From Pseudomonadota bacterium (GTDB lineage: Bacteria > Bdellovibrionota > Bdellovibrionia > Bdellovibrionales > Bdellovibrionaceae): a stretch of DNA of 64,000 bases. Position 1 is the stretch's first letter. The number at the start of each line of letters is the position of its first letter. The stretch lies in assembly GCA_041178425.1 (NCBI GenBank), contig JBEGVH010000040.1, positions 1 to 64,000 on the forward strand. The letters run 5' to 3'. Shown here piece by piece: positions 1-64,000 of this stretch. Under the pieces are notes generated by a model that saw only the letters and a list, made by a program, of their open reading frames with translations, had not been told where the DNA came from and searched no databases. The translations under genes and the position numbers were made by a program.

Positions 1-2
1 CA

Positions 3-3000
3 ATCAATCTTATTCAGGGATTGTTTTTTGATAGCTCAATTCAAAAACTCTATGCTTATGGGTATTCACATGATCAGAATTGGAATCTAGGTTGCTATCT
101 TGTTCGTTTAAATCTTGATGGCACTCTAGATTCTAGCTTTAATAATAACCATATCTTTTCATACGGATTTATAACTTCTGTAACAACAGATTCAACGAGC
201 CATAGCCTATACGTTGCAGGGAGTTTCTCAGATTTAGATAACACCGATGTGCATAATGTAATCAAATTGAGTAGTAGTGGCGTCCATGATACGACCTTTT
301 CAATCGGCCCTGATGGATTTACTGGGGGTGTGCAGAAAATTGTCTTCGACTCTTCTATACAAAAGCTATACGTGGCAGGAACCATGACTTCATTTAATGG
401 TAGTGCTATCAGTTTATTGGTGCGCCTTAATCCGAATGGTACTCTCGATTCGAGCTTCAGCACTGGCTCTGGGTTTGGAGAGGCTTACGGATTGACTAAT
501 TTTTCGCTCGATCAGAGTCAACAAAAATTGTATGTTGGGGGTTATTTCACTTCTTACCAAGGTGTGAAAGCTAACGCTATTATTAGACTTCTTGCAAATG
601 GAGAGAGCGATTCCACCTTTAACAGTGGATCTGGGTTTGATTCCGTCTGGAGTCAGATTAACTCAATTCTTTTTGATTCGGACCATCGAAAAATTTTTAT
701 TGGAGGTTGGCTTCCGACCTATAATCAAAATTGGATCGGTCATTTTGTCTTTTTGGATGAAGATGGAAGTCTTTACAACACTGGTTTAGATCTTAGTGTC
801 CCGCATTTGAATGTAGTTCCCAATTCAAGTCAATCAATTGCGGCAAGTGGCGGCCAGGCCCCCTATTCTTACTCTATTGTTCTAGGTGGTGGGACCATTA
901 ATCAATCAGGCGTATTTGTTGCTCCACCAATGGCATCAAGAGTACGAGTTCGCGTGCAAGATAGTTCGGTTCCTCCTCTGTCAAGTGAAGTGACTCTGAA
1001 TGTATTTGAACCCCTTGTTTCGTCTCCCTCTCTCGTTGCCTTTTACAAGATTAATGAGCAACGTTCCTTGAGTGTGGCCGGAGGATTAGCGCCGCTGAGG
1101 TTTGAATTACTTTCGGGTGCGGGAACCTTAAATGAAAATGGAATCTTTGTTGCTCCGGAGGTCGCAGGAATAAGTCTCGTCCGCGTAACTGATAGTATTA
1201 ATTCCTACGTATTGGTCGAGATTCGAACAACCGAGCCCCTTCAAATCACTCCTTCTCGATTGAAAATAACAGGTGGCATGACGACAACCTTTGTTGCCAA
1301 GGGTGGTGTTGCACCTTACTCCTACAGTTTAGGAGCTGACCTGGGCGTGATAGGATTAATGACCGGGGTCTACACGGCACCAACTGCCGATGGTTTAACG
1401 ACGGTGTATGTGCGCGATGCGAATGGAAACACTGCGATTTCTCTCGTTGAAGTCGTTGGTGTGAATTCACCTATTGAAATTCTTCCTGCGAGTTTTGCAT
1501 TAGCTGTAAATTCATCTTATCACCTTGGCGCCAAAGGCGGCAGCGGTCATTACACTTTTTCAAAGATTTCTGGTGGTGGATCAGTAGATGCGAAAGGTCT
1601 ATTTACTGCTCCGGCCGGCACCGGCACGACTATCATTGAAGTCAGTGATGGCACAAGCACCGCACGAAGTACGGTGACGATCGTAAGTGCCATGAGTTTT
1701 TATCCTTCCTTTTTGACTACATCAATTGGTGTGCCTACTCATTTAAATGTCGAGGGGGGAGTGCCTCCCTATCGTTATCAGATTGTTGGTGGTATGGGTT
1801 CTGTTCAATCCGATGGGGTATTAACAGCTAGTCAAGTCGGTAAGATCGTAGTGAATGTATCAGATAGTCGAAATGCTTGGGCATCTATTACAGTAGATGT
1901 AAATGATCTCATGCAAATTGTCGCGGCCAGCGAACGCGTTATGAGAGAAGGTATAATAAAGCTTCAAGTTTTTAATGGTGCTGCAGATTACACCTATTCG
2001 ATAGAGAGTGGCGGGGGAGAGCTCAGTGATGCGTCGAACACCCAGGGCGTTGTTTATCTGAAAGCGCCAGCTTCAATTGGAGTGGTGCGAGTGAAGGCGA
2101 CTGATAGGCTTCAGCAAGCCAGCTTTCTCGACATTCAGGTAACAGCAATGAGTCCCTTTGTTATGTACCCATCAAATTCGACCTTGATCTTTCGAGACAG
2201 ACCCATCACTTCGATCGAGCCTCTGCTGGTTATGGGTGATCTGCCAACTCGTTATCAAGTAAAAGAAGGATGTTTGCCGGCGGGTCTTTCTCTCAACGAA
2301 ACGACTGGTGTCATTAGCGGTACTGCCACTGCGGGACAGGGCCAGGTTATTTGCTCTATCGTCGTTAGTAATAGTGGGGGTTACTCGGAAGCACTTTTGA
2401 CGATGATCGTGCAACCAGAGTCTTCTTTTTCTATTGTCTCGCCAGCAGGCGGAAGTTCTGTTTCTGGGTTTCAAATTTTTTCTGGTGCTTGCATCGATGA
2501 CTTTGATGTAGAGGTTACTAGTGAGGATCAGTTTTTGATCAATACTGTGTCTAAAAACGTTGAACCATGCAAAGACGGTAAATTTTCTTTTGGAATTAAT
2601 TTTTGGGGTGCCGTCAATTCATCTAGAACCATGCAATTTAGGCAGGCAAATAAAACTATCACTCAATCAGTCATCTACCAACCATCCGGTTGGGCGACGG
2701 TTCGGTATGGCCCTGATGGTCCTTTGAACAAGATGCTCAAAGATCCAGATTCAGGCAAAATTTATATCGGGGGAAACTTTACGGCGATAGAAGGAAAACC
2801 TTCAAGGGCACTTGCTCGACTCAATTTAGATGGTTCTTTAGATTCCAGTTTTGATATTGGGGAAGGCTTTGATGGATTTGGTGGGGTGAGAGCGCTCGCT
2901 ATCGATTCGGTCAATAAAAAGCTCTATGTCGGTGGCTATTTTAACTCTCTCAATGGCAAGAGTTATAACCGATTAGTCCGTCTCAATGAGAATGGATCGA

Positions 3001-4916
3001 TTGATACGGCCTTTGATGTTGGTACAGGCTTAAATGAATATGTCACAAGCCTTGCCTTTGACAGCCTTAATCAAAAGTTATACGTGGTTGGCTATTTCAC
3101 GACTTACAAAGGAGCAACTGCCAATCGAATATTGAGATTGAATACCGATGGTTCTGTCGACACTCAATTCAACGTTGGAACGGGATTTGACAATTATCCT
3201 ACGGCAATGGCTTATGATGACATTAATCAGAAAATTTATATCGGTGGCCACTTTTCCAGTTACAATGGCGTAGCGGCTAATAAAATTATTCGATTAAATA
3301 CCGATGGAACGAGAGATACTAATTTTTTAGTTGGCACAGGATTTAATGGTGGTGTGCATGCCTTAGCGGTTGATCGCACCAATAAAAAAGTTTATGTCGG
3401 TGGAGATTTTACCGCCTATAATGGAACAACAAGTACGACAGCAACAAAGAAAGTGGCCCTTCTGAACGATACGGGAGGTTTGGATACCAGCTTCAGTATT
3501 GCTCACAGCTATACCTATCTTTATGCGCTCAATTTTGATGAATCGAATAGTAAACTCTATGTCGGTGGATTCGCTTATAGTCCGACAACTGTGAATCTTG
3601 CGCGTTTGAATGCCAATGGTACATCGGATTCGACCTTCATTAAGGGCCAAGGATTAGATACCTACGTGTTTGATTTTCTTTACGACAGCACTAATCAAAA
3701 GCTTTACATAGGAGGATCGTTCACTACCTATGATGGCAAGTTAAGCCTCTATTTTAAACGGCTGAATCAAAATGGCTCCATTGATACGTCTTTTAAGTCT
3801 GTTAACACAGGGTTCAACGGACAAGTGAATGTTATCAAGAGGGATGATCGTTCGGGAAAGCTATATGTTGGCGGAAATTTTACTTCTTATGGTGAGCAGT
3901 CGGTCAATTATTTAGCGCGCCTCAATTCCGATGGAACTATAGACTCAACTTTTAATATTGGCACTGGTTTTAATTCACGCGTCTGGGCAATATATATTGA
4001 TCAGGTCAATGACAAGATCTACGTTGGTGGAGGCTTCAATTCGTTTAATGGGTCGACTGCGGCTGGGATTGTTCGTCTCGATATGAATGGAACAATCGAC
4101 TCTGGATTCTCGACGGGTACAGGCTTCAGCGGAACCGTCAACGTTATCACTCTCGATTCATCAAATCAAAAACTCTACGTCGGGGGTAGCTTTTATGGTT
4201 ACCAAGGTGGAGGTACCCGTGGGCTCATTCGCCTTAACTTGAATGGTACCATCGACAATGGTTTCGTTGTGGGTACTGGATTTACTATGGGAAATTATGT
4301 CACCACAATTCACCAACTGATTTTAGATTCAACAAATCAGAAGCTTTACGTTGGTGGCTATTTCACCAATTATAATGGTACTGCTATTAATCATTTAGCG
4401 CGACTTAATCTCAATGGATCTGTTGATTCAACTTTTACTATTGGTTTGTCGAATAGTACAAGTTCAGGTATTTATGCTATGGTGCTAGATTCAACTAATC
4501 AAAGATTTTACATAGGTGGTACTTTTACAAACTATGGGTCTAGTCTTCGAAATCGTTTGGCAGCAATTAAATTTGATGGAAGCCTCGATAGCTCTTTTGA
4601 TCCGGGGACTGGTATTTCTAATTCAAATCAATCAGTTCAAACTATTGCCTTCGATTCCGCAAAAAATCGTCTCTACGTAGGGGGGCTTTTTTCGATTTAT
4701 AATAACGCAACAGCCGCCAACCTTATTGCCTTAAAAACGGACGGGGCCGTTGATTCCTCATTTAGAGTTGGAGCAGGATATAATAACTACGTATTTGCGT
4801 TGTATCTCGAACCTTCTTCGGGAGAGCTCTTGGTTGGTGGTTCTTTTAAGTCTTACAACTATAACTATCAAGGCCACCTTTCAAAAATATCAGATAACGG
4901 AAGTCTCGCACCGTAA
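3..4916 (+). CDS. Large surface/secreted protein with delta-60 (DUF5122-like) beta-propeller repeats and Ig-like (He_PIG-like) repeats; 5' truncated by window edge
   Basis: The frame is open from position 3. Many ~55-aa repeats of the form KLYVGGxFTxYNG...LARLNxDGxxDxxF, plus central SGGxAPYSYS / LPAGLSLNETTGVISG Ig-like repeats. Confidence 0.8.
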   Translation: MNLIQGLFFDSSIQKLYAYGYSHDQNWNLGCYLVRLNLDGTLDSSFNNNHIFSYGFITSVTTDSTSHSLYVAGSFSDLDNTDVHNVIKLSSSGVHDTTFSIGPDGFTGGVQKIVFDSSIQKLYVAGTMTSFNGSAISLLVRLNPNGTLDSSFSTGSGFGEAYGLTNFSLDQSQQKLYVGGYFTSYQGVKANAIIRLLANGESDSTFNSGSGFDSVWSQINSILFDSDHRKIFIGGWLPTYNQNWIGHFVFLDEDGSLYNTGLDLSVPHLNVVPNSSQSIAASGGQAPYSYSIVLGGGTINQSGVFVAPPMASRVRVRVQDSSVPPLSSEVTLNVFEPLVSSPSLVAFYKINEQRSLSVAGGLAPLRFELLSGAGTLNENGIFVAPEVAGISLVRVTDSINSYVLVEIRTTEPLQITPSRLKITGGMTTTFVAKGGVAPYSYSLGADLGVIGLMTGVYTAPTADGLTTVYVRDANGNTAISLVEVVGVNSPIEILPASFALAVNSSYHLGAKGGSGHYTFSKISGGGSVDAKGLFTAPAGTGTTIIEVSDGTSTARSTVTIVSAMSFYPSFLTTSIGVPTHLNVEGGVPPYRYQIVGGMGSVQSDGVLTASQVGKIVVNVSDSRNAWASITVDVNDLMQIVAASERVMREGIIKLQVFNGAADYTYSIESGGGELSDASNTQGVVYLKAPASIGVVRVKATDRLQQASFLDIQVTAMSPFVMYPSNSTLIFRDRPITSIEPLLVMGDLPTRYQVKEGCLPAGLSLNETTGVISGTATAGQGQVICSIVVSNSGGYSEALLTMIVQPESSFSIVSPAGGSSVSGFQIFSGACIDDFDVEVTSEDQFLINTVSKNVEPCKDGKFSFGINFWGAVNSSRTMQFRQANKTITQSVIYQPSGWATVRYGPDGPLNKMLKDPDSGKIYIGGNFTAIEGKPSRALARLNLDGSLDSSFDIGEGFDGFGGVRALAIDSVNKKLYVGGYFNSLNGKSYNRLVRLNENGSIDTAFDVGTGLNEYVTSLAFDSLNQKLYVVGYFTTYKGATANRILRLNTDGSVDTQFNVGTGFDNYPTAMAYDDINQKIYIGGHFSSYNGVAANKIIRLNTDGTRDTNFLVGTGFNGGVHALAVDRTNKKVYVGGDFTAYNGTTSTTATKKVALLNDTGGLDTSFSIAHSYTYLYALNFDESNSKLYVGGFAYSPTTVNLARLNANGTSDSTFIKGQGLDTYVFDFLYDSTNQKLYIGGSFTTYDGKLSLYFKRLNQNGSIDTSFKSVNTGFNGQVNVIKRDDRSGKLYVGGNFTSYGEQSVNYLARLNSDGTIDSTFNIGTGFNSRVWAIYIDQVNDKIYVGGGFNSFNGSTAAGIVRLDMNGTIDSGFSTGTGFSGTVNVITLDSSNQKLYVGGSFYGYQGGGTRGLIRLNLNGTIDNGFVVGTGFTMGNYVTTIHQLILDSTNQKLYVGGYFTNYNGTAINHLARLNLNGSVDSTFTIGLSNSTSSGIYAMVLDSTNQRFYIGGTFTNYGSSLRNRLAAIKFDGSLDSSFDPGTGISNSNQSVQTIAFDSAKNRLYVGGLFSIYNNATAANLIALKTDGAVDSSFRVGAGYNNYVFALYLEPSSGELLVGGSFKSYNYNYQGHLSKISDNGSLAP

Positions 4917-5088
4917 GTAGCAGAAAAAATAAAAGCTTGACCTACGACGACGAGGGGTGACTGGCATTGGATGGGGAACACTTGTACACAACGAAGCGTT
5001 TGATCTTGCTGCGATGAGTTTATAAGTTTTGCCAACGGTCTTTAATTTAGAAGTCTCCCCTAAAAAAGAATGCTATAGCCAACGGCCT

Positions 5089-6132
5089 ATGCGCTCTGTC
5101 CCCCTTTTTAGTTTGCGACCAGACTTAGAAAAAAATTGGGTCCCTCTTATTCGAGAGGTCACTCCGGCCTATCCGTTATCCGGATTTTCAAAGTTAATTG
5201 GGGCCAATCAAATCTCTGTAAAAAGAGAGGATCTCACGGATGCACTCTATGGTGGCAATAAGGTAAGAAACTTAGAGTTTCTTCTCGGCGATGCATTGGC
5301 AAAAAAAGCGAAACGCGTGGTTGGGCTCGCGCCATTGGGTTCGAATTTTATTGCGGCTCTTTCTGCGCAATCATCAAAAATTCAGATGCCAGTCAGTGTT
5401 TATCACTTTGTTCCGACGTGCACGCAGCAAATGCGTAAGCATGCCGAATTTTCAGCGCGCGTGGGCGCCAACCTTAAAACCTACAAAGGCGGTTACATTC
5501 CTTCGCTCCTTCAAGCCAGCGCGCAGTTTTCTTTTGAGATTCTGTCGCAAGGGACGCGAAGTTATCGAATGCCAACAGGTGGTTCAAGTTATCTGGGTGC
5601 GCTCGGGCACTTTAACGCTTTTCTCGAACTGCAGGAACAGATTGCAAAAGGGGAGATTCCTGGCCCGGATTTTTTAATTGTTGGTGCGGGTACTTGTGGC
5701 ACGATGGCAGGGCTTTTGGCGGCGCAGGTTCTCACGCAAAGTAAAATTCAGATCATCGGTGTTCGGTGTGTGGATCGTGTGATTTGTAACCGCTGGAGCA
5801 TAGCCCGGCTCGCGAACCAGGTTTTAGAATTTATGGGTTCTCAGGAGAGAATCGAGCCTCTTGGCATTGATCTGCGCGATCGGGGAATGGTGGCTTATGG
5901 TAGTCCTGACTCCGACGCCAATCATGTTTTAGAGGCCATGATGACATCCGAGGGGTTGTTGCTCGACACGACTTATACCACAAAGGTGGTTTCTTATTTG
6001 TCTCATTTGGTGCAACAGCCAGATTATAAAGAGAAGAAATTTTTGTATTGGCACACCTTCAGCCCGGCGGCGATGCAGAACCAATTACCAGAGCTTCGGT
6101 CTGTGCCCCTGATGGAACCGACCCTTATTTAG
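5089..6132 (+). CDS. PLP-dependent D-cysteine desulfhydrase / ACC deaminase family protein
   Basis: VKREDL...YGGNKVR PLP-lysine motif, GAGTCGTMAG, LDTTYTTK; ATG at 5089 preferred over TTG at 5029. Confidence 0.8.
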   Translation: MRSVPLFSLRPDLEKNWVPLIREVTPAYPLSGFSKLIGANQISVKREDLTDALYGGNKVRNLEFLLGDALAKKAKRVVGLAPLGSNFIAALSAQSSKIQMPVSVYHFVPTCTQQMRKHAEFSARVGANLKTYKGGYIPSLLQASAQFSFEILSQGTRSYRMPTGGSSYLGALGHFNAFLELQEQIAKGEIPGPDFLIVGAGTCGTMAGLLAAQVLTQSKIQIIGVRCVDRVICNRWSIARLANQVLEFMGSQERIEPLGIDLRDRGMVAYGSPDSDANHVLEAMMTSEGLLLDTTYTTKVVSYLSHLVQQPDYKEKKFLYWHTFSPAAMQNQLPELRSVPLMEPTLI

Positions 6133-6803
6133 ATCTCGGTCATCTCTACGACTTGAACGGTAACAGAGAGTGGCTCACCTGTTTCTTCATCTTCGAAGCT
6201 CACTTCACGGGGATAGATTTTATCAATCTTCAACTTTACTCCCGGAAGAAGCAGGGCTTCTTCTTCGGCAATTCCATGATCACTTGTTCCTTGAGAGTAA
6301 GGGCTAATGTCTCGTGCGCTCTTTGCGTGAATAATTAATAACTGCGAGGGTTTTTCAACACTGAGAAAACCCTCAGCCACAGACCGATTCATAGAGACGC
6401 TTCGAAAGGTTTTGATGGTAATAGTTTTACCGAGGTCTTTTTCGGAGTAGCGAGCGGGTTCTCCACGAAAAAAAGTTCCACTTTGAAGAGGGAGCTTTTT
6501 TGCTCCATTGACAATAATGACCTCTTCTCTGTGATAGGTTATTGTGTACCATGCGATAGCAATCTTTTGGGCGAGGCTGAGTGGGCCTCCGGCTTTGGGC
6601 TCGTGATTGAGTTTGTAGATAAGGTCGGGATCTTTTTGGAGATAATCATATTCGGCTTGGTTATCTGCCTGCTCATTAGGAAAAGAGACATTAGTTTGCA
6701 ACGTTTGACTGCATTTCGTAGCGGGCTCGGCAAATCCTGAAGTAGCGAAGGTGAAATTAAAAATTAGAAAAGTGAAAATAGAGAGGCTGGCTTTAACGTT
6801 CAT
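6129..6803 (-). CDS. Secreted ADP-ribosyltransferase (R-S-E clade, C2/C3/VIP2-like exoenzyme domain)
   Basis: Signal peptide, AIAWYT helix, FFRGE (catalytic Arg), FRSVS (STS-like), DISPYS...EEEALL (ExE). Confidence 0.8.
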   Translation of the reverse strand: MNVKASLSIFTFLIFNFTFATSGFAEPATKCSQTLQTNVSFPNEQADNQAEYDYLQKDPDLIYKLNHEPKAGGPLSLAQKIAIAWYTITYHREEVIIVNGAKKLPLQSGTFFRGEPARYSEKDLGKTITIKTFRSVSMNRSVAEGFLSVEKPSQLLIIHAKSARDISPYSQGTSDHGIAEEEALLLPGVKLKIDKIYPREVSFEDEETGEPLSVTVQVVEMTEI

Positions 6804-7114
6804 AAACTAAATTCCTTTACCCGCTAAATAGATACTGTTTGAGATAACGGTTTTGAATTTATTAATCAAGGGTAAGGCTTATAAGGTGGGAGCCGCAGAA
6901 GGGCCATCATCGATAAAGGTGTTAAAAAACCGAGACTTAGTTCGATATGCGGTGGGAGAAAAATAATCTGTAAGAAAAGAATAGAGAAAAATCTTTCTTC
7001 GTAGTTAGGATAAAAAAGGGAAAACCTAAAGAGAAGAGCTGAATCAAACTAAGTTTAATCAAGGGGCCGAGAAATACAATTTAGAGGAGTTTGAGTATAA
7101 AGTTCGCAAAAAAT

Positions 7115-7190
7115 TGGTGGTCTGTACAAGACTCGAACTTGTGACCTCTCCCATGTCAAGGGAACGCGCTACCAACTGCGCCAACAGACC
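7115..7190 (-). tRNA. tRNA-Val (GAC)
   Basis: The reverse complement folds as a cloverleaf: GGTCTGT acceptor stem, anticodon loop TTGACAT, TTCGAGT T-loop, encoded CCA; 76 nt. Confidence 0.97.
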
Positions 7191-7318
7191 GTCCGGGCAG
7201 TTTCGCTTCACAGCCCCAAATCAGTCAAGTTAAAAGTCAAAGTTCCATCGAGCATTGTCCCAGGCATTGACCCTACAGACCCTTCTGTTTGAATGGTAAA
7301 AGGGATTGTTGGGGAGGC

Positions 7319-7441
7319 GATAGGGAAGGCGTTTTGATTTTTTCGGAAAACGAGTTCGGAGCGCAGCCGAAGGGAACTTGTTCCCGAGGCGAGCACCGCT
7401 TGTCTGAGGCTTTACGGAAAAATCAAAGCGCCTTCCCTATC
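7319..7441. repeat. Long imperfect inverted repeat with internal hairpins (REP/MITE-like palindrome or structured RNA)
   Basis: Arms GATAGGGAAGGCGTTTTGATTTTTTCG / CGGAAAAATCAAAGCGCCTTCCCTATC; internal hairpins TTCGG..CCGAA, GGGAAC-TT-GTTCCC, GGCGAGC-ACC-GCTTGTC. Confidence 0.75.
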
Positions 7442-7486
7442 CCTCTTCCTTAGAGCACTTCCCTCCAAACAGAGAAAGGATCGCCC

Positions 7487-7996
7487 ATGGCCATTATTTT
7501 AGGACTCGATCCAGGATCTCGTTTTAGTGGTGTTGGGGTGATTGAGGCGGATCGCGATCAGATTCGCCATATCTATCATGGGGTGATTGATGCCTCCAAA
7601 GAGGCAACATTTCACAAGCGAGTCACAAAAATTGGGGTCGGATTCGAAGAGATTCTTTTGAAGTTCAAGCCCCAGGTTGTGGTGATCGAACAAATCTTTC
7701 TTGGAAAAAATGCCGATAGCGCCTTTAAACTTGGTCATGCCCGAGGAATTTGCATGTATGAAGCGGTGAAGTCGGGGGCCGAGGTTAGGGAGTACGCTAC
7801 GCGGCTCGTAAAAAAAGGCGTCACAGGAAGCGGCGGGTCCGATAAGCTTCAAGTTCATGCGGCCCTCGAAAAGCTATTGCAAGTGCGTATTCAGGGTGCG
7901 ATAGATGCCAGCGATGCTTTGGCGATGGCTTACCACCATGCCGTACAAATGGAATTAGAGCGAAAAATGAGCAAAATGTCAGGAGCGTTTCGATGA
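7487..7996 (+). CDS. ruvC: Holliday junction resolvase RuvC
   Basis: ILGLDPGSR, VVIEQIF, KLGHARG, DASDALAMA motifs. Confidence 0.97.
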   Translation: MAIILGLDPGSRFSGVGVIEADRDQIRHIYHGVIDASKEATFHKRVTKIGVGFEEILLKFKPQVVVIEQIFLGKNADSAFKLGHARGICMYEAVKSGAEVREYATRLVKKGVTGSGGSDKLQVHAALEKLLQVRIQGAIDASDALAMAYHHAVQMELERKMSKMSGAFR

Positions 7997-8583
7997 TCGG
8001 TTATCTTAAGGGAAATGTTTTAGACGTTGGCATTGAAACCGTGATTCTTGAATGCAACGGAGTGGGGTATGAATTGGCTTGCCCCGGCGGTGTGCTTCAA
8101 GACATGGCCACACACCGGCACACAACCCAAGAACTTTGGGTTTATACTCATGTTCGCGAGGATGCGCTTCAACTTTTCGGTTTTGCATCTCCTGATGAAA
8201 AAGAATTCTTTCTCACTTTACTAAAAATTAATGGCGTTGGCCCGAAGATGGCTCTCTGTATTTTAAGTGGCGCCAGCATTGAACAAATCATGACAATGAT
8301 TGAATCAGAAGATGTAAAGGCTCTCACGCAGCTTCCTAAAGTGGGCAAGAAAACAGCTGAACAAATGATTCTCGCGCTTAAGGGCAAACTCGTTTTGAGT
8401 GCGCGGGCCGATGGAAAAAAACCAGCCCCTGCGAGTCAAAACCTTCAGCTCATTACTTCGGCCTTGGTGAATCTCGGATACAAAATGGCCGATGTTGAAA
8501 AAGCGATGATTGATTTTCCTCGCGACATGGAAGTTCAAGAAGGGGTTCGTCGCGGACTCCAAGTTTTAGCAAAGCCATTATAA
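7993..8583 (+). CDS. ruvA: Holliday junction branch migration protein RuvA
   Basis: [38 protein letters not shown]. Confidence 0.97.
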
Positions 8584-8593
8584 GGAATCGACG

Positions 8594-9592
8594 ATGTTTG
8601 ATAGAGTGGTTGAGGGGCACCCCCTCGAAAATGAAAAACTTTGGGAAACAAAACTCCGCCCCTTGTCTTTTGAAGACTTTCCGGGGCAAGAGCAGGTCAA
8701 AGACAAGCTCAAGGTGTTTGTGGCTGCCGCTAAAAAACGAGGTGAGGCTTTAGATCATACTCTCTTGTGTGGGCCTCCGGGCTTAGGAAAAACCACTTTG
8801 GCTCGAATTATCGCCGAAGAGATGGGTGTGGATTTTCGATCAACCTCCGCTCCGGCCATCGAAAAGAAGGGTGACCTCGCGGCTCTTTTAACAAGTTTAA
8901 AACCTCAATCCGTTCTTTTCATCGATGAGATTCACCGTTTGAGTCGTGTGCTCGAGGAGTACCTCTACACGGCCATGGAAGATTTTTTTATCGACATCAT
9001 GACCGGCGAAGGTTTAGGGGCCCGAAGCATGAAGTTCGAGTTGGCGCCCTTCACTCTGATTGGTGCCACTACTCGAGCGGGTCTTTTGCATGGTCCATTT
9101 ATTGATCGCTTTGGCATTATGGAGCGTCTGCAATTTTATGATCGCGCGTCTCTCGAAAAAATTGTTGCTCGCTCTGCGGGAATTCTGAATGTACATGTTG
9201 ATGGTCATGGGGTTCGAGAGGTTGCTCGTCGGAGTCGTGGAACGCCAAGAATTGCAAATCGTCTTTTAAGACGGGTGCGTGATTATGCTGAGATCCATGG
9301 TCAAGGTGTGGTGGATGAGCCCATTGCTGAATTTGCGTTGAATCAACTAGGAGTTGATAAACACGGTCTCGACGAAATGGATCGGCAAATTCTCTCCCTT
9401 ATTCATAGCAAGTTTGCGGGGGGGCCGGTAGGCGTTGAAACCCTGGCTGCGGCTCTGAGCGAAGAGCGAGACACTCTCGAGGAGGTCTACGAGCCGTTTC
9501 TCTTGCAAGAGGGCTTTATTATGAAGACTCCGCGGGGTCGTATTACGACCGAGCTTGCAAAAATGCACCTGGAGTCTGAGGATTCTCCCTAA
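8594..9592 (+). CDS. ruvB: Holliday junction branch migration helicase RuvB
   Basis: [44 protein letters not shown]. Confidence 0.98.
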
Positions 9593-9636
9593 AATAAATA
9601 CTTTTCTTCCCAAAACTGGCAGAGTTTGTGCTAGAG

Positions 9637-9667
9637 AAAGGGGTGTTGATCATGACACCCCCTTTTT
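9637..9667 (+). terminator. Probable intrinsic terminator after ruvCAB
   Basis: GGGGTGTT-GATCAT-GACACCCC hairpin followed by a T run. Confidence 0.55.
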
Positions 9668-9695
9668 AGGGGCTAGATAAGATGAGGGAGTTTCT

Positions 9696-9959
9696 ATGTC
9701 CACTGAATTTGTTCCGCCCCAGCCGCCCAAATCCCATCGTATCGTTTTAGAAGTTTTTACGCGAAACGATCGTTTAGATATGTTGCTCTTGAGTGCCTTG
9801 CGCGCCCAGAGAGAAAACTTGGACCTACAAAACATTTCTCGAACTAAATTTAAAGAGTTATTTGACCAAGGAAGAATTCAAATTAAGGGTCAGCGAGCAA
9901 GGCCATCGTCATCGATAAATCGGGGTCTGACCTACATTGATATCCTTGGATACAACTAA
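9696..9959 (+). CDS. Small S4-like RNA-binding domain protein
   Basis: RLDMLL...SRTKFKELFDQGRIQIKG...RPSSSI resembles the S4 motif; GAGGGAG RBS. Confidence 0.6.
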   Translation: MSTEFVPPQPPKSHRIVLEVFTRNDRLDMLLLSALRAQRENLDLQNISRTKFKELFDQGRIQIKGQRARPSSSINRGLTYIDILGYN

Positions 9960-10077
9960 AAAACCTGTCAATTTTTGGCCCTCTTTTGGCCTGATTAGTC
10001 CCTTTTGAGACCTAGCACGGTAGGAACAGAGTTAAGTGATTTCATGACTGGCTCTGTTTTTGCTCTGTCATTGGGAA

Positions 10078-11124
10078 ATGAAAAAATATAAATCACCTTT
10101 ATTTAAATACCTTTTTTATTTAGCCCTTGTGGGAACGTCCATTAAAGCGCTTGCTGCTGATGTTGAGGTGGGCTCAGAAATTCTCGCACCCGAGAATGCA
10201 GCTCAGGTGGCTCAGGCTTGGGTTTACCCAGGCCTTGGCAATCAGGGAGAGCTTGTCTTGATAGACGTTCCGCAATGGAAAGGTGAGAGTCTATCTGGCG
10301 AGTCATTTGATCTTCGAGTTGAAGGTTTTGAAAAAGCGAGCGTTGAGTTTAAAATTGATCCCTCAAACGGTCGCTTTCAGGTCAATCCCAAAAAAGATCC
10401 AGCCCAAGCCTCCATTGTAGGGGCCTTTATTTTAGCCAATCAGGCCAATGTTTATTTCACTCAGCGGCTCGGTTTTGGAGAAATCGCTCATGCGAGAGCG
10501 GTGACTATCTCTGTCAACCAAAAGCTAGAGTCTGGAGCTGACATTGAAGAGTGTAGTCCTGAGGCTAATTATGGTGAAATGAGCTTTCCTGGTGAAAGCA
10601 AAAAGTGCCGTAATGCCATTGAGCCCAAGGCGTTTTTTCATGAATACACCCATCAGGTTGATAGCCTCATTGGCGGGGAGTCAGATAATGATCTTGCGGA
10701 GGGCTTAGCGGATATGGCCGCAGTTTATTTTACACAATCCCCAGTCATTGAAGTTCTTCCTCTGAAGGGGGCTCATAAATTCAAGCGAAGCTGCGATAAC
10801 TCAACAAAATTTAATTATAAACAAAAAACTTCGCCCGATCCAAAGGTTTACTATCGTCAGGGTTTGGCCTGGTGTGGATTTGCTTGGGATGCTCGACAAG
10901 CTTTGATTAAAAAATATGGCGAACAACAGGGGCTCTTGATTGCGGAGGAACTCTTTTTCTCGCCCTTGAGATACAATGCTAAAACTATTCCCGATGCGGT
11001 AGAGCGCGTTTTCTATCAACACACTCCTGATGGTGTGTTTTCTCATGGAAAAGATTTTCAGCTTCTCAAAGCTGCGGCTCAAAAACATGGGTTTAAAGTC
11101 GGTGAGACCGCCGAAAATATTTAA
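10078..11124 (+). CDS. Secreted zinc metallopeptidase (gluzincin, M4/M36-like)
   Basis: Signal peptide; HEYTH plus downstream LAEGLAD third ligand; LAWCGFAWD. Confidence 0.7.
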   Translation: MKKYKSPLFKYLFYLALVGTSIKALAADVEVGSEILAPENAAQVAQAWVYPGLGNQGELVLIDVPQWKGESLSGESFDLRVEGFEKASVEFKIDPSNGRFQVNPKKDPAQASIVGAFILANQANVYFTQRLGFGEIAHARAVTISVNQKLESGADIEECSPEANYGEMSFPGESKKCRNAIEPKAFFHEYTHQVDSLIGGESDNDLAEGLADMAAVYFTQSPVIEVLPLKGAHKFKRSCDNSTKFNYKQKTSPDPKVYYRQGLAWCGFAWDARQALIKKYGEQQGLLIAEELFFSPLRYNAKTIPDAVERVFYQHTPDGVFSHGKDFQLLKAAAQKHGFKVGETAENI

Positions 11125-11316
11125 TCACCTGTCCAACATCTAGTTGTTTTGGTCTAAGACCTCATTAAATCTATTAGGTTAATGAATTTATATCGCCAGG
11201 TATTTGCGATTATCGCTAACATCTTCAACAGAATCCTCTTGTTATTTTTGTTTCTCAATCAATAGAACGCATTTGGCCGGTTTTGATTTTGCTTCTCCAT
11301 GATGGGAGGGGGCTCC

Positions 11317-13281
11317 ATGAAGTCATGTTTCAAATCGAGAAATCCTTTGGTTCATGCCGTTGCTTTGTTTCCAGCGCTCCGCCTGACGCCCTTTTTTCTA
11401 TTAGTTGCCTGTGGTCAGCAAAACTTTGAGCTAGAGTCTTGGTCTTCGAAGGTAGATTTGAATTCGTCTTTTTCGAAGCGAGCGGATTATCTGCCGGAGA
11501 TTCCTACCGGCATTCAAAATAACCTCACTTGGGCATCTAAGGCAGAGATCGACGAGATGTTCTCAGGCGAGCAAATGGGTCAACTGGGAGTGAACTGGTA
11601 TAGAGAGGTCCTTCAGGATTCGGCTCATAGTGAGAATTTCGCCCATGTTGTTAAAGTCGCCCACTCAAAAGGGATGAAGGTTTCGGCCGTTATTATGTCG
11701 ATGGATGAAGATTATGATAATCTCGAGGATGCAAGAGAGTATCGTGGGTCTGAATGGAAAAAGGCCTGTGGATGGGATGGCCATGTGGGCCGTATTAGCA
11801 GAGTTAATTTAGAGAGGTTAAAAAGTCGGCTCGATCATCAGTTTTCTGTCATTGCAAACAATGGTGAATCGCTCGACGTTGTTGAGGTTGGAAATGAACT
11901 CGATCAAATTTGCTTTAATGCGGACGTGCCTTGGGGACGTACGGCCACCGCTAACGAGGTAAAATTAGCACAAAAAGCCTATGCAAAATTTCTTGAGGCT
12001 TCGGTTTTAAAAATACGGCAATACTTTCCAAACGCTGTGATTCTTCCTTTTGCTCCGGCCCACTTTTACCCCGATCTCCAAGGTTTTCATTTTGTGGATG
12101 ATTTTGGATTTATCGCTGGTTTAAAAAATATTGATGGGGTTAACTATCTTGCACTGACCAACGGCATAGCTCTCCACGCTTATCCTAAAAATAAAAATCT
12201 GGGAGGAACTTACGAGGCAACGAGTGCCACCGATCTTTCAATCATCAAGCATGCTGCCTCAGTGTTTGGGAAATCGACGCCGATTTATATTACCGAATGG
12301 GGATTTGATCAGGGTAATTCACAAACTCGCCATCGGCAAATGACCCAGTTTTTACAAACCGTCGACTCCTTCAAAGGAAAGGCAAATATTCAGGCCACAA
12401 TGTATTTTGCTTATAAGTGGGGAGTTCCTACGGATCTGATCGATACCAAAACGGGTAAACTCACACCTGAGGCTTTCACCTTGAATAGAAAAATGCCCGT
12501 CACGGAGGAGCCGAAACCGGCACCAACATCACCAACGCTGTCACCGGTGAATCCACTACCACCTGCTCCCCAGACTGGCTTTCCAGATCTCGTGGTGAGT
12601 GAAATTATTTTTAATCCTGCGGTGCCCATGGAGGGAGAGCCTTTTTCGGTTGGATTACGGATTAAAAATGTTGGTTTCGCTCCCGTGGGTGGGTCAGGAA
12701 TTTGGATTGGGGCTACCTTGGCAGTGAATGGTTTTTTAAAAAGTTGGGCGGGCAGTTTAATGTCAGCACCTCTTTTGCCTGGAGGGGAATTATTTATTTA
12801 TACTCCAGCTCAACAAGTTATGAATCTATCTACTGGGAGTTATCAGATCCAAGCCCATATCGATGACCAGCACGTTCTTGCTGAGGGAAATGAAAATAAT
12901 AACATCGTGAGTGTTCAGCTGGTGGTTTCGCCGCGATCGTTAGCGCCAGCGCCTGCACCTGCACCGCCATCTACTTCTGCTCCTGGGCCGGTAGTGGCAA
13001 CGATAACCAAAATCGATTTGCAAGTTTTTAGAAAAAGCAAAACAAGTTACTCTTTAGATTTAATTCTAAGAGATGGTCGCTGGATACAGGCATGTTGGCA
13101 CGATTGGAAGTTCCCAAAGAGCAATTTAATTGTTTCATTTAACGGTATCTGCGACAGTGGAGCGAGGTTTAAGCTGAACGATATTGTTGGTTTCAAGATG
13201 TACACATCAATCGATGGGTGGAAATCGGCAACATTCACCCAGCAAGCGGTGCGTTCTCAAAAAACGCTCTATACTTTTTAG
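11317..13281 (+). CDS. Lipoprotein with clan GH-A glycoside hydrolase domain, Pro-rich linkers and CARDB domain
   Basis: Lipobox LVAC; VEVGNE acid/base; ALHAY; IYITEWG nucleophile; PDLVV...EGNENNN CARDB signature. Confidence 0.7.
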   Translation: MKSCFKSRNPLVHAVALFPALRLTPFFLLVACGQQNFELESWSSKVDLNSSFSKRADYLPEIPTGIQNNLTWASKAEIDEMFSGEQMGQLGVNWYREVLQDSAHSENFAHVVKVAHSKGMKVSAVIMSMDEDYDNLEDAREYRGSEWKKACGWDGHVGRISRVNLERLKSRLDHQFSVIANNGESLDVVEVGNELDQICFNADVPWGRTATANEVKLAQKAYAKFLEASVLKIRQYFPNAVILPFAPAHFYPDLQGFHFVDDFGFIAGLKNIDGVNYLALTNGIALHAYPKNKNLGGTYEATSATDLSIIKHAASVFGKSTPIYITEWGFDQGNSQTRHRQMTQFLQTVDSFKGKANIQATMYFAYKWGVPTDLIDTKTGKLTPEAFTLNRKMPVTEEPKPAPTSPTLSPVNPLPPAPQTGFPDLVVSEIIFNPAVPMEGEPFSVGLRIKNVGFAPVGGSGIWIGATLAVNGFLKSWAGSLMSAPLLPGGELFIYTPAQQVMNLSTGSYQIQAHIDDQHVLAEGNENNNIVSVQLVVSPRSLAPAPAPAPPSTSAPGPVVATITKIDLQVFRKSKTSYSLDLILRDGRWIQACWHDWKFPKSNLIVSFNGICDSGARFKLNDIVGFKMYTSIDGWKSATFTQQAVRSQKTLYTF

Positions 13282-13443
13282 AGCCCTTGTAGGCTGTTGA
13301 TCACATGCGAAGTGAGAGCCCAGGCGAAGGCCCTCAATTCGCACGTTCCCCGTTTTTAATACTAAATAAAAATTCCAGATCAGTTGTAACTTGCCATAGC
13401 CTTTCTCTTTCATGCAAAATTGAATTTCAGGGAGGAGGAAGTC

Positions 13444-14397
13444 ATGGCTCGAATAAAACATTTGAAGGTGGCCAATGCTTGGCAAAGTCTTACGCCGGGA
13501 TCTCTCGTTGATGTTGTGGCTCCAGCATCGAAGTGTCCTAAACACGAACTAGAGGCTGGGATAAAGGCTCTCGAGTCGTGGGGGTTTCGGGTTAGGGTGT
13601 CTCCGAATCTTTTTGCGAATAATCTTTTACATTCTAATTCAGAAAAAGAGCGCTGGTCTCAACTCAAGGCGGCTCTCTTGGCTAAAGATTCAAGTGCCAT
13701 ATGGTGCGCTCGCGGTGGTTACGGTTCGATGAAACTTTTGCCGATGCTAGCAAAGATGAGAAAACCTGCCCGATCTAAAGTTTTGTTAGGTTTGAGTGAT
13801 ATCACCTCTTTGATGGTTTTTCTTAATCAAAAATGGAAGTGGCCTACGCTTCATGCGCCGATTCTCTCGCGCATTGGTCGGGGTGATTTGCCGACCACAA
13901 CGATCGAAGAATTAAAAAGCGTCTTGCTAGGGCAAACTGAAAAACTCGATTACTCTTTGACTGCATTGAATGTCGCGGCGGAAAAAACAAAAACTCTTTC
14001 AGGGTCCTTTGTTGGTGGGAACTGGGCTGTGATCATGGCCAATTTAGGAACCCCCTATCAACTCAAACCCAAGGGATGCATTCTTTTTCTTGAGGATGTA
14101 GGGGAGCGAGGTTATCGGCTTGATCGATTTTGGGAGCAGCTCCAACAAATGAACTTTTGGAAAGATATTTCGGCCGTTGTCTTCGGAGATTTTACCGAAG
14201 GGGATGAACCCGATGGTAAAAATTTAATCTGGGATATCTTAAAGATGAGAGCCCAAGAGCTAAAGAAACCCGTGTATTTTGGAGTTCCAGCGGGGCATGG
14301 ACAAATTCAACGAGTGTTGCCTCTGGGAGTGCCGGTCGAGATTCGAAAAAACGCAGAGGGCATTGTTGCCACCTTAGCGACAGGGAGCTTGGCATGA
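13444..14397 (+). CDS. ldcA: LD-carboxypeptidase (peptidase S66)
   Basis: VAPAS, ARGGYGS, GLSDIT, GGNW, FLEDVGE, PAGHG. Confidence 0.9.
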   Translation: MARIKHLKVANAWQSLTPGSLVDVVAPASKCPKHELEAGIKALESWGFRVRVSPNLFANNLLHSNSEKERWSQLKAALLAKDSSAIWCARGGYGSMKLLPMLAKMRKPARSKVLLGLSDITSLMVFLNQKWKWPTLHAPILSRIGRGDLPTTTIEELKSVLLGQTEKLDYSLTALNVAAEKTKTLSGSFVGGNWAVIMANLGTPYQLKPKGCILFLEDVGERGYRLDRFWEQLQQMNFWKDISAVVFGDFTEGDEPDGKNLIWDILKMRAQELKKPVYFGVPAGHGQIQRVLPLGVPVEIRKNAEGIVATLATGSLA

Positions 14398-15464
14398 GCA
14401 CCGAAGTCGATCAAAAATGGAAAAGTCATTTTGATCAGTGGATGGAGCCCTTTTGGCAAACAGCGACACCCGGGCTTTGCTTTGAAGTGTATCAAGGGGG
14501 GCAACTGTACGCCTCCTACCAGGGTGGGCAAGTTTACCCTTATTATGATTTGGCAAGTCTCACCAAAGTTCTATTTACAGTGCCTGCAATGATGCTCGCT
14601 CACCAGCGAGGCTTGTGGAGTTTGGATGACAAAGTTGGGGATCATTTGGTGTGGTGGCCTCACTCTCAAACAAAAATTGTCGACGTTCTCACGCATACTG
14701 CCGGGCTTCTGTGGTGGAAGGCGTTTTACGAAGATTTAATTAAAGAGCCCGAGGGCGAGGCTCGTTGGGATAAGTTACGACTCGACATCAAAGATTGTCC
14801 ACTGGGTGATACGAGCAAGGCTGTTTACTCCGATGTTGGCTTTTTGACTTTGGCGTTTTTGATGCAAGCCATTTGGAAAAAATCCCTTCCAGAGATTTGG
14901 GCCGCTGTTAAACAAGAGTTTTCGTCCCAAACAAATCTCCACTGGATCAAACCAGGATCTCCGCCCTTTCCTCTCCATGATTATGCTCCAACGGAACTTT
15001 GTCCATGGCGAGGCCGTCGTATCCAGGCAGAAGTTCACGACGAAAACGCTTGGGCCCTCGGTGGAATGTCGAGTCATGCGGGGCTTTTTGGAAATTGTTC
15101 GGATGTGGCCGCCGTGTTTTTGTCTTTTCGTCGAGCTTACTATGATTTGACTCATCCATTGCATAAAACGGTTCGCTTTTTTACTCAGAGACAGATTCCC
15201 TACGAAAAAGGGGATTGGGCCATGGGTCTGGTTATTCCGACATCTGGATCTTCGACAAGTGGGCAGTATTTTTCCTCGACCTCGATGGGGCACACTGGAT
15301 TTACGGGAACTTCTGCGTGGTGGGATCCCGAAAAAGACGTGCTCGTGGTGATACTTTCAAATCGTGTGTACTTTGGTAGAGAAAAACGAGAGTTTGCCAA
15401 GTTACGCCCCTTGCTGCATGATGAGATAATCTCTCTTTTACGAAGAGAGGAAAGGATACAATAA
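14394..15464 (+). CDS. Serine hydrolase, beta-lactamase/AmpC-like family
   Basis: DLASLTK (SxxK), YSDVGF, VHDENA, HAGLFG, GHTGFTG. Confidence 0.9.
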   Translation: MSTEVDQKWKSHFDQWMEPFWQTATPGLCFEVYQGGQLYASYQGGQVYPYYDLASLTKVLFTVPAMMLAHQRGLWSLDDKVGDHLVWWPHSQTKIVDVLTHTAGLLWWKAFYEDLIKEPEGEARWDKLRLDIKDCPLGDTSKAVYSDVGFLTLAFLMQAIWKKSLPEIWAAVKQEFSSQTNLHWIKPGSPPFPLHDYAPTELCPWRGRRIQAEVHDENAWALGGMSSHAGLFGNCSDVAAVFLSFRRAYYDLTHPLHKTVRFFTQRQIPYEKGDWAMGLVIPTSGSSTSGQYFSSTSMGHTGFTGTSAWWDPEKDVLVVILSNRVYFGREKREFAKLRPLLHDEIISLLRREERIQ

Positions 15465-16918
15465 TGCCATCAACTTTGAGTCAACTTCGTCCGGGGCAAT
15501 CCATTCACTTAATGGGTATTTGTGGTACAGCGATGGCTTCGCTCGCAGGCCTACTCAAAGATCGTGGCTTGAACGTGACCGGAAGTGACCAAAATCCTTA
15601 TCCTCCCATGTCGACTCAACTCGAGAAAATTGGAATAGATATAATGAAGGGCTATCGCCCAGAAAACTTGGCTCACAAACCAGACCTCGTCATAGTTGGT
15701 AATGTGATTTCTAAGAATAACCCTGAGGCCGAAGAACTCATTCGTTTGAACATTCCTTTTACTTCGTTGCCAAAGGCTTTAGGTGAATGGGTTATTGCCG
15801 ATCGTGAAAGCCTTGTTGTGAGTGGTACTCATGGAAAGACCACGACCACAAGCCTTCTTTCGTGGGTGGCCGAAAAAGTGGGGGTGCAGCCTGGCTTTCT
15901 CATTGGCGGAATCCCTCGAAATTTTTCACTTAGTTTTAAAAATCCACGCGGAAATTACTTTATCATTGAGGGCGATGAGTACGACACTGCTTATTTTGAT
16001 AAAGTTCCTAAGTTTACCCATTACAAACCAAAACACGTAATTTTAACGAGTATTGAATTTGATCATGCTGATATCTATGCTGATCTTGATGCGGTTAAAG
16101 CTGCCTTTCGACGTCTAATGGAACTGATTCCCGAAGATGGAACGCTTCTTTATTTTGGCAAAGATGAAAATATTCGAGACCTCCTGAAGTATGCCAAAGT
16201 GAAAAAGAAATATAGTTATGGAACGTCAAAGACCGATTATGAAGCTAAGATTATAGAACGCTCAACTGACGGCACAAGATTTCAGGTAATGCATGGATCG
16301 AGCTTATTGGGTGAGTTTTACGTCGCCATGAGTGGGGATTATAATATCATGAATGCCACATCGGTCATTGGTCTTGCCAATGAGTTGGGTTGGTCGATGA
16401 CTGCCGTCAGCGAGGCCTTGGCGAGTTTTCAGGGCGTTCGGCGTCGTCAAGAGGTGATTGGCGAACCACGCGGTATTACCATCATCGAAGATTTTGCTCA
16501 TCATCCAACAGCAGTGCGCGAAACCGTCAAAGCGATCCAAGAGCGCTACGTTGGTCGCAAAGTCTTCTCAGTGTTTGAACCTCGGTCAGCAACCTCACGT
16601 CGTAAAATATTCCAGAAAGACTACGTTGAGGCCTTTAAGGAAAGTCATGAGGTCTTGATTGCTGAGGCTTTTGATCAAGCAAAAATCAATGCGACTGATC
16701 GCTTTTCCTCACATGAGTTGGTGGAGGATTTGGTCGCTGATAAATGCAGAGCTCATTGTTTTAATGGGGCTGATTCAATTGTTGATTATATTGGTCAGCA
16801 TGCGAAAACAGGGGATGTAGTTTTAATAATGAGCAATGGTGGCTTCGATGGAATCTATCAAAAACTCATTGCTCGTTTATCTGAAAAAAAAACTCTTGAG
16901 CCTGAACTTCAGCGATAA
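15464..16918 (+). CDS. mpl: Murein peptide ligase Mpl
   Basis: GICGTAM, YPPMSTQL, GTHGKTTT, EGDEYDTAYFDK, EFDHADIY, DFAHHPT, MSNGGF. Confidence 0.93.
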   Translation: MPSTLSQLRPGQSIHLMGICGTAMASLAGLLKDRGLNVTGSDQNPYPPMSTQLEKIGIDIMKGYRPENLAHKPDLVIVGNVISKNNPEAEELIRLNIPFTSLPKALGEWVIADRESLVVSGTHGKTTTTSLLSWVAEKVGVQPGFLIGGIPRNFSLSFKNPRGNYFIIEGDEYDTAYFDKVPKFTHYKPKHVILTSIEFDHADIYADLDAVKAAFRRLMELIPEDGTLLYFGKDENIRDLLKYAKVKKKYSYGTSKTDYEAKIIERSTDGTRFQVMHGSSLLGEFYVAMSGDYNIMNATSVIGLANELGWSMTAVSEALASFQGVRRRQEVIGEPRGITIIEDFAHHPTAVRETVKAIQERYVGRKVFSVFEPRSATSRRKIFQKDYVEAFKESHEVLIAEAFDQAKINATDRFSSHELVEDLVADKCRAHCFNGADSIVDYIGQHAKTGDVVLIMSNGGFDGIYQKLIARLSEKKTLEPELQR

Positions 16919-17586
16919 ACTTCGCTGAAATATGTTCGGCAGTGTTCTTCGAGGGCTGGGAACTTATAAATTCCAGCTGATTCATTCGAAGAACTATAGT
17001 TGCATCGACAAGAAGATTCTAAAGTAATCGTATCGATTTGTTGAATGACCGCGGTGGCAGACGCGATTTGTACATTCAAAGTGGCTGATTCCGTACCGAT
17101 TCGGTAGAGACTAGGGTTATTGATTTGGTCTTTTTCCAGGCCACTGAGTGAAAAAGACTCAGCTCTACAATTATTTTGAGCGCGAGATTTAAGAAGATCA
17201 GCAGCCCGAAAAGCTTGCGCACAAGTTCTATCGTAAGTTCTAGTTACACTGGCCAGCTTGTTCGTCCAGCAGAGATCGGGAAGTGTTTCACACACATTCA
17301 GACCGCTCGAAGAGCTTATAGGGCCCGTGAGTTCAACAATTTCGCAGGTGCTTTCATCAGCCTGAGGATTCACAAGAATTTCAGACTGCTCTGTTTGGTC
17401 TTGATTAGTGACCTTTGAATAACTGGGGTACGAGACAATGAGCTCGCCAGAATTTGCGCTCGTTGGAATTTGACTGGAGAACTCTCCGCTCTGTGTGCCG
17501 TTTAAACCTAGTTTATAGCAACTCACCAAAAGTGCTGCGGCCCCTAACACTAAACCGAATTTACTGTATTTGAAGTTTTGTGTCAT
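16909..17586 (-). CDS. Cys-rich hypothetical lipoprotein
   Basis: Lipobox LVSC after a hydrophobic stretch; GGAGG RBS; multiple Cys. Confidence 0.65.
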   Translation of the reverse strand: MTQNFKYSKFGLVLGAAALLVSCYKLGLNGTQSGEFSSQIPTSANSGELIVSYPSYSKVTNQDQTEQSEILVNPQADESTCEIVELTGPISSSSGLNVCETLPDLCWTNKLASVTRTYDRTCAQAFRAADLLKSRAQNNCRAESFSLSGLEKDQINNPSLYRIGTESATLNVQIASATAVIQQIDTITLESSCRCNYSSSNESAGIYKFPALEEHCRTYFSEVYR

Positions 17587-17761
17587 AATTCCTCCCACCG
17601 TTTAATTCTAATTAAGAGCAAGGCTCATGCCTTCCCGGGATGGTATTTATGCGTTTTCAGGTGAATACGTATTTTCTGTCGGTGCCCATTAGGGGCTCTT
17701 AAAGATGGCAAATCACCTTGATGTCTCAGAGTGAGACAAGTATCGTGAAAGATGAAACAGG

Positions 17762-18775
17762 ATGGGTTGGGAGTTTCCAATGTCAGAGGCATGGTCAAAG
17801 GTAGGTGATACTTCACTTGTTTATATCAAATCTTTGAGTGATATGACCGGATGTCATATTTGGGGAAAAGCGGAATATGAAAATCCAGGTGGTAGCATTA
17901 AAGATCGAGCGGCCAAGCAAATCATTCTTGAGGCTGAGGGGTCCGGCCAGCTGCGACCTGGTGAAACCATTGTTGAGGGCACCGCCGGAAACACAGGGAT
18001 TGGAATAGCAACGCTTGCGATTCCTCGAGGTTATCGAGTCGTGATCACCATGCCAAATAACCAAGCTCAAGAAAAGGTTCAGCGCCTACAAGAGTTGGGT
18101 GCAACCGTCATCCAGGTTCCACCTTGTCCTTTTGCCGATCAGGCGCATTTTTATCATCAAGCTAGAATTTATTCAGAAAAAAATTCCGGAGTCTATTGGG
18201 CGAATCAGTTTGAGAACCTTGCAAACTTTCGAGCGCACTTTCAAAACACGGGGCCAGAAATTTGGAACCAAACTCAAGGAATGGTCGATGTTTTTGTTGC
18301 GAGTGTTGGCACCGGCGGCACCATCGGAGGAAACACCTGCTTTTTGAAAGATAAAAAACCATCCATCGAGACCGTGGTGGCTGATCCCTTCGGTTCTGGA
18401 ATTTATGAGTATATTCATTCGGGTCAATTCAAGTCGGAGGGAAGCTCTATCACCGAGGGCATTGGGATCATGAGGTTAACGGCTAATTTTAAGCAAGCAA
18501 GGGTTGATCGCGCTCTTCGCGTGAATGACCAAGAGATGATAAGCATGCTTTATCATCTACAAAGCCATGATCAATTGGTGGTTGGAACCTCTGCCGCCCT
18601 CAATTTGGTGGCAGCAGCGAAGGTGGCCCTGCAATACAAAAATAGCAAGAAAACAATAGTTACGATGCTTTGTGATCATGGTGATAGGTATCGCTCTAAA
18701 GTTTTTTCAGAAGAATGGTTGGCCAGTAAAAATTTGGTTCCGCAATCAATTCTGGCAACTCTCGGGTTGGCATAA
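17762..18775 (+). CDS. cysK: Cysteine synthase (O-acetylserine sulfhydrylase)
   Basis: KAEYENPGGSIKDR, EGTAGNTG, QFENLAN, VGTGGT, ITEGIG. Confidence 0.85.
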   Translation: MGWEFPMSEAWSKVGDTSLVYIKSLSDMTGCHIWGKAEYENPGGSIKDRAAKQIILEAEGSGQLRPGETIVEGTAGNTGIGIATLAIPRGYRVVITMPNNQAQEKVQRLQELGATVIQVPPCPFADQAHFYHQARIYSEKNSGVYWANQFENLANFRAHFQNTGPEIWNQTQGMVDVFVASVGTGGTIGGNTCFLKDKKPSIETVVADPFGSGIYEYIHSGQFKSEGSSITEGIGIMRLTANFKQARVDRALRVNDQEMISMLYHLQSHDQLVVGTSAALNLVAAAKVALQYKNSKKTIVTMLCDHGDRYRSKVFSEEWLASKNLVPQSILATLGLA

Positions 18776-18826
18776 GATTCGCTATATCTAGTTCTTAACG
18801 GTTATGTCAACCGTTAGGAGGATCTG

Positions 18827-21800
18827 TTGGTGTTCAAGCTTTTTACACCCAGTCGCCAATCTTGCGTCTCCCATGAAAAAGGGGAGTTGGCTTTTTTTAC
18901 GAGATTAGTCTCAGTGGCCCTCTTTGCGTTTTTACCTTCGCAGGCTTTTACGTCTGGAAAAACCTCACCCACTCTAGAGTCGAAGCGGCTAACAAACAAT
19001 TGCGGAGGCGCCTCCTGTTCTAAAGAAAATCCAGCCAAGGGCAATGTTACCATTGTTCTCTCTGATCTTGTTGAGCGCGCATTAATCGTGACCATCAGAC
19101 AAGATATTGCGACGGTTTACGACCAATCTTTGCTTAAAGAAATCAAAGAGCTCGAAGCGGCAACAAGTGGTATTGATCGGTCCAATGAACGCAATGATAT
19201 CTTTTTAGATTTTATTGTAAATCAATTAACGGGTGATTTTTTTGAGCGCCAACATCTAAATATTATCTCTAAGACCAAGAAGCTCAGTCGAGAGTCTTTA
19301 ATGGAGTGGAGTCGTCAGGTTCACCAACAAGTTCCCGCTAAATATCCAGCACCACAATCGTTCTTCGAACAATACCAACAGGGATTAGACTCTCTGCTGG
19401 CAGATAATAAAGAGGGCTTATTTCAACGATCGAGTCTTGTCGGCTTGATGAAGAGTCAAATCAAGCAGAGAGTTTTACTTCGGAGTCCAAAAATTCGTGA
19501 AATGCTCGCGAGGGGAGATGTCTCTGCTCAAACGACCTCTGAGTCGTCATCGCGTCGGATCGAGGGAACCAGAACCGAGCTGCTCATTGATGGTTTAGGG
19601 GCTAAGGTAACTCCGGTCGGATTAATTATTCCAGATTCAAAGTTCGAGAGCTTGATTCAAGAGTCTCCCGGCCATCTAAGAATGATGAAGACCGTCGAGT
19701 TTGCAAAAGATTTTGGAGCACAAACGGTGCTCTTTAATATTCCGCTGTACTGGGTGACTCTCGCCCATGTTGGTCTCGATTACTCCAGAAATCCACAAGC
19801 CATTAGCGACTTTTTTAAATCCTTAAAAGATCCGGCGTCTCACGTTGGTTTTGCAGCTTTTATCGCAGCCAACCATAAGTTTAGTAAAATATGGCTTCAC
19901 ATGACGGATCCTCGTTTTCACTTTTTAGGCCCATACTTAGGAATGGCCATGGGGATGACGGCCTCGAGTATGATTTCAAGTTTCTGGCATGATCCTACGA
20001 TCCAATCCTGTGCTCGATCGCATTTGTCCGATCGTGAGGCTTGCCAAAAAGCCTATAACGGATGGGTTTTGAGCGGAAAGATCAACGAACTCGCTCCTAG
20101 TATTGCAGGGTTACTGGGGACAGCGGTGCTTTCAGGAATTGTGAGTAAAGGGCTCGTGGAGAGTGGAAAAATCACCAGTCAGGGTATTCAAAAGGTAGGG
20201 GCTGCATCAGCGGAGAAACTTGCTGTTCGCTTACAAGGCTTGCATATACTTCCGAAAAAAATCTATCAGGGCGCTCGCCTCGAGGAGTATTTGCTTAACC
20301 TGAGAAAAGTTAAAGGGCTTGTAAATACGAACATCGTGACGATTGGTAGTAATTTAGTTTTTCTTGCAGTGGATCCCTTTGTTTCAATTCCTATTGAGCG
20401 CCAATGGCAAGAGTGGCAACTCACCAGTTTTAACTTGTCTCAGTTTCTCGAGCTCAACACTCCGCTGGGAAATCTCGAAAATATGGCGCGATTCATGATG
20501 TTTGAAAATGTTAAATTGCCCCATGAGATTACTGAAAAAACACTGCCGCAGGTTCATTCAGCTCTTAATATAGCTGTTGATTCTTTTATCAAAGAAAATT
20601 TCAATCTCCTTGATCCAAAGGCGTGTTTGGCCCAGGGGACAACGAAAGAAAAGGCTGATTCTCTAAAAAAGGTAAGTCAGCCAAGACATTGGACGGGCGG
20701 TAAAAATGCAGAGTTCGAAAATCTCCGCGGGTGTCTTGAAAAGTCTGACCTTCCTTTTTGGTTAGGAAAATATTCAGAGGTGCAAAAGGATTGGCGAACG
20801 CACCTTGTTTCGGAATCAGTGAATGCGTCATTGCAGTGGTCTTCTACCATTGCTGATTTTCTGACGATGTTTAATGGCACTCGCCAATTTTATGATTTTG
20901 TCATTCGCAATATTTGGGAGCATCGCCGACGGGTGATTGAGATCAATAAAGGGCCCGGTGGTGCAGAAGAAAAGAAGGTAAAGATCGCAAAAGATCGTGA
21001 AGAGCTAATTTTGCGTGTTTTTCGTCGTACGGAGCTTCTTAAGGTGGCCTATGAGGCGACGAAAGTTCCTGCCGTCAGAGCTTCAACAGAGATGGTTTCT
21101 GCGAATGGAGTCAATGAAAAACGAGTTGTGGTTCCGGCAAGAAGTGAAGAAGAAAAGGAACGTTATGCCGATTTGTACCCACGAGCAATGGGTGGTTTTA
21201 ACATCACTGAACTGAGCGACTTTCTGCTGGCTTCAATGGTCTGTGGACCGCGTGCAGAAGAGCGGCCTTCGGCTTTTCAAAAGTTCACTTCTTTGCGATG
21301 GTTACCATGGGAGTCGATTGCTTCAGTAATGCCTTCTGTTTTTACAACGACCAAAATTGCTGAGCCTTTTTCGCCTGTTTTGCAAACGGCGCCGGGAATG
21401 ACTTTTGAGATGGTGCCGCCAAGAATCACAGAGAAGAACGAAGTGTGTGATCCTGCTCAATGGCTTGAGCGCGAGGATTCGGTGGTGAATCGAATCAGTG
21501 AGATACCTTCAGTTAACAAATCTCCTGTGACTTCTGCCTTTAAGGAGAAAGCACCAAAGCTTATGGCGAATGCATCTCAAATGATGGATGGCGTGGCGAG
21601 TGCGGTGTCGCAATTGAGTGAAAAGGTCGTTGGCGCCTTCACTGATGAAGTTCGACAAAATAAATATGGGTTATCGGTTGGAAGAGCTTTTGAAAATGCG
21701 GGGCGCGAAGGTGAATTGTGGAGAGATGAATCTGCTCTCTTGTATTGGCAAAAGATCAAGGTTGGGTCGCGAGTCTATAGGGGAGTGATCGACTACCTCA

Positions 21801-22522
21801 TTGATAATGCGCGCGAGGATATCTTGCGTTCTGACGATGAGTTTGATCATGGTTTTGTGGATTGGTATCGAAAAATCGTAGAAGAACCGATTGCGAGCAC
21901 AGACAAGGGTTTGTGGAAAGATGTTCAGGCCAATTATGAGACTCTTCTGGATAGACATTTTTTTCCAACTCTACAAAAGAAGGAGGCCGGTGGTCTTTGC
22001 AAAGAGGGCTCAAGTCGCTGTGGTCTAACTTCGAAGGTCTATTTTCAGTCGGAGGGTGTTTTTGAGTCGGCGACGATTGAGTTCCATACTTACCTACGGG
22101 TACTCCAAGTTATTCTTGAGAAAGCTGTTTCTTTGAATACTCCGAATCAACAGGCTGATAGGGCGGCATTGATGACCTTGGTTTCTGCAGCTGATGATCA
22201 GAGAACTCAGTTGCTAAAAGCGATTGAGGGGATCTCTGTGCGTGAGCGCGCGATTGATGCGAGTTCGATACGTGCCGAATTGGCAGCTTATCAAAAGGCT
22301 ATTTCAGTTCTTGGTGGTGGGATACCGTGGAAGAGTGGGCAGCCGCCAGTGGGTCTTGAAACGGTTGTTGCGCGCCTTTTTGAGCTCATGGAAAGTACTT
22401 TGACAGAGGTCGAAGGCTACCAAAATTACGTGGAAGCCCTCAGTTTAAATAAAAATCATTTAAACAGTTCTCAGGGGGCAACAAGTGGTTCCCGTCGCAT
22501 TGACCCTCGGGCACGTTTTTAG
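18827..22522 (+). CDS. Large hypothetical protein, probably exported/membrane-associated
   Basis: 1231-aa ORF with an N-terminal hydrophobic segment and several central hydrophobic helices; no recognised family. Confidence 0.7.
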   Translation: MVFKLFTPSRQSCVSHEKGELAFFTRLVSVALFAFLPSQAFTSGKTSPTLESKRLTNNCGGASCSKENPAKGNVTIVLSDLVERALIVTIRQDIATVYDQSLLKEIKELEAATSGIDRSNERNDIFLDFIVNQLTGDFFERQHLNIISKTKKLSRESLMEWSRQVHQQVPAKYPAPQSFFEQYQQGLDSLLADNKEGLFQRSSLVGLMKSQIKQRVLLRSPKIREMLARGDVSAQTTSESSSRRIEGTRTELLIDGLGAKVTPVGLIIPDSKFESLIQESPGHLRMMKTVEFAKDFGAQTVLFNIPLYWVTLAHVGLDYSRNPQAISDFFKSLKDPASHVGFAAFIAANHKFSKIWLHMTDPRFHFLGPYLGMAMGMTASSMISSFWHDPTIQSCARSHLSDREACQKAYNGWVLSGKINELAPSIAGLLGTAVLSGIVSKGLVESGKITSQGIQKVGAASAEKLAVRLQGLHILPKKIYQGARLEEYLLNLRKVKGLVNTNIVTIGSNLVFLAVDPFVSIPIERQWQEWQLTSFNLSQFLELNTPLGNLENMARFMMFENVKLPHEITEKTLPQVHSALNIAVDSFIKENFNLLDPKACLAQGTTKEKADSLKKVSQPRHWTGGKNAEFENLRGCLEKSDLPFWLGKYSEVQKDWRTHLVSESVNASLQWSSTIADFLTMFNGTRQFYDFVIRNIWEHRRRVIEINKGPGGAEEKKVKIAKDREELILRVFRRTELLKVAYEATKVPAVRASTEMVSANGVNEKRVVVPARSEEEKERYADLYPRAMGGFNITELSDFLLASMVCGPRAEERPSAFQKFTSLRWLPWESIASVMPSVFTTTKIAEPFSPVLQTAPGMTFEMVPPRITEKNEVCDPAQWLEREDSVVNRISEIPSVNKSPVTSAFKEKAPKLMANASQMMDGVASAVSQLSEKVVGAFTDEVRQNKYGLSVGRAFENAGREGELWRDESALLYWQKIKVGSRVYRGVIDYLIDNAREDILRSDDEFDHGFVDWYRKIVEEPIASTDKGLWKDVQANYETLLDRHFFPTLQKKEAGGLCKEGSSRCGLTSKVYFQSEGVFESATIEFHTYLRVLQVILEKAVSLNTPNQQADRAALMTLVSAADDQRTQLLKAIEGISVRERAIDASSIRAELAAYQKAISVLGGGIPWKSGQPPVGLETVVARLFELMESTLTEVEGYQNYVEALSLNKNHLNSSQGATSGSRRIDPRARF

Positions 22523-22577
22523 CATTAAGTCGCTTTGGTACGAATAATTTGGTTACTAAATAAAAATGGAGGATAAA

Positions 22578-23015
22578 ATGAAAATAGGTTTAATCGTTGC
22601 TCTCTCGTTGGTTTCTGGAATGGCTTTCGCTGGTCCCAAAGAGACAAGTTCTGCGAAAAAAATGGAAAGAACAACCGAAGAGGGTAAAAAAGAAAAGCAA
22701 GGTCTCGAAACGAAAGCTGTCGCCGTTGAAGGGCAAAAGGCTCAAGCCGGAAAAACAATGACAAGTGACAGCTCGGCCTCTCAGGGTATTGATTATCTCA
22801 AAAAAGTAGCGGCTAAGGCCGATGGCAATAAAGTCTATGAAGCGGCTGGAGGAATTGCAGAGGCCGCTGCGACGGGCGACGCCCGTTCAGTAGAAGTGGC
22901 TAGTCGTCTCGCTGAGCTCATTAAATCTGAGAAAGATGTTTTGAAGGCTTTCGATCGAGTGGTTGAAGAGTTCAAGTTGAATAAAGAAGAGGTTTTAGAA
23001 AACTGTAAAAGTTAA
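22578..23015 (+). CDS. Small secreted helical hypothetical protein
   Basis: GGAGG RBS, signal peptide ending AFA, followed by a terminator. Confidence 0.75.
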   Translation: MKIGLIVALSLVSGMAFAGPKETSSAKKMERTTEEGKKEKQGLETKAVAVEGQKAQAGKTMTSDSSASQGIDYLKKVAAKADGNKVYEAAGGIAEAAATGDARSVEVASRLAELIKSEKDVLKAFDRVVEEFKLNKEEVLENCKS

Positions 23016-23052
23016 GTTTTTTCCGACTATCGGAAAGCTTGCTTCGAATGGG

Positions 23053-23085
23053 AAGGGCCACCTCTGTGGCCCTTTTTATTTTTTT
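23053..23085 (+). terminator. Intrinsic terminator
   Basis: AAGGGCCAC-CTCT-GTGGCCCTT followed by a T-tract. Confidence 0.85.
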
Positions 23086-23086
23086 G

Positions 23087-23183
23087 GGGTCTGTCCCCTC
23101 CCAATTCTCAATTTTCCTTCTGCCATCGCTACTCCCATTGGGGTCTGTCCCCCGAATTTCTCCCCCGAATTTCCCCGAATTTT
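23087..23183 (+). repeat. Two copies of GGGTCTGTCCCC (23087, 23141) followed by a tandem CCCCGAATTT x3
   Basis: Direct reading of the sequence. Confidence 0.9.
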
Positions 23184-23193
23184 GTGAAGGCTT

Positions 23194-23643
23194 TTACTTT
23201 GAGATCGTGTAAAGAGTGGCGCCACTTGCTACCAAAAGCACTCCAGCCACTTTTGCCAGAGAGAATGGAATTCCATTGACCCAGTGATCCCACATTGAAC
23301 TGAATAAAATCTGAGCACTTATTATTAGGATAAAGACTTGTGCGGCCCCAAGGTGCCTGATGCTCCAGGGGGTGAGAGTCACAATCACAAATCCGCAGAG
23401 TCCTGGCACTAAGTGCCAAAAATGAAATTCATATTGGCTGAGCTTGGGTGGAATAAAGTCCGGCATAGCCATTGGAAACTTCTGGGCCAAAATAAAAAGA
23501 GCAAAGGCAATTACGGCAAAAACCAAGGCATTTAACAAGCTGGCCGTCGATAGGCCGTAGGCCAGAGAGAATTGTTTATTTAGAATTCCCTGCATCACGA
23601 TACAAAGACCGACAGAAATTGGAATCAAATACCAGGTGATCAT
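23194..23643 (-). CDS. DMT family (YdcZ-like) small membrane transporter
   Basis: ~150 aa, hydrophobic; QGILN, PGLCG, QILFSSMWDH, GVLLVASG pattern; ATG at 23643. Confidence 0.8.
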   Translation of the reverse strand: MITWYLIPISVGLCIVMQGILNKQFSLAYGLSTASLLNALVFAVIAFALFILAQKFPMAMPDFIPPKLSQYEFHFWHLVPGLCGFVIVTLTPWSIRHLGAAQVFILIISAQILFSSMWDHWVNGIPFSLAKVAGVLLVASGATLYTISK

Positions 23644-23674
23644 CGAGCCATCCTTTTTTGGGATATCCTGGCAG

Positions 23675-23686
23675 GGGTCTGTCCCC
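23675..23686 (+). repeat. GGGTCTGTCCCC motif copy
   Basis: Exact match upstream of the DMT gene. Confidence 0.9.
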
Positions 23687-23816
23687 AAAGACAACACGTT
23701 CTTTGCCTGCGGATTGCGTTATGTGTTGAGTAAAAGAGAAGGAATTTGTTTGAGACGCCTTTGAAACCTTGCTACAAATTCCGCAATTATATCTGGGAAT
23801 TCAAGGAGATGGTGGA

Positions 23817-24818
23817 ATGGCACTCAATTATAAAGAGGCTGGGGTCGACGTCGTTGCTGGAGAATCGCTCGTTCATTGGCTCGTTGGTTCTAAGCAGGGT
23901 AAAAAGCATTTTCAAAATAACATCGTTTCCGGAATTGGCGGATTTGCTTCTCTGTTCAGGGTTGACTTCAAATCCATGGAAAAGCCTTGCTTGGTCACTT
24001 GCACCGATGGGGTTGGCACAAAAGTAAAACTCGGTAGTCAATTTGGCCGCTATTCGAGCCTCGGACAAGATCTCGTTGCTATGTGTGTGAACGATCTTAT
24101 TTGTTGTGGCGGCATGCCCCTCCTTTTTTTAGATTACTACGCAACCGGAAAACTGGAACTCGAGGCGGCAAAAGATTTTCTAGGGGGTGTTCAAAAAGCC
24201 TGCGACGATTCTCTTTGTGCGCTCGTTGGTGGGGAAACAGCAGAAATGCCTGGGGTCTACGCCAATAAAGATTTTGACTGTGCTGGTTTTGCCGTTGGTG
24301 TCGTGGATGAGGTGAAAGCCCTCGGGCCTCATCGAGTTCAAGAAGGCGATGTGGTTATTGGAATTAGTAGTAATGGATTTCACAGCAATGGATATTCACT
24401 CCTTCGAAAAGTTTTTGCACAAGATATCGAGCAATGGATCGACTATCTTTTACGTCCTACCCATCTCTATGTAGCCCTAATGAAAGAGCTACTTGATAAA
24501 AAAGTCGAGCTCCACGCCGCAGCTCATATCACTGGCGAGGGAATTGAAAACGTACCTCGAGTGATCCCAGATCATCTTGCATGGGAAGGTCAATCTTGGA
24601 TATGGCCTGAGCCCTTTGTTGAAGTTCAAAATCGCACTGGGATGTCTGATGCCGAGATGATGCGAACGTTGAACTGTGGAATAGGGTTTACGTTTATGCT
24701 CCCTGCCTCTCAAGCGCCAATGGTCCACGAGGTTGCACGAAACCTTGGATATAGCACGCATGACATTGGACGGATCGTTGCTCGAGGAGTCGATGGAAAA
24801 GATATCATTGGGTTATAA
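23817..24818 (+). CDS. purM: Phosphoribosylformylglycinamidine cyclo-ligase (AIR synthetase)
   Basis: YKEAGVD, TDGVGTK, DLVAMCVND, GGETAEMPG, SNGFHSNGYSL. Confidence 0.97.
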   Translation: MALNYKEAGVDVVAGESLVHWLVGSKQGKKHFQNNIVSGIGGFASLFRVDFKSMEKPCLVTCTDGVGTKVKLGSQFGRYSSLGQDLVAMCVNDLICCGGMPLLFLDYYATGKLELEAAKDFLGGVQKACDDSLCALVGGETAEMPGVYANKDFDCAGFAVGVVDEVKALGPHRVQEGDVVIGISSNGFHSNGYSLLRKVFAQDIEQWIDYLLRPTHLYVALMKELLDKKVELHAAAHITGEGIENVPRVIPDHLAWEGQSWIWPEPFVEVQNRTGMSDAEMMRTLNCGIGFTFMLPASQAPMVHEVARNLGYSTHDIGRIVARGVDGKDIIGL

Positions 24819-24882
24819 TCTGCACGATAAAATCTGGGCCAAAAGTAATAAATGAGCTGATGGCAAAAGAGAGGAGGAACTA

Positions 24883-25476
24883 GTGAAGAGTCATATGGAA
24901 AGTTTTAAAAAACCTCAACAGTCTTCTGATTCCCCTCTCTCCTGGGCGGTGTTTATATCTGGTTTCGGAAGTAACTTGCAGGCACTGATTGATGCTGATC
25001 CAAAAATTAGAATTGAATTGGTCGTATCGAGTCGAGCTGATGCTCCGGGACTCGAAAGGGCTAAAGTGGCGGGAATACCAACTTTGATTCTTGCCAAATC
25101 CATCGATTGGATTGAGTTGTCTACCACTCTTACTAAATTAAATATTGATCGTATTTTTTTGGCCGGTTTTATGAAAGTCGTGCCCTCTCTTTTTATCTCT
25201 AATTGGACGAATAGAATCCTGAATCTTCATCCGAGTCTTTTGCCAGCGTATAAAGGACTCGGTGCCATCGAGAGAAGCTACAAAGATAATGCATCAATGG
25301 GAGTCACTGTGCATTGGGTGACTCAAGATCTCGATGCTGGTCCGATTTTGTTACAAAAAGAAGTGCTTGCTGCTGGGCGAGCCCAAGATTTTCCTTTCGA
25401 GACAGTTAAAGAGTTAATCCATAAAACGGAAAACCAGATTGTCGTAGATGCCGTGCGGAGGTGCCAGGAATGTTAA
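24883..25476 (+). CDS. purN: Phosphoribosylglycinamide formyltransferase
   Basis: ISGFGSNLQAL, LAGFMK, NLHPSLLP, GVTVHWV..LDAGPI. Confidence 0.95.
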   Translation: MKSHMESFKKPQQSSDSPLSWAVFISGFGSNLQALIDADPKIRIELVVSSRADAPGLERAKVAGIPTLILAKSIDWIELSTTLTKLNIDRIFLAGFMKVVPSLFISNWTNRILNLHPSLLPAYKGLGAIERSYKDNASMGVTVHWVTQDLDAGPILLQKEVLAAGRAQDFPFETVKELIHKTENQIVVDAVRRCQEC

Positions 25477-26762
25477 CGTCTCCGCGGGTCATTATTGCAT
25501 CAGTCTATGGCCGAGGCCACTGGTTGGCAGTTGAGCTTGTGCGTGCTGGTTTTAACGTACAATTACTTGAGCTGACTTCGAGAATTAGTAAGGCGTTGCC
25601 AGAAGATCACGACGGGCCCTTTGGGTATTTTTCCTCTCCTCGCTGGGAAAGTCTTGAGCGAGATTCGCTTGGGTCTCTTGGTGAGCTCAAAGAAAAACCC
25701 CATGGTTACACTGTTTGGCTTAAGAGTGGTCCATGGGAGTTTGCTGGGCCGACTTCTTCTTATAGGGCAGAGGCACTGAAACAAACTCAAGAGGCCAAAG
25801 ATTTTGTTCGAAACGGTAGTGATCCCAACGTTGATCGTGGCGGCTGGAGCAATGAACTAAAAAAAGCTGACTTTGATTTTCGTTGGTTTGCGAGTTTGGC
25901 CTCGGATTTTCAATCCAACCAGGGGCGAAGGGCCAATGATGCGTTTCAGAATGCGATCCCTAGTGGTCTCTTCGAAAAGTATTTAACTCGAAATCCTGAA
26001 ACCTTCGATTTAAAGTCCAGCCTCAAATGGTGCTTTGATCAGGGAGTTGTCGTTGTCGAAGACGCAGATATTCCGGATGTAGCCGTTGAAAATCGGCGTG
26101 TTCAGGGGGTTGAAGTCAAGGGAAGAAAATCAGGCTTTGTAAGATGCGAACAACTCATATGGACTCTCACATCCGCAGAAACGGAACAATTGTCATTGAG
26201 AGTCTTCTTAAAGCTATTTAAGGGCAGAATCATTGAGCCTGAGTGGTGTTGGATGCGTTATAAAATTCAGTTCGATGAATCGGTTGAATTTCACCAGCTA
26301 CCGTCGAGTTTTTTAATGATTGATGATCTTCATGTGCCATGGACAAACGAAAATTTTGTCACCTTTAGAAAAGGGCAATTTGCGAGACACTATCATGTAT
26401 GGATGCGTTTGCCATACTCGCAAAGATTTCATTCGGAGTACTTGGCCGAACGAATTGAACCAGTCTTGTTGAGCCTCCGGAATCGTTGTCCACGATTGAA
26501 GGCGAAGCTGCTCACTTTGCCACTCGAAGCACAAAGTCATTCCAAAGAGATAGGACCATGTATTTTTCCAATTTATCGTTATGAGGATCTCATAAATCCG
26601 CCGGGACTATCCTTTTTTAATTTATGGTATAGTCACCCTGAGAATTGGCCTTCTTATGGAATTGAGCCGATCTTGTATTCACAAAAGAAAATTATAGCTG
26701 AAATGCAAAAGTGGTGGGGCGACCTTACTGAAGAACAAAAGAAGAAGGAGTTAGAGCTGTGA
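25461..26762 (+). CDS. Hypothetical protein within the pur operon, degenerate FAD-dependent oxidoreductase-like
   Basis: N-terminal beta-alpha-beta resembling a Rossmann start but lacking GxGxxG; VENRRVQGVEV segment; overlaps purN and purB. Confidence 0.6.
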   Translation: MPGMLTSPRVIIASVYGRGHWLAVELVRAGFNVQLLELTSRISKALPEDHDGPFGYFSSPRWESLERDSLGSLGELKEKPHGYTVWLKSGPWEFAGPTSSYRAEALKQTQEAKDFVRNGSDPNVDRGGWSNELKKADFDFRWFASLASDFQSNQGRRANDAFQNAIPSGLFEKYLTRNPETFDLKSSLKWCFDQGVVVVEDADIPDVAVENRRVQGVEVKGRKSGFVRCEQLIWTLTSAETEQLSLRVFLKLFKGRIIEPEWCWMRYKIQFDESVEFHQLPSSFLMIDDLHVPWTNENFVTFRKGQFARHYHVWMRLPYSQRFHSEYLAERIEPVLLSLRNRCPRLKAKLLTLPLEAQSHSKEIGPCIFPIYRYEDLINPPGLSFFNLWYSHPENWPSYGIEPILYSQKKIIAEMQKWWGDLTEEQKKKELEL

Positions 26763-28051
26763 TTGAACGATACACACGACCTGAAATGGGCAAACTTTGG
26801 GAAGTCGAAAACCGATTTGCAAAAATGCTCGAGGTGGAAATTGCGGTGGCAGAGTCTCAGTCAGAGCTAGGCTTCATTCCCGCTGAGGCTGCCAAAGCCA
26901 TTCGTAAAAAAGGTAAATTCAATGTGGCTCGAATTGCAGAAATCGAACTCGAAACAAAGCACGACGTTATCGCCTTTGTGAGCAATGTCGCTGAGAATGT
27001 CGGAAGCTTTGGTCGCTTTGTTCACTTTGGAATGACGAGCAGTGATGTTTTGGATACCGCGCTTAGTTTGCAGGTTCGCGAAGCTGGATTGGTTCTCGGT
27101 AAAACTCTGGATGATCTCGAAAAAGCGCTGATCAAGTTGGCTAAGACGGAAGCGAGCACGCTGTGTGCTGGGCGAACCCACGGCATGTTTGCCGAGCCAA
27201 CCACTTTTGGTGCGAAAATGGCTGGGTTTTTAGCCGAATTAAAAAGACATCGTCGTCGCCTCGATGAAGCCTTAAAAGAAATGATGATCTGTAAACTCAG
27301 CGGAGCCGTTGGTACATATTCCAGTCAGCCTCCCGAGGTTGAAGCTCGAGTAGCAAAGAAATTAAACCTGAAGCCAGAAACCGTAGCGACTCAAGTTATA
27401 CCTCGCGACCGCCATGCGGCCCTTTTTATGGCCCTAGCTCTTCTGGGCTCAGGCTTTGAGCGTTTAGCCGTTGAACTCCGTCACCTTCAAAGAAGTGAAG
27501 TGGGAGAGGTGATCGAGGGTTTTCAAAAAGGGCAAAAGGGGTCTTCGGCGATGCCTCACAAGAAGAATCCAATCACTGCCGAAAACGTGACTGGTTTGTC
27601 TCGATTATTGCGGTCTTACGCTTTTGCTTCTGTAGAGAATGTAGCCCTCTGGCATGAACGTGACATCAGTCATTCATCGGTTGAGAGGGTTGTGTTTCCA
27701 GACGCTTTTATTGTGGCTGATTATGCTGCCTTTCGCATGACGCAACTTTTGAATGGGTTATCTGTGCAGAGAGAGCGCATGCTTGAAAATATTGATCGAG
27801 CTCAAGGAACTTTGTTTAGTTCGCACATTCTTCTTGCTCTTGTTGATAAGGGCTTGAGTCGCGAAGAGGCCTATAAAGTTGTGCAGAAGCATAGCCATGC
27901 GCTTCGTAAGGGGGAGCATTTACGGGAGAGTTTATTGAGTGATCCAGAAACTAAGAAACTTCTCAAAGCGAAGGAGCTTGATGAAATCTTCTCTGGAAAG
28001 CGTCATACCAAACGTATTAACGAGATAATTCAGAAAGCTTTGAAGAACTAG
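26759..28051 (+). CDS. purB: Adenylosuccinate lyase
   Basis: MIERY, HDVIAF, TSSDVLDT, GSSAMPHKKNP, LWHERDISHSS. Confidence 0.98.
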   Translation: MIERYTRPEMGKLWEVENRFAKMLEVEIAVAESQSELGFIPAEAAKAIRKKGKFNVARIAEIELETKHDVIAFVSNVAENVGSFGRFVHFGMTSSDVLDTALSLQVREAGLVLGKTLDDLEKALIKLAKTEASTLCAGRTHGMFAEPTTFGAKMAGFLAELKRHRRRLDEALKEMMICKLSGAVGTYSSQPPEVEARVAKKLNLKPETVATQVIPRDRHAALFMALALLGSGFERLAVELRHLQRSEVGEVIEGFQKGQKGSSAMPHKKNPITAENVTGLSRLLRSYAFASVENVALWHERDISHSSVERVVFPDAFIVADYAAFRMTQLLNGLSVQRERMLENIDRAQGTLFSSHILLALVDKGLSREEAYKVVQKHSHALRKGEHLRESLLSDPETKKLLKAKELDEIFSGKRHTKRINEIIQKALKN

Positions 28052-28144
28052 TGTTAGACAAAAAAGGAAGGGTCGGTGCTCTTCCTTCGGGATAGGAATT
28101 AAAAGTATTTGAATGGTAATTTCACTAAATAGAAAAGGAATCTT

Positions 28145-28864
28145 ATGACAGGGCAACTACTCTATGAAGGAAAAGCAAAGAAGATTTTTGATATTCCCGG
28201 AGAACCGCAAAATGTTCTCATGGAATTTAAGGATAGTCTTACTGCGTTCAATGCACAAAAAAAGGGTTCCTTTGAATCTAAGGGAGTCGTGAATCGGGAT
28301 ATCGCTGCTTGGATTTTTAAATTTCTCGAAACCAAAGGAGTAAAATCTCATTTTATTGAGAACATCGGTGAACGATCGATGAAAACCCGTCGAGTCGAAA
28401 TTGTTCCTCTCGAAGTTGTGATTCGAAATACTTTGGCGGGCTCAACCGCAAAAAAAATGGGAAAAGAAGAGGGTGAGCTTTTAAAGAAGCCTCTTGTAGA
28501 ATTTTATTTTAAAAAGGATGAATTGAACGATCCTTTTGTAAGCGATGATCAAATTCTCGCGTTTTCAATCGCAGATGAGAAGACGATTGCGGAATTAAAG
28601 CGACAGGCTCTCCTGATTAATTCGGCCTTGTTGGGGCTTTTTGAATCGATTGGAATCAAACTTGTCGACTTCAAAGTGGAATTCGGAAAGACCAGTAGCG
28701 GCGAAATAATGTTGGCGGATGAGATCACACCTGATTGCTGTCGCCTGTGGGATCTTAAAACGGGTGAGAAAATGGATAAAGATCGTTTTCGTCGCGATCT
28801 TGGAAATATTGATCAATATTATCATGAAGTTTTACAGCGTTTAAATAAAAGAGGAGGTGTTTAA
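28145..28864 (+). CDS. purC: SAICAR synthetase
   Basis: LYEGKAK, PLEVVIRN, VDFKVEFG, LADEITPDCCRLWD, DKDRFR. Confidence 0.98.
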   Translation: MTGQLLYEGKAKKIFDIPGEPQNVLMEFKDSLTAFNAQKKGSFESKGVVNRDIAAWIFKFLETKGVKSHFIENIGERSMKTRRVEIVPLEVVIRNTLAGSTAKKMGKEEGELLKKPLVEFYFKKDELNDPFVSDDQILAFSIADEKTIAELKRQALLINSALLGLFESIGIKLVDFKVEFGKTSSGEIMLADEITPDCCRLWDLKTGEKMDKDRFRRDLGNIDQYYHEVLQRLNKRGGV

Positions 28865-29124
28865 TGAGCGGTATTATTCGTGTTGGAGTAAAAGTGATGC
28901 CCCGAGAAGTAATCCTAGATACTCAGGGGAGAGCAGTTGAACATCTCTTGAAACAAAAGCAAATGCATGTCAGCCACTGTCGTGTGGGCCGTTTTGTGGA
29001 GTTAGAGTTTGCTACCGAGAGTGAGAAGGCAGCGTTAGAGCAAGCTAAGGTTATTGCTGAAACTGTTCTTCATAACCCATTAATTGAAACATTTGAACTT
29101 ATTCCGATGACGAACGGGAGGTAG
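28864..29124 (+). CDS. purS: FGAM synthase subunit PurS
   Basis: ILDTQGRAV, RVGR, LHNPLIE; lies between purC and purQ. Confidence 0.93.
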   Translation: MSGIIRVGVKVMPREVILDTQGRAVEHLLKQKQMHVSHCRVGRFVELEFATESEKAALEQAKVIAETVLHNPLIETFELIPMTNGR

Positions 29125-29127
29125 TTT

Positions 29128-29793
29128 GTGAGTCGTTCTGTTGGAGTGATTCGATTTCCGGGCACCAACTGTGATCGGGATGTTTTTGAAGCCGTGCAAA
29201 TGGCAGGTTTGAAAGCAGAGTGGTTGTGGCACCTTGATCGTTTTGAAGCGAAAAAGTATCGTGCTCTTGTGTTGCCTGGTGGATTCAGTTTTGGCGACTA
29301 TCTTCGTGCTGGTGCCTTAGCGGCACGGTCTCCGGTGATGGACTCGGTGAGAGAGGCAGCAAAGTCTGGAACTCCAGTGCTTGGTATTTGTAATGGTTTT
29401 CAGATTCTTTGCGAAAGTCATTTATTGCCTGGGGCCTTGGTTAAAAATGAGAGCCTTCGATTCCAAGATGAGTGGGTTGACCTTACGGTGGTCAATGCTC
29501 ACAAGGCCTTTGGTTCAAATTTAAAGAGCGGAGCCAGTTTGAAGTTGCCGATTGCTCACGGTGAAGGTCGTTTTTATGCCTCAGAGGCTGAATTGAAGCG
29601 GCTGTGGGATTCTGGACAAGTTTGGTTGACTTATAAACACAATCCAAATGGGTCTTTGCAGAATATTGCCGGCGTTATGAGTGATGATAAGAATGTGGTG
29701 GCGTTAATGCCTCACCCAGAACGTGCAATGAAAGCATGGATGGGATCAGAAGACGGGCAAATCATCTTTAAAACTTTGGAGAGTATCCTATGA
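29128..29793 (+). CDS. purQ: FGAM synthase glutaminase subunit PurQ
   Basis: FPGTNCDRD, PGGFSFGDYLR, GICNGFQ, AHGEG, MPHPER. Confidence 0.97.
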   Translation: MSRSVGVIRFPGTNCDRDVFEAVQMAGLKAEWLWHLDRFEAKKYRALVLPGGFSFGDYLRAGALAARSPVMDSVREAAKSGTPVLGICNGFQILCESHLLPGALVKNESLRFQDEWVDLTVVNAHKAFGSNLKSGASLKLPIAHGEGRFYASEAELKRLWDSGQVWLTYKHNPNGSLQNIAGVMSDDKNVVALMPHPERAMKAWMGSEDGQIIFKTLESIL

Positions 29794-31922
29794 GTTTGAC
29801 GATTGAACAAAAATTGAAGCACTACAGAATGTCGAAGGCCGAATATGATCGTGCCTGTGAATTGGTGGGTCACCCTCTTCGGGAAATTGAATGGCCATTG
29901 TTTTCCGCGCTCTGGAGTGAACACTGTAGTTATAAAAGTTCCAAGATCCATTTGAGAAAGTTCTATAATAAAAATGCTCGGGTGCTTGAGGCCGAGGGTG
30001 AAAACGCCGGTGTCGTTGATCTTGGCGAAGGGGAACGAGTGGCGTTCAAAATGGAAAGCCATAATCACCCAAGTTTTATTGAACCTTATCAAGGGGCAGC
30101 AACGGGAGTTGGTGGGATTCTTCGAGATATTTTCACGATGGGAGCTCGTCCGATTGCCTTGGCTGATTATCTTTGCTTTGGCGAACCAAAGGCGCCACGA
30201 ATGGAATATCTCGTTAATGGAGTGGTTCGTGGTATTGGTGGTTATGGTAACTGCGTTGGTGTTCCAACCGTCACTGGTCAAACGAACTTCCATTCGAGCT
30301 ACAACAATAATATTTTAGTGAATGCCATGGCTGTTGGGCTTTTTCGCCCAAATGACAAAGTGGCCTTATCAAAAGCAAAAGGGCCGGGGAATCTTGTCGT
30401 CTACGTTGGAGCCAAAACAGGCAAAGACGGTGTGCATGGGGCCAGCATGGCGTCAGAATCTTTTGATTCGGATTCTGAAAAGAAAAAGCCAAACGTTCAA
30501 ATCGGGGATCCGTACTTTGAAAAACTTCTCATCGAATCTTGTTTAGAAGTAATTCAAAAAGATCTAGTTGTGGCGATTCAGGATATGGGGGCTGCAGGGC
30601 TAACATCATCGAGCTTCGAAATGGCCTCTAAGGGTCAGGTCGGAATGGAAATGCATTTAGATAAAGTGCCTCTCCGTGATTCTTCGATTACTCCAGAAGA
30701 GATTTTATTGTCAGAGAGCCAAGAGCGAATGTTGATGGTTGTTGAGCCGGCTAAATTTGCCGCCATTCAAGATGTCTTTGCCCATTGGGGGCTTGATGCT
30801 GCAGTTGTCGGACACATTCTACCAGAGCGTATAGTTCGTTTGTTGTGGCAAGGTGAAGTTCTCATTGAGATTGATCCCGATATTCTTGTTGAACATCCGC
30901 CGAAATATGAACGTGCGTTTAATCCATGGAGCTGGAAGAATCGTAAAGCGGATCAACCTGTTGCCGATCAAAAAAACGAAACGCGTTGGGGAACACCAGA
31001 TCAAGCGTCACGCCGATTTATCACACGTCAGTACGATCAACGCGTGGGTCTGAAAACGGTTCAAGACTGTGAGTTTCCAGTGGCACTCATAAAATTGCCT
31101 GATTCCGGTCGTGGACTTGGAATTGCGGTGGGCTGTAGACCTGAGATTATGCGCATTGATGCAAAGCTTGGGGGGTACGACAGTATTGCTTATCCAGCTT
31201 TGCAGATGGCATGTCAGGGTATTCAGGCCTTGGCGATCACCGACTGTTTAAATTTCGGAAATCCGGAAAAGCCAGAAATCATGAGTGAGTTTGTTGCGAG
31301 CGTGGAGGCCATTAGTGAAATGGCGAAGGCGCTGGATGCTCCAGTGGTGAGCGGTAACGTTAGCTTCTACAATGAGACTCTCGGACAGAATATTACGTCA
31401 ACTCCAGCGACAGGTCTGGTTGGCCTTCGTTCGAATATCGAACACCTGAAAGCCTCGACCTTTCAAGCTGAGGGCGAACAAGTTTACCTCGTATCCCTCA
31501 ATCTTATCCACCTTCACCACGCATGGGGGACAGACCCGTCCCAACCAGCGCAATGGTCGGGGACATGGGATACAGCCAAAGTTGTTAAATTTATTGAACA
31601 AACACGTAAGCTTGCGGCTTTATCAAAAGTTTCGTCTCTGCGAGCAGTGAGTTCCCCAGGTGTTGCGACTTCACTTTTGAAAATGTCACTGGCAGGAATC
31701 GGTGTTGGACAAGAATCGATCCACGCGTCCGAAAAACAACCAAACGGGCTCTACCAAATTATCGTGTCGGGCACAGATTTGAGTGAGACGCTCCCAACAA
31801 TTTTTGTTGGCAGCTCCGTCAGCATCACTGAAATCGGTCAGACCCGCAAAGATAAGGCTTGTGAATCGCAAAAACTAACTTACGAAAAAGCATGGGGTAA
31901 GCATTTTGAAAACTTGGCGTGA
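29790..31922 (+). CDS. purL: FGAM synthase subunit PurL (small type)
   Basis: WSEHCSYKSS, KMESHNHPS, GAATGVGGI, QDMGAAG, LSESQERM, DCLNFGNP, SGNVSFYN. Confidence 0.96.
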   Translation: MSLTIEQKLKHYRMSKAEYDRACELVGHPLREIEWPLFSALWSEHCSYKSSKIHLRKFYNKNARVLEAEGENAGVVDLGEGERVAFKMESHNHPSFIEPYQGAATGVGGILRDIFTMGARPIALADYLCFGEPKAPRMEYLVNGVVRGIGGYGNCVGVPTVTGQTNFHSSYNNNILVNAMAVGLFRPNDKVALSKAKGPGNLVVYVGAKTGKDGVHGASMASESFDSDSEKKKPNVQIGDPYFEKLLIESCLEVIQKDLVVAIQDMGAAGLTSSSFEMASKGQVGMEMHLDKVPLRDSSITPEEILLSESQERMLMVVEPAKFAAIQDVFAHWGLDAAVVGHILPERIVRLLWQGEVLIEIDPDILVEHPPKYERAFNPWSWKNRKADQPVADQKNETRWGTPDQASRRFITRQYDQRVGLKTVQDCEFPVALIKLPDSGRGLGIAVGCRPEIMRIDAKLGGYDSIAYPALQMACQGIQALAITDCLNFGNPEKPEIMSEFVASVEAISEMAKALDAPVVSGNVSFYNETLGQNITSTPATGLVGLRSNIEHLKASTFQAEGEQVYLVSLNLIHLHHAWGTDPSQPAQWSGTWDTAKVVKFIEQTRKLAALSKVSSLRAVSSPGVATSLLKMSLAGIGVGQESIHASEKQPNGLYQIIVSGTDLSETLPTIFVGSSVSITEIGQTRKDKACESQKLTYEKAWGKHFENLA

Positions 31923-33300
31923 GGAATGTGCGGTCGTTGGAGTTTGGAATCATGGAGAAGCATCGCGATTAGCCTATTTGGGTCTCTTTGCGATGCAACA
32001 CCGTGGACAGGAGTCTGCTGGAGTCGTTTCTCTTAATGAAGGGCAACATATTCACCATAAAGGGCTCGGACTTGTGGGAGATGTTTTTTCTGAAGGCGAC
32101 CTCGTTCGCCTTCAAGGACGAGCTGCCATTGGGCATGTTCGGTATTCCACCACGGGTCAAAATCTTCTAACGAATGCACAGCCACTCACAGCTCAGCTTT
32201 ATAATGGGCCTGTTGCCGTTGCGCACAACGGAAACATTATCAATGCTCACGAGTTAAGAGCCGAACTACAAAAGGCTGGCAGTATCTTTCATGGCACGAA
32301 CGACACAGAGGCTTTACTTCATTTAATGGCTCGGCACCCGAGTGATCAATTAATCACTGCGGTTAAAGAGTCGGTAGAAAAAATGGAGGGAGCTTTCAGT
32401 TTTGTGGTGATGAACCATGACCGCTTAGTTGCTATTCGCGACCCGTATGGATTTCGCCCCTTAGTATTGGGTAAAAAGAAAAACGAAGCCGGGGAATGGG
32501 CTTACATTGTAGCCTCTGAAACCTGTGCTTTTGATTTACTTGGGGCACAATTAGTTCGCGAGATCGAGCCGGGTGAAATATTTTGGTTAGATAAAGACGG
32601 CGAACATAGTCTTTTGATGAATCGGACCGTTACTCGACAAGCGCGATGTATTTTTGAACATGTTTATTTTGCACGTCCTGATTCAGTTGTTTTTGGGCAC
32701 AGTGTTTATGAATCTAGAAAAAACTTTGGTCGTGTTCTCGCTAGAGAAAATCACGTTGATTGCGATATTGTCGTGCCGGTGCCAGACAGTGGTGTTCCTG
32801 CGGCGATAGGATACAGTGCTGAGAGCGGTGTTCCCTTTGAACTTGGGATTATTCGGAACCACTACGTGGGGCGTACATTCATTCAACCTCAGCAAAGCAT
32901 TCGAAGCTTTGGTGTTAAAATCAAACTAAATCCCCAGTCTGCCGTGCTTGCTGGTAAAAGGGTTGTTGTCATCGATGATTCGCTTGTGCGAGGAACTACC
33001 TCAAAAAAAATTATCGGTTTGATCAGAGCGGCGGGAGCCAAAGAGGTGCATATGCGCATTGCCGCTCCACCAACGATTAGTCCGTGTTTTTACGGTGTTG
33101 ATACGCCTGATCGCTCTCAATTAATTGCAGCCCAGCAGTCGATTGAAGATATTCGGCAGTTTATTGGTGCCGATAGCCTTTCTTATTTATCGATGGAAGG
33201 CCTTTTTGGAGCAATCAAGGCTTCGCCTCAAAAATTTTGTGCCGCTTGTTTTGATGGAAAATATCCAACACCACTTCATGGTATGGAATCAAATCTCTAA
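31906..33300 (+). CDS. purF: Amidophosphoribosyltransferase
   Basis: Propeptide then C(AVVG), QHRGQE, GHVRYST, CIFEHVYFARPDS, VIDDSLVRGTT, CAACFDG. Confidence 0.98.
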   Translation: MKTWREECAVVGVWNHGEASRLAYLGLFAMQHRGQESAGVVSLNEGQHIHHKGLGLVGDVFSEGDLVRLQGRAAIGHVRYSTTGQNLLTNAQPLTAQLYNGPVAVAHNGNIINAHELRAELQKAGSIFHGTNDTEALLHLMARHPSDQLITAVKESVEKMEGAFSFVVMNHDRLVAIRDPYGFRPLVLGKKKNEAGEWAYIVASETCAFDLLGAQLVREIEPGEIFWLDKDGEHSLLMNRTVTRQARCIFEHVYFARPDSVVFGHSVYESRKNFGRVLARENHVDCDIVVPVPDSGVPAAIGYSAESGVPFELGIIRNHYVGRTFIQPQQSIRSFGVKIKLNPQSAVLAGKRVVVIDDSLVRGTTSKKIIGLIRAAGAKEVHMRIAAPPTISPCFYGVDTPDRSQLIAAQQSIEDIRQFIGADSLSYLSMEGLFGAIKASPQKFCAACFDGKYPTPLHGMESNL

Positions 33301-33313
33301 AAATTGGAAAATT

Positions 33314-34600
33314 GGGGACAGACGCTTTAATGGCCCAGGCCTGAGGTTTAGAAAGCTCAGGCTTAGAATGTAAAAGCCGCAAATTCCCAGACCGAATTCC
33401 GATATTCGAGCCCATCGGACGCAGGATCGAAGCTATTCTGTTTAGAGTGTATCATGGAAATTGCAGAAAAATGGATATATGAGAATACCAAGATCCATTC
33501 AGTTATGGCCCACACAAGGAACAGTTCATCTTTTTTGGAGATGTCACAATCGTGAGTATCATCTTCGTTCAAAAGACATGAAGAATCTTTATTTTGAATC
33601 TATGGAGAGAGCTTTGAATTATCGCAAGAATGGAGAGAACTGTCTGGTGCACTCCTTTTGTGCCATGAATAATCATTTCCATCAGACGGTGAGCTACTTG
33701 AAGGGGTGGGAACGTTTATCTGCTACCTTTCAGTATGGTCATGGAATATTTGGTGCTAGATTCAATCGTAAAACCAGCAGGTGTGGTGCCGTATTTAGTG
33801 GACGACCCAAAACACCCCTGATTCAAAATCAAGCCCATGAACGACGAGTTCATTTTTATGTTGAATCGAACCCTATTCGGGCTGGAATCTGTAATTATGA
33901 AAATCTAATTAATTATTCCTATTCAAGTTTCGGATTTTATGCTCATGGAAAGAAAACACGTTACACATCGTTGCTCTCTATTCCCCAATGGTACTTGCAG
34001 CTGGCGAGAACTTGGAGAGCTCGACAACGTCGTTATAGAAAATTATTTGAGCTTTATCTTGGTCTTCAAGACAAAAAAGAATCGAGTTCGTTTTTTGATC
34101 TTTATATTGGTGATGATAGTTGGACCGAATATGAAAAAAAACGAGTTAAAAAGAGTATGGGGAATTCGGAGATTGTTATTAATATGATAAAGCTCGAGAG
34201 TTCTTAGTTGGCTGAGACTCAAAACTACTGATTGTTCGATTTGGTAGTTAGGTGACTCTTACTCCTGGAGAGGTTAATTGGAATTAATCCGCACTGGTTC
34301 GGCTTGTTGTAATTTAATCAGACCTAAAATTAAAAAAAAACAACTGCATTGTCTGATAAAGTGTTGTAAAAACAATACTTTGTTCGTTCGCCTTATAGAC
34401 TCATGCCAATGGATGTGCATTTTTATTTAATTGTGCACGGTTAAATTTTCTTAGGACCAGATTCAATTTAGCTGCGCTGTGTTAGATTGAGATCTAAAGA
34501 TTCAAAGCTTCGTCGATTATTATTCTTGTTGGGCTGTTTTTTTTGGGGCTATCGAAGGTTAATGTTACCTGTTCCGAAACCTCCTCCCGGGTCTGTCCCC
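33314..34600 (+). mobile_element. Putative RAYT locus bounded by inverted copies of the 12-mer motif
   Basis: GGGGACAGACGC at 33314 (11/12) and GGGTCTGTCCCC at 34589-34600 enclose the RAYT gene; subterminal hairpin 33337-33364; AT-rich relative to the flanks. Confidence 0.6.
33479..34207 (+). CDS. REP-associated tyrosine transposase (RAYT; HUH/Y1 transposase family)
   Basis: HLFWRCHNRE N-terminus, HSFCAMNNHFH (HUH), FNRK..RCGAVFSGR, YVESNPIRAG (catalytic Tyr), YSYSS. Confidence 0.9.
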   Translation: MRIPRSIQLWPTQGTVHLFWRCHNREYHLRSKDMKNLYFESMERALNYRKNGENCLVHSFCAMNNHFHQTVSYLKGWERLSATFQYGHGIFGARFNRKTSRCGAVFSGRPKTPLIQNQAHERRVHFYVESNPIRAGICNYENLINYSYSSFGFYAHGKKTRYTSLLSIPQWYLQLARTWRARQRRYRKLFELYLGLQDKKESSSFFDLYIGDDSWTEYEKKRVKKSMGNSEIVINMIKLESS

Positions 34601-34674
34601 AGGGATCGGCAAACAACGAAGTGCTGAAAGTATTATGATGAATTTATTTTTCTGATTTGGGAGTAAAAAAGTTT

Positions 34675-36165
34675 ATGCGATCTTCTCTTCCTGTTTTTTA
34701 TCAGATTTATATCCAAATTGTACTTGTCGTTAGTGCCTTGTTTTTTATTCATTTTCTTAAAGGCTTACAAGTATGCAAAAATGATAGAACAAAGCTTTCG
34801 TTGAACTATTTATTTCTTTGCTTGTGGGCTTTTTGTTACTCATTTTTATTTTGGTTTCGACTAAGCTTTTCCGGATTAATTGACTTGATTCACATGCGGC
34901 ACCTTTTATGGATTTTGAGCCTTATTACTAATACCTTTTACGTTGAAACACTGGCTGCCTATCTTGAAATTCAAAATTCAGTGGTCTCTACCATAAGGAA
35001 AGGATTGATTTTCTTTACGGGTTTATTTGTTTTTTTCGAGCTTCATTTTTTGGGGACAGGCCACTCTCTAATTTTTGTGGAGTCAGCAAGGTCGCAGGCA
35101 AATCTTTTTAACGTTTTGGTTGGGGTAAATACTTCTAGCCCAACTCCGCTCATGAAAGATCTAAGCTTTATTTTAAGTATTTTTGTTATTTTTCTGACTC
35201 TTTATTACCTTAAGTTGGCTTATGCCAGAAAACGCAAAGAGGTTCTTTTAACTTTAGGAATTGGAATTACATTTGCTGCGTCAATGAATGAGGTTTTGAA
35301 TTCAATGGAAGTTGTTGAAAGTATTGCTTTTTTATTCGCATCAAAAGCAGTGGAAGTTTTTAGGATCGGGGAGTTTTTAAGTCGTCAGCGAATAGCTGCC
35401 GTTCAGGCAATGAAAATAGAGATTCGATCGTTATCGAAAATGGCCGCTTATTCGTTTATAGCTGGAGGTTTGATGCATGATATTAGGACGCCCATATCTG
35501 TAATTTCAGCCCATTTGGAGAAATTAAGAAGACGCTTCAAGGAAATAAAATCCTCTCAAGATTCTGATTTAAATTCAAATTTGACAGCGGTGGTTGATAA
35601 CTTAGATTTATCCGTGGGCAAGATGAGTGATCAGATGGATCGTATTCAATCGATGTTATTCAGTTATCTAGATTTGGTCCGGACTACAAATAACCATACC
35701 AGGGTCTGTCCCCTCGGGGAGATAGTAGAACAGGCCTTGGAGTTATCGCAGCCTCGAGTTATTTCATCTGGTGTGTCACCGATAATTGTTGAGTTGATTC
35801 CCAATGTTTTGGTGAAAGGTGTCCCCGTTCAAATCGAGATGATTTTAGCCAATCTCTTTAATAATGCTATTGATACCATTAAAGAAAAACCATTGGGAAA
35901 TGTACGGTTAAGCTTCAAGCTTTATTCAACAAAGATTGCCCTGACCGTATCAAACACGGGCCCGATTGATGATGCAACTTTGCAAAAAATACTCAAAAAA
36001 CAGCCCGTTTCGACAAAGGGTGCAGATGGGAATGGAATAGGCCTGCGGATAGTCTCTGAGCTTTGCCGCGCTAACAATGGGGAACTAGCAATTTTTAATG
36101 ACGATGGGAGGGCAAATATTGAGGTAGCCTTTCCCATAGAGGGCAGAGTCGCCACCACGATATAG
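34675..36165 (+). CDS. Orphan membrane-bound sensor histidine kinase
   Basis: ~7 TM N-terminus; H-box GLMHDIRTPIS; N-box NLFNNAID; STKG..GNGIGL. Confidence 0.88.
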   Translation: MRSSLPVFYQIYIQIVLVVSALFFIHFLKGLQVCKNDRTKLSLNYLFLCLWAFCYSFLFWFRLSFSGLIDLIHMRHLLWILSLITNTFYVETLAAYLEIQNSVVSTIRKGLIFFTGLFVFFELHFLGTGHSLIFVESARSQANLFNVLVGVNTSSPTPLMKDLSFILSIFVIFLTLYYLKLAYARKRKEVLLTLGIGITFAASMNEVLNSMEVVESIAFLFASKAVEVFRIGEFLSRQRIAAVQAMKIEIRSLSKMAAYSFIAGGLMHDIRTPISVISAHLEKLRRRFKEIKSSQDSDLNSNLTAVVDNLDLSVGKMSDQMDRIQSMLFSYLDLVRTTNNHTRVCPLGEIVEQALELSQPRVISSGVSPIIVELIPNVLVKGVPVQIEMILANLFNNAIDTIKEKPLGNVRLSFKLYSTKIALTVSNTGPIDDATLQKILKKQPVSTKGADGNGIGLRIVSELCRANNGELAIFNDDGRANIEVAFPIEGRVATTI

Positions 36166-36179
36166 TTTAGGCGACCTCA

Positions 36180-37790
36180 TTAACGAATAACGGTTTTGAA
36201 AAAGTCGTTACCCTTATCATCGAGAATGATAAACGCAGGAAAATCTTTTACTTCAATTTTCCAGACGGCTTCCATTCCTAATTCTTTAAAATCAAGGACC
36301 TCAACCTTTGTTATACACTCTTTGCCAAGGCGTGCAGCAGGTCCACCAATAGAGCCAAGATAGAAACCCCCATGTTTTCGGCAGGCCTCGGTGACTTGGG
36401 GACTTCTGTTTCCTTTACCCAACATAATCATGGAAGCACCTAAGCTTTGGAAGGTTCCGACATACGGATCCATTCTCTCGCTTGTTGTTGGGCCAAATGA
36501 ACCTGAAGCATAGCCTTTCGGTGTTTTCGCTGGACCAGCATAGTACACCGCATACTTTTTGAAGTAATCAGGGAGGGTCTGTCCCCGGTCGACCATTTCT
36601 TTGAGCTTGGCGTGGGCGATGTCTCTGGCAACAATCATTGGGCCATTGAGCATGACTCTTGTCGCAACCGGCTGCTGCCCTAGGAGTTTAAGAGTTTCTT
36701 CAATTGGTTGGTTCAGATCAATCTGCAAAACCGGCTCATTCGAATTATTGAGATTCGCAGGAAGAAAACGGGCCGGGTGCTCCTCGAGTTGTTCTAAAAA
36801 AAGCCCCTCTTTAGTGATCTTTGCCTTTATATTGCGATCAGCGGAGCAGCTAACGCCTATTCCCACAGGACAGCTTGCGCCGTGACGGGGGAGCCGTATA
36901 ACCCGCACATCATGAACAAAATATTTACCTCCAAATTGAGCTCCGATTCCTAATTCGCGAGCCCAAATCTCAACTTGTTTTTCCATTTCGATGTCGCGAA
37001 ACGCTCGCCCACCTTCATTTCCAGTTGTTGGCAGGCCATCGAGATATCCGGCTGAAGCGTATTTAACAACTTTGAGATTTTCCTCTGCAGAAGTTCCTCC
37101 GACAACCAGGGCGAGATGATAGGGAGGGCAGGCGGCCGTTCCAAGTGACTTCATTGCCTCTTTGGCAAACTGCTCAAATCCTTGAGGGTTTAATACAGCC
37201 TTCGTTTTTTGATATAAATAGGATTTATTTGCACTCCCACCACCCTTCGCAACGAAAAGAAAATGGTATTCATCTCCAGGTTCTGCATAAAGGTCTATTT
37301 GAGCCGGAAGATTAGTTCCAGTATTCTTCTCTTCATAAAAGGTGAGCGGTGCCATCTGAGAAAAACGAAGATTCTGTTTTTGATAGGTATTGTAAACCCC
37401 TTCTGATAAATATTCTTTATCATCAGCACCGGTAAATACGAGCTCCCCTTTTTTGCCCATGATAATCGCCGTACCTGTGTCTTGACAGGAGGGGAACTCT
37501 CCTTCAGCGGCAATCACTGCGTTACGTAAGAGGTCAAGAGCAACGAAGCGATCGTTATCGGACGCCTCTGGATCTTTAAGAATATTGGCTAGTTTTTCTA
37601 AGTGGCTCGCGCGTAAAAGATGAGAGACATCTCGCATGGCTTCTTCGGACAAAACAGCGAGTGCCTTTGGTTCAATGACGAGAACTTCTTTTCCATTAAA
37701 TATTTCTGTTCTTACGTAGTCTTTAGAAATTTGTCGATACGAACAAGAGTCTTTAGCTTTCTCGTAAAGTGGAAAATACTTAAACGTCAT
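36180..37790 (-). CDS. fumA: Class I (Fe-S) fumarate hydratase
   Basis: [58 protein letters not shown]. Confidence 0.95.
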
Positions 37791-37840
37791 GGCAATTACC
37801 TCCGAAAAACAGGATAGAGGATTACAGATAGTTTTGAGGC

Positions 37841-37856
37841 TGGCAAACCATTTGCA
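37841..37856 (+). promoter_or_regulatory. Candidate sigma54 -24/-12 promoter
   Basis: TGGCAAACCATTTGCA (GG-N10-GC) upstream of a secreted ORF. Confidence 0.6.
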
Positions 37857-37906
37857 CTGTATAACACTAGGTCAAATTACTCATTAGATGCCTCAAAAAG
37901 AGGGTT

Positions 37907-38659
37907 TTGAGAATTGGTTTTGGAGGACTTTTGAACAACTGTAAAACATTTTTGCACATAGTGTTCCTTCTTAACCTAACTATTCCCTTTTTGGGTTGGG
38001 CCGAACAAATTCGACCTAACTCAGGCAAAGGTTTGTGTAACAACACTGCAGGTGATGAAACCTCAATGGTTTATGTAAAGCCAAAGATGGTGAGCGGATT
38101 GAAAAAATTCGACTTAACACTGGTTCTGTTGAAGAAAAAACCGAAGCTACAGACGGATCGAAAATTCTATCATGGCTTTGACTGTTTCTCAGGAAATGCC
38201 GGAGCTCGTAAGGCCTACTTTTGCAAGGGCGAAGTCGAAGGGGGAGCACAGATCCTTCTCTCGGTGAGTCAGGCCGACGAGGGTTTTCAAGTCGTCTGGA
38301 AAACTCGAGAATCGGATTCCGAGGATTTTAGTTCCCTGGATTGGGGCTCGGGTTTTCAGTGTAATCTCGACGGAATCATCAAGGATTCGGTGGTTGCTCC
38401 CCAATCTAAGGTAGAAACTATCAATCGAGCGGTTGTCTCGCCTATCCCCCCCAAATTAGCTGGCAAAGAAGACCCGCCTAAAGAGACTGAAGTCAAAGTT
38501 ACAAAGAATAAAAAAGAAAAGACGCCCCCCGAGGTGGTCTATTGGGATCCCGAAGAGGATGCAAAAAAAACCATCGTCTCTCGTCAGCTTTCATCTCCAA
38601 AGAGTTCGTATTCATCGGATTCTCTCTCTGAGTCGGAAAGTTCATACGGTGCTCAATAG
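37907..38659 (+). CDS. Hypothetical secreted protein
   Basis: Signal-peptide-like N-terminus (probable TTG start near 37931 after GGAGG), Cys residues, low-complexity C-terminus. Confidence 0.6.
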   Translation: MRIGFGGLLNNCKTFLHIVFLLNLTIPFLGWAEQIRPNSGKGLCNNTAGDETSMVYVKPKMVSGLKKFDLTLVLLKKKPKLQTDRKFYHGFDCFSGNAGARKAYFCKGEVEGGAQILLSVSQADEGFQVVWKTRESDSEDFSSLDWGSGFQCNLDGIIKDSVVAPQSKVETINRAVVSPIPPKLAGKEDPPKETEVKVTKNKKEKTPPEVVYWDPEEDAKKTIVSRQLSSPKSSYSSDSLSESESSYGAQ

Positions 38660-38662
38660 TTT

Positions 38663-39331
38663 TTACCATGGTAGTTCTTCGCCATTCGCATGCCAGAAGG
38701 TTCCAGAATTTTCCAAGTTCAGTTGGTCTATGCGCTGGAGGATATTTGTCGCTGCCACACGCGGACTTATGTCGCCATTAAAGCCAACCATTCGAGTTTG
38801 AACAAATCCTGGGTGCAGAAGTCCAATGGCAATGTGCTTCTTTTTTAAATCGATCGCCAAACTTTTTCCGAAGGCATTCAATGCCGCCTTAGAAGCTCGA
38901 TAACCATAGTAGCCTCCGCTCGAATTGTCAGCGATAGAGCCCATTCTGCTGGTTATCATCGCGATTTTAGAATGGCTGGTCATTTTTGGAATGAGACTGA
39001 GGGTGAGTAACAAAGGTGCTAGAGCGTTAGTATCAAATTGTTGTCGGATGGAGTCAGGATTCATGCTCTCGATGGTGTCGTTTGCGAGGATGCCCGCATT
39101 GTTTATCAGAAGACTAATTGAGTTCATGTTGAGTAAGTCATGGAGATGATTCCAGCTTTTTGAGTTGTTGACATCCATTCCATCTACAACAGCGATTTTA
39201 AGCTCTTCAAGTTCAGCGCTTCTTTCGCGGCACGTGCCGATGACATTCAACCCTCTTTCTTTTAGTAGTTTGCATAGCTCAAGTCCGATACCTCTATTTG
39301 CTCCTGTGACGACGGCGTATTCCATTCTCAT
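38663..39331 (-). CDS. SDR oxidoreductase (CsgA/C-factor-like)
   Basis: VTGANRGIG, INNAGI, SRMGSI, YGYRASKAALN, HPGFVQT. Confidence 0.92.
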   Translation of the reverse strand: MRMEYAVVTGANRGIGLELCKLLKERGLNVIGTCRERSAELEELKIAVVDGMDVNNSKSWNHLHDLLNMNSISLLINNAGILANDTIESMNPDSIRQQFDTNALAPLLLTLSLIPKMTSHSKIAMITSRMGSIADNSSGGYYGYRASKAALNAFGKSLAIDLKKKHIAIGLLHPGFVQTRMVGFNGDISPRVAATNILQRIDQLNLENSGTFWHANGEELPW

Positions 39332-39430
39332 CCTCTATTAATGTTCTAGGTTCAGAAAGACACCCGATTCGATCTCGTGAAAACATGCATAGAAGCACTC
39401 CTCACTCTCTTCGATTGAAAAAGGTTTTTG

Positions 39431-40636
39431 TTATCCTTGTTTAAAAAGTTTTTGGCCCGGATAGATTCCTTGGTCTCCAGCCACTCTCGTGGCCACCAGG
39501 GTTACAAGGATAACAAAGGGTGTAATATTCCATCCAAAATACTCTATGGCCAGAACAGCACAGGTCCAAGGGGTCTTTGCCGCTGAAGCGAAAAGTGAAA
39601 CAAAACCGATTGCTGCAAATAGAAATATTGGCTGATCGAGGAATTGAGCGATGACGCTTCCCGTGGTCGCGCCAATAAAAACGAGAGGGATAAATTCTCC
39701 TCCCTTAAAACCTGTGGCGAGTGCAATTATTGTTAGAAAAAACTTAATAATGGGTGTGTCCCAAGTTGGCGCAGCAATAAAAGTTGTGCGAATGGTTTCG
39801 AGGCCAAGCCCCTGGTAACGTTCGAGGGGAAATACCAAATAAAGAGCCAAAAGAATTGAACCACCTAGGAAAGCTCTCCAAGACGGACTGATGGTTTTCA
39901 AGAGATGTTCGGCAAAATGCATAATGCGGACGTGAGCTCTAGAAATCAATCCGATGACAAAAGAGAAAACAATCAAACTCATCAATAAAGATAAATTTAT
40001 TTCGGGAAATGAGACGAGCTGAGGTTCAAAATGGGGCGACTTCATTGCAACGGACGTTGCCCATGCAACAAAGCTTGCAATAAAGCATTCTAGCACTACC
40101 GTTTTTTCAATATGACCAACGACGATAACCTCCAAAGCGAAAATGGCTCCAGCAACAGGTGCGCCGAGAGCCGCTCCAAATCCGGCACTCAAAGCAGCCA
40201 TTAAAACCCATCGTCGTTCTTTGATCTTTATATGAAAGTATTTGGCTATTCGGTCGGCTGTAGCAGCCGACATTTGTAGGGCCGTTCCCTCGCGCCCGAC
40301 GGAGGCTCCGACCAGGTGGGAGAGAAGTGTTGTGAGGTAGATGAGTGGGGCCATGGCGAACGGAGCTATTTGCTGGGGTTTGTGAATTTCCTCAAGAACT
40401 AATTTTATCCCTTTCTCTGCGCCAAAGCCGAAGGATCGGTACAGCCAGGGAGTGGCGAGTCCGACCAAGGGTAGCCCCAAGATGAAATAGGGATGCTCCT
40501 GACGCTCTATGGTGATCCATTGAAGGGTAATGAGAAAAAGAGCCACTAAAATGCCTGAGACGAGGCCAATGATTCCACTGACCGTGTACGCCTTCATTTT
40601 TGCGGGAGATGCTAGGTGCTTGAATTGATTTTTCAT
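39431..40636 (-). CDS. CLC family anion transporter (EriC, CLC-F-like)
   Basis: GASVGREGT, GFKGGEFIP, multiple TM segments, ~400 aa without CBS domains. Confidence 0.9.
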   Translation of the reverse strand: MKNQFKHLASPAKMKAYTVSGIIGLVSGILVALFLITLQWITIERQEHPYFILGLPLVGLATPWLYRSFGFGAEKGIKLVLEEIHKPQQIAPFAMAPLIYLTTLLSHLVGASVGREGTALQMSAATADRIAKYFHIKIKERRWVLMAALSAGFGAALGAPVAGAIFALEVIVVGHIEKTVVLECFIASFVAWATSVAMKSPHFEPQLVSFPEINLSLLMSLIVFSFVIGLISRAHVRIMHFAEHLLKTISPSWRAFLGGSILLALYLVFPLERYQGLGLETIRTTFIAAPTWDTPIIKFFLTIIALATGFKGGEFIPLVFIGATTGSVIAQFLDQPIFLFAAIGFVSLFASAAKTPWTCAVLAIEYFGWNITPFVILVTLVATRVAGDQGIYPGQKLFKQG

Positions 40637-40732
40637 GGGTTGTTAACTAACGCAAAAGAGGGCGTGGAGGCAATCAATGATTCCGATGGGTTAGACTCTA
40701 AGTGTGTGATTTTGAGAGTTGTGGCAAAGGTG

Positions 40733-40795
40733 GGGTCTGTCCCCAAAAAAGCGGCCGGGGAAGGGAAAGGGGCCGGGGAAGGGGGGTCTGTCCCC
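40733..40795 (+). repeat. Doublet of GGGTCTGTCCCC (40733, 40784) enclosing tandem GGCCGGGGAAGGG x2
   Basis: Direct reading of the sequence; intergenic between the divergent CLC and mutS genes. Confidence 0.9.
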
Positions 40796-40857
40796 AAGAG
40801 GTGTGACGGGACAAGTCGAAGGGTGAAAAAGAGGGGGGAATTGTTTATTCAAGTGCG

Positions 40858-43368
40858 ATGACAAAAGAAAAAGATTCACAGACGCCATTGATGCGACAGT
40901 ACTGGGAAATTAAGTCGGCTCATGCCGATAAGATTTTGTTTTTTCGAATGGGCGATTTTTTTGAAATGTTTTTCGATGATGCCATAACCGCAGCTCCGAT
41001 TCTCGGAATTGCTCTCACATCTCGAAACAAAAAAGCCCAAGATGAAACCCCCATGTGTGGAATTCCTCATCATTCAGTGGCGGGGCCTATCAATAAACTT
41101 TTGTCTCAAGGTTTCAAAGTCGCCATTTGTGATCAAATCGAAGACCCCAAATTTGCCAAAGGGATCGTAAAGAGAGCCGTGACTCGGATCCTCACGCCGG
41201 GAATGGTCTTTGATAATGAAACTCTCGAGGCTACTGAATCTCACTTTATGGCGTGCTACGAAGCCAATCATTTGGCTTTTGTCGATCCAACCACGGGCGA
41301 GGCTTTTTATTTTAAAACGCCGGAGGTCCATCAGGCTCGAAAGCTCTTGCAATTGTTACCAGTGGCAGAGCTCGTCCTTCACCCTGATTTGATAGAGGAT
41401 TGGAAAACTAATAATCTGACATTGAGTCTCTCATCGCATTCGGAAGCTTTCGGTGATGATTCAGAGCCAGAAGCCTGCTCTCGATTGCGTTCTTATATAA
41501 AAAGTTTGGGAGGAGAAGATGCACTTGCTGTAATCAAATCGTTCGAAAAACGCGAGTGGCAACATCGTCTAGAAGTCTCTCCAACAAGTTTACGGCATTT
41601 AGAAGTTTTTAACACCTACAAGGGCGACACTAAAGGAAGTCTCTTTAAGGCGATCGATCGGACGCAAACATCCATCGGTGGACGAATGCTTCGACAGTGG
41701 TTGGCTTTCCCTCTTCGAGACGAAGCGGCTATTCAGCGACGATTTGATCAAATTGAAAAATGGATTCCTAAGCTTTTCGAATTAAAAGACCTTCGTCGAC
41801 AATTGTCTCAAATTGGCGACATCGAACGGCGGTTGAGTCGTTTAGTCACTCCACAAAGTCACGCACGCGATCTTATTTCGATTGCACAGGCAACTCAGGG
41901 TTCAATCACGGCGCTACGAAATGCTGCCAACGAATGGACAGGAAAACTTTCTCATCTTGACCTCATAAAACTAACAGAGCAGTCACAGAAAATTCTGCAC
42001 ACCTTCAGAGAGGATGCTCCTCTCTCGACTCGACAGGGCCATATGATTCAGGAGGGTGTCTCAGTTGAACTAGACGAAATGATCCGGTTGACTCAAGATA
42101 CGCAATCCTTGTTGAGTGAGATGGAAGCTCGCGAAAAAGAGGCAACGGGAATCAGTTCTTTGAAGATCCGATACAATAATGTTTTTGGCTATTATATCGA
42201 GATTACTAATACCCATAAAGACAAGGCTCCTGCTCACTATCAGCGCAAGCAAACACTTACCAATGCGGAGCGATTTTGCACGGATGAGCTCATTGAGCTG
42301 GAAAAAAAGGTTTTAACGGCTCAAACTAAGCGAGCTGATCTCGAATGGGCAATTTATGATCAGATTCGGCGCGAAGTTGTAAATTCCTCACAATCTTATC
42401 TGTCATTGGCGAACGAAATCGCAGAAATTGATGTATTGTCGAGTTTGAGTTGGTTGGCTATTGAGCAAAATTATTGTCGACCGATCTTTAATGAGACTGA
42501 GGGTTTGCAGCTCCTCGGATCACGACATCCCGTTGTTGAACAGGAAATGCCGGGTAAATTTATATCAAACAATATTCATTTATCTGCCGATAACTGTATG
42601 TTGCTAACGGGTCCGAACATGGCGGGTAAGAGCACGCTCATGCGACAGGTGGCAGTGACTGCGATACTGGCTCAGATGGGAAGTTTTGTTCCTTGCGAGA
42701 AAGCGCAGTTACCAATCTTTGATCATCTTTTTACAAGGATTGGTGCGAGTGACCATCTTTCTGAAGGCCTTAGTACCTTTATGGTGGAAATGACGGAGAC
42801 TGCGGAAATCCTCAAGGACTGCACGCGGTCATCGTTGGTGATTCTAGATGAGGTAGGCCGAGGAACAAGCACATTTGATGGGTTATCACTAGCCCAGTCG
42901 ATTCTTGAACACCTACTAACCCAGAAAAAAGCGATTACTTTTTTTGCGACTCACTACCATGAATTAACTGAGTTAGAGCCACATTATTCTAATCTCGCTA
43001 ACTACCATATGGCTGTTAGCGAGCGCGGTGTAGAGGTTGAGTTTTTACACACTCTCATCAGTGGGCCCGCTCTAAAATCCTATGGAATCTATGTGGCTGA
43101 GCTTGCGGGTTTACCTGTGGCGGTGACTCGGAGGGCGAAGACTCTCTTAAAGCAAGTTGAATCGCAGAAAATGACGGTGAGTGCGCAACTTAGTTTTATG
43201 GATTATATGATTGAGGAACCGCTTTCGTCGAAAGAATTCAATGGCGCGAGCGAATCCCAAATAAAAGTGTGTAATGAGATTCAGTCGATGGCGTTGGGGG
43301 AAATGACACCATTGAAAGCGTTGAATGTTCTTGCGCAATGGCAAGAGATGTTAAAAACATTGAACTAG
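40858..43368 (+). CDS. mutS: DNA mismatch repair protein MutS
   Basis: TPLMRQY, FRMGDFFEMF, TGPNMAGKST, STFMVEM, DEVGRGTST, FATHYHEL. Confidence 0.98.
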   Translation: MTKEKDSQTPLMRQYWEIKSAHADKILFFRMGDFFEMFFDDAITAAPILGIALTSRNKKAQDETPMCGIPHHSVAGPINKLLSQGFKVAICDQIEDPKFAKGIVKRAVTRILTPGMVFDNETLEATESHFMACYEANHLAFVDPTTGEAFYFKTPEVHQARKLLQLLPVAELVLHPDLIEDWKTNNLTLSLSSHSEAFGDDSEPEACSRLRSYIKSLGGEDALAVIKSFEKREWQHRLEVSPTSLRHLEVFNTYKGDTKGSLFKAIDRTQTSIGGRMLRQWLAFPLRDEAAIQRRFDQIEKWIPKLFELKDLRRQLSQIGDIERRLSRLVTPQSHARDLISIAQATQGSITALRNAANEWTGKLSHLDLIKLTEQSQKILHTFREDAPLSTRQGHMIQEGVSVELDEMIRLTQDTQSLLSEMEAREKEATGISSLKIRYNNVFGYYIEITNTHKDKAPAHYQRKQTLTNAERFCTDELIELEKKVLTAQTKRADLEWAIYDQIRREVVNSSQSYLSLANEIAEIDVLSSLSWLAIEQNYCRPIFNETEGLQLLGSRHPVVEQEMPGKFISNNIHLSADNCMLLTGPNMAGKSTLMRQVAVTAILAQMGSFVPCEKAQLPIFDHLFTRIGASDHLSEGLSTFMVEMTETAEILKDCTRSSLVILDEVGRGTSTFDGLSLAQSILEHLLTQKKAITFFATHYHELTELEPHYSNLANYHMAVSERGVEVEFLHTLISGPALKSYGIYVAELAGLPVAVTRRAKTLLKQVESQKMTVSAQLSFMDYMIEEPLSSKEFNGASESQIKVCNEIQSMALGEMTPLKALNVLAQWQEMLKTLN

Positions 43369-43417
43369 GGTTCCGCTTGCTGGATGCGCGGGCGATGCCC
43401 CTATTCTCTGTGAACAA

Positions 43418-44458
43418 CTAGAGGTTGTGTTTTGTTTGTCCACTAGAAATTAAATTAGTTTCATTTGCGTCTGAGCTGGCAATCGCTCGATCTTTATTTA
43501 GATCGATGAGATAGAAACTGTTGGAAGCCACATTGTGATTGTTGTCGTATTCGCGAAAGGCTGCGACACAGCGCCCGATGGAGGCCCCGTACCCAGCTGT
43601 ACCTCCGCCATTGTAGATCGCACCAAGGCGGTGAGCTTGCGCGGCACTCGCCGTCGAGCGTATTTGCCTTCGATTGTTTGCCTTTCCAACAATAGCATAG
43701 CTTCCGCCGCTCACGCGACCTGATCCCGGCATTTCTGAAAGGTGAAGCGCATTCATGCAAATGGCATGATCACGATAAAAAGGACTCAGGGTCGTTGTTG
43801 GAGGTTTGGTTTTCGCAATCTGGAGAAGATCCTCCGCTTTTGAAGGCTTGATTTGAGCAATCGAGATATTTGAATAGGCAAGAGGATGGGTTGTCGATTT
43901 CGAAAGTGCATTAAGACAGTCGGTCAGTCTTTGCTCTTTTTCGGGGGCGCTTCGGATGATGCGTTCATAGCCCGACCAGGTTCCAAAAGTGAACTGGGCC
44001 AAACCCACTCCGCACATCTTATTTTTATTTTTACAAACGGCAAGGCGATTAAATTCGACCTGGTATGGGTCGTTGTTGTTTTTCACAGAAGAGCTTTCTT
44101 GCCGAAGGATACAGTAGGGAACCTCTGGATCCATCTGGAGATTCAAAGCTTGATAAGCTCTGAGAGTTTGGCTCCGAACGCATTCGGGACTCACGTCTTC
44201 GGAATAGCTACCAGAATTCAAACGATCTCGGCATTGAGAGGAATCGGTGACTTGTGTTGCGAAGGGATTTTTTTCTTGCAATTTTTTGACGTCGGAGAAC
44301 TCAAACGGGTTATTTTTGTTTTTGCTTTGGTATGAACTAAAAAGATTTTGCGGCTCAGGCTTCTTTGGCGCTGAGGCAAGGCAGCCTGCGATAAACTGTG
44401 ATGCCAGCAAAATCAATATTGCATCGGGGCGCTTTAAAAAATTGATGGTTCGGTTCAT
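43418..44458 (-). CDS. Lipoprotein with lytic transglycosylase (SLT-like) domain
   Basis: Lipobox IAGC; ILRQESS (catalytic Glu), GVGLAQF..GTW, AIYNGG motifs. Confidence 0.65.
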   Translation of the reverse strand: MNRTINFLKRPDAILILLASQFIAGCLASAPKKPEPQNLFSSYQSKNKNNPFEFSDVKKLQEKNPFATQVTDSSQCRDRLNSGSYSEDVSPECVRSQTLRAYQALNLQMDPEVPYCILRQESSSVKNNNDPYQVEFNRLAVCKNKNKMCGVGLAQFTFGTWSGYERIIRSAPEKEQRLTDCLNALSKSTTHPLAYSNISIAQIKPSKAEDLLQIAKTKPPTTTLSPFYRDHAICMNALHLSEMPGSGRVSGGSYAIVGKANNRRQIRSTASAAQAHRLGAIYNGGGTAGYGASIGRCVAAFREYDNNHNVASNSFYLIDLNKDRAIASSDANETNLISSGQTKHNL

Positions 44459-44780
44459 GGGGCCTCCTTTTACAGTCTTCTCAAACATTATAGTAAGCAA
44501 AAAACCGGCCTGAAGAAGTGAATCAAAATGAGATACGGAGTCTGTAGCGAGTGGTTTAAAGCCCTCATATTTGAAATAAATATTTTATATTTATGGATGG
44601 AAATCTGGACCCTCCGGTCTGGCCCAATTTTGCTCATCAGTATCTTGTTTCTAATCGGTGGATTTTAACTATAAGGAGGTGTGGTGTTTCTATTTGAGAC
44701 GGAATTGAAAAGTTCGAGGCTTTAATCTAGTTCGCTAGGGACTAGTTCTCACCGAATGTAGGATCAAGTAGAATTTATCT

Positions 44781-45092
44781 ATGTCGAAATGCCCTTATAC
44801 CTGGTTTGTTGGTCTATTTAGCGGTTCGTCGCCGTTTCCAAAAACGGAGGCGACGCATCTCCGTGTAACCGTTGAAAAAGAACGAGTTCGCGTGGTGGAC
44901 GTGGCTCTTCCTGCTGGAAGTGCACGGTGGCTCATTGATCTGATACCAAGTGACGTGATCGTTAAAATCAAAGAAGAGGGAATTCCTATCGAAGCTATTC
45001 AAGAGGATTTAGCTCAAAGAGCGCACTTGAGTCCTCAAAAGATTTTCAATCTTGAAGAACCGCACCGACAAGTTGTTGTGTGGCTTGAATAA
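44781..45092 (+). CDS. Hypothetical protein
   Basis: 103-aa ORF with ATG start filling the intergenic space. Confidence 0.6.
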   Translation: MSKCPYTWFVGLFSGSSPFPKTEATHLRVTVEKERVRVVDVALPAGSARWLIDLIPSDVIVKIKEEGIPIEAIQEDLAQRAHLSPQKIFNLEEPHRQVVVWLE

Positions 45093-45095
45093 AAC

Positions 45096-45479
45096 TTATT
45101 TACTGCTTTGGATCCAAAGTCGGATAGCAACATAAATAAGAAACACTGAAAACGCTTTGCTGAGTATTTTTGATGACAAAACGATCGATAACTTTGAGCC
45201 AATCAGAGCTCCAAAAAACATCCCAGCACTGATCATAAGGCCCATTTTAAAGTGAGTTTGATTTATAATGCCAGCTTTGAAGTATTGCCATACGCCGAGA
45301 ATTCCCACTGGGAGGATCATGGCAACGAGTGATGTTGCACTGGCTGTTTTCATCTCGAGGCCATAAACAAAATAAAGAAGAGGAACAATAATAACTCCGC
45401 CCCCGATTCCAAAAAGGCCCGAGCCAATTCCGGCAATCAATCCAGTAGCACAAAGAATAAGAAGCTGAAGATTAGTCAT
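45096..45479 (-). CDS. TauE/SafE (sulfite exporter) family half-size membrane protein
   Basis: GIGSGLFGIGGGVIIVP, ASATSL motif. Confidence 0.88.
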   Translation of the reverse strand: MTNLQLLILCATGLIAGIGSGLFGIGGGVIIVPLLYFVYGLEMKTASATSLVAMILPVGILGVWQYFKAGIINQTHFKMGLMISAGMFFGALIGSKLSIVLSSKILSKAFSVFLIYVAIRLWIQSSK

Positions 45480-45518
45480 AGACTCATAGTTAAAGACGAA
45501 ACTTCAATGAGTCAAAAA

Positions 45519-46058
45519 CTATTTTTTAACTTTTATTTTTCGTTTCTCAGTCTTCGCAGAGAGATCATTTTGGTAGGCCAGCTTACCAAAATATTTTCGG
45601 GCCGCTCGATTGTAAGCTGAAGCCGCGTCTTTTTCACTGGCAAAGTTCCCTAGATTGATTGAAACTCCATCGACTTCGATTCCTGCTCTCCAGTTACTGC
45701 TTCCTTTGGCAAAAGAGACTCCTCTAAAAATAGAAGAAGCATCCTTTCTTGCTTTGGGTAGCAGGCGTTGGCGTTCCTTAAGAGTGCAAACAACGAGATT
45801 GTCACGTCGGTAATCGAGTCCCTCGTTAAAGCGCCTAGCATAAACCTGTTTGCCAGCTGGGGGCTTCATAAGAAAGGCACCCAAAGTGATATTTTTGACT
45901 CCGTTTTCGGTTCGAACAGAGGTAACCACTCGTGGTCGCCCTGAGGCTCCGTAGGTAATTCTCCATTTGTGTTTTTCAATTTTGGATAAATCTTTACGAT
46001 CAACTTTGATCTTAGTTTCTGGGTGCACTTTGATGTAGGTCCAAGTGGAGCTTGCCAT
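45519..46058 (-). CDS. AP2-domain protein with degenerate HNH region
   Basis: C-terminal SSIFRGVS...WRAGI...LGNF.SEKDAASAYNRAARKYFG AP2 signature; LDYRRDNLVVCT HNH remnant. Confidence 0.82.
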   Translation of the reverse strand: MASSTWTYIKVHPETKIKVDRKDLSKIEKHKWRITYGASGRPRVVTSVRTENGVKNITLGAFLMKPPAGKQVYARRFNEGLDYRRDNLVVCTLKERQRLLPKARKDASSIFRGVSFAKGSSNWRAGIEVDGVSINLGNFASEKDAASAYNRAARKYFGKLAYQNDLSAKTEKRKIKVKK

Positions 46059-46372
46059 TATGGTGATTCCTTCTGTTTGGTTTTATAATTATTGCATAGT
46101 GCGAACGAGGGTAGCCAGAAAAAAGATGGTGATATTCGAGTTGTCTGTTAAGTTGGCTTGGGGTTTTGAATTTGAAAAATCTTACTTTTGAGTGAGTTGC
46201 TAAAAGTGATTGTTTACAACTCGATCGATGACCGCCAAAAAAGACACTTTATCAGATTGAAACACACAATTCTCAATTTGATACATTCATAGCGAAATGG
46301 ATGCTTTTGTTTTGGCCAGCTTTTTGCTCCGAAGTAAGAGTGATGTCTTTGATCGGAATTGCGAGGAGAATA

Positions 46373-46705
46373 ATGGTGAAAAAATATAAATTGACGTATC
46401 TCATTCTCTGGCTCGCGTTAGTTTTTAAATTGCCGCTCATGGCGCAGACGACCAAAACTCTTGTTCAAACGGCGAACACGAAGCTACCTGGAGTAAGCAA
46501 AGTCTTGGTGTTGCCTACATCAAAAAAATTGATGACCACCACGAAGTTAAGTTCAGAAGATCCGAATCTCTTGAAGCATCAAGGTGATGATGGTGGGCAG
46601 ATCATAGTCGAGGACGAAGGGTCTGTGTTTTCGGGCGACAGGAGCATGGAGACGAATGAGTTGATCCACAGGCCTCCTTCATCGACTAACTCTGCCAATC
46701 GCTAA
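46373..46705 (+). CDS. Small secreted hypothetical protein
   Basis: GAGGAG RBS, signal peptide. Confidence 0.6.
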   Translation: MVKKYKLTYLILWLALVFKLPLMAQTTKTLVQTANTKLPGVSKVLVLPTSKKLMTTTKLSSEDPNLLKHQGDDGGQIIVEDEGSVFSGDRSMETNELIHRPPSSTNSANR

Positions 46706-46841
46706 AAAAACCATCACTATTGCGTCATTGTGTCGAGGCTTGCTGCCCTTATGGCGAGCCATAAAACTTGGATTTGAAACTCTTGAGCAAATACTCAAGA
46801 AGAGCTAGAATAATCAGAGCAGGGTTTGTGGGGGTATCAAA

Positions 46842-47717
46842 GTGCAAGAACTCATTTCAAAAGCGCCTTGGTTTAATAACCCTGATATACAGCCCTATGT
46901 GTTTGTTCGTGAAGAAAATCATATTGCTACTCCCGGACAGAGGCATCATCTGGATTGGTTTCAGGGGCGAAATCCAATTTTTAAAAATCCGCTCGATTTA
47001 AATCACCTTGAGTTCGCAGAACAAATTTACTTTCTCGAAGAAAAAGCATTTGGGCCTGCCAATCTGGCAATGCCTCGCTGGGTGTTTTACGACTGTGCCA
47101 TAGTGCCTGGCTTCGTTGCGGGTTTCGCCCATCGAACTGAGACTCTTCCTGAGTCTTTAAAAAGTAAACTTAGATACAGTGCCGACCTCGATTGGACCCC
47201 CCTCAGTTTATTCATTATCATTCCAACGATGGCAAAAGGTGAGTGGGTTGCTCACAATCTATGCTCTGTAAACTCATTATTACCTCGAGATGAGCAATTT
47301 TATGGCCTTGGCTTTTTGTCGAAGGCTTTTGGTCTTTGGTACGCGAACGTTGAAACCTGCGTAGGAATGACCCAGTGGAGCTCTCCGGCACGTCGACTTC
47401 ATTCTCACTACGGCCCTATGGAAATTCTCACGAGTTACACTCCTATTCATTCCCACGCTGAAACTCTCACTTATCGGGTAAAGGTAAATGTCAATAGCTG
47501 GATGCTCTTTTTTACGAGGGAACCAGATTTGGAATTTTTGGAAACCTATCGCCCATCGGGACTGACAGTTGACCCAACCGATATAAATAGCTTAAAAGGA
47601 CTACAAAAAAGATTAGAAATTGGTGAAGGCCCCTATTTTTTGAGTGCAGCAGAAATAGCCGCTCAGAGTCTGAAGGCCCCTCTAAGAATTTATACACCCA
47701 AACAAAACAAAGGATAA
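46842..47717 (+). CDS. Hypothetical protein
   Basis: 291-aa ORF at the start of an operon leading to the helicase; no family recognised. Confidence 0.7.
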   Translation: MQELISKAPWFNNPDIQPYVFVREENHIATPGQRHHLDWFQGRNPIFKNPLDLNHLEFAEQIYFLEEKAFGPANLAMPRWVFYDCAIVPGFVAGFAHRTETLPESLKSKLRYSADLDWTPLSLFIIIPTMAKGEWVAHNLCSVNSLLPRDEQFYGLGFLSKAFGLWYANVETCVGMTQWSSPARRLHSHYGPMEILTSYTPIHSHAETLTYRVKVNVNSWMLFFTREPDLEFLETYRPSGLTVDPTDINSLKGLQKRLEIGEGPYFLSAAEIAAQSLKAPLRIYTPKQNKG

Positions 47718-47723
47718 GAATAT

Positions 47724-48152
47724 ATGGTTCAGTTGCCTGCGGTTGCTTCGAGTTTCTATTGTCATTGTTCTAAATGTGGTCAGGATCGCTATCACAAGGT
47801 GTTGACTCACACTAATGCGACCACAGTTCGATTAAAGTGCGAAGTTTGTGCTAAAACTGGAAATCATAACCTTGAAGAGAAAAAAACGGCCACCTCAAAG
47901 GTAAAATCAACGCGCACCTCTACTCGCTCGGCGGCAGCGAAAACGGCTCACCACAATTCAATGTTTGAATCTATGAAGGGAAACATCCAATCAGCGGTGG
48001 CAGTTCCCTACAATATGAAAATTTCGTTTAAAGAAGAGCAGGTTGTACAACATCCTAAATTCGGTCTTGGCCTTGTGCGCTCCGTGCAAGGTGACAAAAT
48101 TGAAGTTTTTTTTGAAGATGAAGTCAGATTTTTAGTGCACGGTCGTGCCTAA
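47724..48152 (+). CDS. Zn-ribbon plus Tudor-like (PcrA/UvrD C-terminal-like) protein
   Basis: CSKC...CEVC; C-terminal VQHPKFGLGLV...IEVFF. Confidence 0.7.
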   Translation: MVQLPAVASSFYCHCSKCGQDRYHKVLTHTNATTVRLKCEVCAKTGNHNLEEKKTATSKVKSTRTSTRSAAAKTAHHNSMFESMKGNIQSAVAVPYNMKISFKEEQVVQHPKFGLGLVRSVQGDKIEVFFEDEVRFLVHGRA

Positions 48153-48170
48153 TTTGATTCTCTAGGCTGA

Positions 48171-50216
48171 ATGAAATCAAAGCCATCGAATAGCCCATGG
48201 GTCCAAGGGCTCAATCCAGAGCAAGCGCAAGCGGTCCTCCACAGTGAAGGGCCGCTTCTTATTTTAGCGGGTGCAGGCTCGGGGAAAACCACTGTTTTGG
48301 TTGCACGGGCCGGTCGTTTAGTGGCCGAAGGCGTTTGTCGTCCAGATGAGCTCACAGTTTTGACTTTTACAAATAAAGCCGCGCGCGAACTTAAGCATCG
48401 GGTGCAAGTCAAATTAGGCAAAGTGGCCAAGAAAATTTGGGCAGGCACCTTTCACTCCTTCGGTTTACAAATCGTAAAAAAATATCACAAGCAGTTGGGT
48501 CTTCCTCATTCACCAACTATTCTTGATCAGAGTGACACGCAGGCAATCATTAAAGATTTGCTACGAGATTTGACGATCGCTGGAAAAGATAAGTTTGCGA
48601 CAGAGAAACTATTAAATCTTGTCAATGAGAAGCGAGCCAATCCAAAGAAAACCCTCGTAGCCGAGGAGGAATATCTCACCGTGGCCGATTGGCTTCTACC
48701 TCGCTACGAAAAGCGTCTCTCCCTCTTGGGGGCCGTTGATTTTGAGGGACTCCTGCTATTACCGCTCAAATTGCTCAAAGAAAACACTGATATTCGATTT
48801 GAGGTTCAGAAGCACACTCGCTACATGATGGTTGATGAGTTTCAAGATACCAATGCTCTGCAAATGGAGTTGATAGACCTTCTCATTCGGCCCCAAGACA
48901 ATCTTGCGGTGGTTGGTGATGACGATCAGTCGATTTATGGATGGCGAGGAGCTGTCATTCAAAACATCCTTGATTTTCCTCGCCAGTACAAAAAGTGTCA
49001 GGTGGTGAAATTGGAGCGTAATTATCGTTCTACGCCAGCCATTGTGGCGGTTGCGAATAGTGTCATTGAGAAAAACGACCATCGCCATGGCAAAGTGCTC
49101 AAGGCACAAGACTCTCACGACGACCCGCTGCCGGAAATATTTCAGTGCGAAAGTGACGAAGAAGAGTGCGAATTCGTCGTACAGCAAGTGCGACACTTCG
49201 GGGGGCTGGGGTATAAGCCAGCCGATATAGCTGTTCTCTTTCGCTCCAACGGGCAAGGGGCCCTTCTTGAGGGAACCCTTCGTCGGCATCATATCAAGTA
49301 TAAAATCACTGGAAGCTCGACTCTTTTTGATCGCAGAGAGGTAAAAGATGGCTTGGCCTTTCTACGATCGGCCTTAGCGCCTACGGATTTCTCTTTAAAA
49401 AGAATCCTTAACGTGCCCCCAAGAGGGCTCGGTGATGCCTTTTTGGAAACGGTGAACGAGGCTCAAAGTCATTCGGGGAAAGATTTTTTTGGTCTTCTCA
49501 CAGGAGATGGAGAGGCTCTTGGTCTAAAGAGTAATGTTCGTGAGAGCCTACAGGAACGGATGAGACAGCTCGATGATTTTGCAAAAAAATTATTGGATCG
49601 GTCTTCTAATTTAACACCCGGTCAGGAGCTTGAAGAGTTTCTTCGGGGAATTGGTTACCGTGATGAATTATTAGCAAGAAGTCCGGAAGCGCAAGCGGCT
49701 GAGCGACGTTGGTCGCTCATATGTATTTTAGGAAGAATTCTCGATGGTTTTGTACAAAAAGGGGAACGCAGCTTAGCGACCTTGATTGAGTTTTTAGAAG
49801 CTATGGAGCTTCGAGATTTCGATAGCAATGAAGAGGCCCATGATGAAATTCAGCTTTTAACTATGCATGCCTCGAAGGGGCTCGAATATCCAGTGGTGAT
49901 AATTATTGGAGTTGAGGAAGATTTGATTCCTCATCGAGTTTTAGGGACAGACGTGACGGAAGAGCGCCGGCTCTTTTATGTAGCGGTCACCAGAGCTAAA
50001 AAGCATCTTTTGATCTCGCGATGTTTAAAGCGAGAACGCTATGGTCGTCCTCAACCTGTGGCGCCCTCACGATTTTTACTAGAGATCCCTCCGGATCTCT
50101 ACCTTAAATACGATTCGATTTATCGCCCGGTCTCGGGTGAGGCAAGGCAAACCCTGGTTTCTGACTTCATGACCAAACTTCGCGATCGTCAGGCGACCAA
50201 GCCGAAAGCTCCTTAA
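48171..50216 (+). CDS. SF1A helicase UvrD/Rep family
   Basis: AGAGSGKT, TFTNKAA, VDEFQDTN, VGDDDQSIYGWRGA, LERNYRS, TMHASKGLE, EERRLFYVAVTRA. Confidence 0.95.
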   Translation: MKSKPSNSPWVQGLNPEQAQAVLHSEGPLLILAGAGSGKTTVLVARAGRLVAEGVCRPDELTVLTFTNKAARELKHRVQVKLGKVAKKIWAGTFHSFGLQIVKKYHKQLGLPHSPTILDQSDTQAIIKDLLRDLTIAGKDKFATEKLLNLVNEKRANPKKTLVAEEEYLTVADWLLPRYEKRLSLLGAVDFEGLLLLPLKLLKENTDIRFEVQKHTRYMMVDEFQDTNALQMELIDLLIRPQDNLAVVGDDDQSIYGWRGAVIQNILDFPRQYKKCQVVKLERNYRSTPAIVAVANSVIEKNDHRHGKVLKAQDSHDDPLPEIFQCESDEEECEFVVQQVRHFGGLGYKPADIAVLFRSNGQGALLEGTLRRHHIKYKITGSSTLFDRREVKDGLAFLRSALAPTDFSLKRILNVPPRGLGDAFLETVNEAQSHSGKDFFGLLTGDGEALGLKSNVRESLQERMRQLDDFAKKLLDRSSNLTPGQELEEFLRGIGYRDELLARSPEAQAAERRWSLICILGRILDGFVQKGERSLATLIEFLEAMELRDFDSNEEAHDEIQLLTMHASKGLEYPVVIIIGVEEDLIPHRVLGTDVTEERRLFYVAVTRAKKHLLISRCLKRERYGRPQPVAPSRFLLEIPPDLYLKYDSIYRPVSGEARQTLVSDFMTKLRDRQATKPKAP

Positions 50217-50306
50217 AAAACCTAAAAAAGATGCGCTGCCCAATAGCTCGACCTTTGGTTCTAATCCTCTGACAATTTTTAAATCAACTTCACCGGAGGA
50301 AAAGAT

Positions 50307-51245
50307 ATGAGTTTGGCGACGACGAATGACTTTTGTTTACGATTGGATGATCTCGCTGAGCTTTTGAATTTAAAGCCGGAGAAAACGAAGAAAGAACTAT
50401 CGGCGCTTGGGTTGGAGATTTTCCTTACCCAGGGCAAGGCCTACGTCACACCTGAAAATGTAAGGAAATACCTCGAGCACAAGGGGTTTTCCTATAGGCC
50501 CCAGGTCATTTCGTTTCAAATGCTGAAGGGCGGAGTGGCTAAAACGACGTCCTGTTTAAACATCGGTCTGCGAGCGGCGATGTATGGATTTAGAGTTTTA
50601 TTTCTCGATTTAGATCAGCAAGCCAATCTTAGTTTCGCCCTGGGGGTTGATGATCTCGATGCCCCTGTTTTTTTGAACGTACTAGAACGCAAGACCATAC
50701 TGTCTAAGGCGATAAAACCTCTGACCTCAAATATCAGTTTATTGCCCTCAAATCTCAATAATTCAGTGGTTGAGCGGGTTCTTCTTCAGGGGGTGCGTAA
50801 TCTAGGGCGCGTCGTGCGGGGGCCCATTGAAGACGTTTTAGGAACCTTTGATTTGGTATTGATTGATACGGCGCCGAGCCTGAGTGCCCTTAATACCGCG
50901 GTGACTTGTGCGTCGGATCGGATTGTTTTGCCTATAAACCCCGATAAGTTCACCTTGTTTGGTGTGCAAAAACACATGGCCGATTTGCAGCAAATTCAAG
51001 AGGATTTTTCTGTGAAATTTGACGTAAATATTCTTTTTACCAAATATGACGGGCGAGAATCTTCCAGTCAGGCTTATTTTAACCAGTGCTTGGAGCTGTT
51101 TGGAAAAAAAATGATTAGAACTTATGTTCGTCAGACCGCTGAAATCAAGAACACCATTGCCTCTGGTCGGACTATTTTTGATCTCAAGGGGAATGCTAAA
51201 GAGGATTACGACCGCGTCACTCGAGATATTTTTAATCTTTGGTGA
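50307..51245 (+). CDS. ParA/Soj family ATPase with N-terminal HTH-like extension
   Basis: KGGVAKTT deviant Walker A, DLDQQAN, IDTAPS. Confidence 0.88.
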   Translation: MSLATTNDFCLRLDDLAELLNLKPEKTKKELSALGLEIFLTQGKAYVTPENVRKYLEHKGFSYRPQVISFQMLKGGVAKTTSCLNIGLRAAMYGFRVLFLDLDQQANLSFALGVDDLDAPVFLNVLERKTILSKAIKPLTSNISLLPSNLNNSVVERVLLQGVRNLGRVVRGPIEDVLGTFDLVLIDTAPSLSALNTAVTCASDRIVLPINPDKFTLFGVQKHMADLQQIQEDFSVKFDVNILFTKYDGRESSSQAYFNQCLELFGKKMIRTYVRQTAEIKNTIASGRTIFDLKGNAKEDYDRVTRDIFNLW

Positions 51246-51362
51246 AGCGGGCAACAAGGAGTGGTTCCCGAGGAATTCCTTGTCAGCCCCAAATGATTTA
51301 GGTATAGCTCATCTCGTTGGCGTCATTGGTAAAACCACGAGACCAATTCGAAGGAGGAGTCT

Positions 51363-51944
51363 ATGTCTAGTTCCAAAAGCAAAGTTAAAAAGCAAACGAG
51401 CAAAAAAGAACATCAACATGATATCCCTGTGGTAAAAACAGCGAAAGGTCGACGTCCTCATACCGAAGTAGTTCTTGAGCCTTATCAGCCATCTCTCTTG
51501 AACGAGGCAGACATCGAGGCCGCGAAAGTGACAGAGAGCTCTGTTTCTCCTGAGGAACTAATTCTCGCGGGGGCCACTGTTGAGACTGAAAACAAAGAAG
51601 AAGTGATCCTAGAGGGCAAACCTGCGCCTCCACCAGAACGAAAGAAAATCAGCATGAAAGAAAAAATCGAGAGCGTCAAAGGTGTTTTAACGATGGGAAC
51701 GGCCATTGCGAAGTCATCTTTTCCTAAATCCTACGAGTTCGCGGAAAAAATTGTTGAGGATTGGAAACAAGATGGGGATTTTTCTGAGTTGCCAATTAAT
51801 CAGCCGCTGGTTCAATTTTACGTTGGTTTAGGTCTTCGTAAGGCGAAACAAACCGAAAAAACACTTGAGAAAAAACTAGAGACTGCGGGTGTGTTGCCAG
51901 TGGTGCGTCAGCAGTTAAATAAGGCGCAGAAGCTCTTTAAATAA
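51363..51944 (+). CDS. Hypothetical protein
   Basis: AGGAGG RBS, 193 aa, coupled to bolA. Confidence 0.7.
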   Translation: MSSSKSKVKKQTSKKEHQHDIPVVKTAKGRRPHTEVVLEPYQPSLLNEADIEAAKVTESSVSPEELILAGATVETENKEEVILEGKPAPPPERKKISMKEKIESVKGVLTMGTAIAKSSFPKSYEFAEKIVEDWKQDGDFSELPINQPLVQFYVGLGLRKAKQTEKTLEKKLETAGVLPVVRQQLNKAQKLFK

Positions 51945-52261
51945 TGGATAACGAACGCCAATCACTCTCCCGATTAGTTCGCTTTGAGAAGATCTTTCGG
52001 GAGAATCTTAGAATTGTTTACCTTGAAATCGAAAACGAAAGCGCTTCGCACTCTGGTCATTATGATGGCGATGGAGAAAGTCATTGGAGGGTTTTGATCG
52101 TCGCCGACAACTTCAAGGACCTCGCTCGCGTTCGTCGTCATCAACTAGTCAACGATCTCGTGAAAGATGAATTTTCGTCGGGTCTGCATGCGCTCACTCT
52201 TCAGCTTTTTGATGCTGGTGAGTGGGAGAAGAAAAAGCAAAATCATTTTGACCAGCCCTAA
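51944..52261 (+). CDS. bolA: BolA family protein
   Basis: NESASHSGH, ESHWRVLIV..F, RHQLVN, GLHAL. Confidence 0.9.
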   Translation: MDNERQSLSRLVRFEKIFRENLRIVYLEIENESASHSGHYDGDGESHWRVLIVADNFKDLARVRRHQLVNDLVKDEFSSGLHALTLQLFDAGEWEKKKQNHFDQP

Positions 52262-52312
52262 AGCCAATATTTTATTAAATGTTAGTTTAGCTAGCCTCTT
52301 AATGATGGCCGT

Positions 52313-52570
52313 TTAAAGGGATTCACTAGGTTCATTGGGAGCTGGCGTTGGCTCAACGGTACTTGGAGTAGACAGTTCGTCCAGTTTCGATTTGAGTTCA
52401 ATGAGAAGGCCTTCAATCTCCCTCATCATTTTTTGGTCAGGTGCGACCTTTCCTTCTTCTTTAACGGTGTGGGAAATTGTAGTCCACTCCTCGAGCGCTT
52501 GTGAAAGATGAATTCCAGAGGCCTTCAATGTTTTTTTCTGATTTTTTTCAGCCATGATAACTTCTTTCAT
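52313..52570 (-). CDS. Small hypothetical protein
   Basis: Helical 80-85 aa ORF in the intergenic space. Confidence 0.5.
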   Translation of the reverse strand: MKEVIMAEKNQKKTLKASGIHLSQALEEWTTISHTVKEEGKVAPDQKMMREIEGLLIELKSKLDELSTPSTVEPTPAPNEPSESL

Positions 52571-52805
52571 CGATGAATCTATAAACGGATTGCCGTACTA
52601 CCTAACTTAATTAAAGATCGTCACCCAGGTAAATTTCAAGTGAAAGTTTGCTTTTTAATGAATTTCCCCAGTTTCCCCTTTGGGAAATTGACATTTTCGC
52701 AGGGGGAAAGCAAAATAACCCTATATTTCCAATCTTTATTTATAGGCTCAGCGAATCGAAGTTCATTCGTCTAAGAGTAAATTCTGACAAACACAGGAGG
52801 TCGAA

Positions 52806-54479
52806 ATGTCTCAAGATATTATTTATACCATGAAGGGAGTTTCCAAGGTTTATCCTCCCAATAAATATGTCCTCCGTAATATTTATTTATCTTATTTTTA
52901 TGGAGCCAAAATCGGGGTTTTGGGATTGAATGGATCGGGTAAGTCGACCCTTTTAAAAATCATGGCGGGTTTAGATAAGGATTTTATTGGAGAAGCTTTT
53001 CCTGCGCGTGAATTCAAGGTGGGTTATCTCGAACAGGAGCCTCAGCTCGATCCTAAACTGACGGTGAAAGAAAACATTTTCTCTGGCATGGGTGAGTTGC
53101 CCCTGTTGGTGGAAGAGTTTAACAAGATTAATCAGCGACTCTGCGAAGACATCTCTCCCGAAGAAATGGAAAAACTCATTGAGCGTCAGGCAACAGTTCA
53201 AGAAAAAATCGAAGCGCTCGACGGGTGGGAAGTGGATCAAAAAATTAATGTGGCGATGGATGCTCTTCGATGCCCAGATGGAGACTCTCAAGTCACTAAT
53301 CTTTCGGGTGGAGAAAAACGTCGAGTGGCTCTTTGTCGTTTGCTTCTTTCAAATCCGGATATTTTACTCCTCGACGAGCCAACCAACCACCTAGACGCTG
53401 AGAGCGTCGGCTGGCTTGAGCAGTTTTTGGCCCGGTTCCCTGGTACTGTCATTGCTGTTACGCATGATCGTTATTTTCTCGATAACGTGGCAGGGTGGAT
53501 CCTCGAACTTGACCGAGGAGAAGGAATTCCTTGGAAAGGCAATTACTCTTCATGGTTAGAGCAGAAAGAAGCTCGCACGGCGCAAGAGGAGAAAGATAAC
53601 TCGCGTCGTAACAAGACATTGGAGCGGGAGTTGGAGTGGGTGAGAATGGCACCAAAGGCTCGACAAGGAAAATCAAAAGCCCGTCTTTCTGCCTATGAAA
53701 ATCTCTTAAAAGAGCCAACAAAAGAGCGATTACAAGATCTTTCAATCTACATTCCACCAGGACCTCGCTTGGGGGATGTTGTTGTGGAAGCTAAGAACGT
53801 GACGAAGGCCTATGGAGACAAGCTCCTTTTGGATAATGTTAATTTCTCAATTCCTAAGGGTGCGATTGTCGGAATTATCGGGCCGAATGGTGCAGGTAAG
53901 ACAACTCTCTTTCGAATGATTACAGGGAAAGAAAAACCAGATGCTGGCGATTTGATTGTGGGTGAAACGGTAAAATACGCCTATGTGGATCAAGGGCGTG
54001 ATACTCTAGAAGGAGCGAAAACTGTTCACGAGGTTATCAGCGAGGGTCAGGAGCCCATTCGCCTAGGAACCAGAGAAGTTGCTTCACGGCAGTATGTTTC
54101 TTGGTTTAACTTTTCGGGCGGTGATCAAGAGAAAAAAGTTGGAAATCTATCGGGTGGAGAAAGAAATCGCGTTAATTTGGCGAAAATGTTAAAAACGGGT
54201 TCTAATTTACTTTTGCTGGATGAACCCACCAATGATTTAGATGTGAACACCATGAGAGCCCTCGAGGATGCGCTTCTGGAGTTCGGTGGTTCTGCGATCG
54301 TTATCTCGCATGATCGCTGGTTTTTAGATCGTATTTGTACTCATATATTGGCCTTCGAAGGCGATAGTCAGGTTTATTTCTACCCTGGAAACTACTCTGA
54401 ATATGAAGCTGATCGTCAAAAGCGACTGGGGTCGGCGGCTCTTCAGCCTCACCGCATTCGTTATCGTCCGATTCAGTAG
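52806..54479 (+). CDS. ettA: Energy-dependent translational throttle ABC-F protein EttA
   Basis: GAKIGVLGLNGSGKST, two ABC domains, LERELEWVR..PKARQGKSKARL linker. Confidence 0.96.
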   Translation: MSQDIIYTMKGVSKVYPPNKYVLRNIYLSYFYGAKIGVLGLNGSGKSTLLKIMAGLDKDFIGEAFPAREFKVGYLEQEPQLDPKLTVKENIFSGMGELPLLVEEFNKINQRLCEDISPEEMEKLIERQATVQEKIEALDGWEVDQKINVAMDALRCPDGDSQVTNLSGGEKRRVALCRLLLSNPDILLLDEPTNHLDAESVGWLEQFLARFPGTVIAVTHDRYFLDNVAGWILELDRGEGIPWKGNYSSWLEQKEARTAQEEKDNSRRNKTLERELEWVRMAPKARQGKSKARLSAYENLLKEPTKERLQDLSIYIPPGPRLGDVVVEAKNVTKAYGDKLLLDNVNFSIPKGAIVGIIGPNGAGKTTLFRMITGKEKPDAGDLIVGETVKYAYVDQGRDTLEGAKTVHEVISEGQEPIRLGTREVASRQYVSWFNFSGGDQEKKVGNLSGGERNRVNLAKMLKTGSNLLLLDEPTNDLDVNTMRALEDALLEFGGSAIVISHDRWFLDRICTHILAFEGDSQVYFYPGNYSEYEADRQKRLGSAALQPHRIRYRPIQ

Positions 54480-54492
54480 GGCGTTTTAAGTT

Positions 54493-54522
54493 AAAAGAGA
54501 GGTTTGTACCTCTCTTTTTTTT
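54493..54522. terminator. Bidirectional intrinsic terminator
   Basis: AAAAGAGAGGT-TTGT-ACCTCTCTTTT between convergent genes. Confidence 0.85.
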
Positions 54523-54535
54523 GCCTTTTTAGGGA

Positions 54536-54985
54536 CTACAACAACGATAGTTGGTCGTAGTGTTCCCTCAGTTGAATATAAGTTTCGGTGGCTCTGGGGT
54601 GTGGGTTTTGGTCTGGGTGAAGGGATCTCGCCAGTCTTCGGAATTGTTTTTGAAGTTCCGTTTTATTGAAGTTCTCATTGAGAGCCGCGCCTTTTTTCCA
54701 AAACCACAACCAGCCTTCTTTTTGTTTCTTGGTGAGGTGGTTGGGCGGGTTTGGTGGTGTTGGTAATTCGATCTGTGAGAGCCTTTGAATGTCGGTTTGA
54801 GTTGAAGATTGAGGAAAATAAACCTTGTTTTTGCCGCTAGAAATACTGGTTTTGGCTATGGTTGCGAGGAGAAAGGCGAGGTGATCGGGGGGTGTTTCGA
54901 GTGGGCGAGACCACGGAGATTCAGAACCTTGAGGCTTGTTTTTTGCTAGTTTCTCTCTGAGAATGCGTTCAAATTCACTCTTCAT
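54536..54985 (-). CDS. J-domain (DnaJ-like) protein
   Basis: C-terminal LQKQFRRLARSLHPDQN motif. Confidence 0.8.
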   Translation of the reverse strand: MKSEFERILREKLAKNKPQGSESPWSRPLETPPDHLAFLLATIAKTSISSGKNKVYFPQSSTQTDIQRLSQIELPTPPNPPNHLTKKQKEGWLWFWKKGAALNENFNKTELQKQFRRLARSLHPDQNPHPRATETYIQLREHYDQLSLL

Positions 54986-55153
54986 AGGTTCCTTTTCGGA
55001 GGGAAATTGTCAATTTTGAGTCGAGAATGAAGAAAACAAAAAAAAACGGTATTGACTCTTATTTTTTTTAGACATTAGACTGAAGACAGTTGAACAAACG
55101 TAGAGTCTGTAAAACTAAAACAATTAGCCAAAGACCAATTTCGGGAGGATCAA

Positions 55154-55525
55154 ATGGCGAAGGCAAAGAAAGCCGTAAAAAAAGCAGCACCTAAAAAAGC
55201 AACTAAGGCAGCAGCTCCTAAAAAAGCTAAACCTGCAAAAGCAGCTAAAGCAGCACCTAAAAAAGCCGCTTCTAAAAGAAAGCCAAATGCAGCTTTCATG
55301 AAACCACTTACTCCAAGCTCGGCTCTTGCTGCTATCGTTGGTGCGTCTCCATTGCCACGCACTCAGATCGTTAAAAAGATCTGGGATTACATCAAAAAAC
55401 ACGGTCTTCAAGATGCTAAAAACAGAAGAAACATCAATGCTGATGATAAATTGAAGCCAATCTTCGGAAAAGCTTCTGTAAGCATGTTCGAAATGACAAA
55501 GCTTGTAAGCAAGCACCTTAAGTAA
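55154..55525 (+). CDS. SWIB/MDM2 domain protein with histone H1-like Lys/Ala-rich N-terminus
   Basis: KKAAPKKA repeats; RKPNAAFMKPL...RTQIVKKIWDYIKKHGLQD...ADDKLK. Confidence 0.93.
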   Translation: MAKAKKAVKKAAPKKATKAAAPKKAKPAKAAKAAPKKAASKRKPNAAFMKPLTPSSALAAIVGASPLPRTQIVKKIWDYIKKHGLQDAKNRRNINADDKLKPIFGKASVSMFEMTKLVSKHLK

Positions 55526-55550
55526 TTTCTGGTTAAACAGAGATTCTTCG

Positions 55551-55577
55551 AAAAGCCTCCTTACGGGAGGCTTTTTT
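55551..55577 (+). terminator. Intrinsic terminator
   Basis: AAAAGCCTCC-TTACG-GGAGGCTTTTTT. Confidence 0.88.
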
Positions 55578-55713
55578 GTTTTTAGCTTCAAGAAAAAGAG
55601 ACAAAAATTGTTCCTCCTTAGACAGGTAACGCCTTTCTGATGGTCCCTTGATCGATTAAAAAAATCACTTTCTGCTTACCTTGCTCCTGATTTTAGTGTT
55701 ATCACTAGGGGCA

Positions 55714-56478
55714 ATGTCGAAGCCATCTATACTCTCAAAAGACGATATTGTTCTCATGCGGAAATCCTGCCAGTTGGCGGCCCGTACGCTTGAGCATGTG
55801 AAACCCTTTGTGAAGGCTGGTATTACCACAAACGAAATAGACCAGATCGTACACGACTATATTCTCAGTAAGGGGGCAAAGCCTTCTCCGCTGGGTTATC
55901 ATGGTTATCCAAAAAGTGTTTGCACCTCTATCAACGAAGTAGTTTGTCATGGAATTCCAGATCAAACAGTCGTTAAAGAGGGTGATATTATTAATGTCGA
56001 TGTAACTTGTTTTTTGGATGGTTTTCATGGGGACACCTCCGCGACGATTATGGTTGGGAACGTGTCTGAAAAGGCTCGCGACATCACGACTGTTGCCTAC
56101 GAGTGTATGATGAAGGGAATTGAAGCTATTACTCCCATGGGAACTACGGGGGACATCGGTTTTTCCATTGATAAATACGCTTCTCGAAAAGGCTATACCA
56201 CCGTTAAAGAAATTGGTGGCCACGGAATAGGGAGAACGTTTCATGATGAGCCCTTTGTTCCAAGTTTTGGTAAAAAAGGGAAGGGATCAAAGTTGATTCC
56301 ATGGCGCTGCTTTACTGTAGAGCCGATGATTAATGAAACAACGGCTCCGTTGAAAGAGCATGACATTCCTAATTCGGCCATCAAATGGTACACGACGGGG
56401 GATAACACTCTCTCAGCTCAATTTGAACACACGATTTTAGTAACAGACACCGGGTACGATATTTTGACGGTACCCTAA
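55714..56478 (+). CDS. map: Type I methionine aminopeptidase
   Basis: CTSINEVVCHGIP, DIINVDV, GFHGDTS, GHGIG, TVEPMIN, SAQFEHT. Confidence 0.97.
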   Translation: MSKPSILSKDDIVLMRKSCQLAARTLEHVKPFVKAGITTNEIDQIVHDYILSKGAKPSPLGYHGYPKSVCTSINEVVCHGIPDQTVVKEGDIINVDVTCFLDGFHGDTSATIMVGNVSEKARDITTVAYECMMKGIEAITPMGTTGDIGFSIDKYASRKGYTTVKEIGGHGIGRTFHDEPFVPSFGKKGKGSKLIPWRCFTVEPMINETTAPLKEHDIPNSAIKWYTTGDNTLSAQFEHTILVTDTGYDILTVP

Positions 56479-56495
56479 AAGGAAAGGTTTAAGAA

Positions 56496-57905
56496 ATGGC
56501 AACAATGACGGTTATTCAATCTACCAAGGGAGTCAAAACAATGAAGAACAGCAAAAAGACTGTTTCTAAAGCGTTAGCGATGCAGCCTGATTACAAAGTC
56601 TGTAAAGAAGCCATGGAGAATCCAAAGGTTTTTGCAGAATTGGCGCGTTGGGGACGTGAAGAAATTCGCATTGCCGAATCTGAAATGCCAGGCCTTATGG
56701 CACTTCGTAAAGAGTACGGAAAGTCTCAGCCACTCAAAGGGGCTCGTATCGCTGGTTGTTTGCACATGACCATTCAAACGGCGGTTCTTATCGAAACGCT
56801 GGTTCATTTAGGGGCAAAAATTCGTTGGTCTTCTTGCAATATTTTTTCAACTCAAGATCACGCAGCGGTTGCCATGGCAGCGGCGGGCATTCCTGTTTTC
56901 GCCTGGAAAGGTGAAACAGAAGAAGAATTCAACTGGTGTATTGAACAAACAATTACTGGTTGGGGTAAAGACGGTTATAATTTGATTCTCGATGATGGTG
57001 GCGATTTGACAAATATGATGCACGAAAAGCGTTTTGCTCATATTCTCAAAGGAATCATTGGTCTCAGTGAAGAAACAACGACAGGCGTTCATAATCTTGA
57101 AAAACTCCATAAAAAAGGTCTTCTGAAAGTTCCTGCAATCAATGTGAATGATTCTGTGACTAAGTCAAAATTTGATAACCTTTATGGTTGCCGTGAGTCT
57201 TTAGCGGATGGCATCAAGCGTGCCACAGACACTATGGTGGCCGGTAAAGTGGTGGTGGTTGCTGGATATGGTGATGTGGGTAAGGGTTGTGCGTTCAGCA
57301 TGCGTTCCTATGGTGCGCGAGTGCTTGTAACGGAAATCGATCCTATCTGTGCTCTGCAAGCGGCAATGGAAGGCTTCGAAGTAACGACGATGGAAGAGGC
57401 CGCACCTGAGGCCGACATTTTTGTAACAGCAACTGGATGCCTTGATATCATCACTGATAAGCATTTTAGCAAAATGAAAAACAACGCTATTGTTTGCAAT
57501 ATCGGTCACTTTGATATCGAAATTGACATGGCTTGGTTGAATAAGAACAGCAAAGTTCGTGAAATTAAAGCGCAGGTTGATCTTCATACTTTGAAAAATG
57601 GCCGTAGCGTTATTATTTTGGCTAAAGGTCGTTTAGTGAATCTTGGTTGTGCAACAGGGCACCCGAGCTTTGTTATGAGTAACTCATTCACTAATCAGGT
57701 TTTGGCGCAAATCGAGCTTTACCTCAATCGCGACAAGTACTCTGAAATTGGCGTTTACCGCTTACCAAAGCATCTTGATGAAAAAGTTGCAGCTCTTCAT
57801 CTCGATAAACTTGGGGTTAAATTAACAAAATTAAGCGATAAACAATCGAAGTACCTTGGTCTTTCTCAGCAAGGTCCATTCAAGCCAGAGCATTACCGTT
57901 ATTAG
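56496..57905 (+). CDS. ahcY: S-adenosylhomocysteine hydrolase
   Basis: [50 protein letters not shown]. Confidence 0.98.
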
Positions 57906-57933
57906 TTTTTTCCCTAGCTTGAGCTAAGAATAC

Positions 57934-57966
57934 AAAAAAGCCGATCTCGTTGAGGTCGGCTTTTTT
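57934..57966. terminator. Bidirectional intrinsic terminator
   Basis: AAAAAAGCCGATCTC-GTT-GAGGTCGGCTTTTTT. Confidence 0.88.
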
Positions 57967-58018
57967 ATTTTTAAGTTCAATTGTAAGTTTGGGTCAGCGG
58001 CCCAAGTTTTTTTCAGAA

Positions 58019-58579
58019 TTACCCCTTTGTTTGAATTTTAATGTGTTGCTCAATTTGTTGAATAGCCTTATTTGGAATATGAGCGAACTCAATAGAAAAA
58101 CCGGATTTATCGTCAAGTATATGTCTAACCACTCCGGTGGCCGCGAAAGGTTCAACGGTAGACTCTTCTTCGGGGTGAATCTCAATTTGTGCAATAGCAG
58201 CGTCTCTGGGGGGCAAGTGTTGAGAAATGATCATCATTCCACCGGTGCTTAAATCTCTGCAAATACCAATGTGGTTTGTCTGTGGTGGATCTTCTTTAAA
58301 ATGAAATCGCACCACGGCAATAAGTTCTGCTCTCTGGCCCTTGCGTTTGTCGCTCAGTTGGGTTTTTTCTATTCCTCTCATGAGGTTTAAAATATCTTCT
58401 AGCTCTGGTACACTTTCAATTTCAGTCCATTGTTCGAGGCCTGGCCCGATGGCAAAGAGGGGGCCTTGCATTTTTCCGCTCTTAATGACCATTCGAATCT
58501 CGGACAAACTTAATGGGCCAAAGCCACTGCCTCTGTACTGTAAATACCAAGTTGTTAACGACATAGTATTAACCCTCAA
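58019..58579 (-). CDS. GYF_2 plus PilZ domain protein (c-di-GMP receptor candidate)
   Basis: WYL...GPLS...PGLEQW GYF_2; RKGQR and DLSTGG PilZ motifs. Confidence 0.85.
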   Translation of the reverse strand: MRVNTMSLTTWYLQYRGSGFGPLSLSEIRMVIKSGKMQGPLFAIGPGLEQWTEIESVPELEDILNLMRGIEKTQLSDKRKGQRAELIAVVRFHFKEDPPQTNHIGICRDLSTGGMMIISQHLPPRDAAIAQIEIHPEEESTVEPFAATGVVRHILDDKSGFSIEFAHIPNKAIQQIEQHIKIQTKG

Positions 58580-58654
58580 GAAATCACATTCCTAACCCTG
58601 ATGATCTCATTAGACCAAAAAGCTGTAAATTTTTTTTAATGCACCAAATTGAGA

Positions 58655-58813
58655 GGCGTCTCGATGGGGGACGGAGCCTTGGCGTGAAGAACTGAGGGCT
58701 CCGGCGAACGTGATGTGTTGGCCGGGCCCCAGCGGGGCCGGCCACGCCGGCGAGGCCATGGAATGGCCGCCCCGAAGTATTCACGCCAAGGCTCCGTCCC
58801 CCTTTGAGACGCC
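58655..58813. repeat. GC-rich 159-bp palindromic element (34-bp arms, 2 mismatches) with internal branches
   Basis: GGCGTCTCGATGGGGGACGGAGCCTTGGCGTGAA / TTCACGCCAAGGCTCCGTCCCCCTTTGAGACGCC; internal GGCCAT-GGA-ATGGCC and GGCCCC..GGGGCC. Confidence 0.85.
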
Positions 58814-59036
58814 GTTCTTTGAGTGGAGACCGGTGGGGATTTTTATAAATTTTCACTTGAAAACGGGAGGGTTAAACCGAATAATAGGGGCGAGTTGAAT
58901 AGGGGACGTAGGGTCTTCTTTTGGCTCAAACACATTAACGTTTTTTAGTGTCTTAAAGGTGTCGTCGGCAAGTTGCAGAGCTTAGGTCGGCATTGGCGCC
59001 AGATAGGGATTCTAAAAGAAAAAGGAGAACGTCACT

Positions 59037-61184
59037 ATGTCTAACGACAAACCTGTTGTAATGCCTGTATCTGAATACTTTGGTGAATTGACTTTTGGTC
59101 TTCGCCAGATGCGTGAAAAACTCCCTAAAGATGCCTTCTCTAACCTTATGCGCACCCTTGAAAAGGGCGAAAAACTCACAAAAGAAACCGCAGAGGTAAT
59201 TTCTCAAGTAATTAAAGATTGGGCTGTCGCCAAAGGGGCCACCCACTTTTGTCATTGGTTTCAACCCATGACGGGCCTTACAGCCGAAAAACATGATGCC
59301 TTTATCACTATTCAACACTCACACCATTCTGAATTGCGAGTGATTGAACGCTTCAGTGGCTCTCAATTGATTCAAGGTGAGCCCGACGCCTCATCGTTTC
59401 CGAGCGGTGGTATGCGCTCAACCTTCGAAGCCCGCGGATACACGGCGTGGGATCCGACCTCACCCATTTTTATTGTGACTGGAGAAAAGGGACACACCCT
59501 TTGTATTCCCTCAGTGTTCTTCGGCTATCATGGACACGCTCTTGATAATAAAACTCCCCTCTTGCGGTCAATGACCTCAATATCAAAAGAAGCCACTGAA
59601 TTTCTAAAGCTTCTTGGTGATGTAGATTGCAAGCATGTGCAAACCACCCTTGGAGTTGAACAGGAGTATTTTCTTATTGAGCGTGATTTTGCTTTTGCTC
59701 GGCCCGATATCGTAATGACGGGGAGAACCATTTTAGGCGCTCCGGCACCTCGTGGTCAGCAGCTTGAAGATCACTACTTTGGATCGATTCCTGCGCGAAT
59801 TAAATCTTTTATGGAAGATGCCGAAATGGAACTTTTCCGTTTAGGTGTTCCTGTGAAAACTCGTCACAACGAAGTGGCTCCGAGCCAGTATGAAATTGCG
59901 CCGATTTTCGAAAGCGCCAATATTGCCGCTGATCACAACGCTCTAACCATGGAAACTCTCAAGCGAGTTGCTATACGTCATGGCCTTGTTTGTATGTTTC
60001 ATGAGAAGCCTTTTAAAGGCCTCAATGGTAGCGGTAAACATTGCAACTGGAGTCTAAGTAACGATAAGGGAGAGAATCTCCTTGAGCCGGGCAATACCCC
60101 TCACCAGAACTTACGCTTTCTTGCTGTTTGCTCGGTTGTGTTAAAGGCAGTGCATGATCATGCTGACGTTCTTAGAGCTTCTATTGCTTCTCCTGGGAAC
60201 GATCATCGCTTAGGCGGTAACGAAGCTCCTCCGGCGATCATGAGTGCTTTCATGGGATCTTTCCTTGAGAAAATTTTTGATAGCATCGAGCAAGGGGAAG
60301 CGGCTAAGGCGACCGATGCTTCCATCATCGATTTAGGGGTTAATCATCTTCCTAAAATTTCAAAAGACTATACCGACAGAAATAGAACATCTCCGTTTGC
60401 CTTTACTGGTAACAAATTTGAGTTTCGAGCCGTGGGTTCGTCGGCCAACGTTTCTGTTCCCGTATCGGTGTTAAACGCGGCGGTCACTGAAGCTTTTAAG
60501 AATGCCAGTGCCCGACTTAAGGAGCTTCTCACTCAAAAGATTCCTCGCGATGAAGCAGTAATGCAATTAACGAGAATGCTTTTAAAAGAAGCTCGCAATA
60601 TTCGCTTCGAAGGAAATAACTATTCTCAAGAGTGGAGAGAAGAAGCAAAAAAACGTGGGCTACCAATACTCGATAATAGCTATAGCGCTCTGAAAGTTCT
60701 TAAAGATCAAAAAGCCGTTGCATTCTTAAGTGAGTCAAAGGTTCTCGATCACGAAGAAATACACGCTCGCTATCACATTTTGGTTGAGCGCCATGTGAAA
60801 ACATTGATGATCGAAATCAATACGCTCACCGAGCTGACGCGCTCTCATGTTCTCCCTGCTCTCGAAGCACAAATTCTAGAGACCGCTCAAGTGGCAGCAC
60901 AGTTCACTTCATCGATCGCGAAAAAAGCTCATGCTTCTCGCTTGACAGAGATGGAAGAAGCCTATGGTCAAATCATCAATAGTCTTGGCGACGTTGAAAA
61001 GTTGTTTATCACGATTGATGGTACGGAAGACTTAGAAAAACAAATGCAGGAGATCGTTGAAAACATGACTCCTCTGACGAACGCGTTACGAGAGGCGTGT
61101 GATCGAGCCGAAACAATCATCGGAACCGATTTGTGGAAGCTTCCGAAGTATCGAGAAATGTTGTTTACAAACACATTATCTTAA
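59037..61184 (+). CDS. glnA: Glutamine synthetase type III
   Basis: HWFQPMTGLTAEKHD, GEPDASSFP, RSTFEARGYTAWD, HNEVAP, NGSGKHCNWS, DRNRTSPFAFTGNKFEFRA. Confidence 0.97.
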   Translation: MSNDKPVVMPVSEYFGELTFGLRQMREKLPKDAFSNLMRTLEKGEKLTKETAEVISQVIKDWAVAKGATHFCHWFQPMTGLTAEKHDAFITIQHSHHSELRVIERFSGSQLIQGEPDASSFPSGGMRSTFEARGYTAWDPTSPIFIVTGEKGHTLCIPSVFFGYHGHALDNKTPLLRSMTSISKEATEFLKLLGDVDCKHVQTTLGVEQEYFLIERDFAFARPDIVMTGRTILGAPAPRGQQLEDHYFGSIPARIKSFMEDAEMELFRLGVPVKTRHNEVAPSQYEIAPIFESANIAADHNALTMETLKRVAIRHGLVCMFHEKPFKGLNGSGKHCNWSLSNDKGENLLEPGNTPHQNLRFLAVCSVVLKAVHDHADVLRASIASPGNDHRLGGNEAPPAIMSAFMGSFLEKIFDSIEQGEAAKATDASIIDLGVNHLPKISKDYTDRNRTSPFAFTGNKFEFRAVGSSANVSVPVSVLNAAVTEAFKNASARLKELLTQKIPRDEAVMQLTRMLLKEARNIRFEGNNYSQEWREEAKKRGLPILDNSYSALKVLKDQKAVAFLSESKVLDHEEIHARYHILVERHVKTLMIEINTLTELTRSHVLPALEAQILETAQVAAQFTSSIAKKAHASRLTEMEEAYGQIINSLGDVEKLFITIDGTEDLEKQMQEIVENMTPLTNALREACDRAETIIGTDLWKLPKYREMLFTNTLS

Positions 61185-61202
61185 GAACCAGTTTCAAGAA
61201 TT

Positions 61203-61234
61203 AAAGAGAGGGAGCCGGCAAGGTTCCCTTTCTT
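61203..61234. terminator. Probable terminator between convergent genes
   Basis: AAAGAGAGGGAGCC-GGCAA-GGTTCCCTTTCTT. Confidence 0.65.
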
Positions 61235-63611
61235 ATTTGCGAAGGATATTCATCGAGCCAGCATGGGCCGCTTTGCCCATTTTTCCGTTTTCCACTTCGT
61301 TTGGACCACAGATGCCCGATTGGCCCGCTTCACCAGGGTTGCCTGAAGACAAAAACCAACGACGGGGGCGACTATCCGCCTGCGAAGAAGGAAGCAACAG
61401 CGTAATTTGGCCGCCGGAGCCAGCATCTCCACCATTGCTGCCACCCGTTCTGGGCAAGTTGATTTCAAAGGTTCCATACCAATGATCTTCATATTCCGAC
61501 TTTGATAGGAGTTTTAATTGCGGGTGAGCCATTTGATAATCAATCCACTTCTGAAACCAATTTTTGTGATGACTGAGAGCCACCTTAAAGCTTTGGTAGA
61601 CTCCTTTTTGACATAGTGGACTAGACTGCCCATCGGAGCCAGGGCTGCCATCGCCGCCCATGGCGAGAAGTAAAGGCAATTGAAGCCCCTCTCGCTGCGA
61701 AGAAACATCGATCTCCAATTTTATAGAGCCACCAGGGGCCCCTTTGATGGGGACCGAAGTCTCTGGTGCCTCTGGGGGGGTTCCTAAGTCGACCATCTGT
61801 TCAATGTCGGCCACACTCTCTTTGTTTTTTTGAAGAGCGGTGGAGCTGCAGATCAACAAGTTATTTGGAAAAGGATTTTCCATAGAAAATCCGACCCACT
61901 TGGCTTGATCTCGGCCAGGAATTTTAAGGAGATTCACCCCTTCTAGATAATCACGAGTAGCGCAGGCTTGAGAGTTTTTGATCCACGGTCGCTGCCCTGG
62001 TGAGCGCATTGTCTTTGGGCCTTCTGTGGCATTGCTTCCAGAAACATCGATCCAAGGGTAGACTATTTTATTCCCACGCAACTCCACTCGCCCGGAAGGG
62101 GCAATAATTTTAGTGAGCCAATTAAAGTGAATTCGAGGGGCCTTAATAGAAAGAGTTTCCTGTTCTCTCAAAATAATTTGCCCGGCCGGTAGTACAATCG
62201 GTGTGGAGCTTTCAAGCTCCCAGCGAGACTGTTTGATGCCCTTATCATTTAAGACTTCACGATACCGAATAGGAAAGTTCGTTCGCCACTTTTGACAGGT
62301 CGGAGTTTGAAGATTTTCGCGATAACATTTATCAACGAGAGACACATTATAGAGAGTAAGCTGGAGAGTCCTTAAAACCTCGAGGTGCGCCTTGTTAAGT
62401 TCGTCATTCCACAATAGTTCGATGCCGCTTTGAAAGTGTTTATTTGAGAGCCACTGGCCCTTGGAGATAATATCCGTCGATGGTGAGAGCTGGAGTCGCA
62501 AGCTAATTGCTGCGCGTAAATAGCTAAACGTCTCATAGGCCTGTCTCAGTTTTCGAAACGAATCAGTTCTTCGGTCTGTTTTGGCCAGCCAGAGAACGAT
62601 TTCATCGTGGCGTCCAAAATAGGATTTAATTCTCGGAGAATCGAGTCCCATAAAAAGTTTGTGTGTTTGTGCGCCCAAGATCAGACTACTGATGGCCACC
62701 GATTCAAGGAGAGACGAAGAAAAAGAGGGGTGACTCCAAAGGGTTGCAATAACGGGACTCTGATTAAGTGTTTCAGGCAATTCTTGTAATAAGCCAAAGT
62801 ACCTCTGTTGCAGGTCAATAAGATCACCGGAACTGATCTCGGCGGTGCGGAGATCATTGAACTCAAACACAAGATCTATAGCCTCGAGGCTAGAAAAAAG
62901 AGTTTTCGCCTGCGCCTGGGGGTTAGAGAAGAGTTTCAGTGGCGCTACTAATTGGCTGTTGGGTGGGGTTGGTTGAGGCCTCATTGATTCCTCAATGAGG
63001 ATTTGCTCTTGTTTAATCAGTCCTAAGAGGTTGGCCAGAAAAGTTCGGTTCCAAGCTTTTGCGTGTGTTTTATCTCCATAAATCGATGGAATGAGTTGCG
63101 TGCCTACCCAGTCCAGAGTGTTCACAAGACTCCATTGAATCTCGAGATTGTTTAACATCGAATGGTAGTAGTTGAGCCAAAAGCGATCTTGTGGAAAGAG
63201 ATTTGAGATCGAATAGTAATCGTTCCACAATTCATAGGGCTTGAGCTCGAGAGACTTGGCCATTCTTTTGGAAAAATAATTTTTAATTTCAATGGCGCCT
63301 TCGGAAAGATAGAGATCCTGATGCAAAAGTAGAGCTTCTAGAAGTTGATGATCTTGTTTTGAAGTCCAACCGGAGGTGAGATTGTTTGAATCGGGTCTGG
63401 CCGCCGTGACTCGAGCAAAGGTGGCAAGTTCTGCAAAAATTGTCTTTAAATTTTCACCGAGCGACAATTTGGGGCGTACAGAAATTTCTGCAGGAAGTGC
63501 TGCCTGGAGTGATTCAAGGGGCGTGGAGCTCTGGGATTGGCCCCAAGATGATGAAGATCCCATCGAAACTACAAAGGAAATTAAAAACAAGAAAAGTTTA
63601 TTTACCTTCAT
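61233..63611 (-). CDS. Large secreted hypothetical protein with Gly-rich (G-x-x, collagen-like) C-terminal segments
   Basis: Signal peptide; GGDGSPGSDG, GGSNGGDAGSGG, GNPGEAGQSG repeats. Confidence 0.7.
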   Translation of the reverse strand: MKVNKLFLFLISFVVSMGSSSSWGQSQSSTPLESLQAALPAEISVRPKLSLGENLKTIFAELATFARVTAARPDSNNLTSGWTSKQDHQLLEALLLHQDLYLSEGAIEIKNYFSKRMAKSLELKPYELWNDYYSISNLFPQDRFWLNYYHSMLNNLEIQWSLVNTLDWVGTQLIPSIYGDKTHAKAWNRTFLANLLGLIKQEQILIEESMRPQPTPPNSQLVAPLKLFSNPQAQAKTLFSSLEAIDLVFEFNDLRTAEISSGDLIDLQQRYFGLLQELPETLNQSPVIATLWSHPSFSSSLLESVAISSLILGAQTHKLFMGLDSPRIKSYFGRHDEIVLWLAKTDRRTDSFRKLRQAYETFSYLRAAISLRLQLSPSTDIISKGQWLSNKHFQSGIELLWNDELNKAHLEVLRTLQLTLYNVSLVDKCYRENLQTPTCQKWRTNFPIRYREVLNDKGIKQSRWELESSTPIVLPAGQIILREQETLSIKAPRIHFNWLTKIIAPSGRVELRGNKIVYPWIDVSGSNATEGPKTMRSPGQRPWIKNSQACATRDYLEGVNLLKIPGRDQAKWVGFSMENPFPNNLLICSSTALQKNKESVADIEQMVDLGTPPEAPETSVPIKGAPGGSIKLEIDVSSQREGLQLPLLLAMGGDGSPGSDGQSSPLCQKGVYQSFKVALSHHKNWFQKWIDYQMAHPQLKLLSKSEYEDHWYGTFEINLPRTGGSNGGDAGSGGQITLLLPSSQADSRPRRWFLSSGNPGEAGQSGICGPNEVENGKMGKAAHAGSMNILRK

Positions 63612-63718
63612 GTGTCCCCAAAAGTTGTTTCAAAGCGTGAAATAAGTTTTGTTTAAAAAGATTGGTATGCACATTGAATGCCTAAACCTTATCGATTGAT
63701 TTTTCCGCGGAGGATACC

Positions 63719-64000
63719 TTGAAACCAGTCATCACAAAATTCACAATTCGAATTTTAATTGGCTTTACGGTTTTAGGATTTGGGACTGGCTGCGATAGTA
63801 AGCGCGAAGAACGATCTATAAAAAAGGTTAAGGGCCTAGAAGTTCGAATTGAAGATTACCGGCAGTCTCATTTTTTTGATCGCGCTCTTGGAGAATTAGC
63901 GGTTGGATTACAAAAGTGGAATGCGGCACTTGGTGCGAATATGGAATCGCAACAAGGCATGGAAAAAGAACCAATTCTTAATAATAGTCTCGATCCCATA
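63719..64000 (+). CDS. Hypothetical lipoprotein, 3' truncated by window edge
   Basis: GGAGG RBS, TTG start, MKPVITKFTIRILIGFTVLGFGTGC lipobox; frame open to the end. Confidence 0.6.
   Translation, partial: MKPVITKFTIRILIGFTVLGFGTGCDSKREERSIKKVKGLEVRIEDYRQSHFFDRALGELAVGLQKWNAALGANMESQQGMEKEPILNNSLDPI

Follow-up and report, generated by a model that had tools for sequence, protein, structure and literature searches.

Y1 transposase genes bounded by GGGGWSAS inverted repeats have been published as TIRtrons or TIRYTs (available text of PMC3733652; subclass 2.1 in PMC6006769), so recognition of such a short, hairpin-free word already has a precedent. Among RAYT-like groups subclass 2.1 is the largest, present in 14.9% of strains; its C-terminal tail is heterogeneous, no REP-like sequences were found for it, and its target was left open (PMC6006769). 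HUH chemistry and C|T joining are documented for E. coli TnpA-REP (accessible part of PMC8266576). In the 64-kb stretch of DNA analysed here (the window), the original prediction described an intact HUH/Y1 RAYT gene amid a local cloud of a non-palindromic 12-nt motif. As judged from its sequence and position, this motif is the transposase gene's own terminal inverted repeat, which the prediction had overlooked.

The gene (33479..34207, + strand, 242 aa) was assigned as a TIRYT or RAYT-like Y1 HUH transposase by motifs, homologue alignment and structure match. Its Y1 HUH motifs are indeed intact: H66 and H68 (N-H66-F-H68) and Y127 (in YVESNP) are invariant among 45 homologues, and the SS motif is present (YSYSS). 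However, the protein is divergent, and scored below the cut-offs of both Pfam Y1_Tnp (15.4 bits, cut-off 23) and the NCBIfam RAYT model REP_Tyr_transpos (25.3 bits, cut-off 80). The best structural match was E. coli TnpA-REP, PDB 4ER8 (Z 16.4, rmsd 2.6 over 159 residues), with IS608 TnpA matching more weakly (Z 9.3), and the structural neighbours include Y1_Tnp + Bac_DnaA_C clusters (TM 0.74-0.75). A helical C-terminal extension of ~90 aa is present, and none of the 45 clade members matched a C-terminal HTH family or DnaA_C tail. Identity with IS200/IS605 was rejected on YVESNP and 242 aa, as against Y-x-x-x-Q and a short core-only protein. Four other complete paralogues (50-52% identical) are present in the genome, plus three fragments at contig ends; among 401 genomes of the phylum, 10 have close homologues.

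On the sequence, the gene lies between inverted copies of the motif. The left terminal repeat TGGGGACAGAC (33313..33325, +), an 11/12 match, begins directly past the purF stop, ~165 nt upstream of the ATG, and the right one (34589..34601, -) is exact, giving an element of ~1,289 bp. Perfect 11-nt arms span 33313-33323 and 34591-34601, and a weak 12-nt inner pair is also present. Since GGGGACAG, found at both element ends, fits the published TIRtron/TIRYT consensus GGGGWSAS, the element type is already known; the commoner clade word GGGGACGG is one base off this consensus. The clade comprises 41 loci with mostly GGGACGGAG ends, both ends being found by the search pattern in 28 of them and one end in eight (three of these at contig ends). 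A third end word, GTGACGGAG, occurs in the other five, four of which show it at both ends. In a tree of 55 rows, from which loci with broken frames or <200 aa were excluded, the window gene and its sister P0002 share a long branch that arises within the GGGACGGAG-ended genes, and the ends of the window gene have switched to GGGGACAGAC. Across the clade the word tracks the gene's own ends, and it is specific to the neighbouring gene: exact GGGGACGGAG is absent within 20 kb of the window gene vs 34 copies in the genome, so that the cloud holds only the new word. A candidate recognition word of the window enzyme is GGGGACAGACCC. Residues 102-107, CGAVFS in this enzyme vs SGKVAE in the clade, may determine which word is used. 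A search for related loci gave one distant match in genome contigs and six loci in metagenome contigs; the five with enough flank were all of the GGGACGGAG type, and none had the window's word. In G264 the element is multi-copy.

All nine exact copies were found at the predicted positions and strands (23087, 23141, 23675, 31526, 34589, 35702, 36575, 40733 and 40784), and the rest of the window has none. They lie within 10.4 kb of the transposase gene, close to the ~10.5 kb first given. The near-copies at 33314 (11/12), 35052 and 39752 (both 10/12) were also verified, with signs -, - and + in the motif check and the opposite signs in the feature annotation used for the coordinates here. Matches with at most two mismatches number 19 in the window, vs a shuffle mean of 2.55 and maximum of 9. 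Genome-wide counting (3.06 Mb) gave 17 exact copies, nine in the 18-kb cloud and eight on other contigs (one each on C6, C9, C20, C21, C29 and C31, two on C41). With the terminal copy excluded, 8 of 16 fall inside 21.6 kb (binomial p 7e-14); with close pairs merged, 6 of 13 loci do (p 2e-10, ~3e-8 after correction for window number). This distribution is not uniform, and a genome-wide signal of the HIP1 or uptake-sequence kind, with even and high abundance, which the original prediction had named as its refutation, was rejected. The window word (A) and the commoner clade word (B) were found together at C20:83974 and C31:186354-187520, and a 150-bp inverted motif pair on C41 resembles a miniature element.

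The description of the motif as non-palindromic holds for part of the copies only, as 12 of 17 (5 of 9 local ones) form a 13-mer GGGG-TCTGT-CCCC, an interrupted palindrome. Folding of 9/10 sites is no better than that of shuffles (z -1.2 to +1.3; purL site z -2.2), so the sites are not REP-type hairpins. Classical REP/RAYT elements (groups 2 and 3) were rejected on this folding, on the absence of a GT[AG]G foot from copy flanks and on the NCBIfam score. Sequence common to the copies ends at 12-13 nt, flank sharing being no higher than in random controls, and therefore no donor tract can be traced. Replication-strand bias (leading/lagging) was inconsistent (A 7:12 and B 23:11 in this genome; 52:29 in other loci), a promoter scan gave chance level, and viral sequences scanned for two close copies yielded none.

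Copies occur in both intergenic and coding DNA, as predicted, though only three of the nine exact ones are coding (purL, histidine kinase and fumarase). Intergenic copies comprise a 13-mer form at 23087..23098 (-), a copy at 23141..23170 (-) whose outer flank and motif head are duplicated in tandem, one at 23675..23686 (-) lying 32 nt upstream of a DMT-family transporter start (the ATG used in the protein collection), and a pair in direct orientation, 51 nt apart, in the spacer from the CLC gene to mutS (40733..40795, -). Within purL, the copy at 31526..31537 (+) codes WGTDP in a loop with nine residues between two tryptophans, vs five in 16 of the 19 nearest homologues; the gene holds a second motif head, GGGGACA, at 31559. 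The histidine kinase gene (34675..36165, +) contains a near-copy (10/12; 35052..35063, +) and an exact copy coding RVCPL (35702..35713, -), where the sister-species kinase retains VCPL with a one-residue indel adjoining. In class I fumarase the copy (36575..36586, -) codes RGQTL, and the site aligns without gaps to six homologues (RGQTL, RGQAL, RGEAL, RGEPL, RGEPL, NGKPL). RGQAL in a relative is a one-step intermediate, as expected of stepwise mutation. The near-copy in the CLC-family gene (10/12; 39752..39763, -) is likewise gap-free vs two congeners (WDTP vs YKVP and LTVP).

Comparison with relatives places the gain of clouds on the gene-carrying branch. Congeners G001 and G004 have, between purF and fumarase, a syntenic interval with neither the transposase nor the histidine kinase gene; the latter was possibly acquired together with the former. 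In line with the original prediction, the motif is missing from syntenic stretches of congeners without the gene there: no copy was found, save one inside a B-type duplication in G004. Degenerate-pattern matches number 30 in this genome vs 0-4 in 60 relatives. Clouds recur near related genes in four of five other genomes tested; nine genomes had both a pattern list and a close homologue, of which G264, G251, G342 and G004 were omitted for incomplete lists, a different word or fragmentation. Non-terminal copies within 10 kb of the gene were 13/41 in G002 (0.44 expected), 11/37 in G173 (0.29), 6/22 in G048 (0.85), 2/11 in G001 (0.04) and 2/25 in G211 (0.37, not significant). Over the first 7.5 kb, copy density drops from 3.75 to 0.74 per 10 kb, and at 7.5-10 kb it rises again; in 25 of 40 loci the flanks analysed contain no exact copy besides the terminal ones. 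Orientation is inward when pooled (69:29), which per locus is 15:7 and not significant (p 0.13); the three window copies at 23 kb face outward.

Orthologue controls were run in G002, where pheT, dus, ligA and gatA hold 8 exact copies and 17 at ≤1 mismatch in 7.0 kb, with none in each of four congeners. Coding copies in these alignments are mostly gap-free: 13 of 14 alignable G002 sites have no gap, and malate synthase and isocitrate lyase sites have none either. Three G002 copies lie within a Dus C-terminal extension unique to that genome. Congener-invariant residues were altered at 6/25 motif codons vs 93/1,363 elsewhere (p 0.007; G002 vs four congeners). G002-specific base changes were few, ranging from 0 to 4 per site (mean 2.1), only a slight excess over background (head p 0.08, tail p 0.05), and 2-mismatch intermediates were not in excess (3 vs 1-4). 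The second orthologue test, in G173, was weaker, with 3 copies vs 0-2 in relatives over 1.6-7.0 kb.

Exact tandem duplications, where aligned to the motif, break in its head. They end at motif positions 1-7, most commonly 6, at 15 of 137 full-motif sites, vs none of 1,083 controls (346 head-only, 719 tail-only, 18 reversed); breakpoints are scattered over positions 1-7 and mark no single bond. The site at 23141..23170 is polymorphic: the strain of run X3 shows three copies there, and 12 nt of the duplication are missing from it. This whole extra copy at 23.1 kb is found in a strain with 87 differences over 3.6 kb. In the only usable filled/empty pair, G264 vs G346, motif, target duplication and clean junction were all absent, and another filled/empty comparison was ambiguous.

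We infer that the copies were deposited by the enzyme. There is about an even chance, on the sequence patterns above, that a cis-acting Y1 nuclease creates new sites locally, mostly by length-neutral rewriting. The element would be a TIRtron, a Y1 (HUH) transposase gene resident for a long time between its TIRs, with its 10-13 nt end word as the enzyme's recognition and cutting site. The protein would act mainly in cis, close to its source gene, nicking single-stranded DNA at, or immediately ahead of, the end of the motif head, GGGGAC, and the ends would be rejoined by strand transfer, by analogy with other HUH enzymes. Intergenic DNA would gain extra copies and short duplications; in genes, the word would replace a brief stretch at a partly matching site, and selection would retain only length-neutral, tolerable products. 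The cloud would be a record of enzyme activity, not of inserted hairpin elements. What stands of the predicted recognition of a short motif in cis is that the motif is the enzyme's own and builds up locally, but cis action is not strict, and the 8/17 copies distant from the gene count against rewriting. So do the fumarase intermediate, the few G002-specific base changes, the missing donor tract, the loci without non-terminal copies, the renewed rise in density at 7.5-10 kb, an inward orientation that is not significant per locus, the filled/empty pair and the scatter of the breakpoints. More tentatively, TIR-type Y1 transposases may in general be cis-acting local editors that write their word over partly matching stretches of 10-12 nt up to a few kb from their own gene, keeping length and recoding essential neighbours (pheT, ligA, gatA), with the written word switching along with enzyme specificity.

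Much of this pattern might also arise by local molecular drive or selection on point mutations. The protein would bind the word and nick or mobilise DNA in cis, better-sited alleles near the gene would be favoured, and substitutions would accumulate where the code allows, as for uptake sequences but locally. Gap-free coding copies at tolerant residues, the fumarase intermediate RGQAL and about two lineage-specific changes per site agree with this, as does the like pattern published for uptake sequences (PMC2817400, in its available part). However, sites with 2 or 3 mismatches are not in excess overall, an entire extra copy distinguishes close strains, and drive itself leaves duplications ending in the motif head unexplained; it also demands strong local selection in essential genes on behalf of a gene missing from most relatives. 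We regard drive as rather unlikely. Insertion scars, either MITE/REP-like remnants or old element ends left by local hops and imprecise excision, with frame-breaking ones purged, are improbable. Such scars would suit the miniature-like pair on C41, the longer purL loop, the copies in the Dus extension, the pooled inward orientation expected of nested ends and the multi-copy element of G264, and intragenic REP insertions are known (available text of PMC3733652). Nevertheless, the gap-free sites in G002, fumarase, CLC, malate synthase and isocitrate lyase oppose them; insertion then excision in pheT, ligA and gatA would traverse likely lethal states, and the four-residue length gain in purL could be an unrelated tandem duplication.

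A host signal (HIP1-, Chi- or uptake-like), or a transposase that landed in a word-rich region, would account for the distant copies and for the places where A and B words occur together. This reading is already largely refuted and very improbable, given the excess of degenerate matches over relatives, the near-empty syntenic stretches of congeners, and a word that follows the gene's own ends. Chance or an assembly artefact can be practically dismissed: the assembly is a metagenome in 43 contigs, but the corrected p is ~1e-8, the genes are intact, and contigs of runs X2 (0 differences over 19 kb) and X3 (5 differences over 29.5-41.4 kb) match, either of which may be the source sample.

What emerges is a named target word, together with the GGGGAC head as probable cutting zone, three natural variants of the word, each with its enzymes, and a testable genomic footprint. 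The target and activity of subclass 2.1 were left open in the literature reviewed. In-place rewriting, if true, would be a single-stranded DNA editing mode as yet undescribed in HUH transposases, and would act on core genes as a local mutational force; drive on point mutations, if true, would be an uptake-sequence-like process confined to one gene's neighbourhood. The different mode of action originally proposed is already published as far as recognition of a short non-hairpin word goes, but a local motif cloud around such genes was found in no paper of the literature searched, which lay mainly outside subscription journals.

Compared with DNA uptake sequences (Findlay and Redfield 2009, available part of PMC2817400), the cloud likewise puts a word of 10-12 nt where coding DNA specifies tolerant residues, and changes the proteome, whereas uptake sequences are genome-wide and tied to competence, and the present word occupies a few kb round one mobile gene and changes with it. 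IS200/IS605 TnpA shares the HUH/Y1 fold, and, as with an IS, some clade members exist in several copies (G264); the proteins here differ in YxxxNP instead of YxxxQ, greater length, inverted ends instead of two different hairpins, and no tnpB. With REP/RAYT systems (REPtron; TnpA-REP, 4ER8) the element has in common the fold, one repeat word per enzyme and low gene copy number. It differs in having no GTAG foot or stable hairpin and tens, not hundreds, of copies, local and not genome-wide, with coding copies that replace sequence instead of adding it. TnpA-Y1 subclass 2.1 or RAYT group 1 (Quentin et al. 2018, PMC6006769; Bertels et al. 2017, PMC5581495) agrees in length (242 aa vs a median of 238), in NHFH (NH[YF]H), YxxxNP and the SS motif, in the absence of REP hairpins, in paralogues ~50% identical and in structural neighbours with Bac_DnaA_C. 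Many subclass 2.1 members, in contrast, have an HTH-like C-terminal domain (Bac_DnaA_C, HTH_23, HTH_28), found in none of the 45 clade members, and their W/FQ motif is replaced here by FSGRPK. The TIRtrons/TIRYTs (Di Nocera, De Gregorio, Rocco 2013, PMC3733652), as described in the available text, share a RAYT-like Y1 gene with inverted repeats unrelated to GTAG REPs and single, paired and grouped copies dispersed in the genome. Their TIRs are called long there, vs 11 nt perfect here, and the local cloud, the gap-free genic copies and the motif switch of the present locus go beyond what that text describes.

The motif cloud around the transposase gene is real. Every copy that the original prediction had placed in the window was present in the sequence, and the exact A word, the end word of the window gene itself (GGGGACAG/GGGGACAGAC type), occurs 17 times in the genome, 9 times between 23087 and 40795 and 8 times on other contigs. 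The window corresponds to C40:1-64000 of this 3.06 Mb assembly, which probably belongs to Bdellovibrionota, judging by the labels of named homologues. The predicted local clustering went far beyond chance, with 8 of 16 non-terminal copies inside 21.6 kb (p = 7e-14) and 6 of 13 independent loci in the cluster region (about 3e-8 after correction). The degenerate pattern GGGWCWGWCCCC gave 30 matches in this genome vs 0-4 in 60 relatives. The description of the motif as non-palindromic stood in part: folding was no better than in shuffles at 9 of 10 sites, but 12 of the 17 copies are quasi-palindromic. Contigs of sequencing run X2 matched the region with 0 differences, and those of run X3 matched 29.5-41.4 kb with five; either run may be the source sample. 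The X3 population is a recombination mosaic here, 2-4% divergent over 22400-29462 and almost free of differences between 29459 and 41400. A deeper X2 contig, probably from another organism, aligned to fumarase with a one-base shift exactly at the motif site (window 36577-36587).

The transposase ORF (33479-34207; 242 aa, with NHFH and YVESNP) is enclosed by perfect 11-nt inverted arms at 33313 and 34591. H66, H68 and Y127 showed no variation across 45 homologues, of which 38 matched Y1_Tnp and all 45 the RAYT model (E 0.01 or better); the window protein itself scored under both the Pfam and NCBIfam cut-offs. With its AlphaFold model (pLDDT 91.9) as query, the best structural match was E. coli TnpA-REP 4ER8 (E 1.2e-6; Z 16.4). 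Close homologues turn up sporadically: at E 1e-25, 10 of the 401 genomes from the phylum had one. The window's own genome holds four more full paralogues and three fragments. G+C falls to 36.8% at 34001-36000, covering the transposase tail and a histidine kinase for which the scored candidates included just two homologues other than itself.

By pattern, 28 of 41 clade loci carried both inverted ends and 8 carried one. The B word GGGACGGAG is the end word at nearly all of them, and a third word, GTGACGGAG, ends five of the 41, all in genome G342. The window gene and P0002, its sister gene in the sister species, share a long branch with full support that sits within the GGGACGGAG-ended genes, and GGGGACAGAC is therefore the derived word. 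No exact GGGGACGGAG lay within 20 kb of the window gene (genome total 34), and none of the four B-type paralogues had an exact A word within 10 kb. The region of residues 102-107 reads (C/T)GAVF(S/N)GRPK in the window protein and P0002 vs SGKVAEGRPK in the clade, and from this alignment it is a candidate for the specificity switch. Elsewhere, A and B words adjoin at C20:83974-84007, where no family gene was found nearby, and a 388-aa ORF at C31:186354-187520, far from the family genes found, combines a single A copy with two B copies. Inverted B-type words at window 58667 and 58790 have flanks in common and a spacing of about 125 nt; they make up a small paired element, and no B-type gene is close by.

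The word was gained together with the gene in comparisons with relatives. The congeners G001 and G004 keep the purF-to-mutS synteny, with neither transposase nor kinase at that place. When one mismatch to the 10-mer was allowed, the window had 11 copies vs 0 in the orthologous stretches of G001, G002 and G003; that of G004 has one, belonging to a B-type duplication. Homologues of the transposase (67%), kinase (55%) and fumarase (93%) each came from a contig 4,609 nt long, suggesting that this gene order is preserved in a sister species and that the transposase gene has resided here for a long time.

Clouds characterise the clade, though not every member has one. Within 10 kb of a gene, non-terminal B words numbered 13 of 41 in G002 (0.44 expected), 11 of 37 in G173 (0.29), 6 of 22 in G048 (0.85), 2 of 11 in G001 (0.04) and 2 of 25 in G211 (0.37; p = 0.05). 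Pooled copy density per 10 kb fell from 3.75 to 0.74 by 7.5 kb and then rose to 1.74, vs 0.35-0.84 throughout for reversed-word controls; only 15 of 40 loci had any non-terminal exact copy. Copies faced the gene at 69:29 pooled and 15:7 by locus (p = 0.13). Cloud size may track the residence time of the gene. The terminal repeat is decayed or displaced at some of the richest clouds (L048-L050, C9:46036 of this genome and the left end in the window), and several near-identical multi-copy loci have no cloud. Transposase copies at L074 and L075 (G173) show 100% identity across 777 nt, but each has a cloud, pointing to gene conversion or to recent relocation into a site that was already old. A 915-aa ORF directly 3' of a B-type paralogue (C9:47031-49778) holds four B copies, all gene-ward, two of them in copies of a protein repeat.

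The strongest coding case was G002 pheT, dus (a name resting on a match below cut-off), ligA and gatA, with 8 exact and 17 near-exact copies (one mismatch or better, exact ones included) in 7.0 kb vs none in each of four congeners; two-mismatch sites were not enriched in this comparison. Thirteen copies were gap-free, one lay in a gapped stretch, and three lay in some 30 extra residues at the C-terminus of the tRNA dihydrouridine synthase (L050:6145-7194), an extension unique to G002 among its congeners. Otherwise invariant residues were altered in 6 of 25 motif codons vs 93 of 1,363 elsewhere in these orthologues (p = 0.007), while base changes per site were few (mean 2.1), weakly above background. 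Sites in G173 malate synthase and isocitrate lyase were also gap-free, in weaker contrast with relatives. In the window, the fumarase copy showed no gap in alignment with six homologues, and one of the six carries RGQAL, a one-step intermediate; the CLC near-copy also aligned without a gap; the kinase copy had a one-residue indel adjoining the site, and the purL loop has 9 residues vs 5 in 16 of the 19 nearest homologues.

Exact head-to-tail duplications of 9-24 nt, ending at motif positions 1-7 and most often at 6, occurred at 15 of 137 full-motif sites vs 0 of 1,083 control sites. At 23.1 kb the X3 strain, rebuilt from partial difference tables, has three copies vs two in the reference. One filled/empty pair showed no motif and no target duplication, with flanks altered on both sides. 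The 13 bases after the purL copy (31539-31551) occur once more in the genome, at C6:16230 between two outward-facing motif copies; a piece of flank may have passed from one site to the other, an observation made post hoc (p about 0.07 against random controls). An inverted A-word pair with longer shared arms spans 150 bp at C41:9598-9747 and resembles a non-autonomous miniature element.

Action in cis is common among HUH proteins. We favour, as an even call, a model in which the enzyme nicks the motif head, mainly in cis, and transfers the strand: this would leave duplications in intergenic DNA and, at coding sites with a partial match, short replacements that keep the length, and selection would filter the products. 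By analogy, a 3' end at GGGGAC would suit a C requirement like that of E. coli TnpA-REP, which, in the accessible part of PMC8266576, cleaves at C|T and depends on a C at the 3' end of the attacking strand. The main rival, possible but clearly less probable, explains the copies by mutation in single steps under a local drive, as in uptake sequences in the portion of PMC2817400 consulted; it gains from the fumarase intermediate and the low base-change counts, but intermediates are otherwise missing, and the duplications and whole-copy polymorphism speak against it. Insertion scars are an unlikely source of the copies overall, since they would account for purL, the Dus extension and the C41 element but leave the gap-free sites unexplained. 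A role of the word as a host signal is largely excluded.

The local cloud, the word switch and the gap-free core-gene copies were not found in the literature searched, covering accessible parts of PMC3733652, PMC6006769, PMC5581495, 10.1101/2021.07.10.451892 and 10.1101/2020.03.09.984088. In the sections consulted, Quentin et al. (PMC6006769) assign most TIRYTs to subclass 2.1, for which they found no REP-like sequences. The element type and end consensus are already published: the layout here, a gene between inverted ends, is that of the TIRtrons of Di Nocera et al. (PMC3733652, in part), and GGGGACAG agrees with their end consensus GGGGWSAS; the published TIRtrons may include ends this short.
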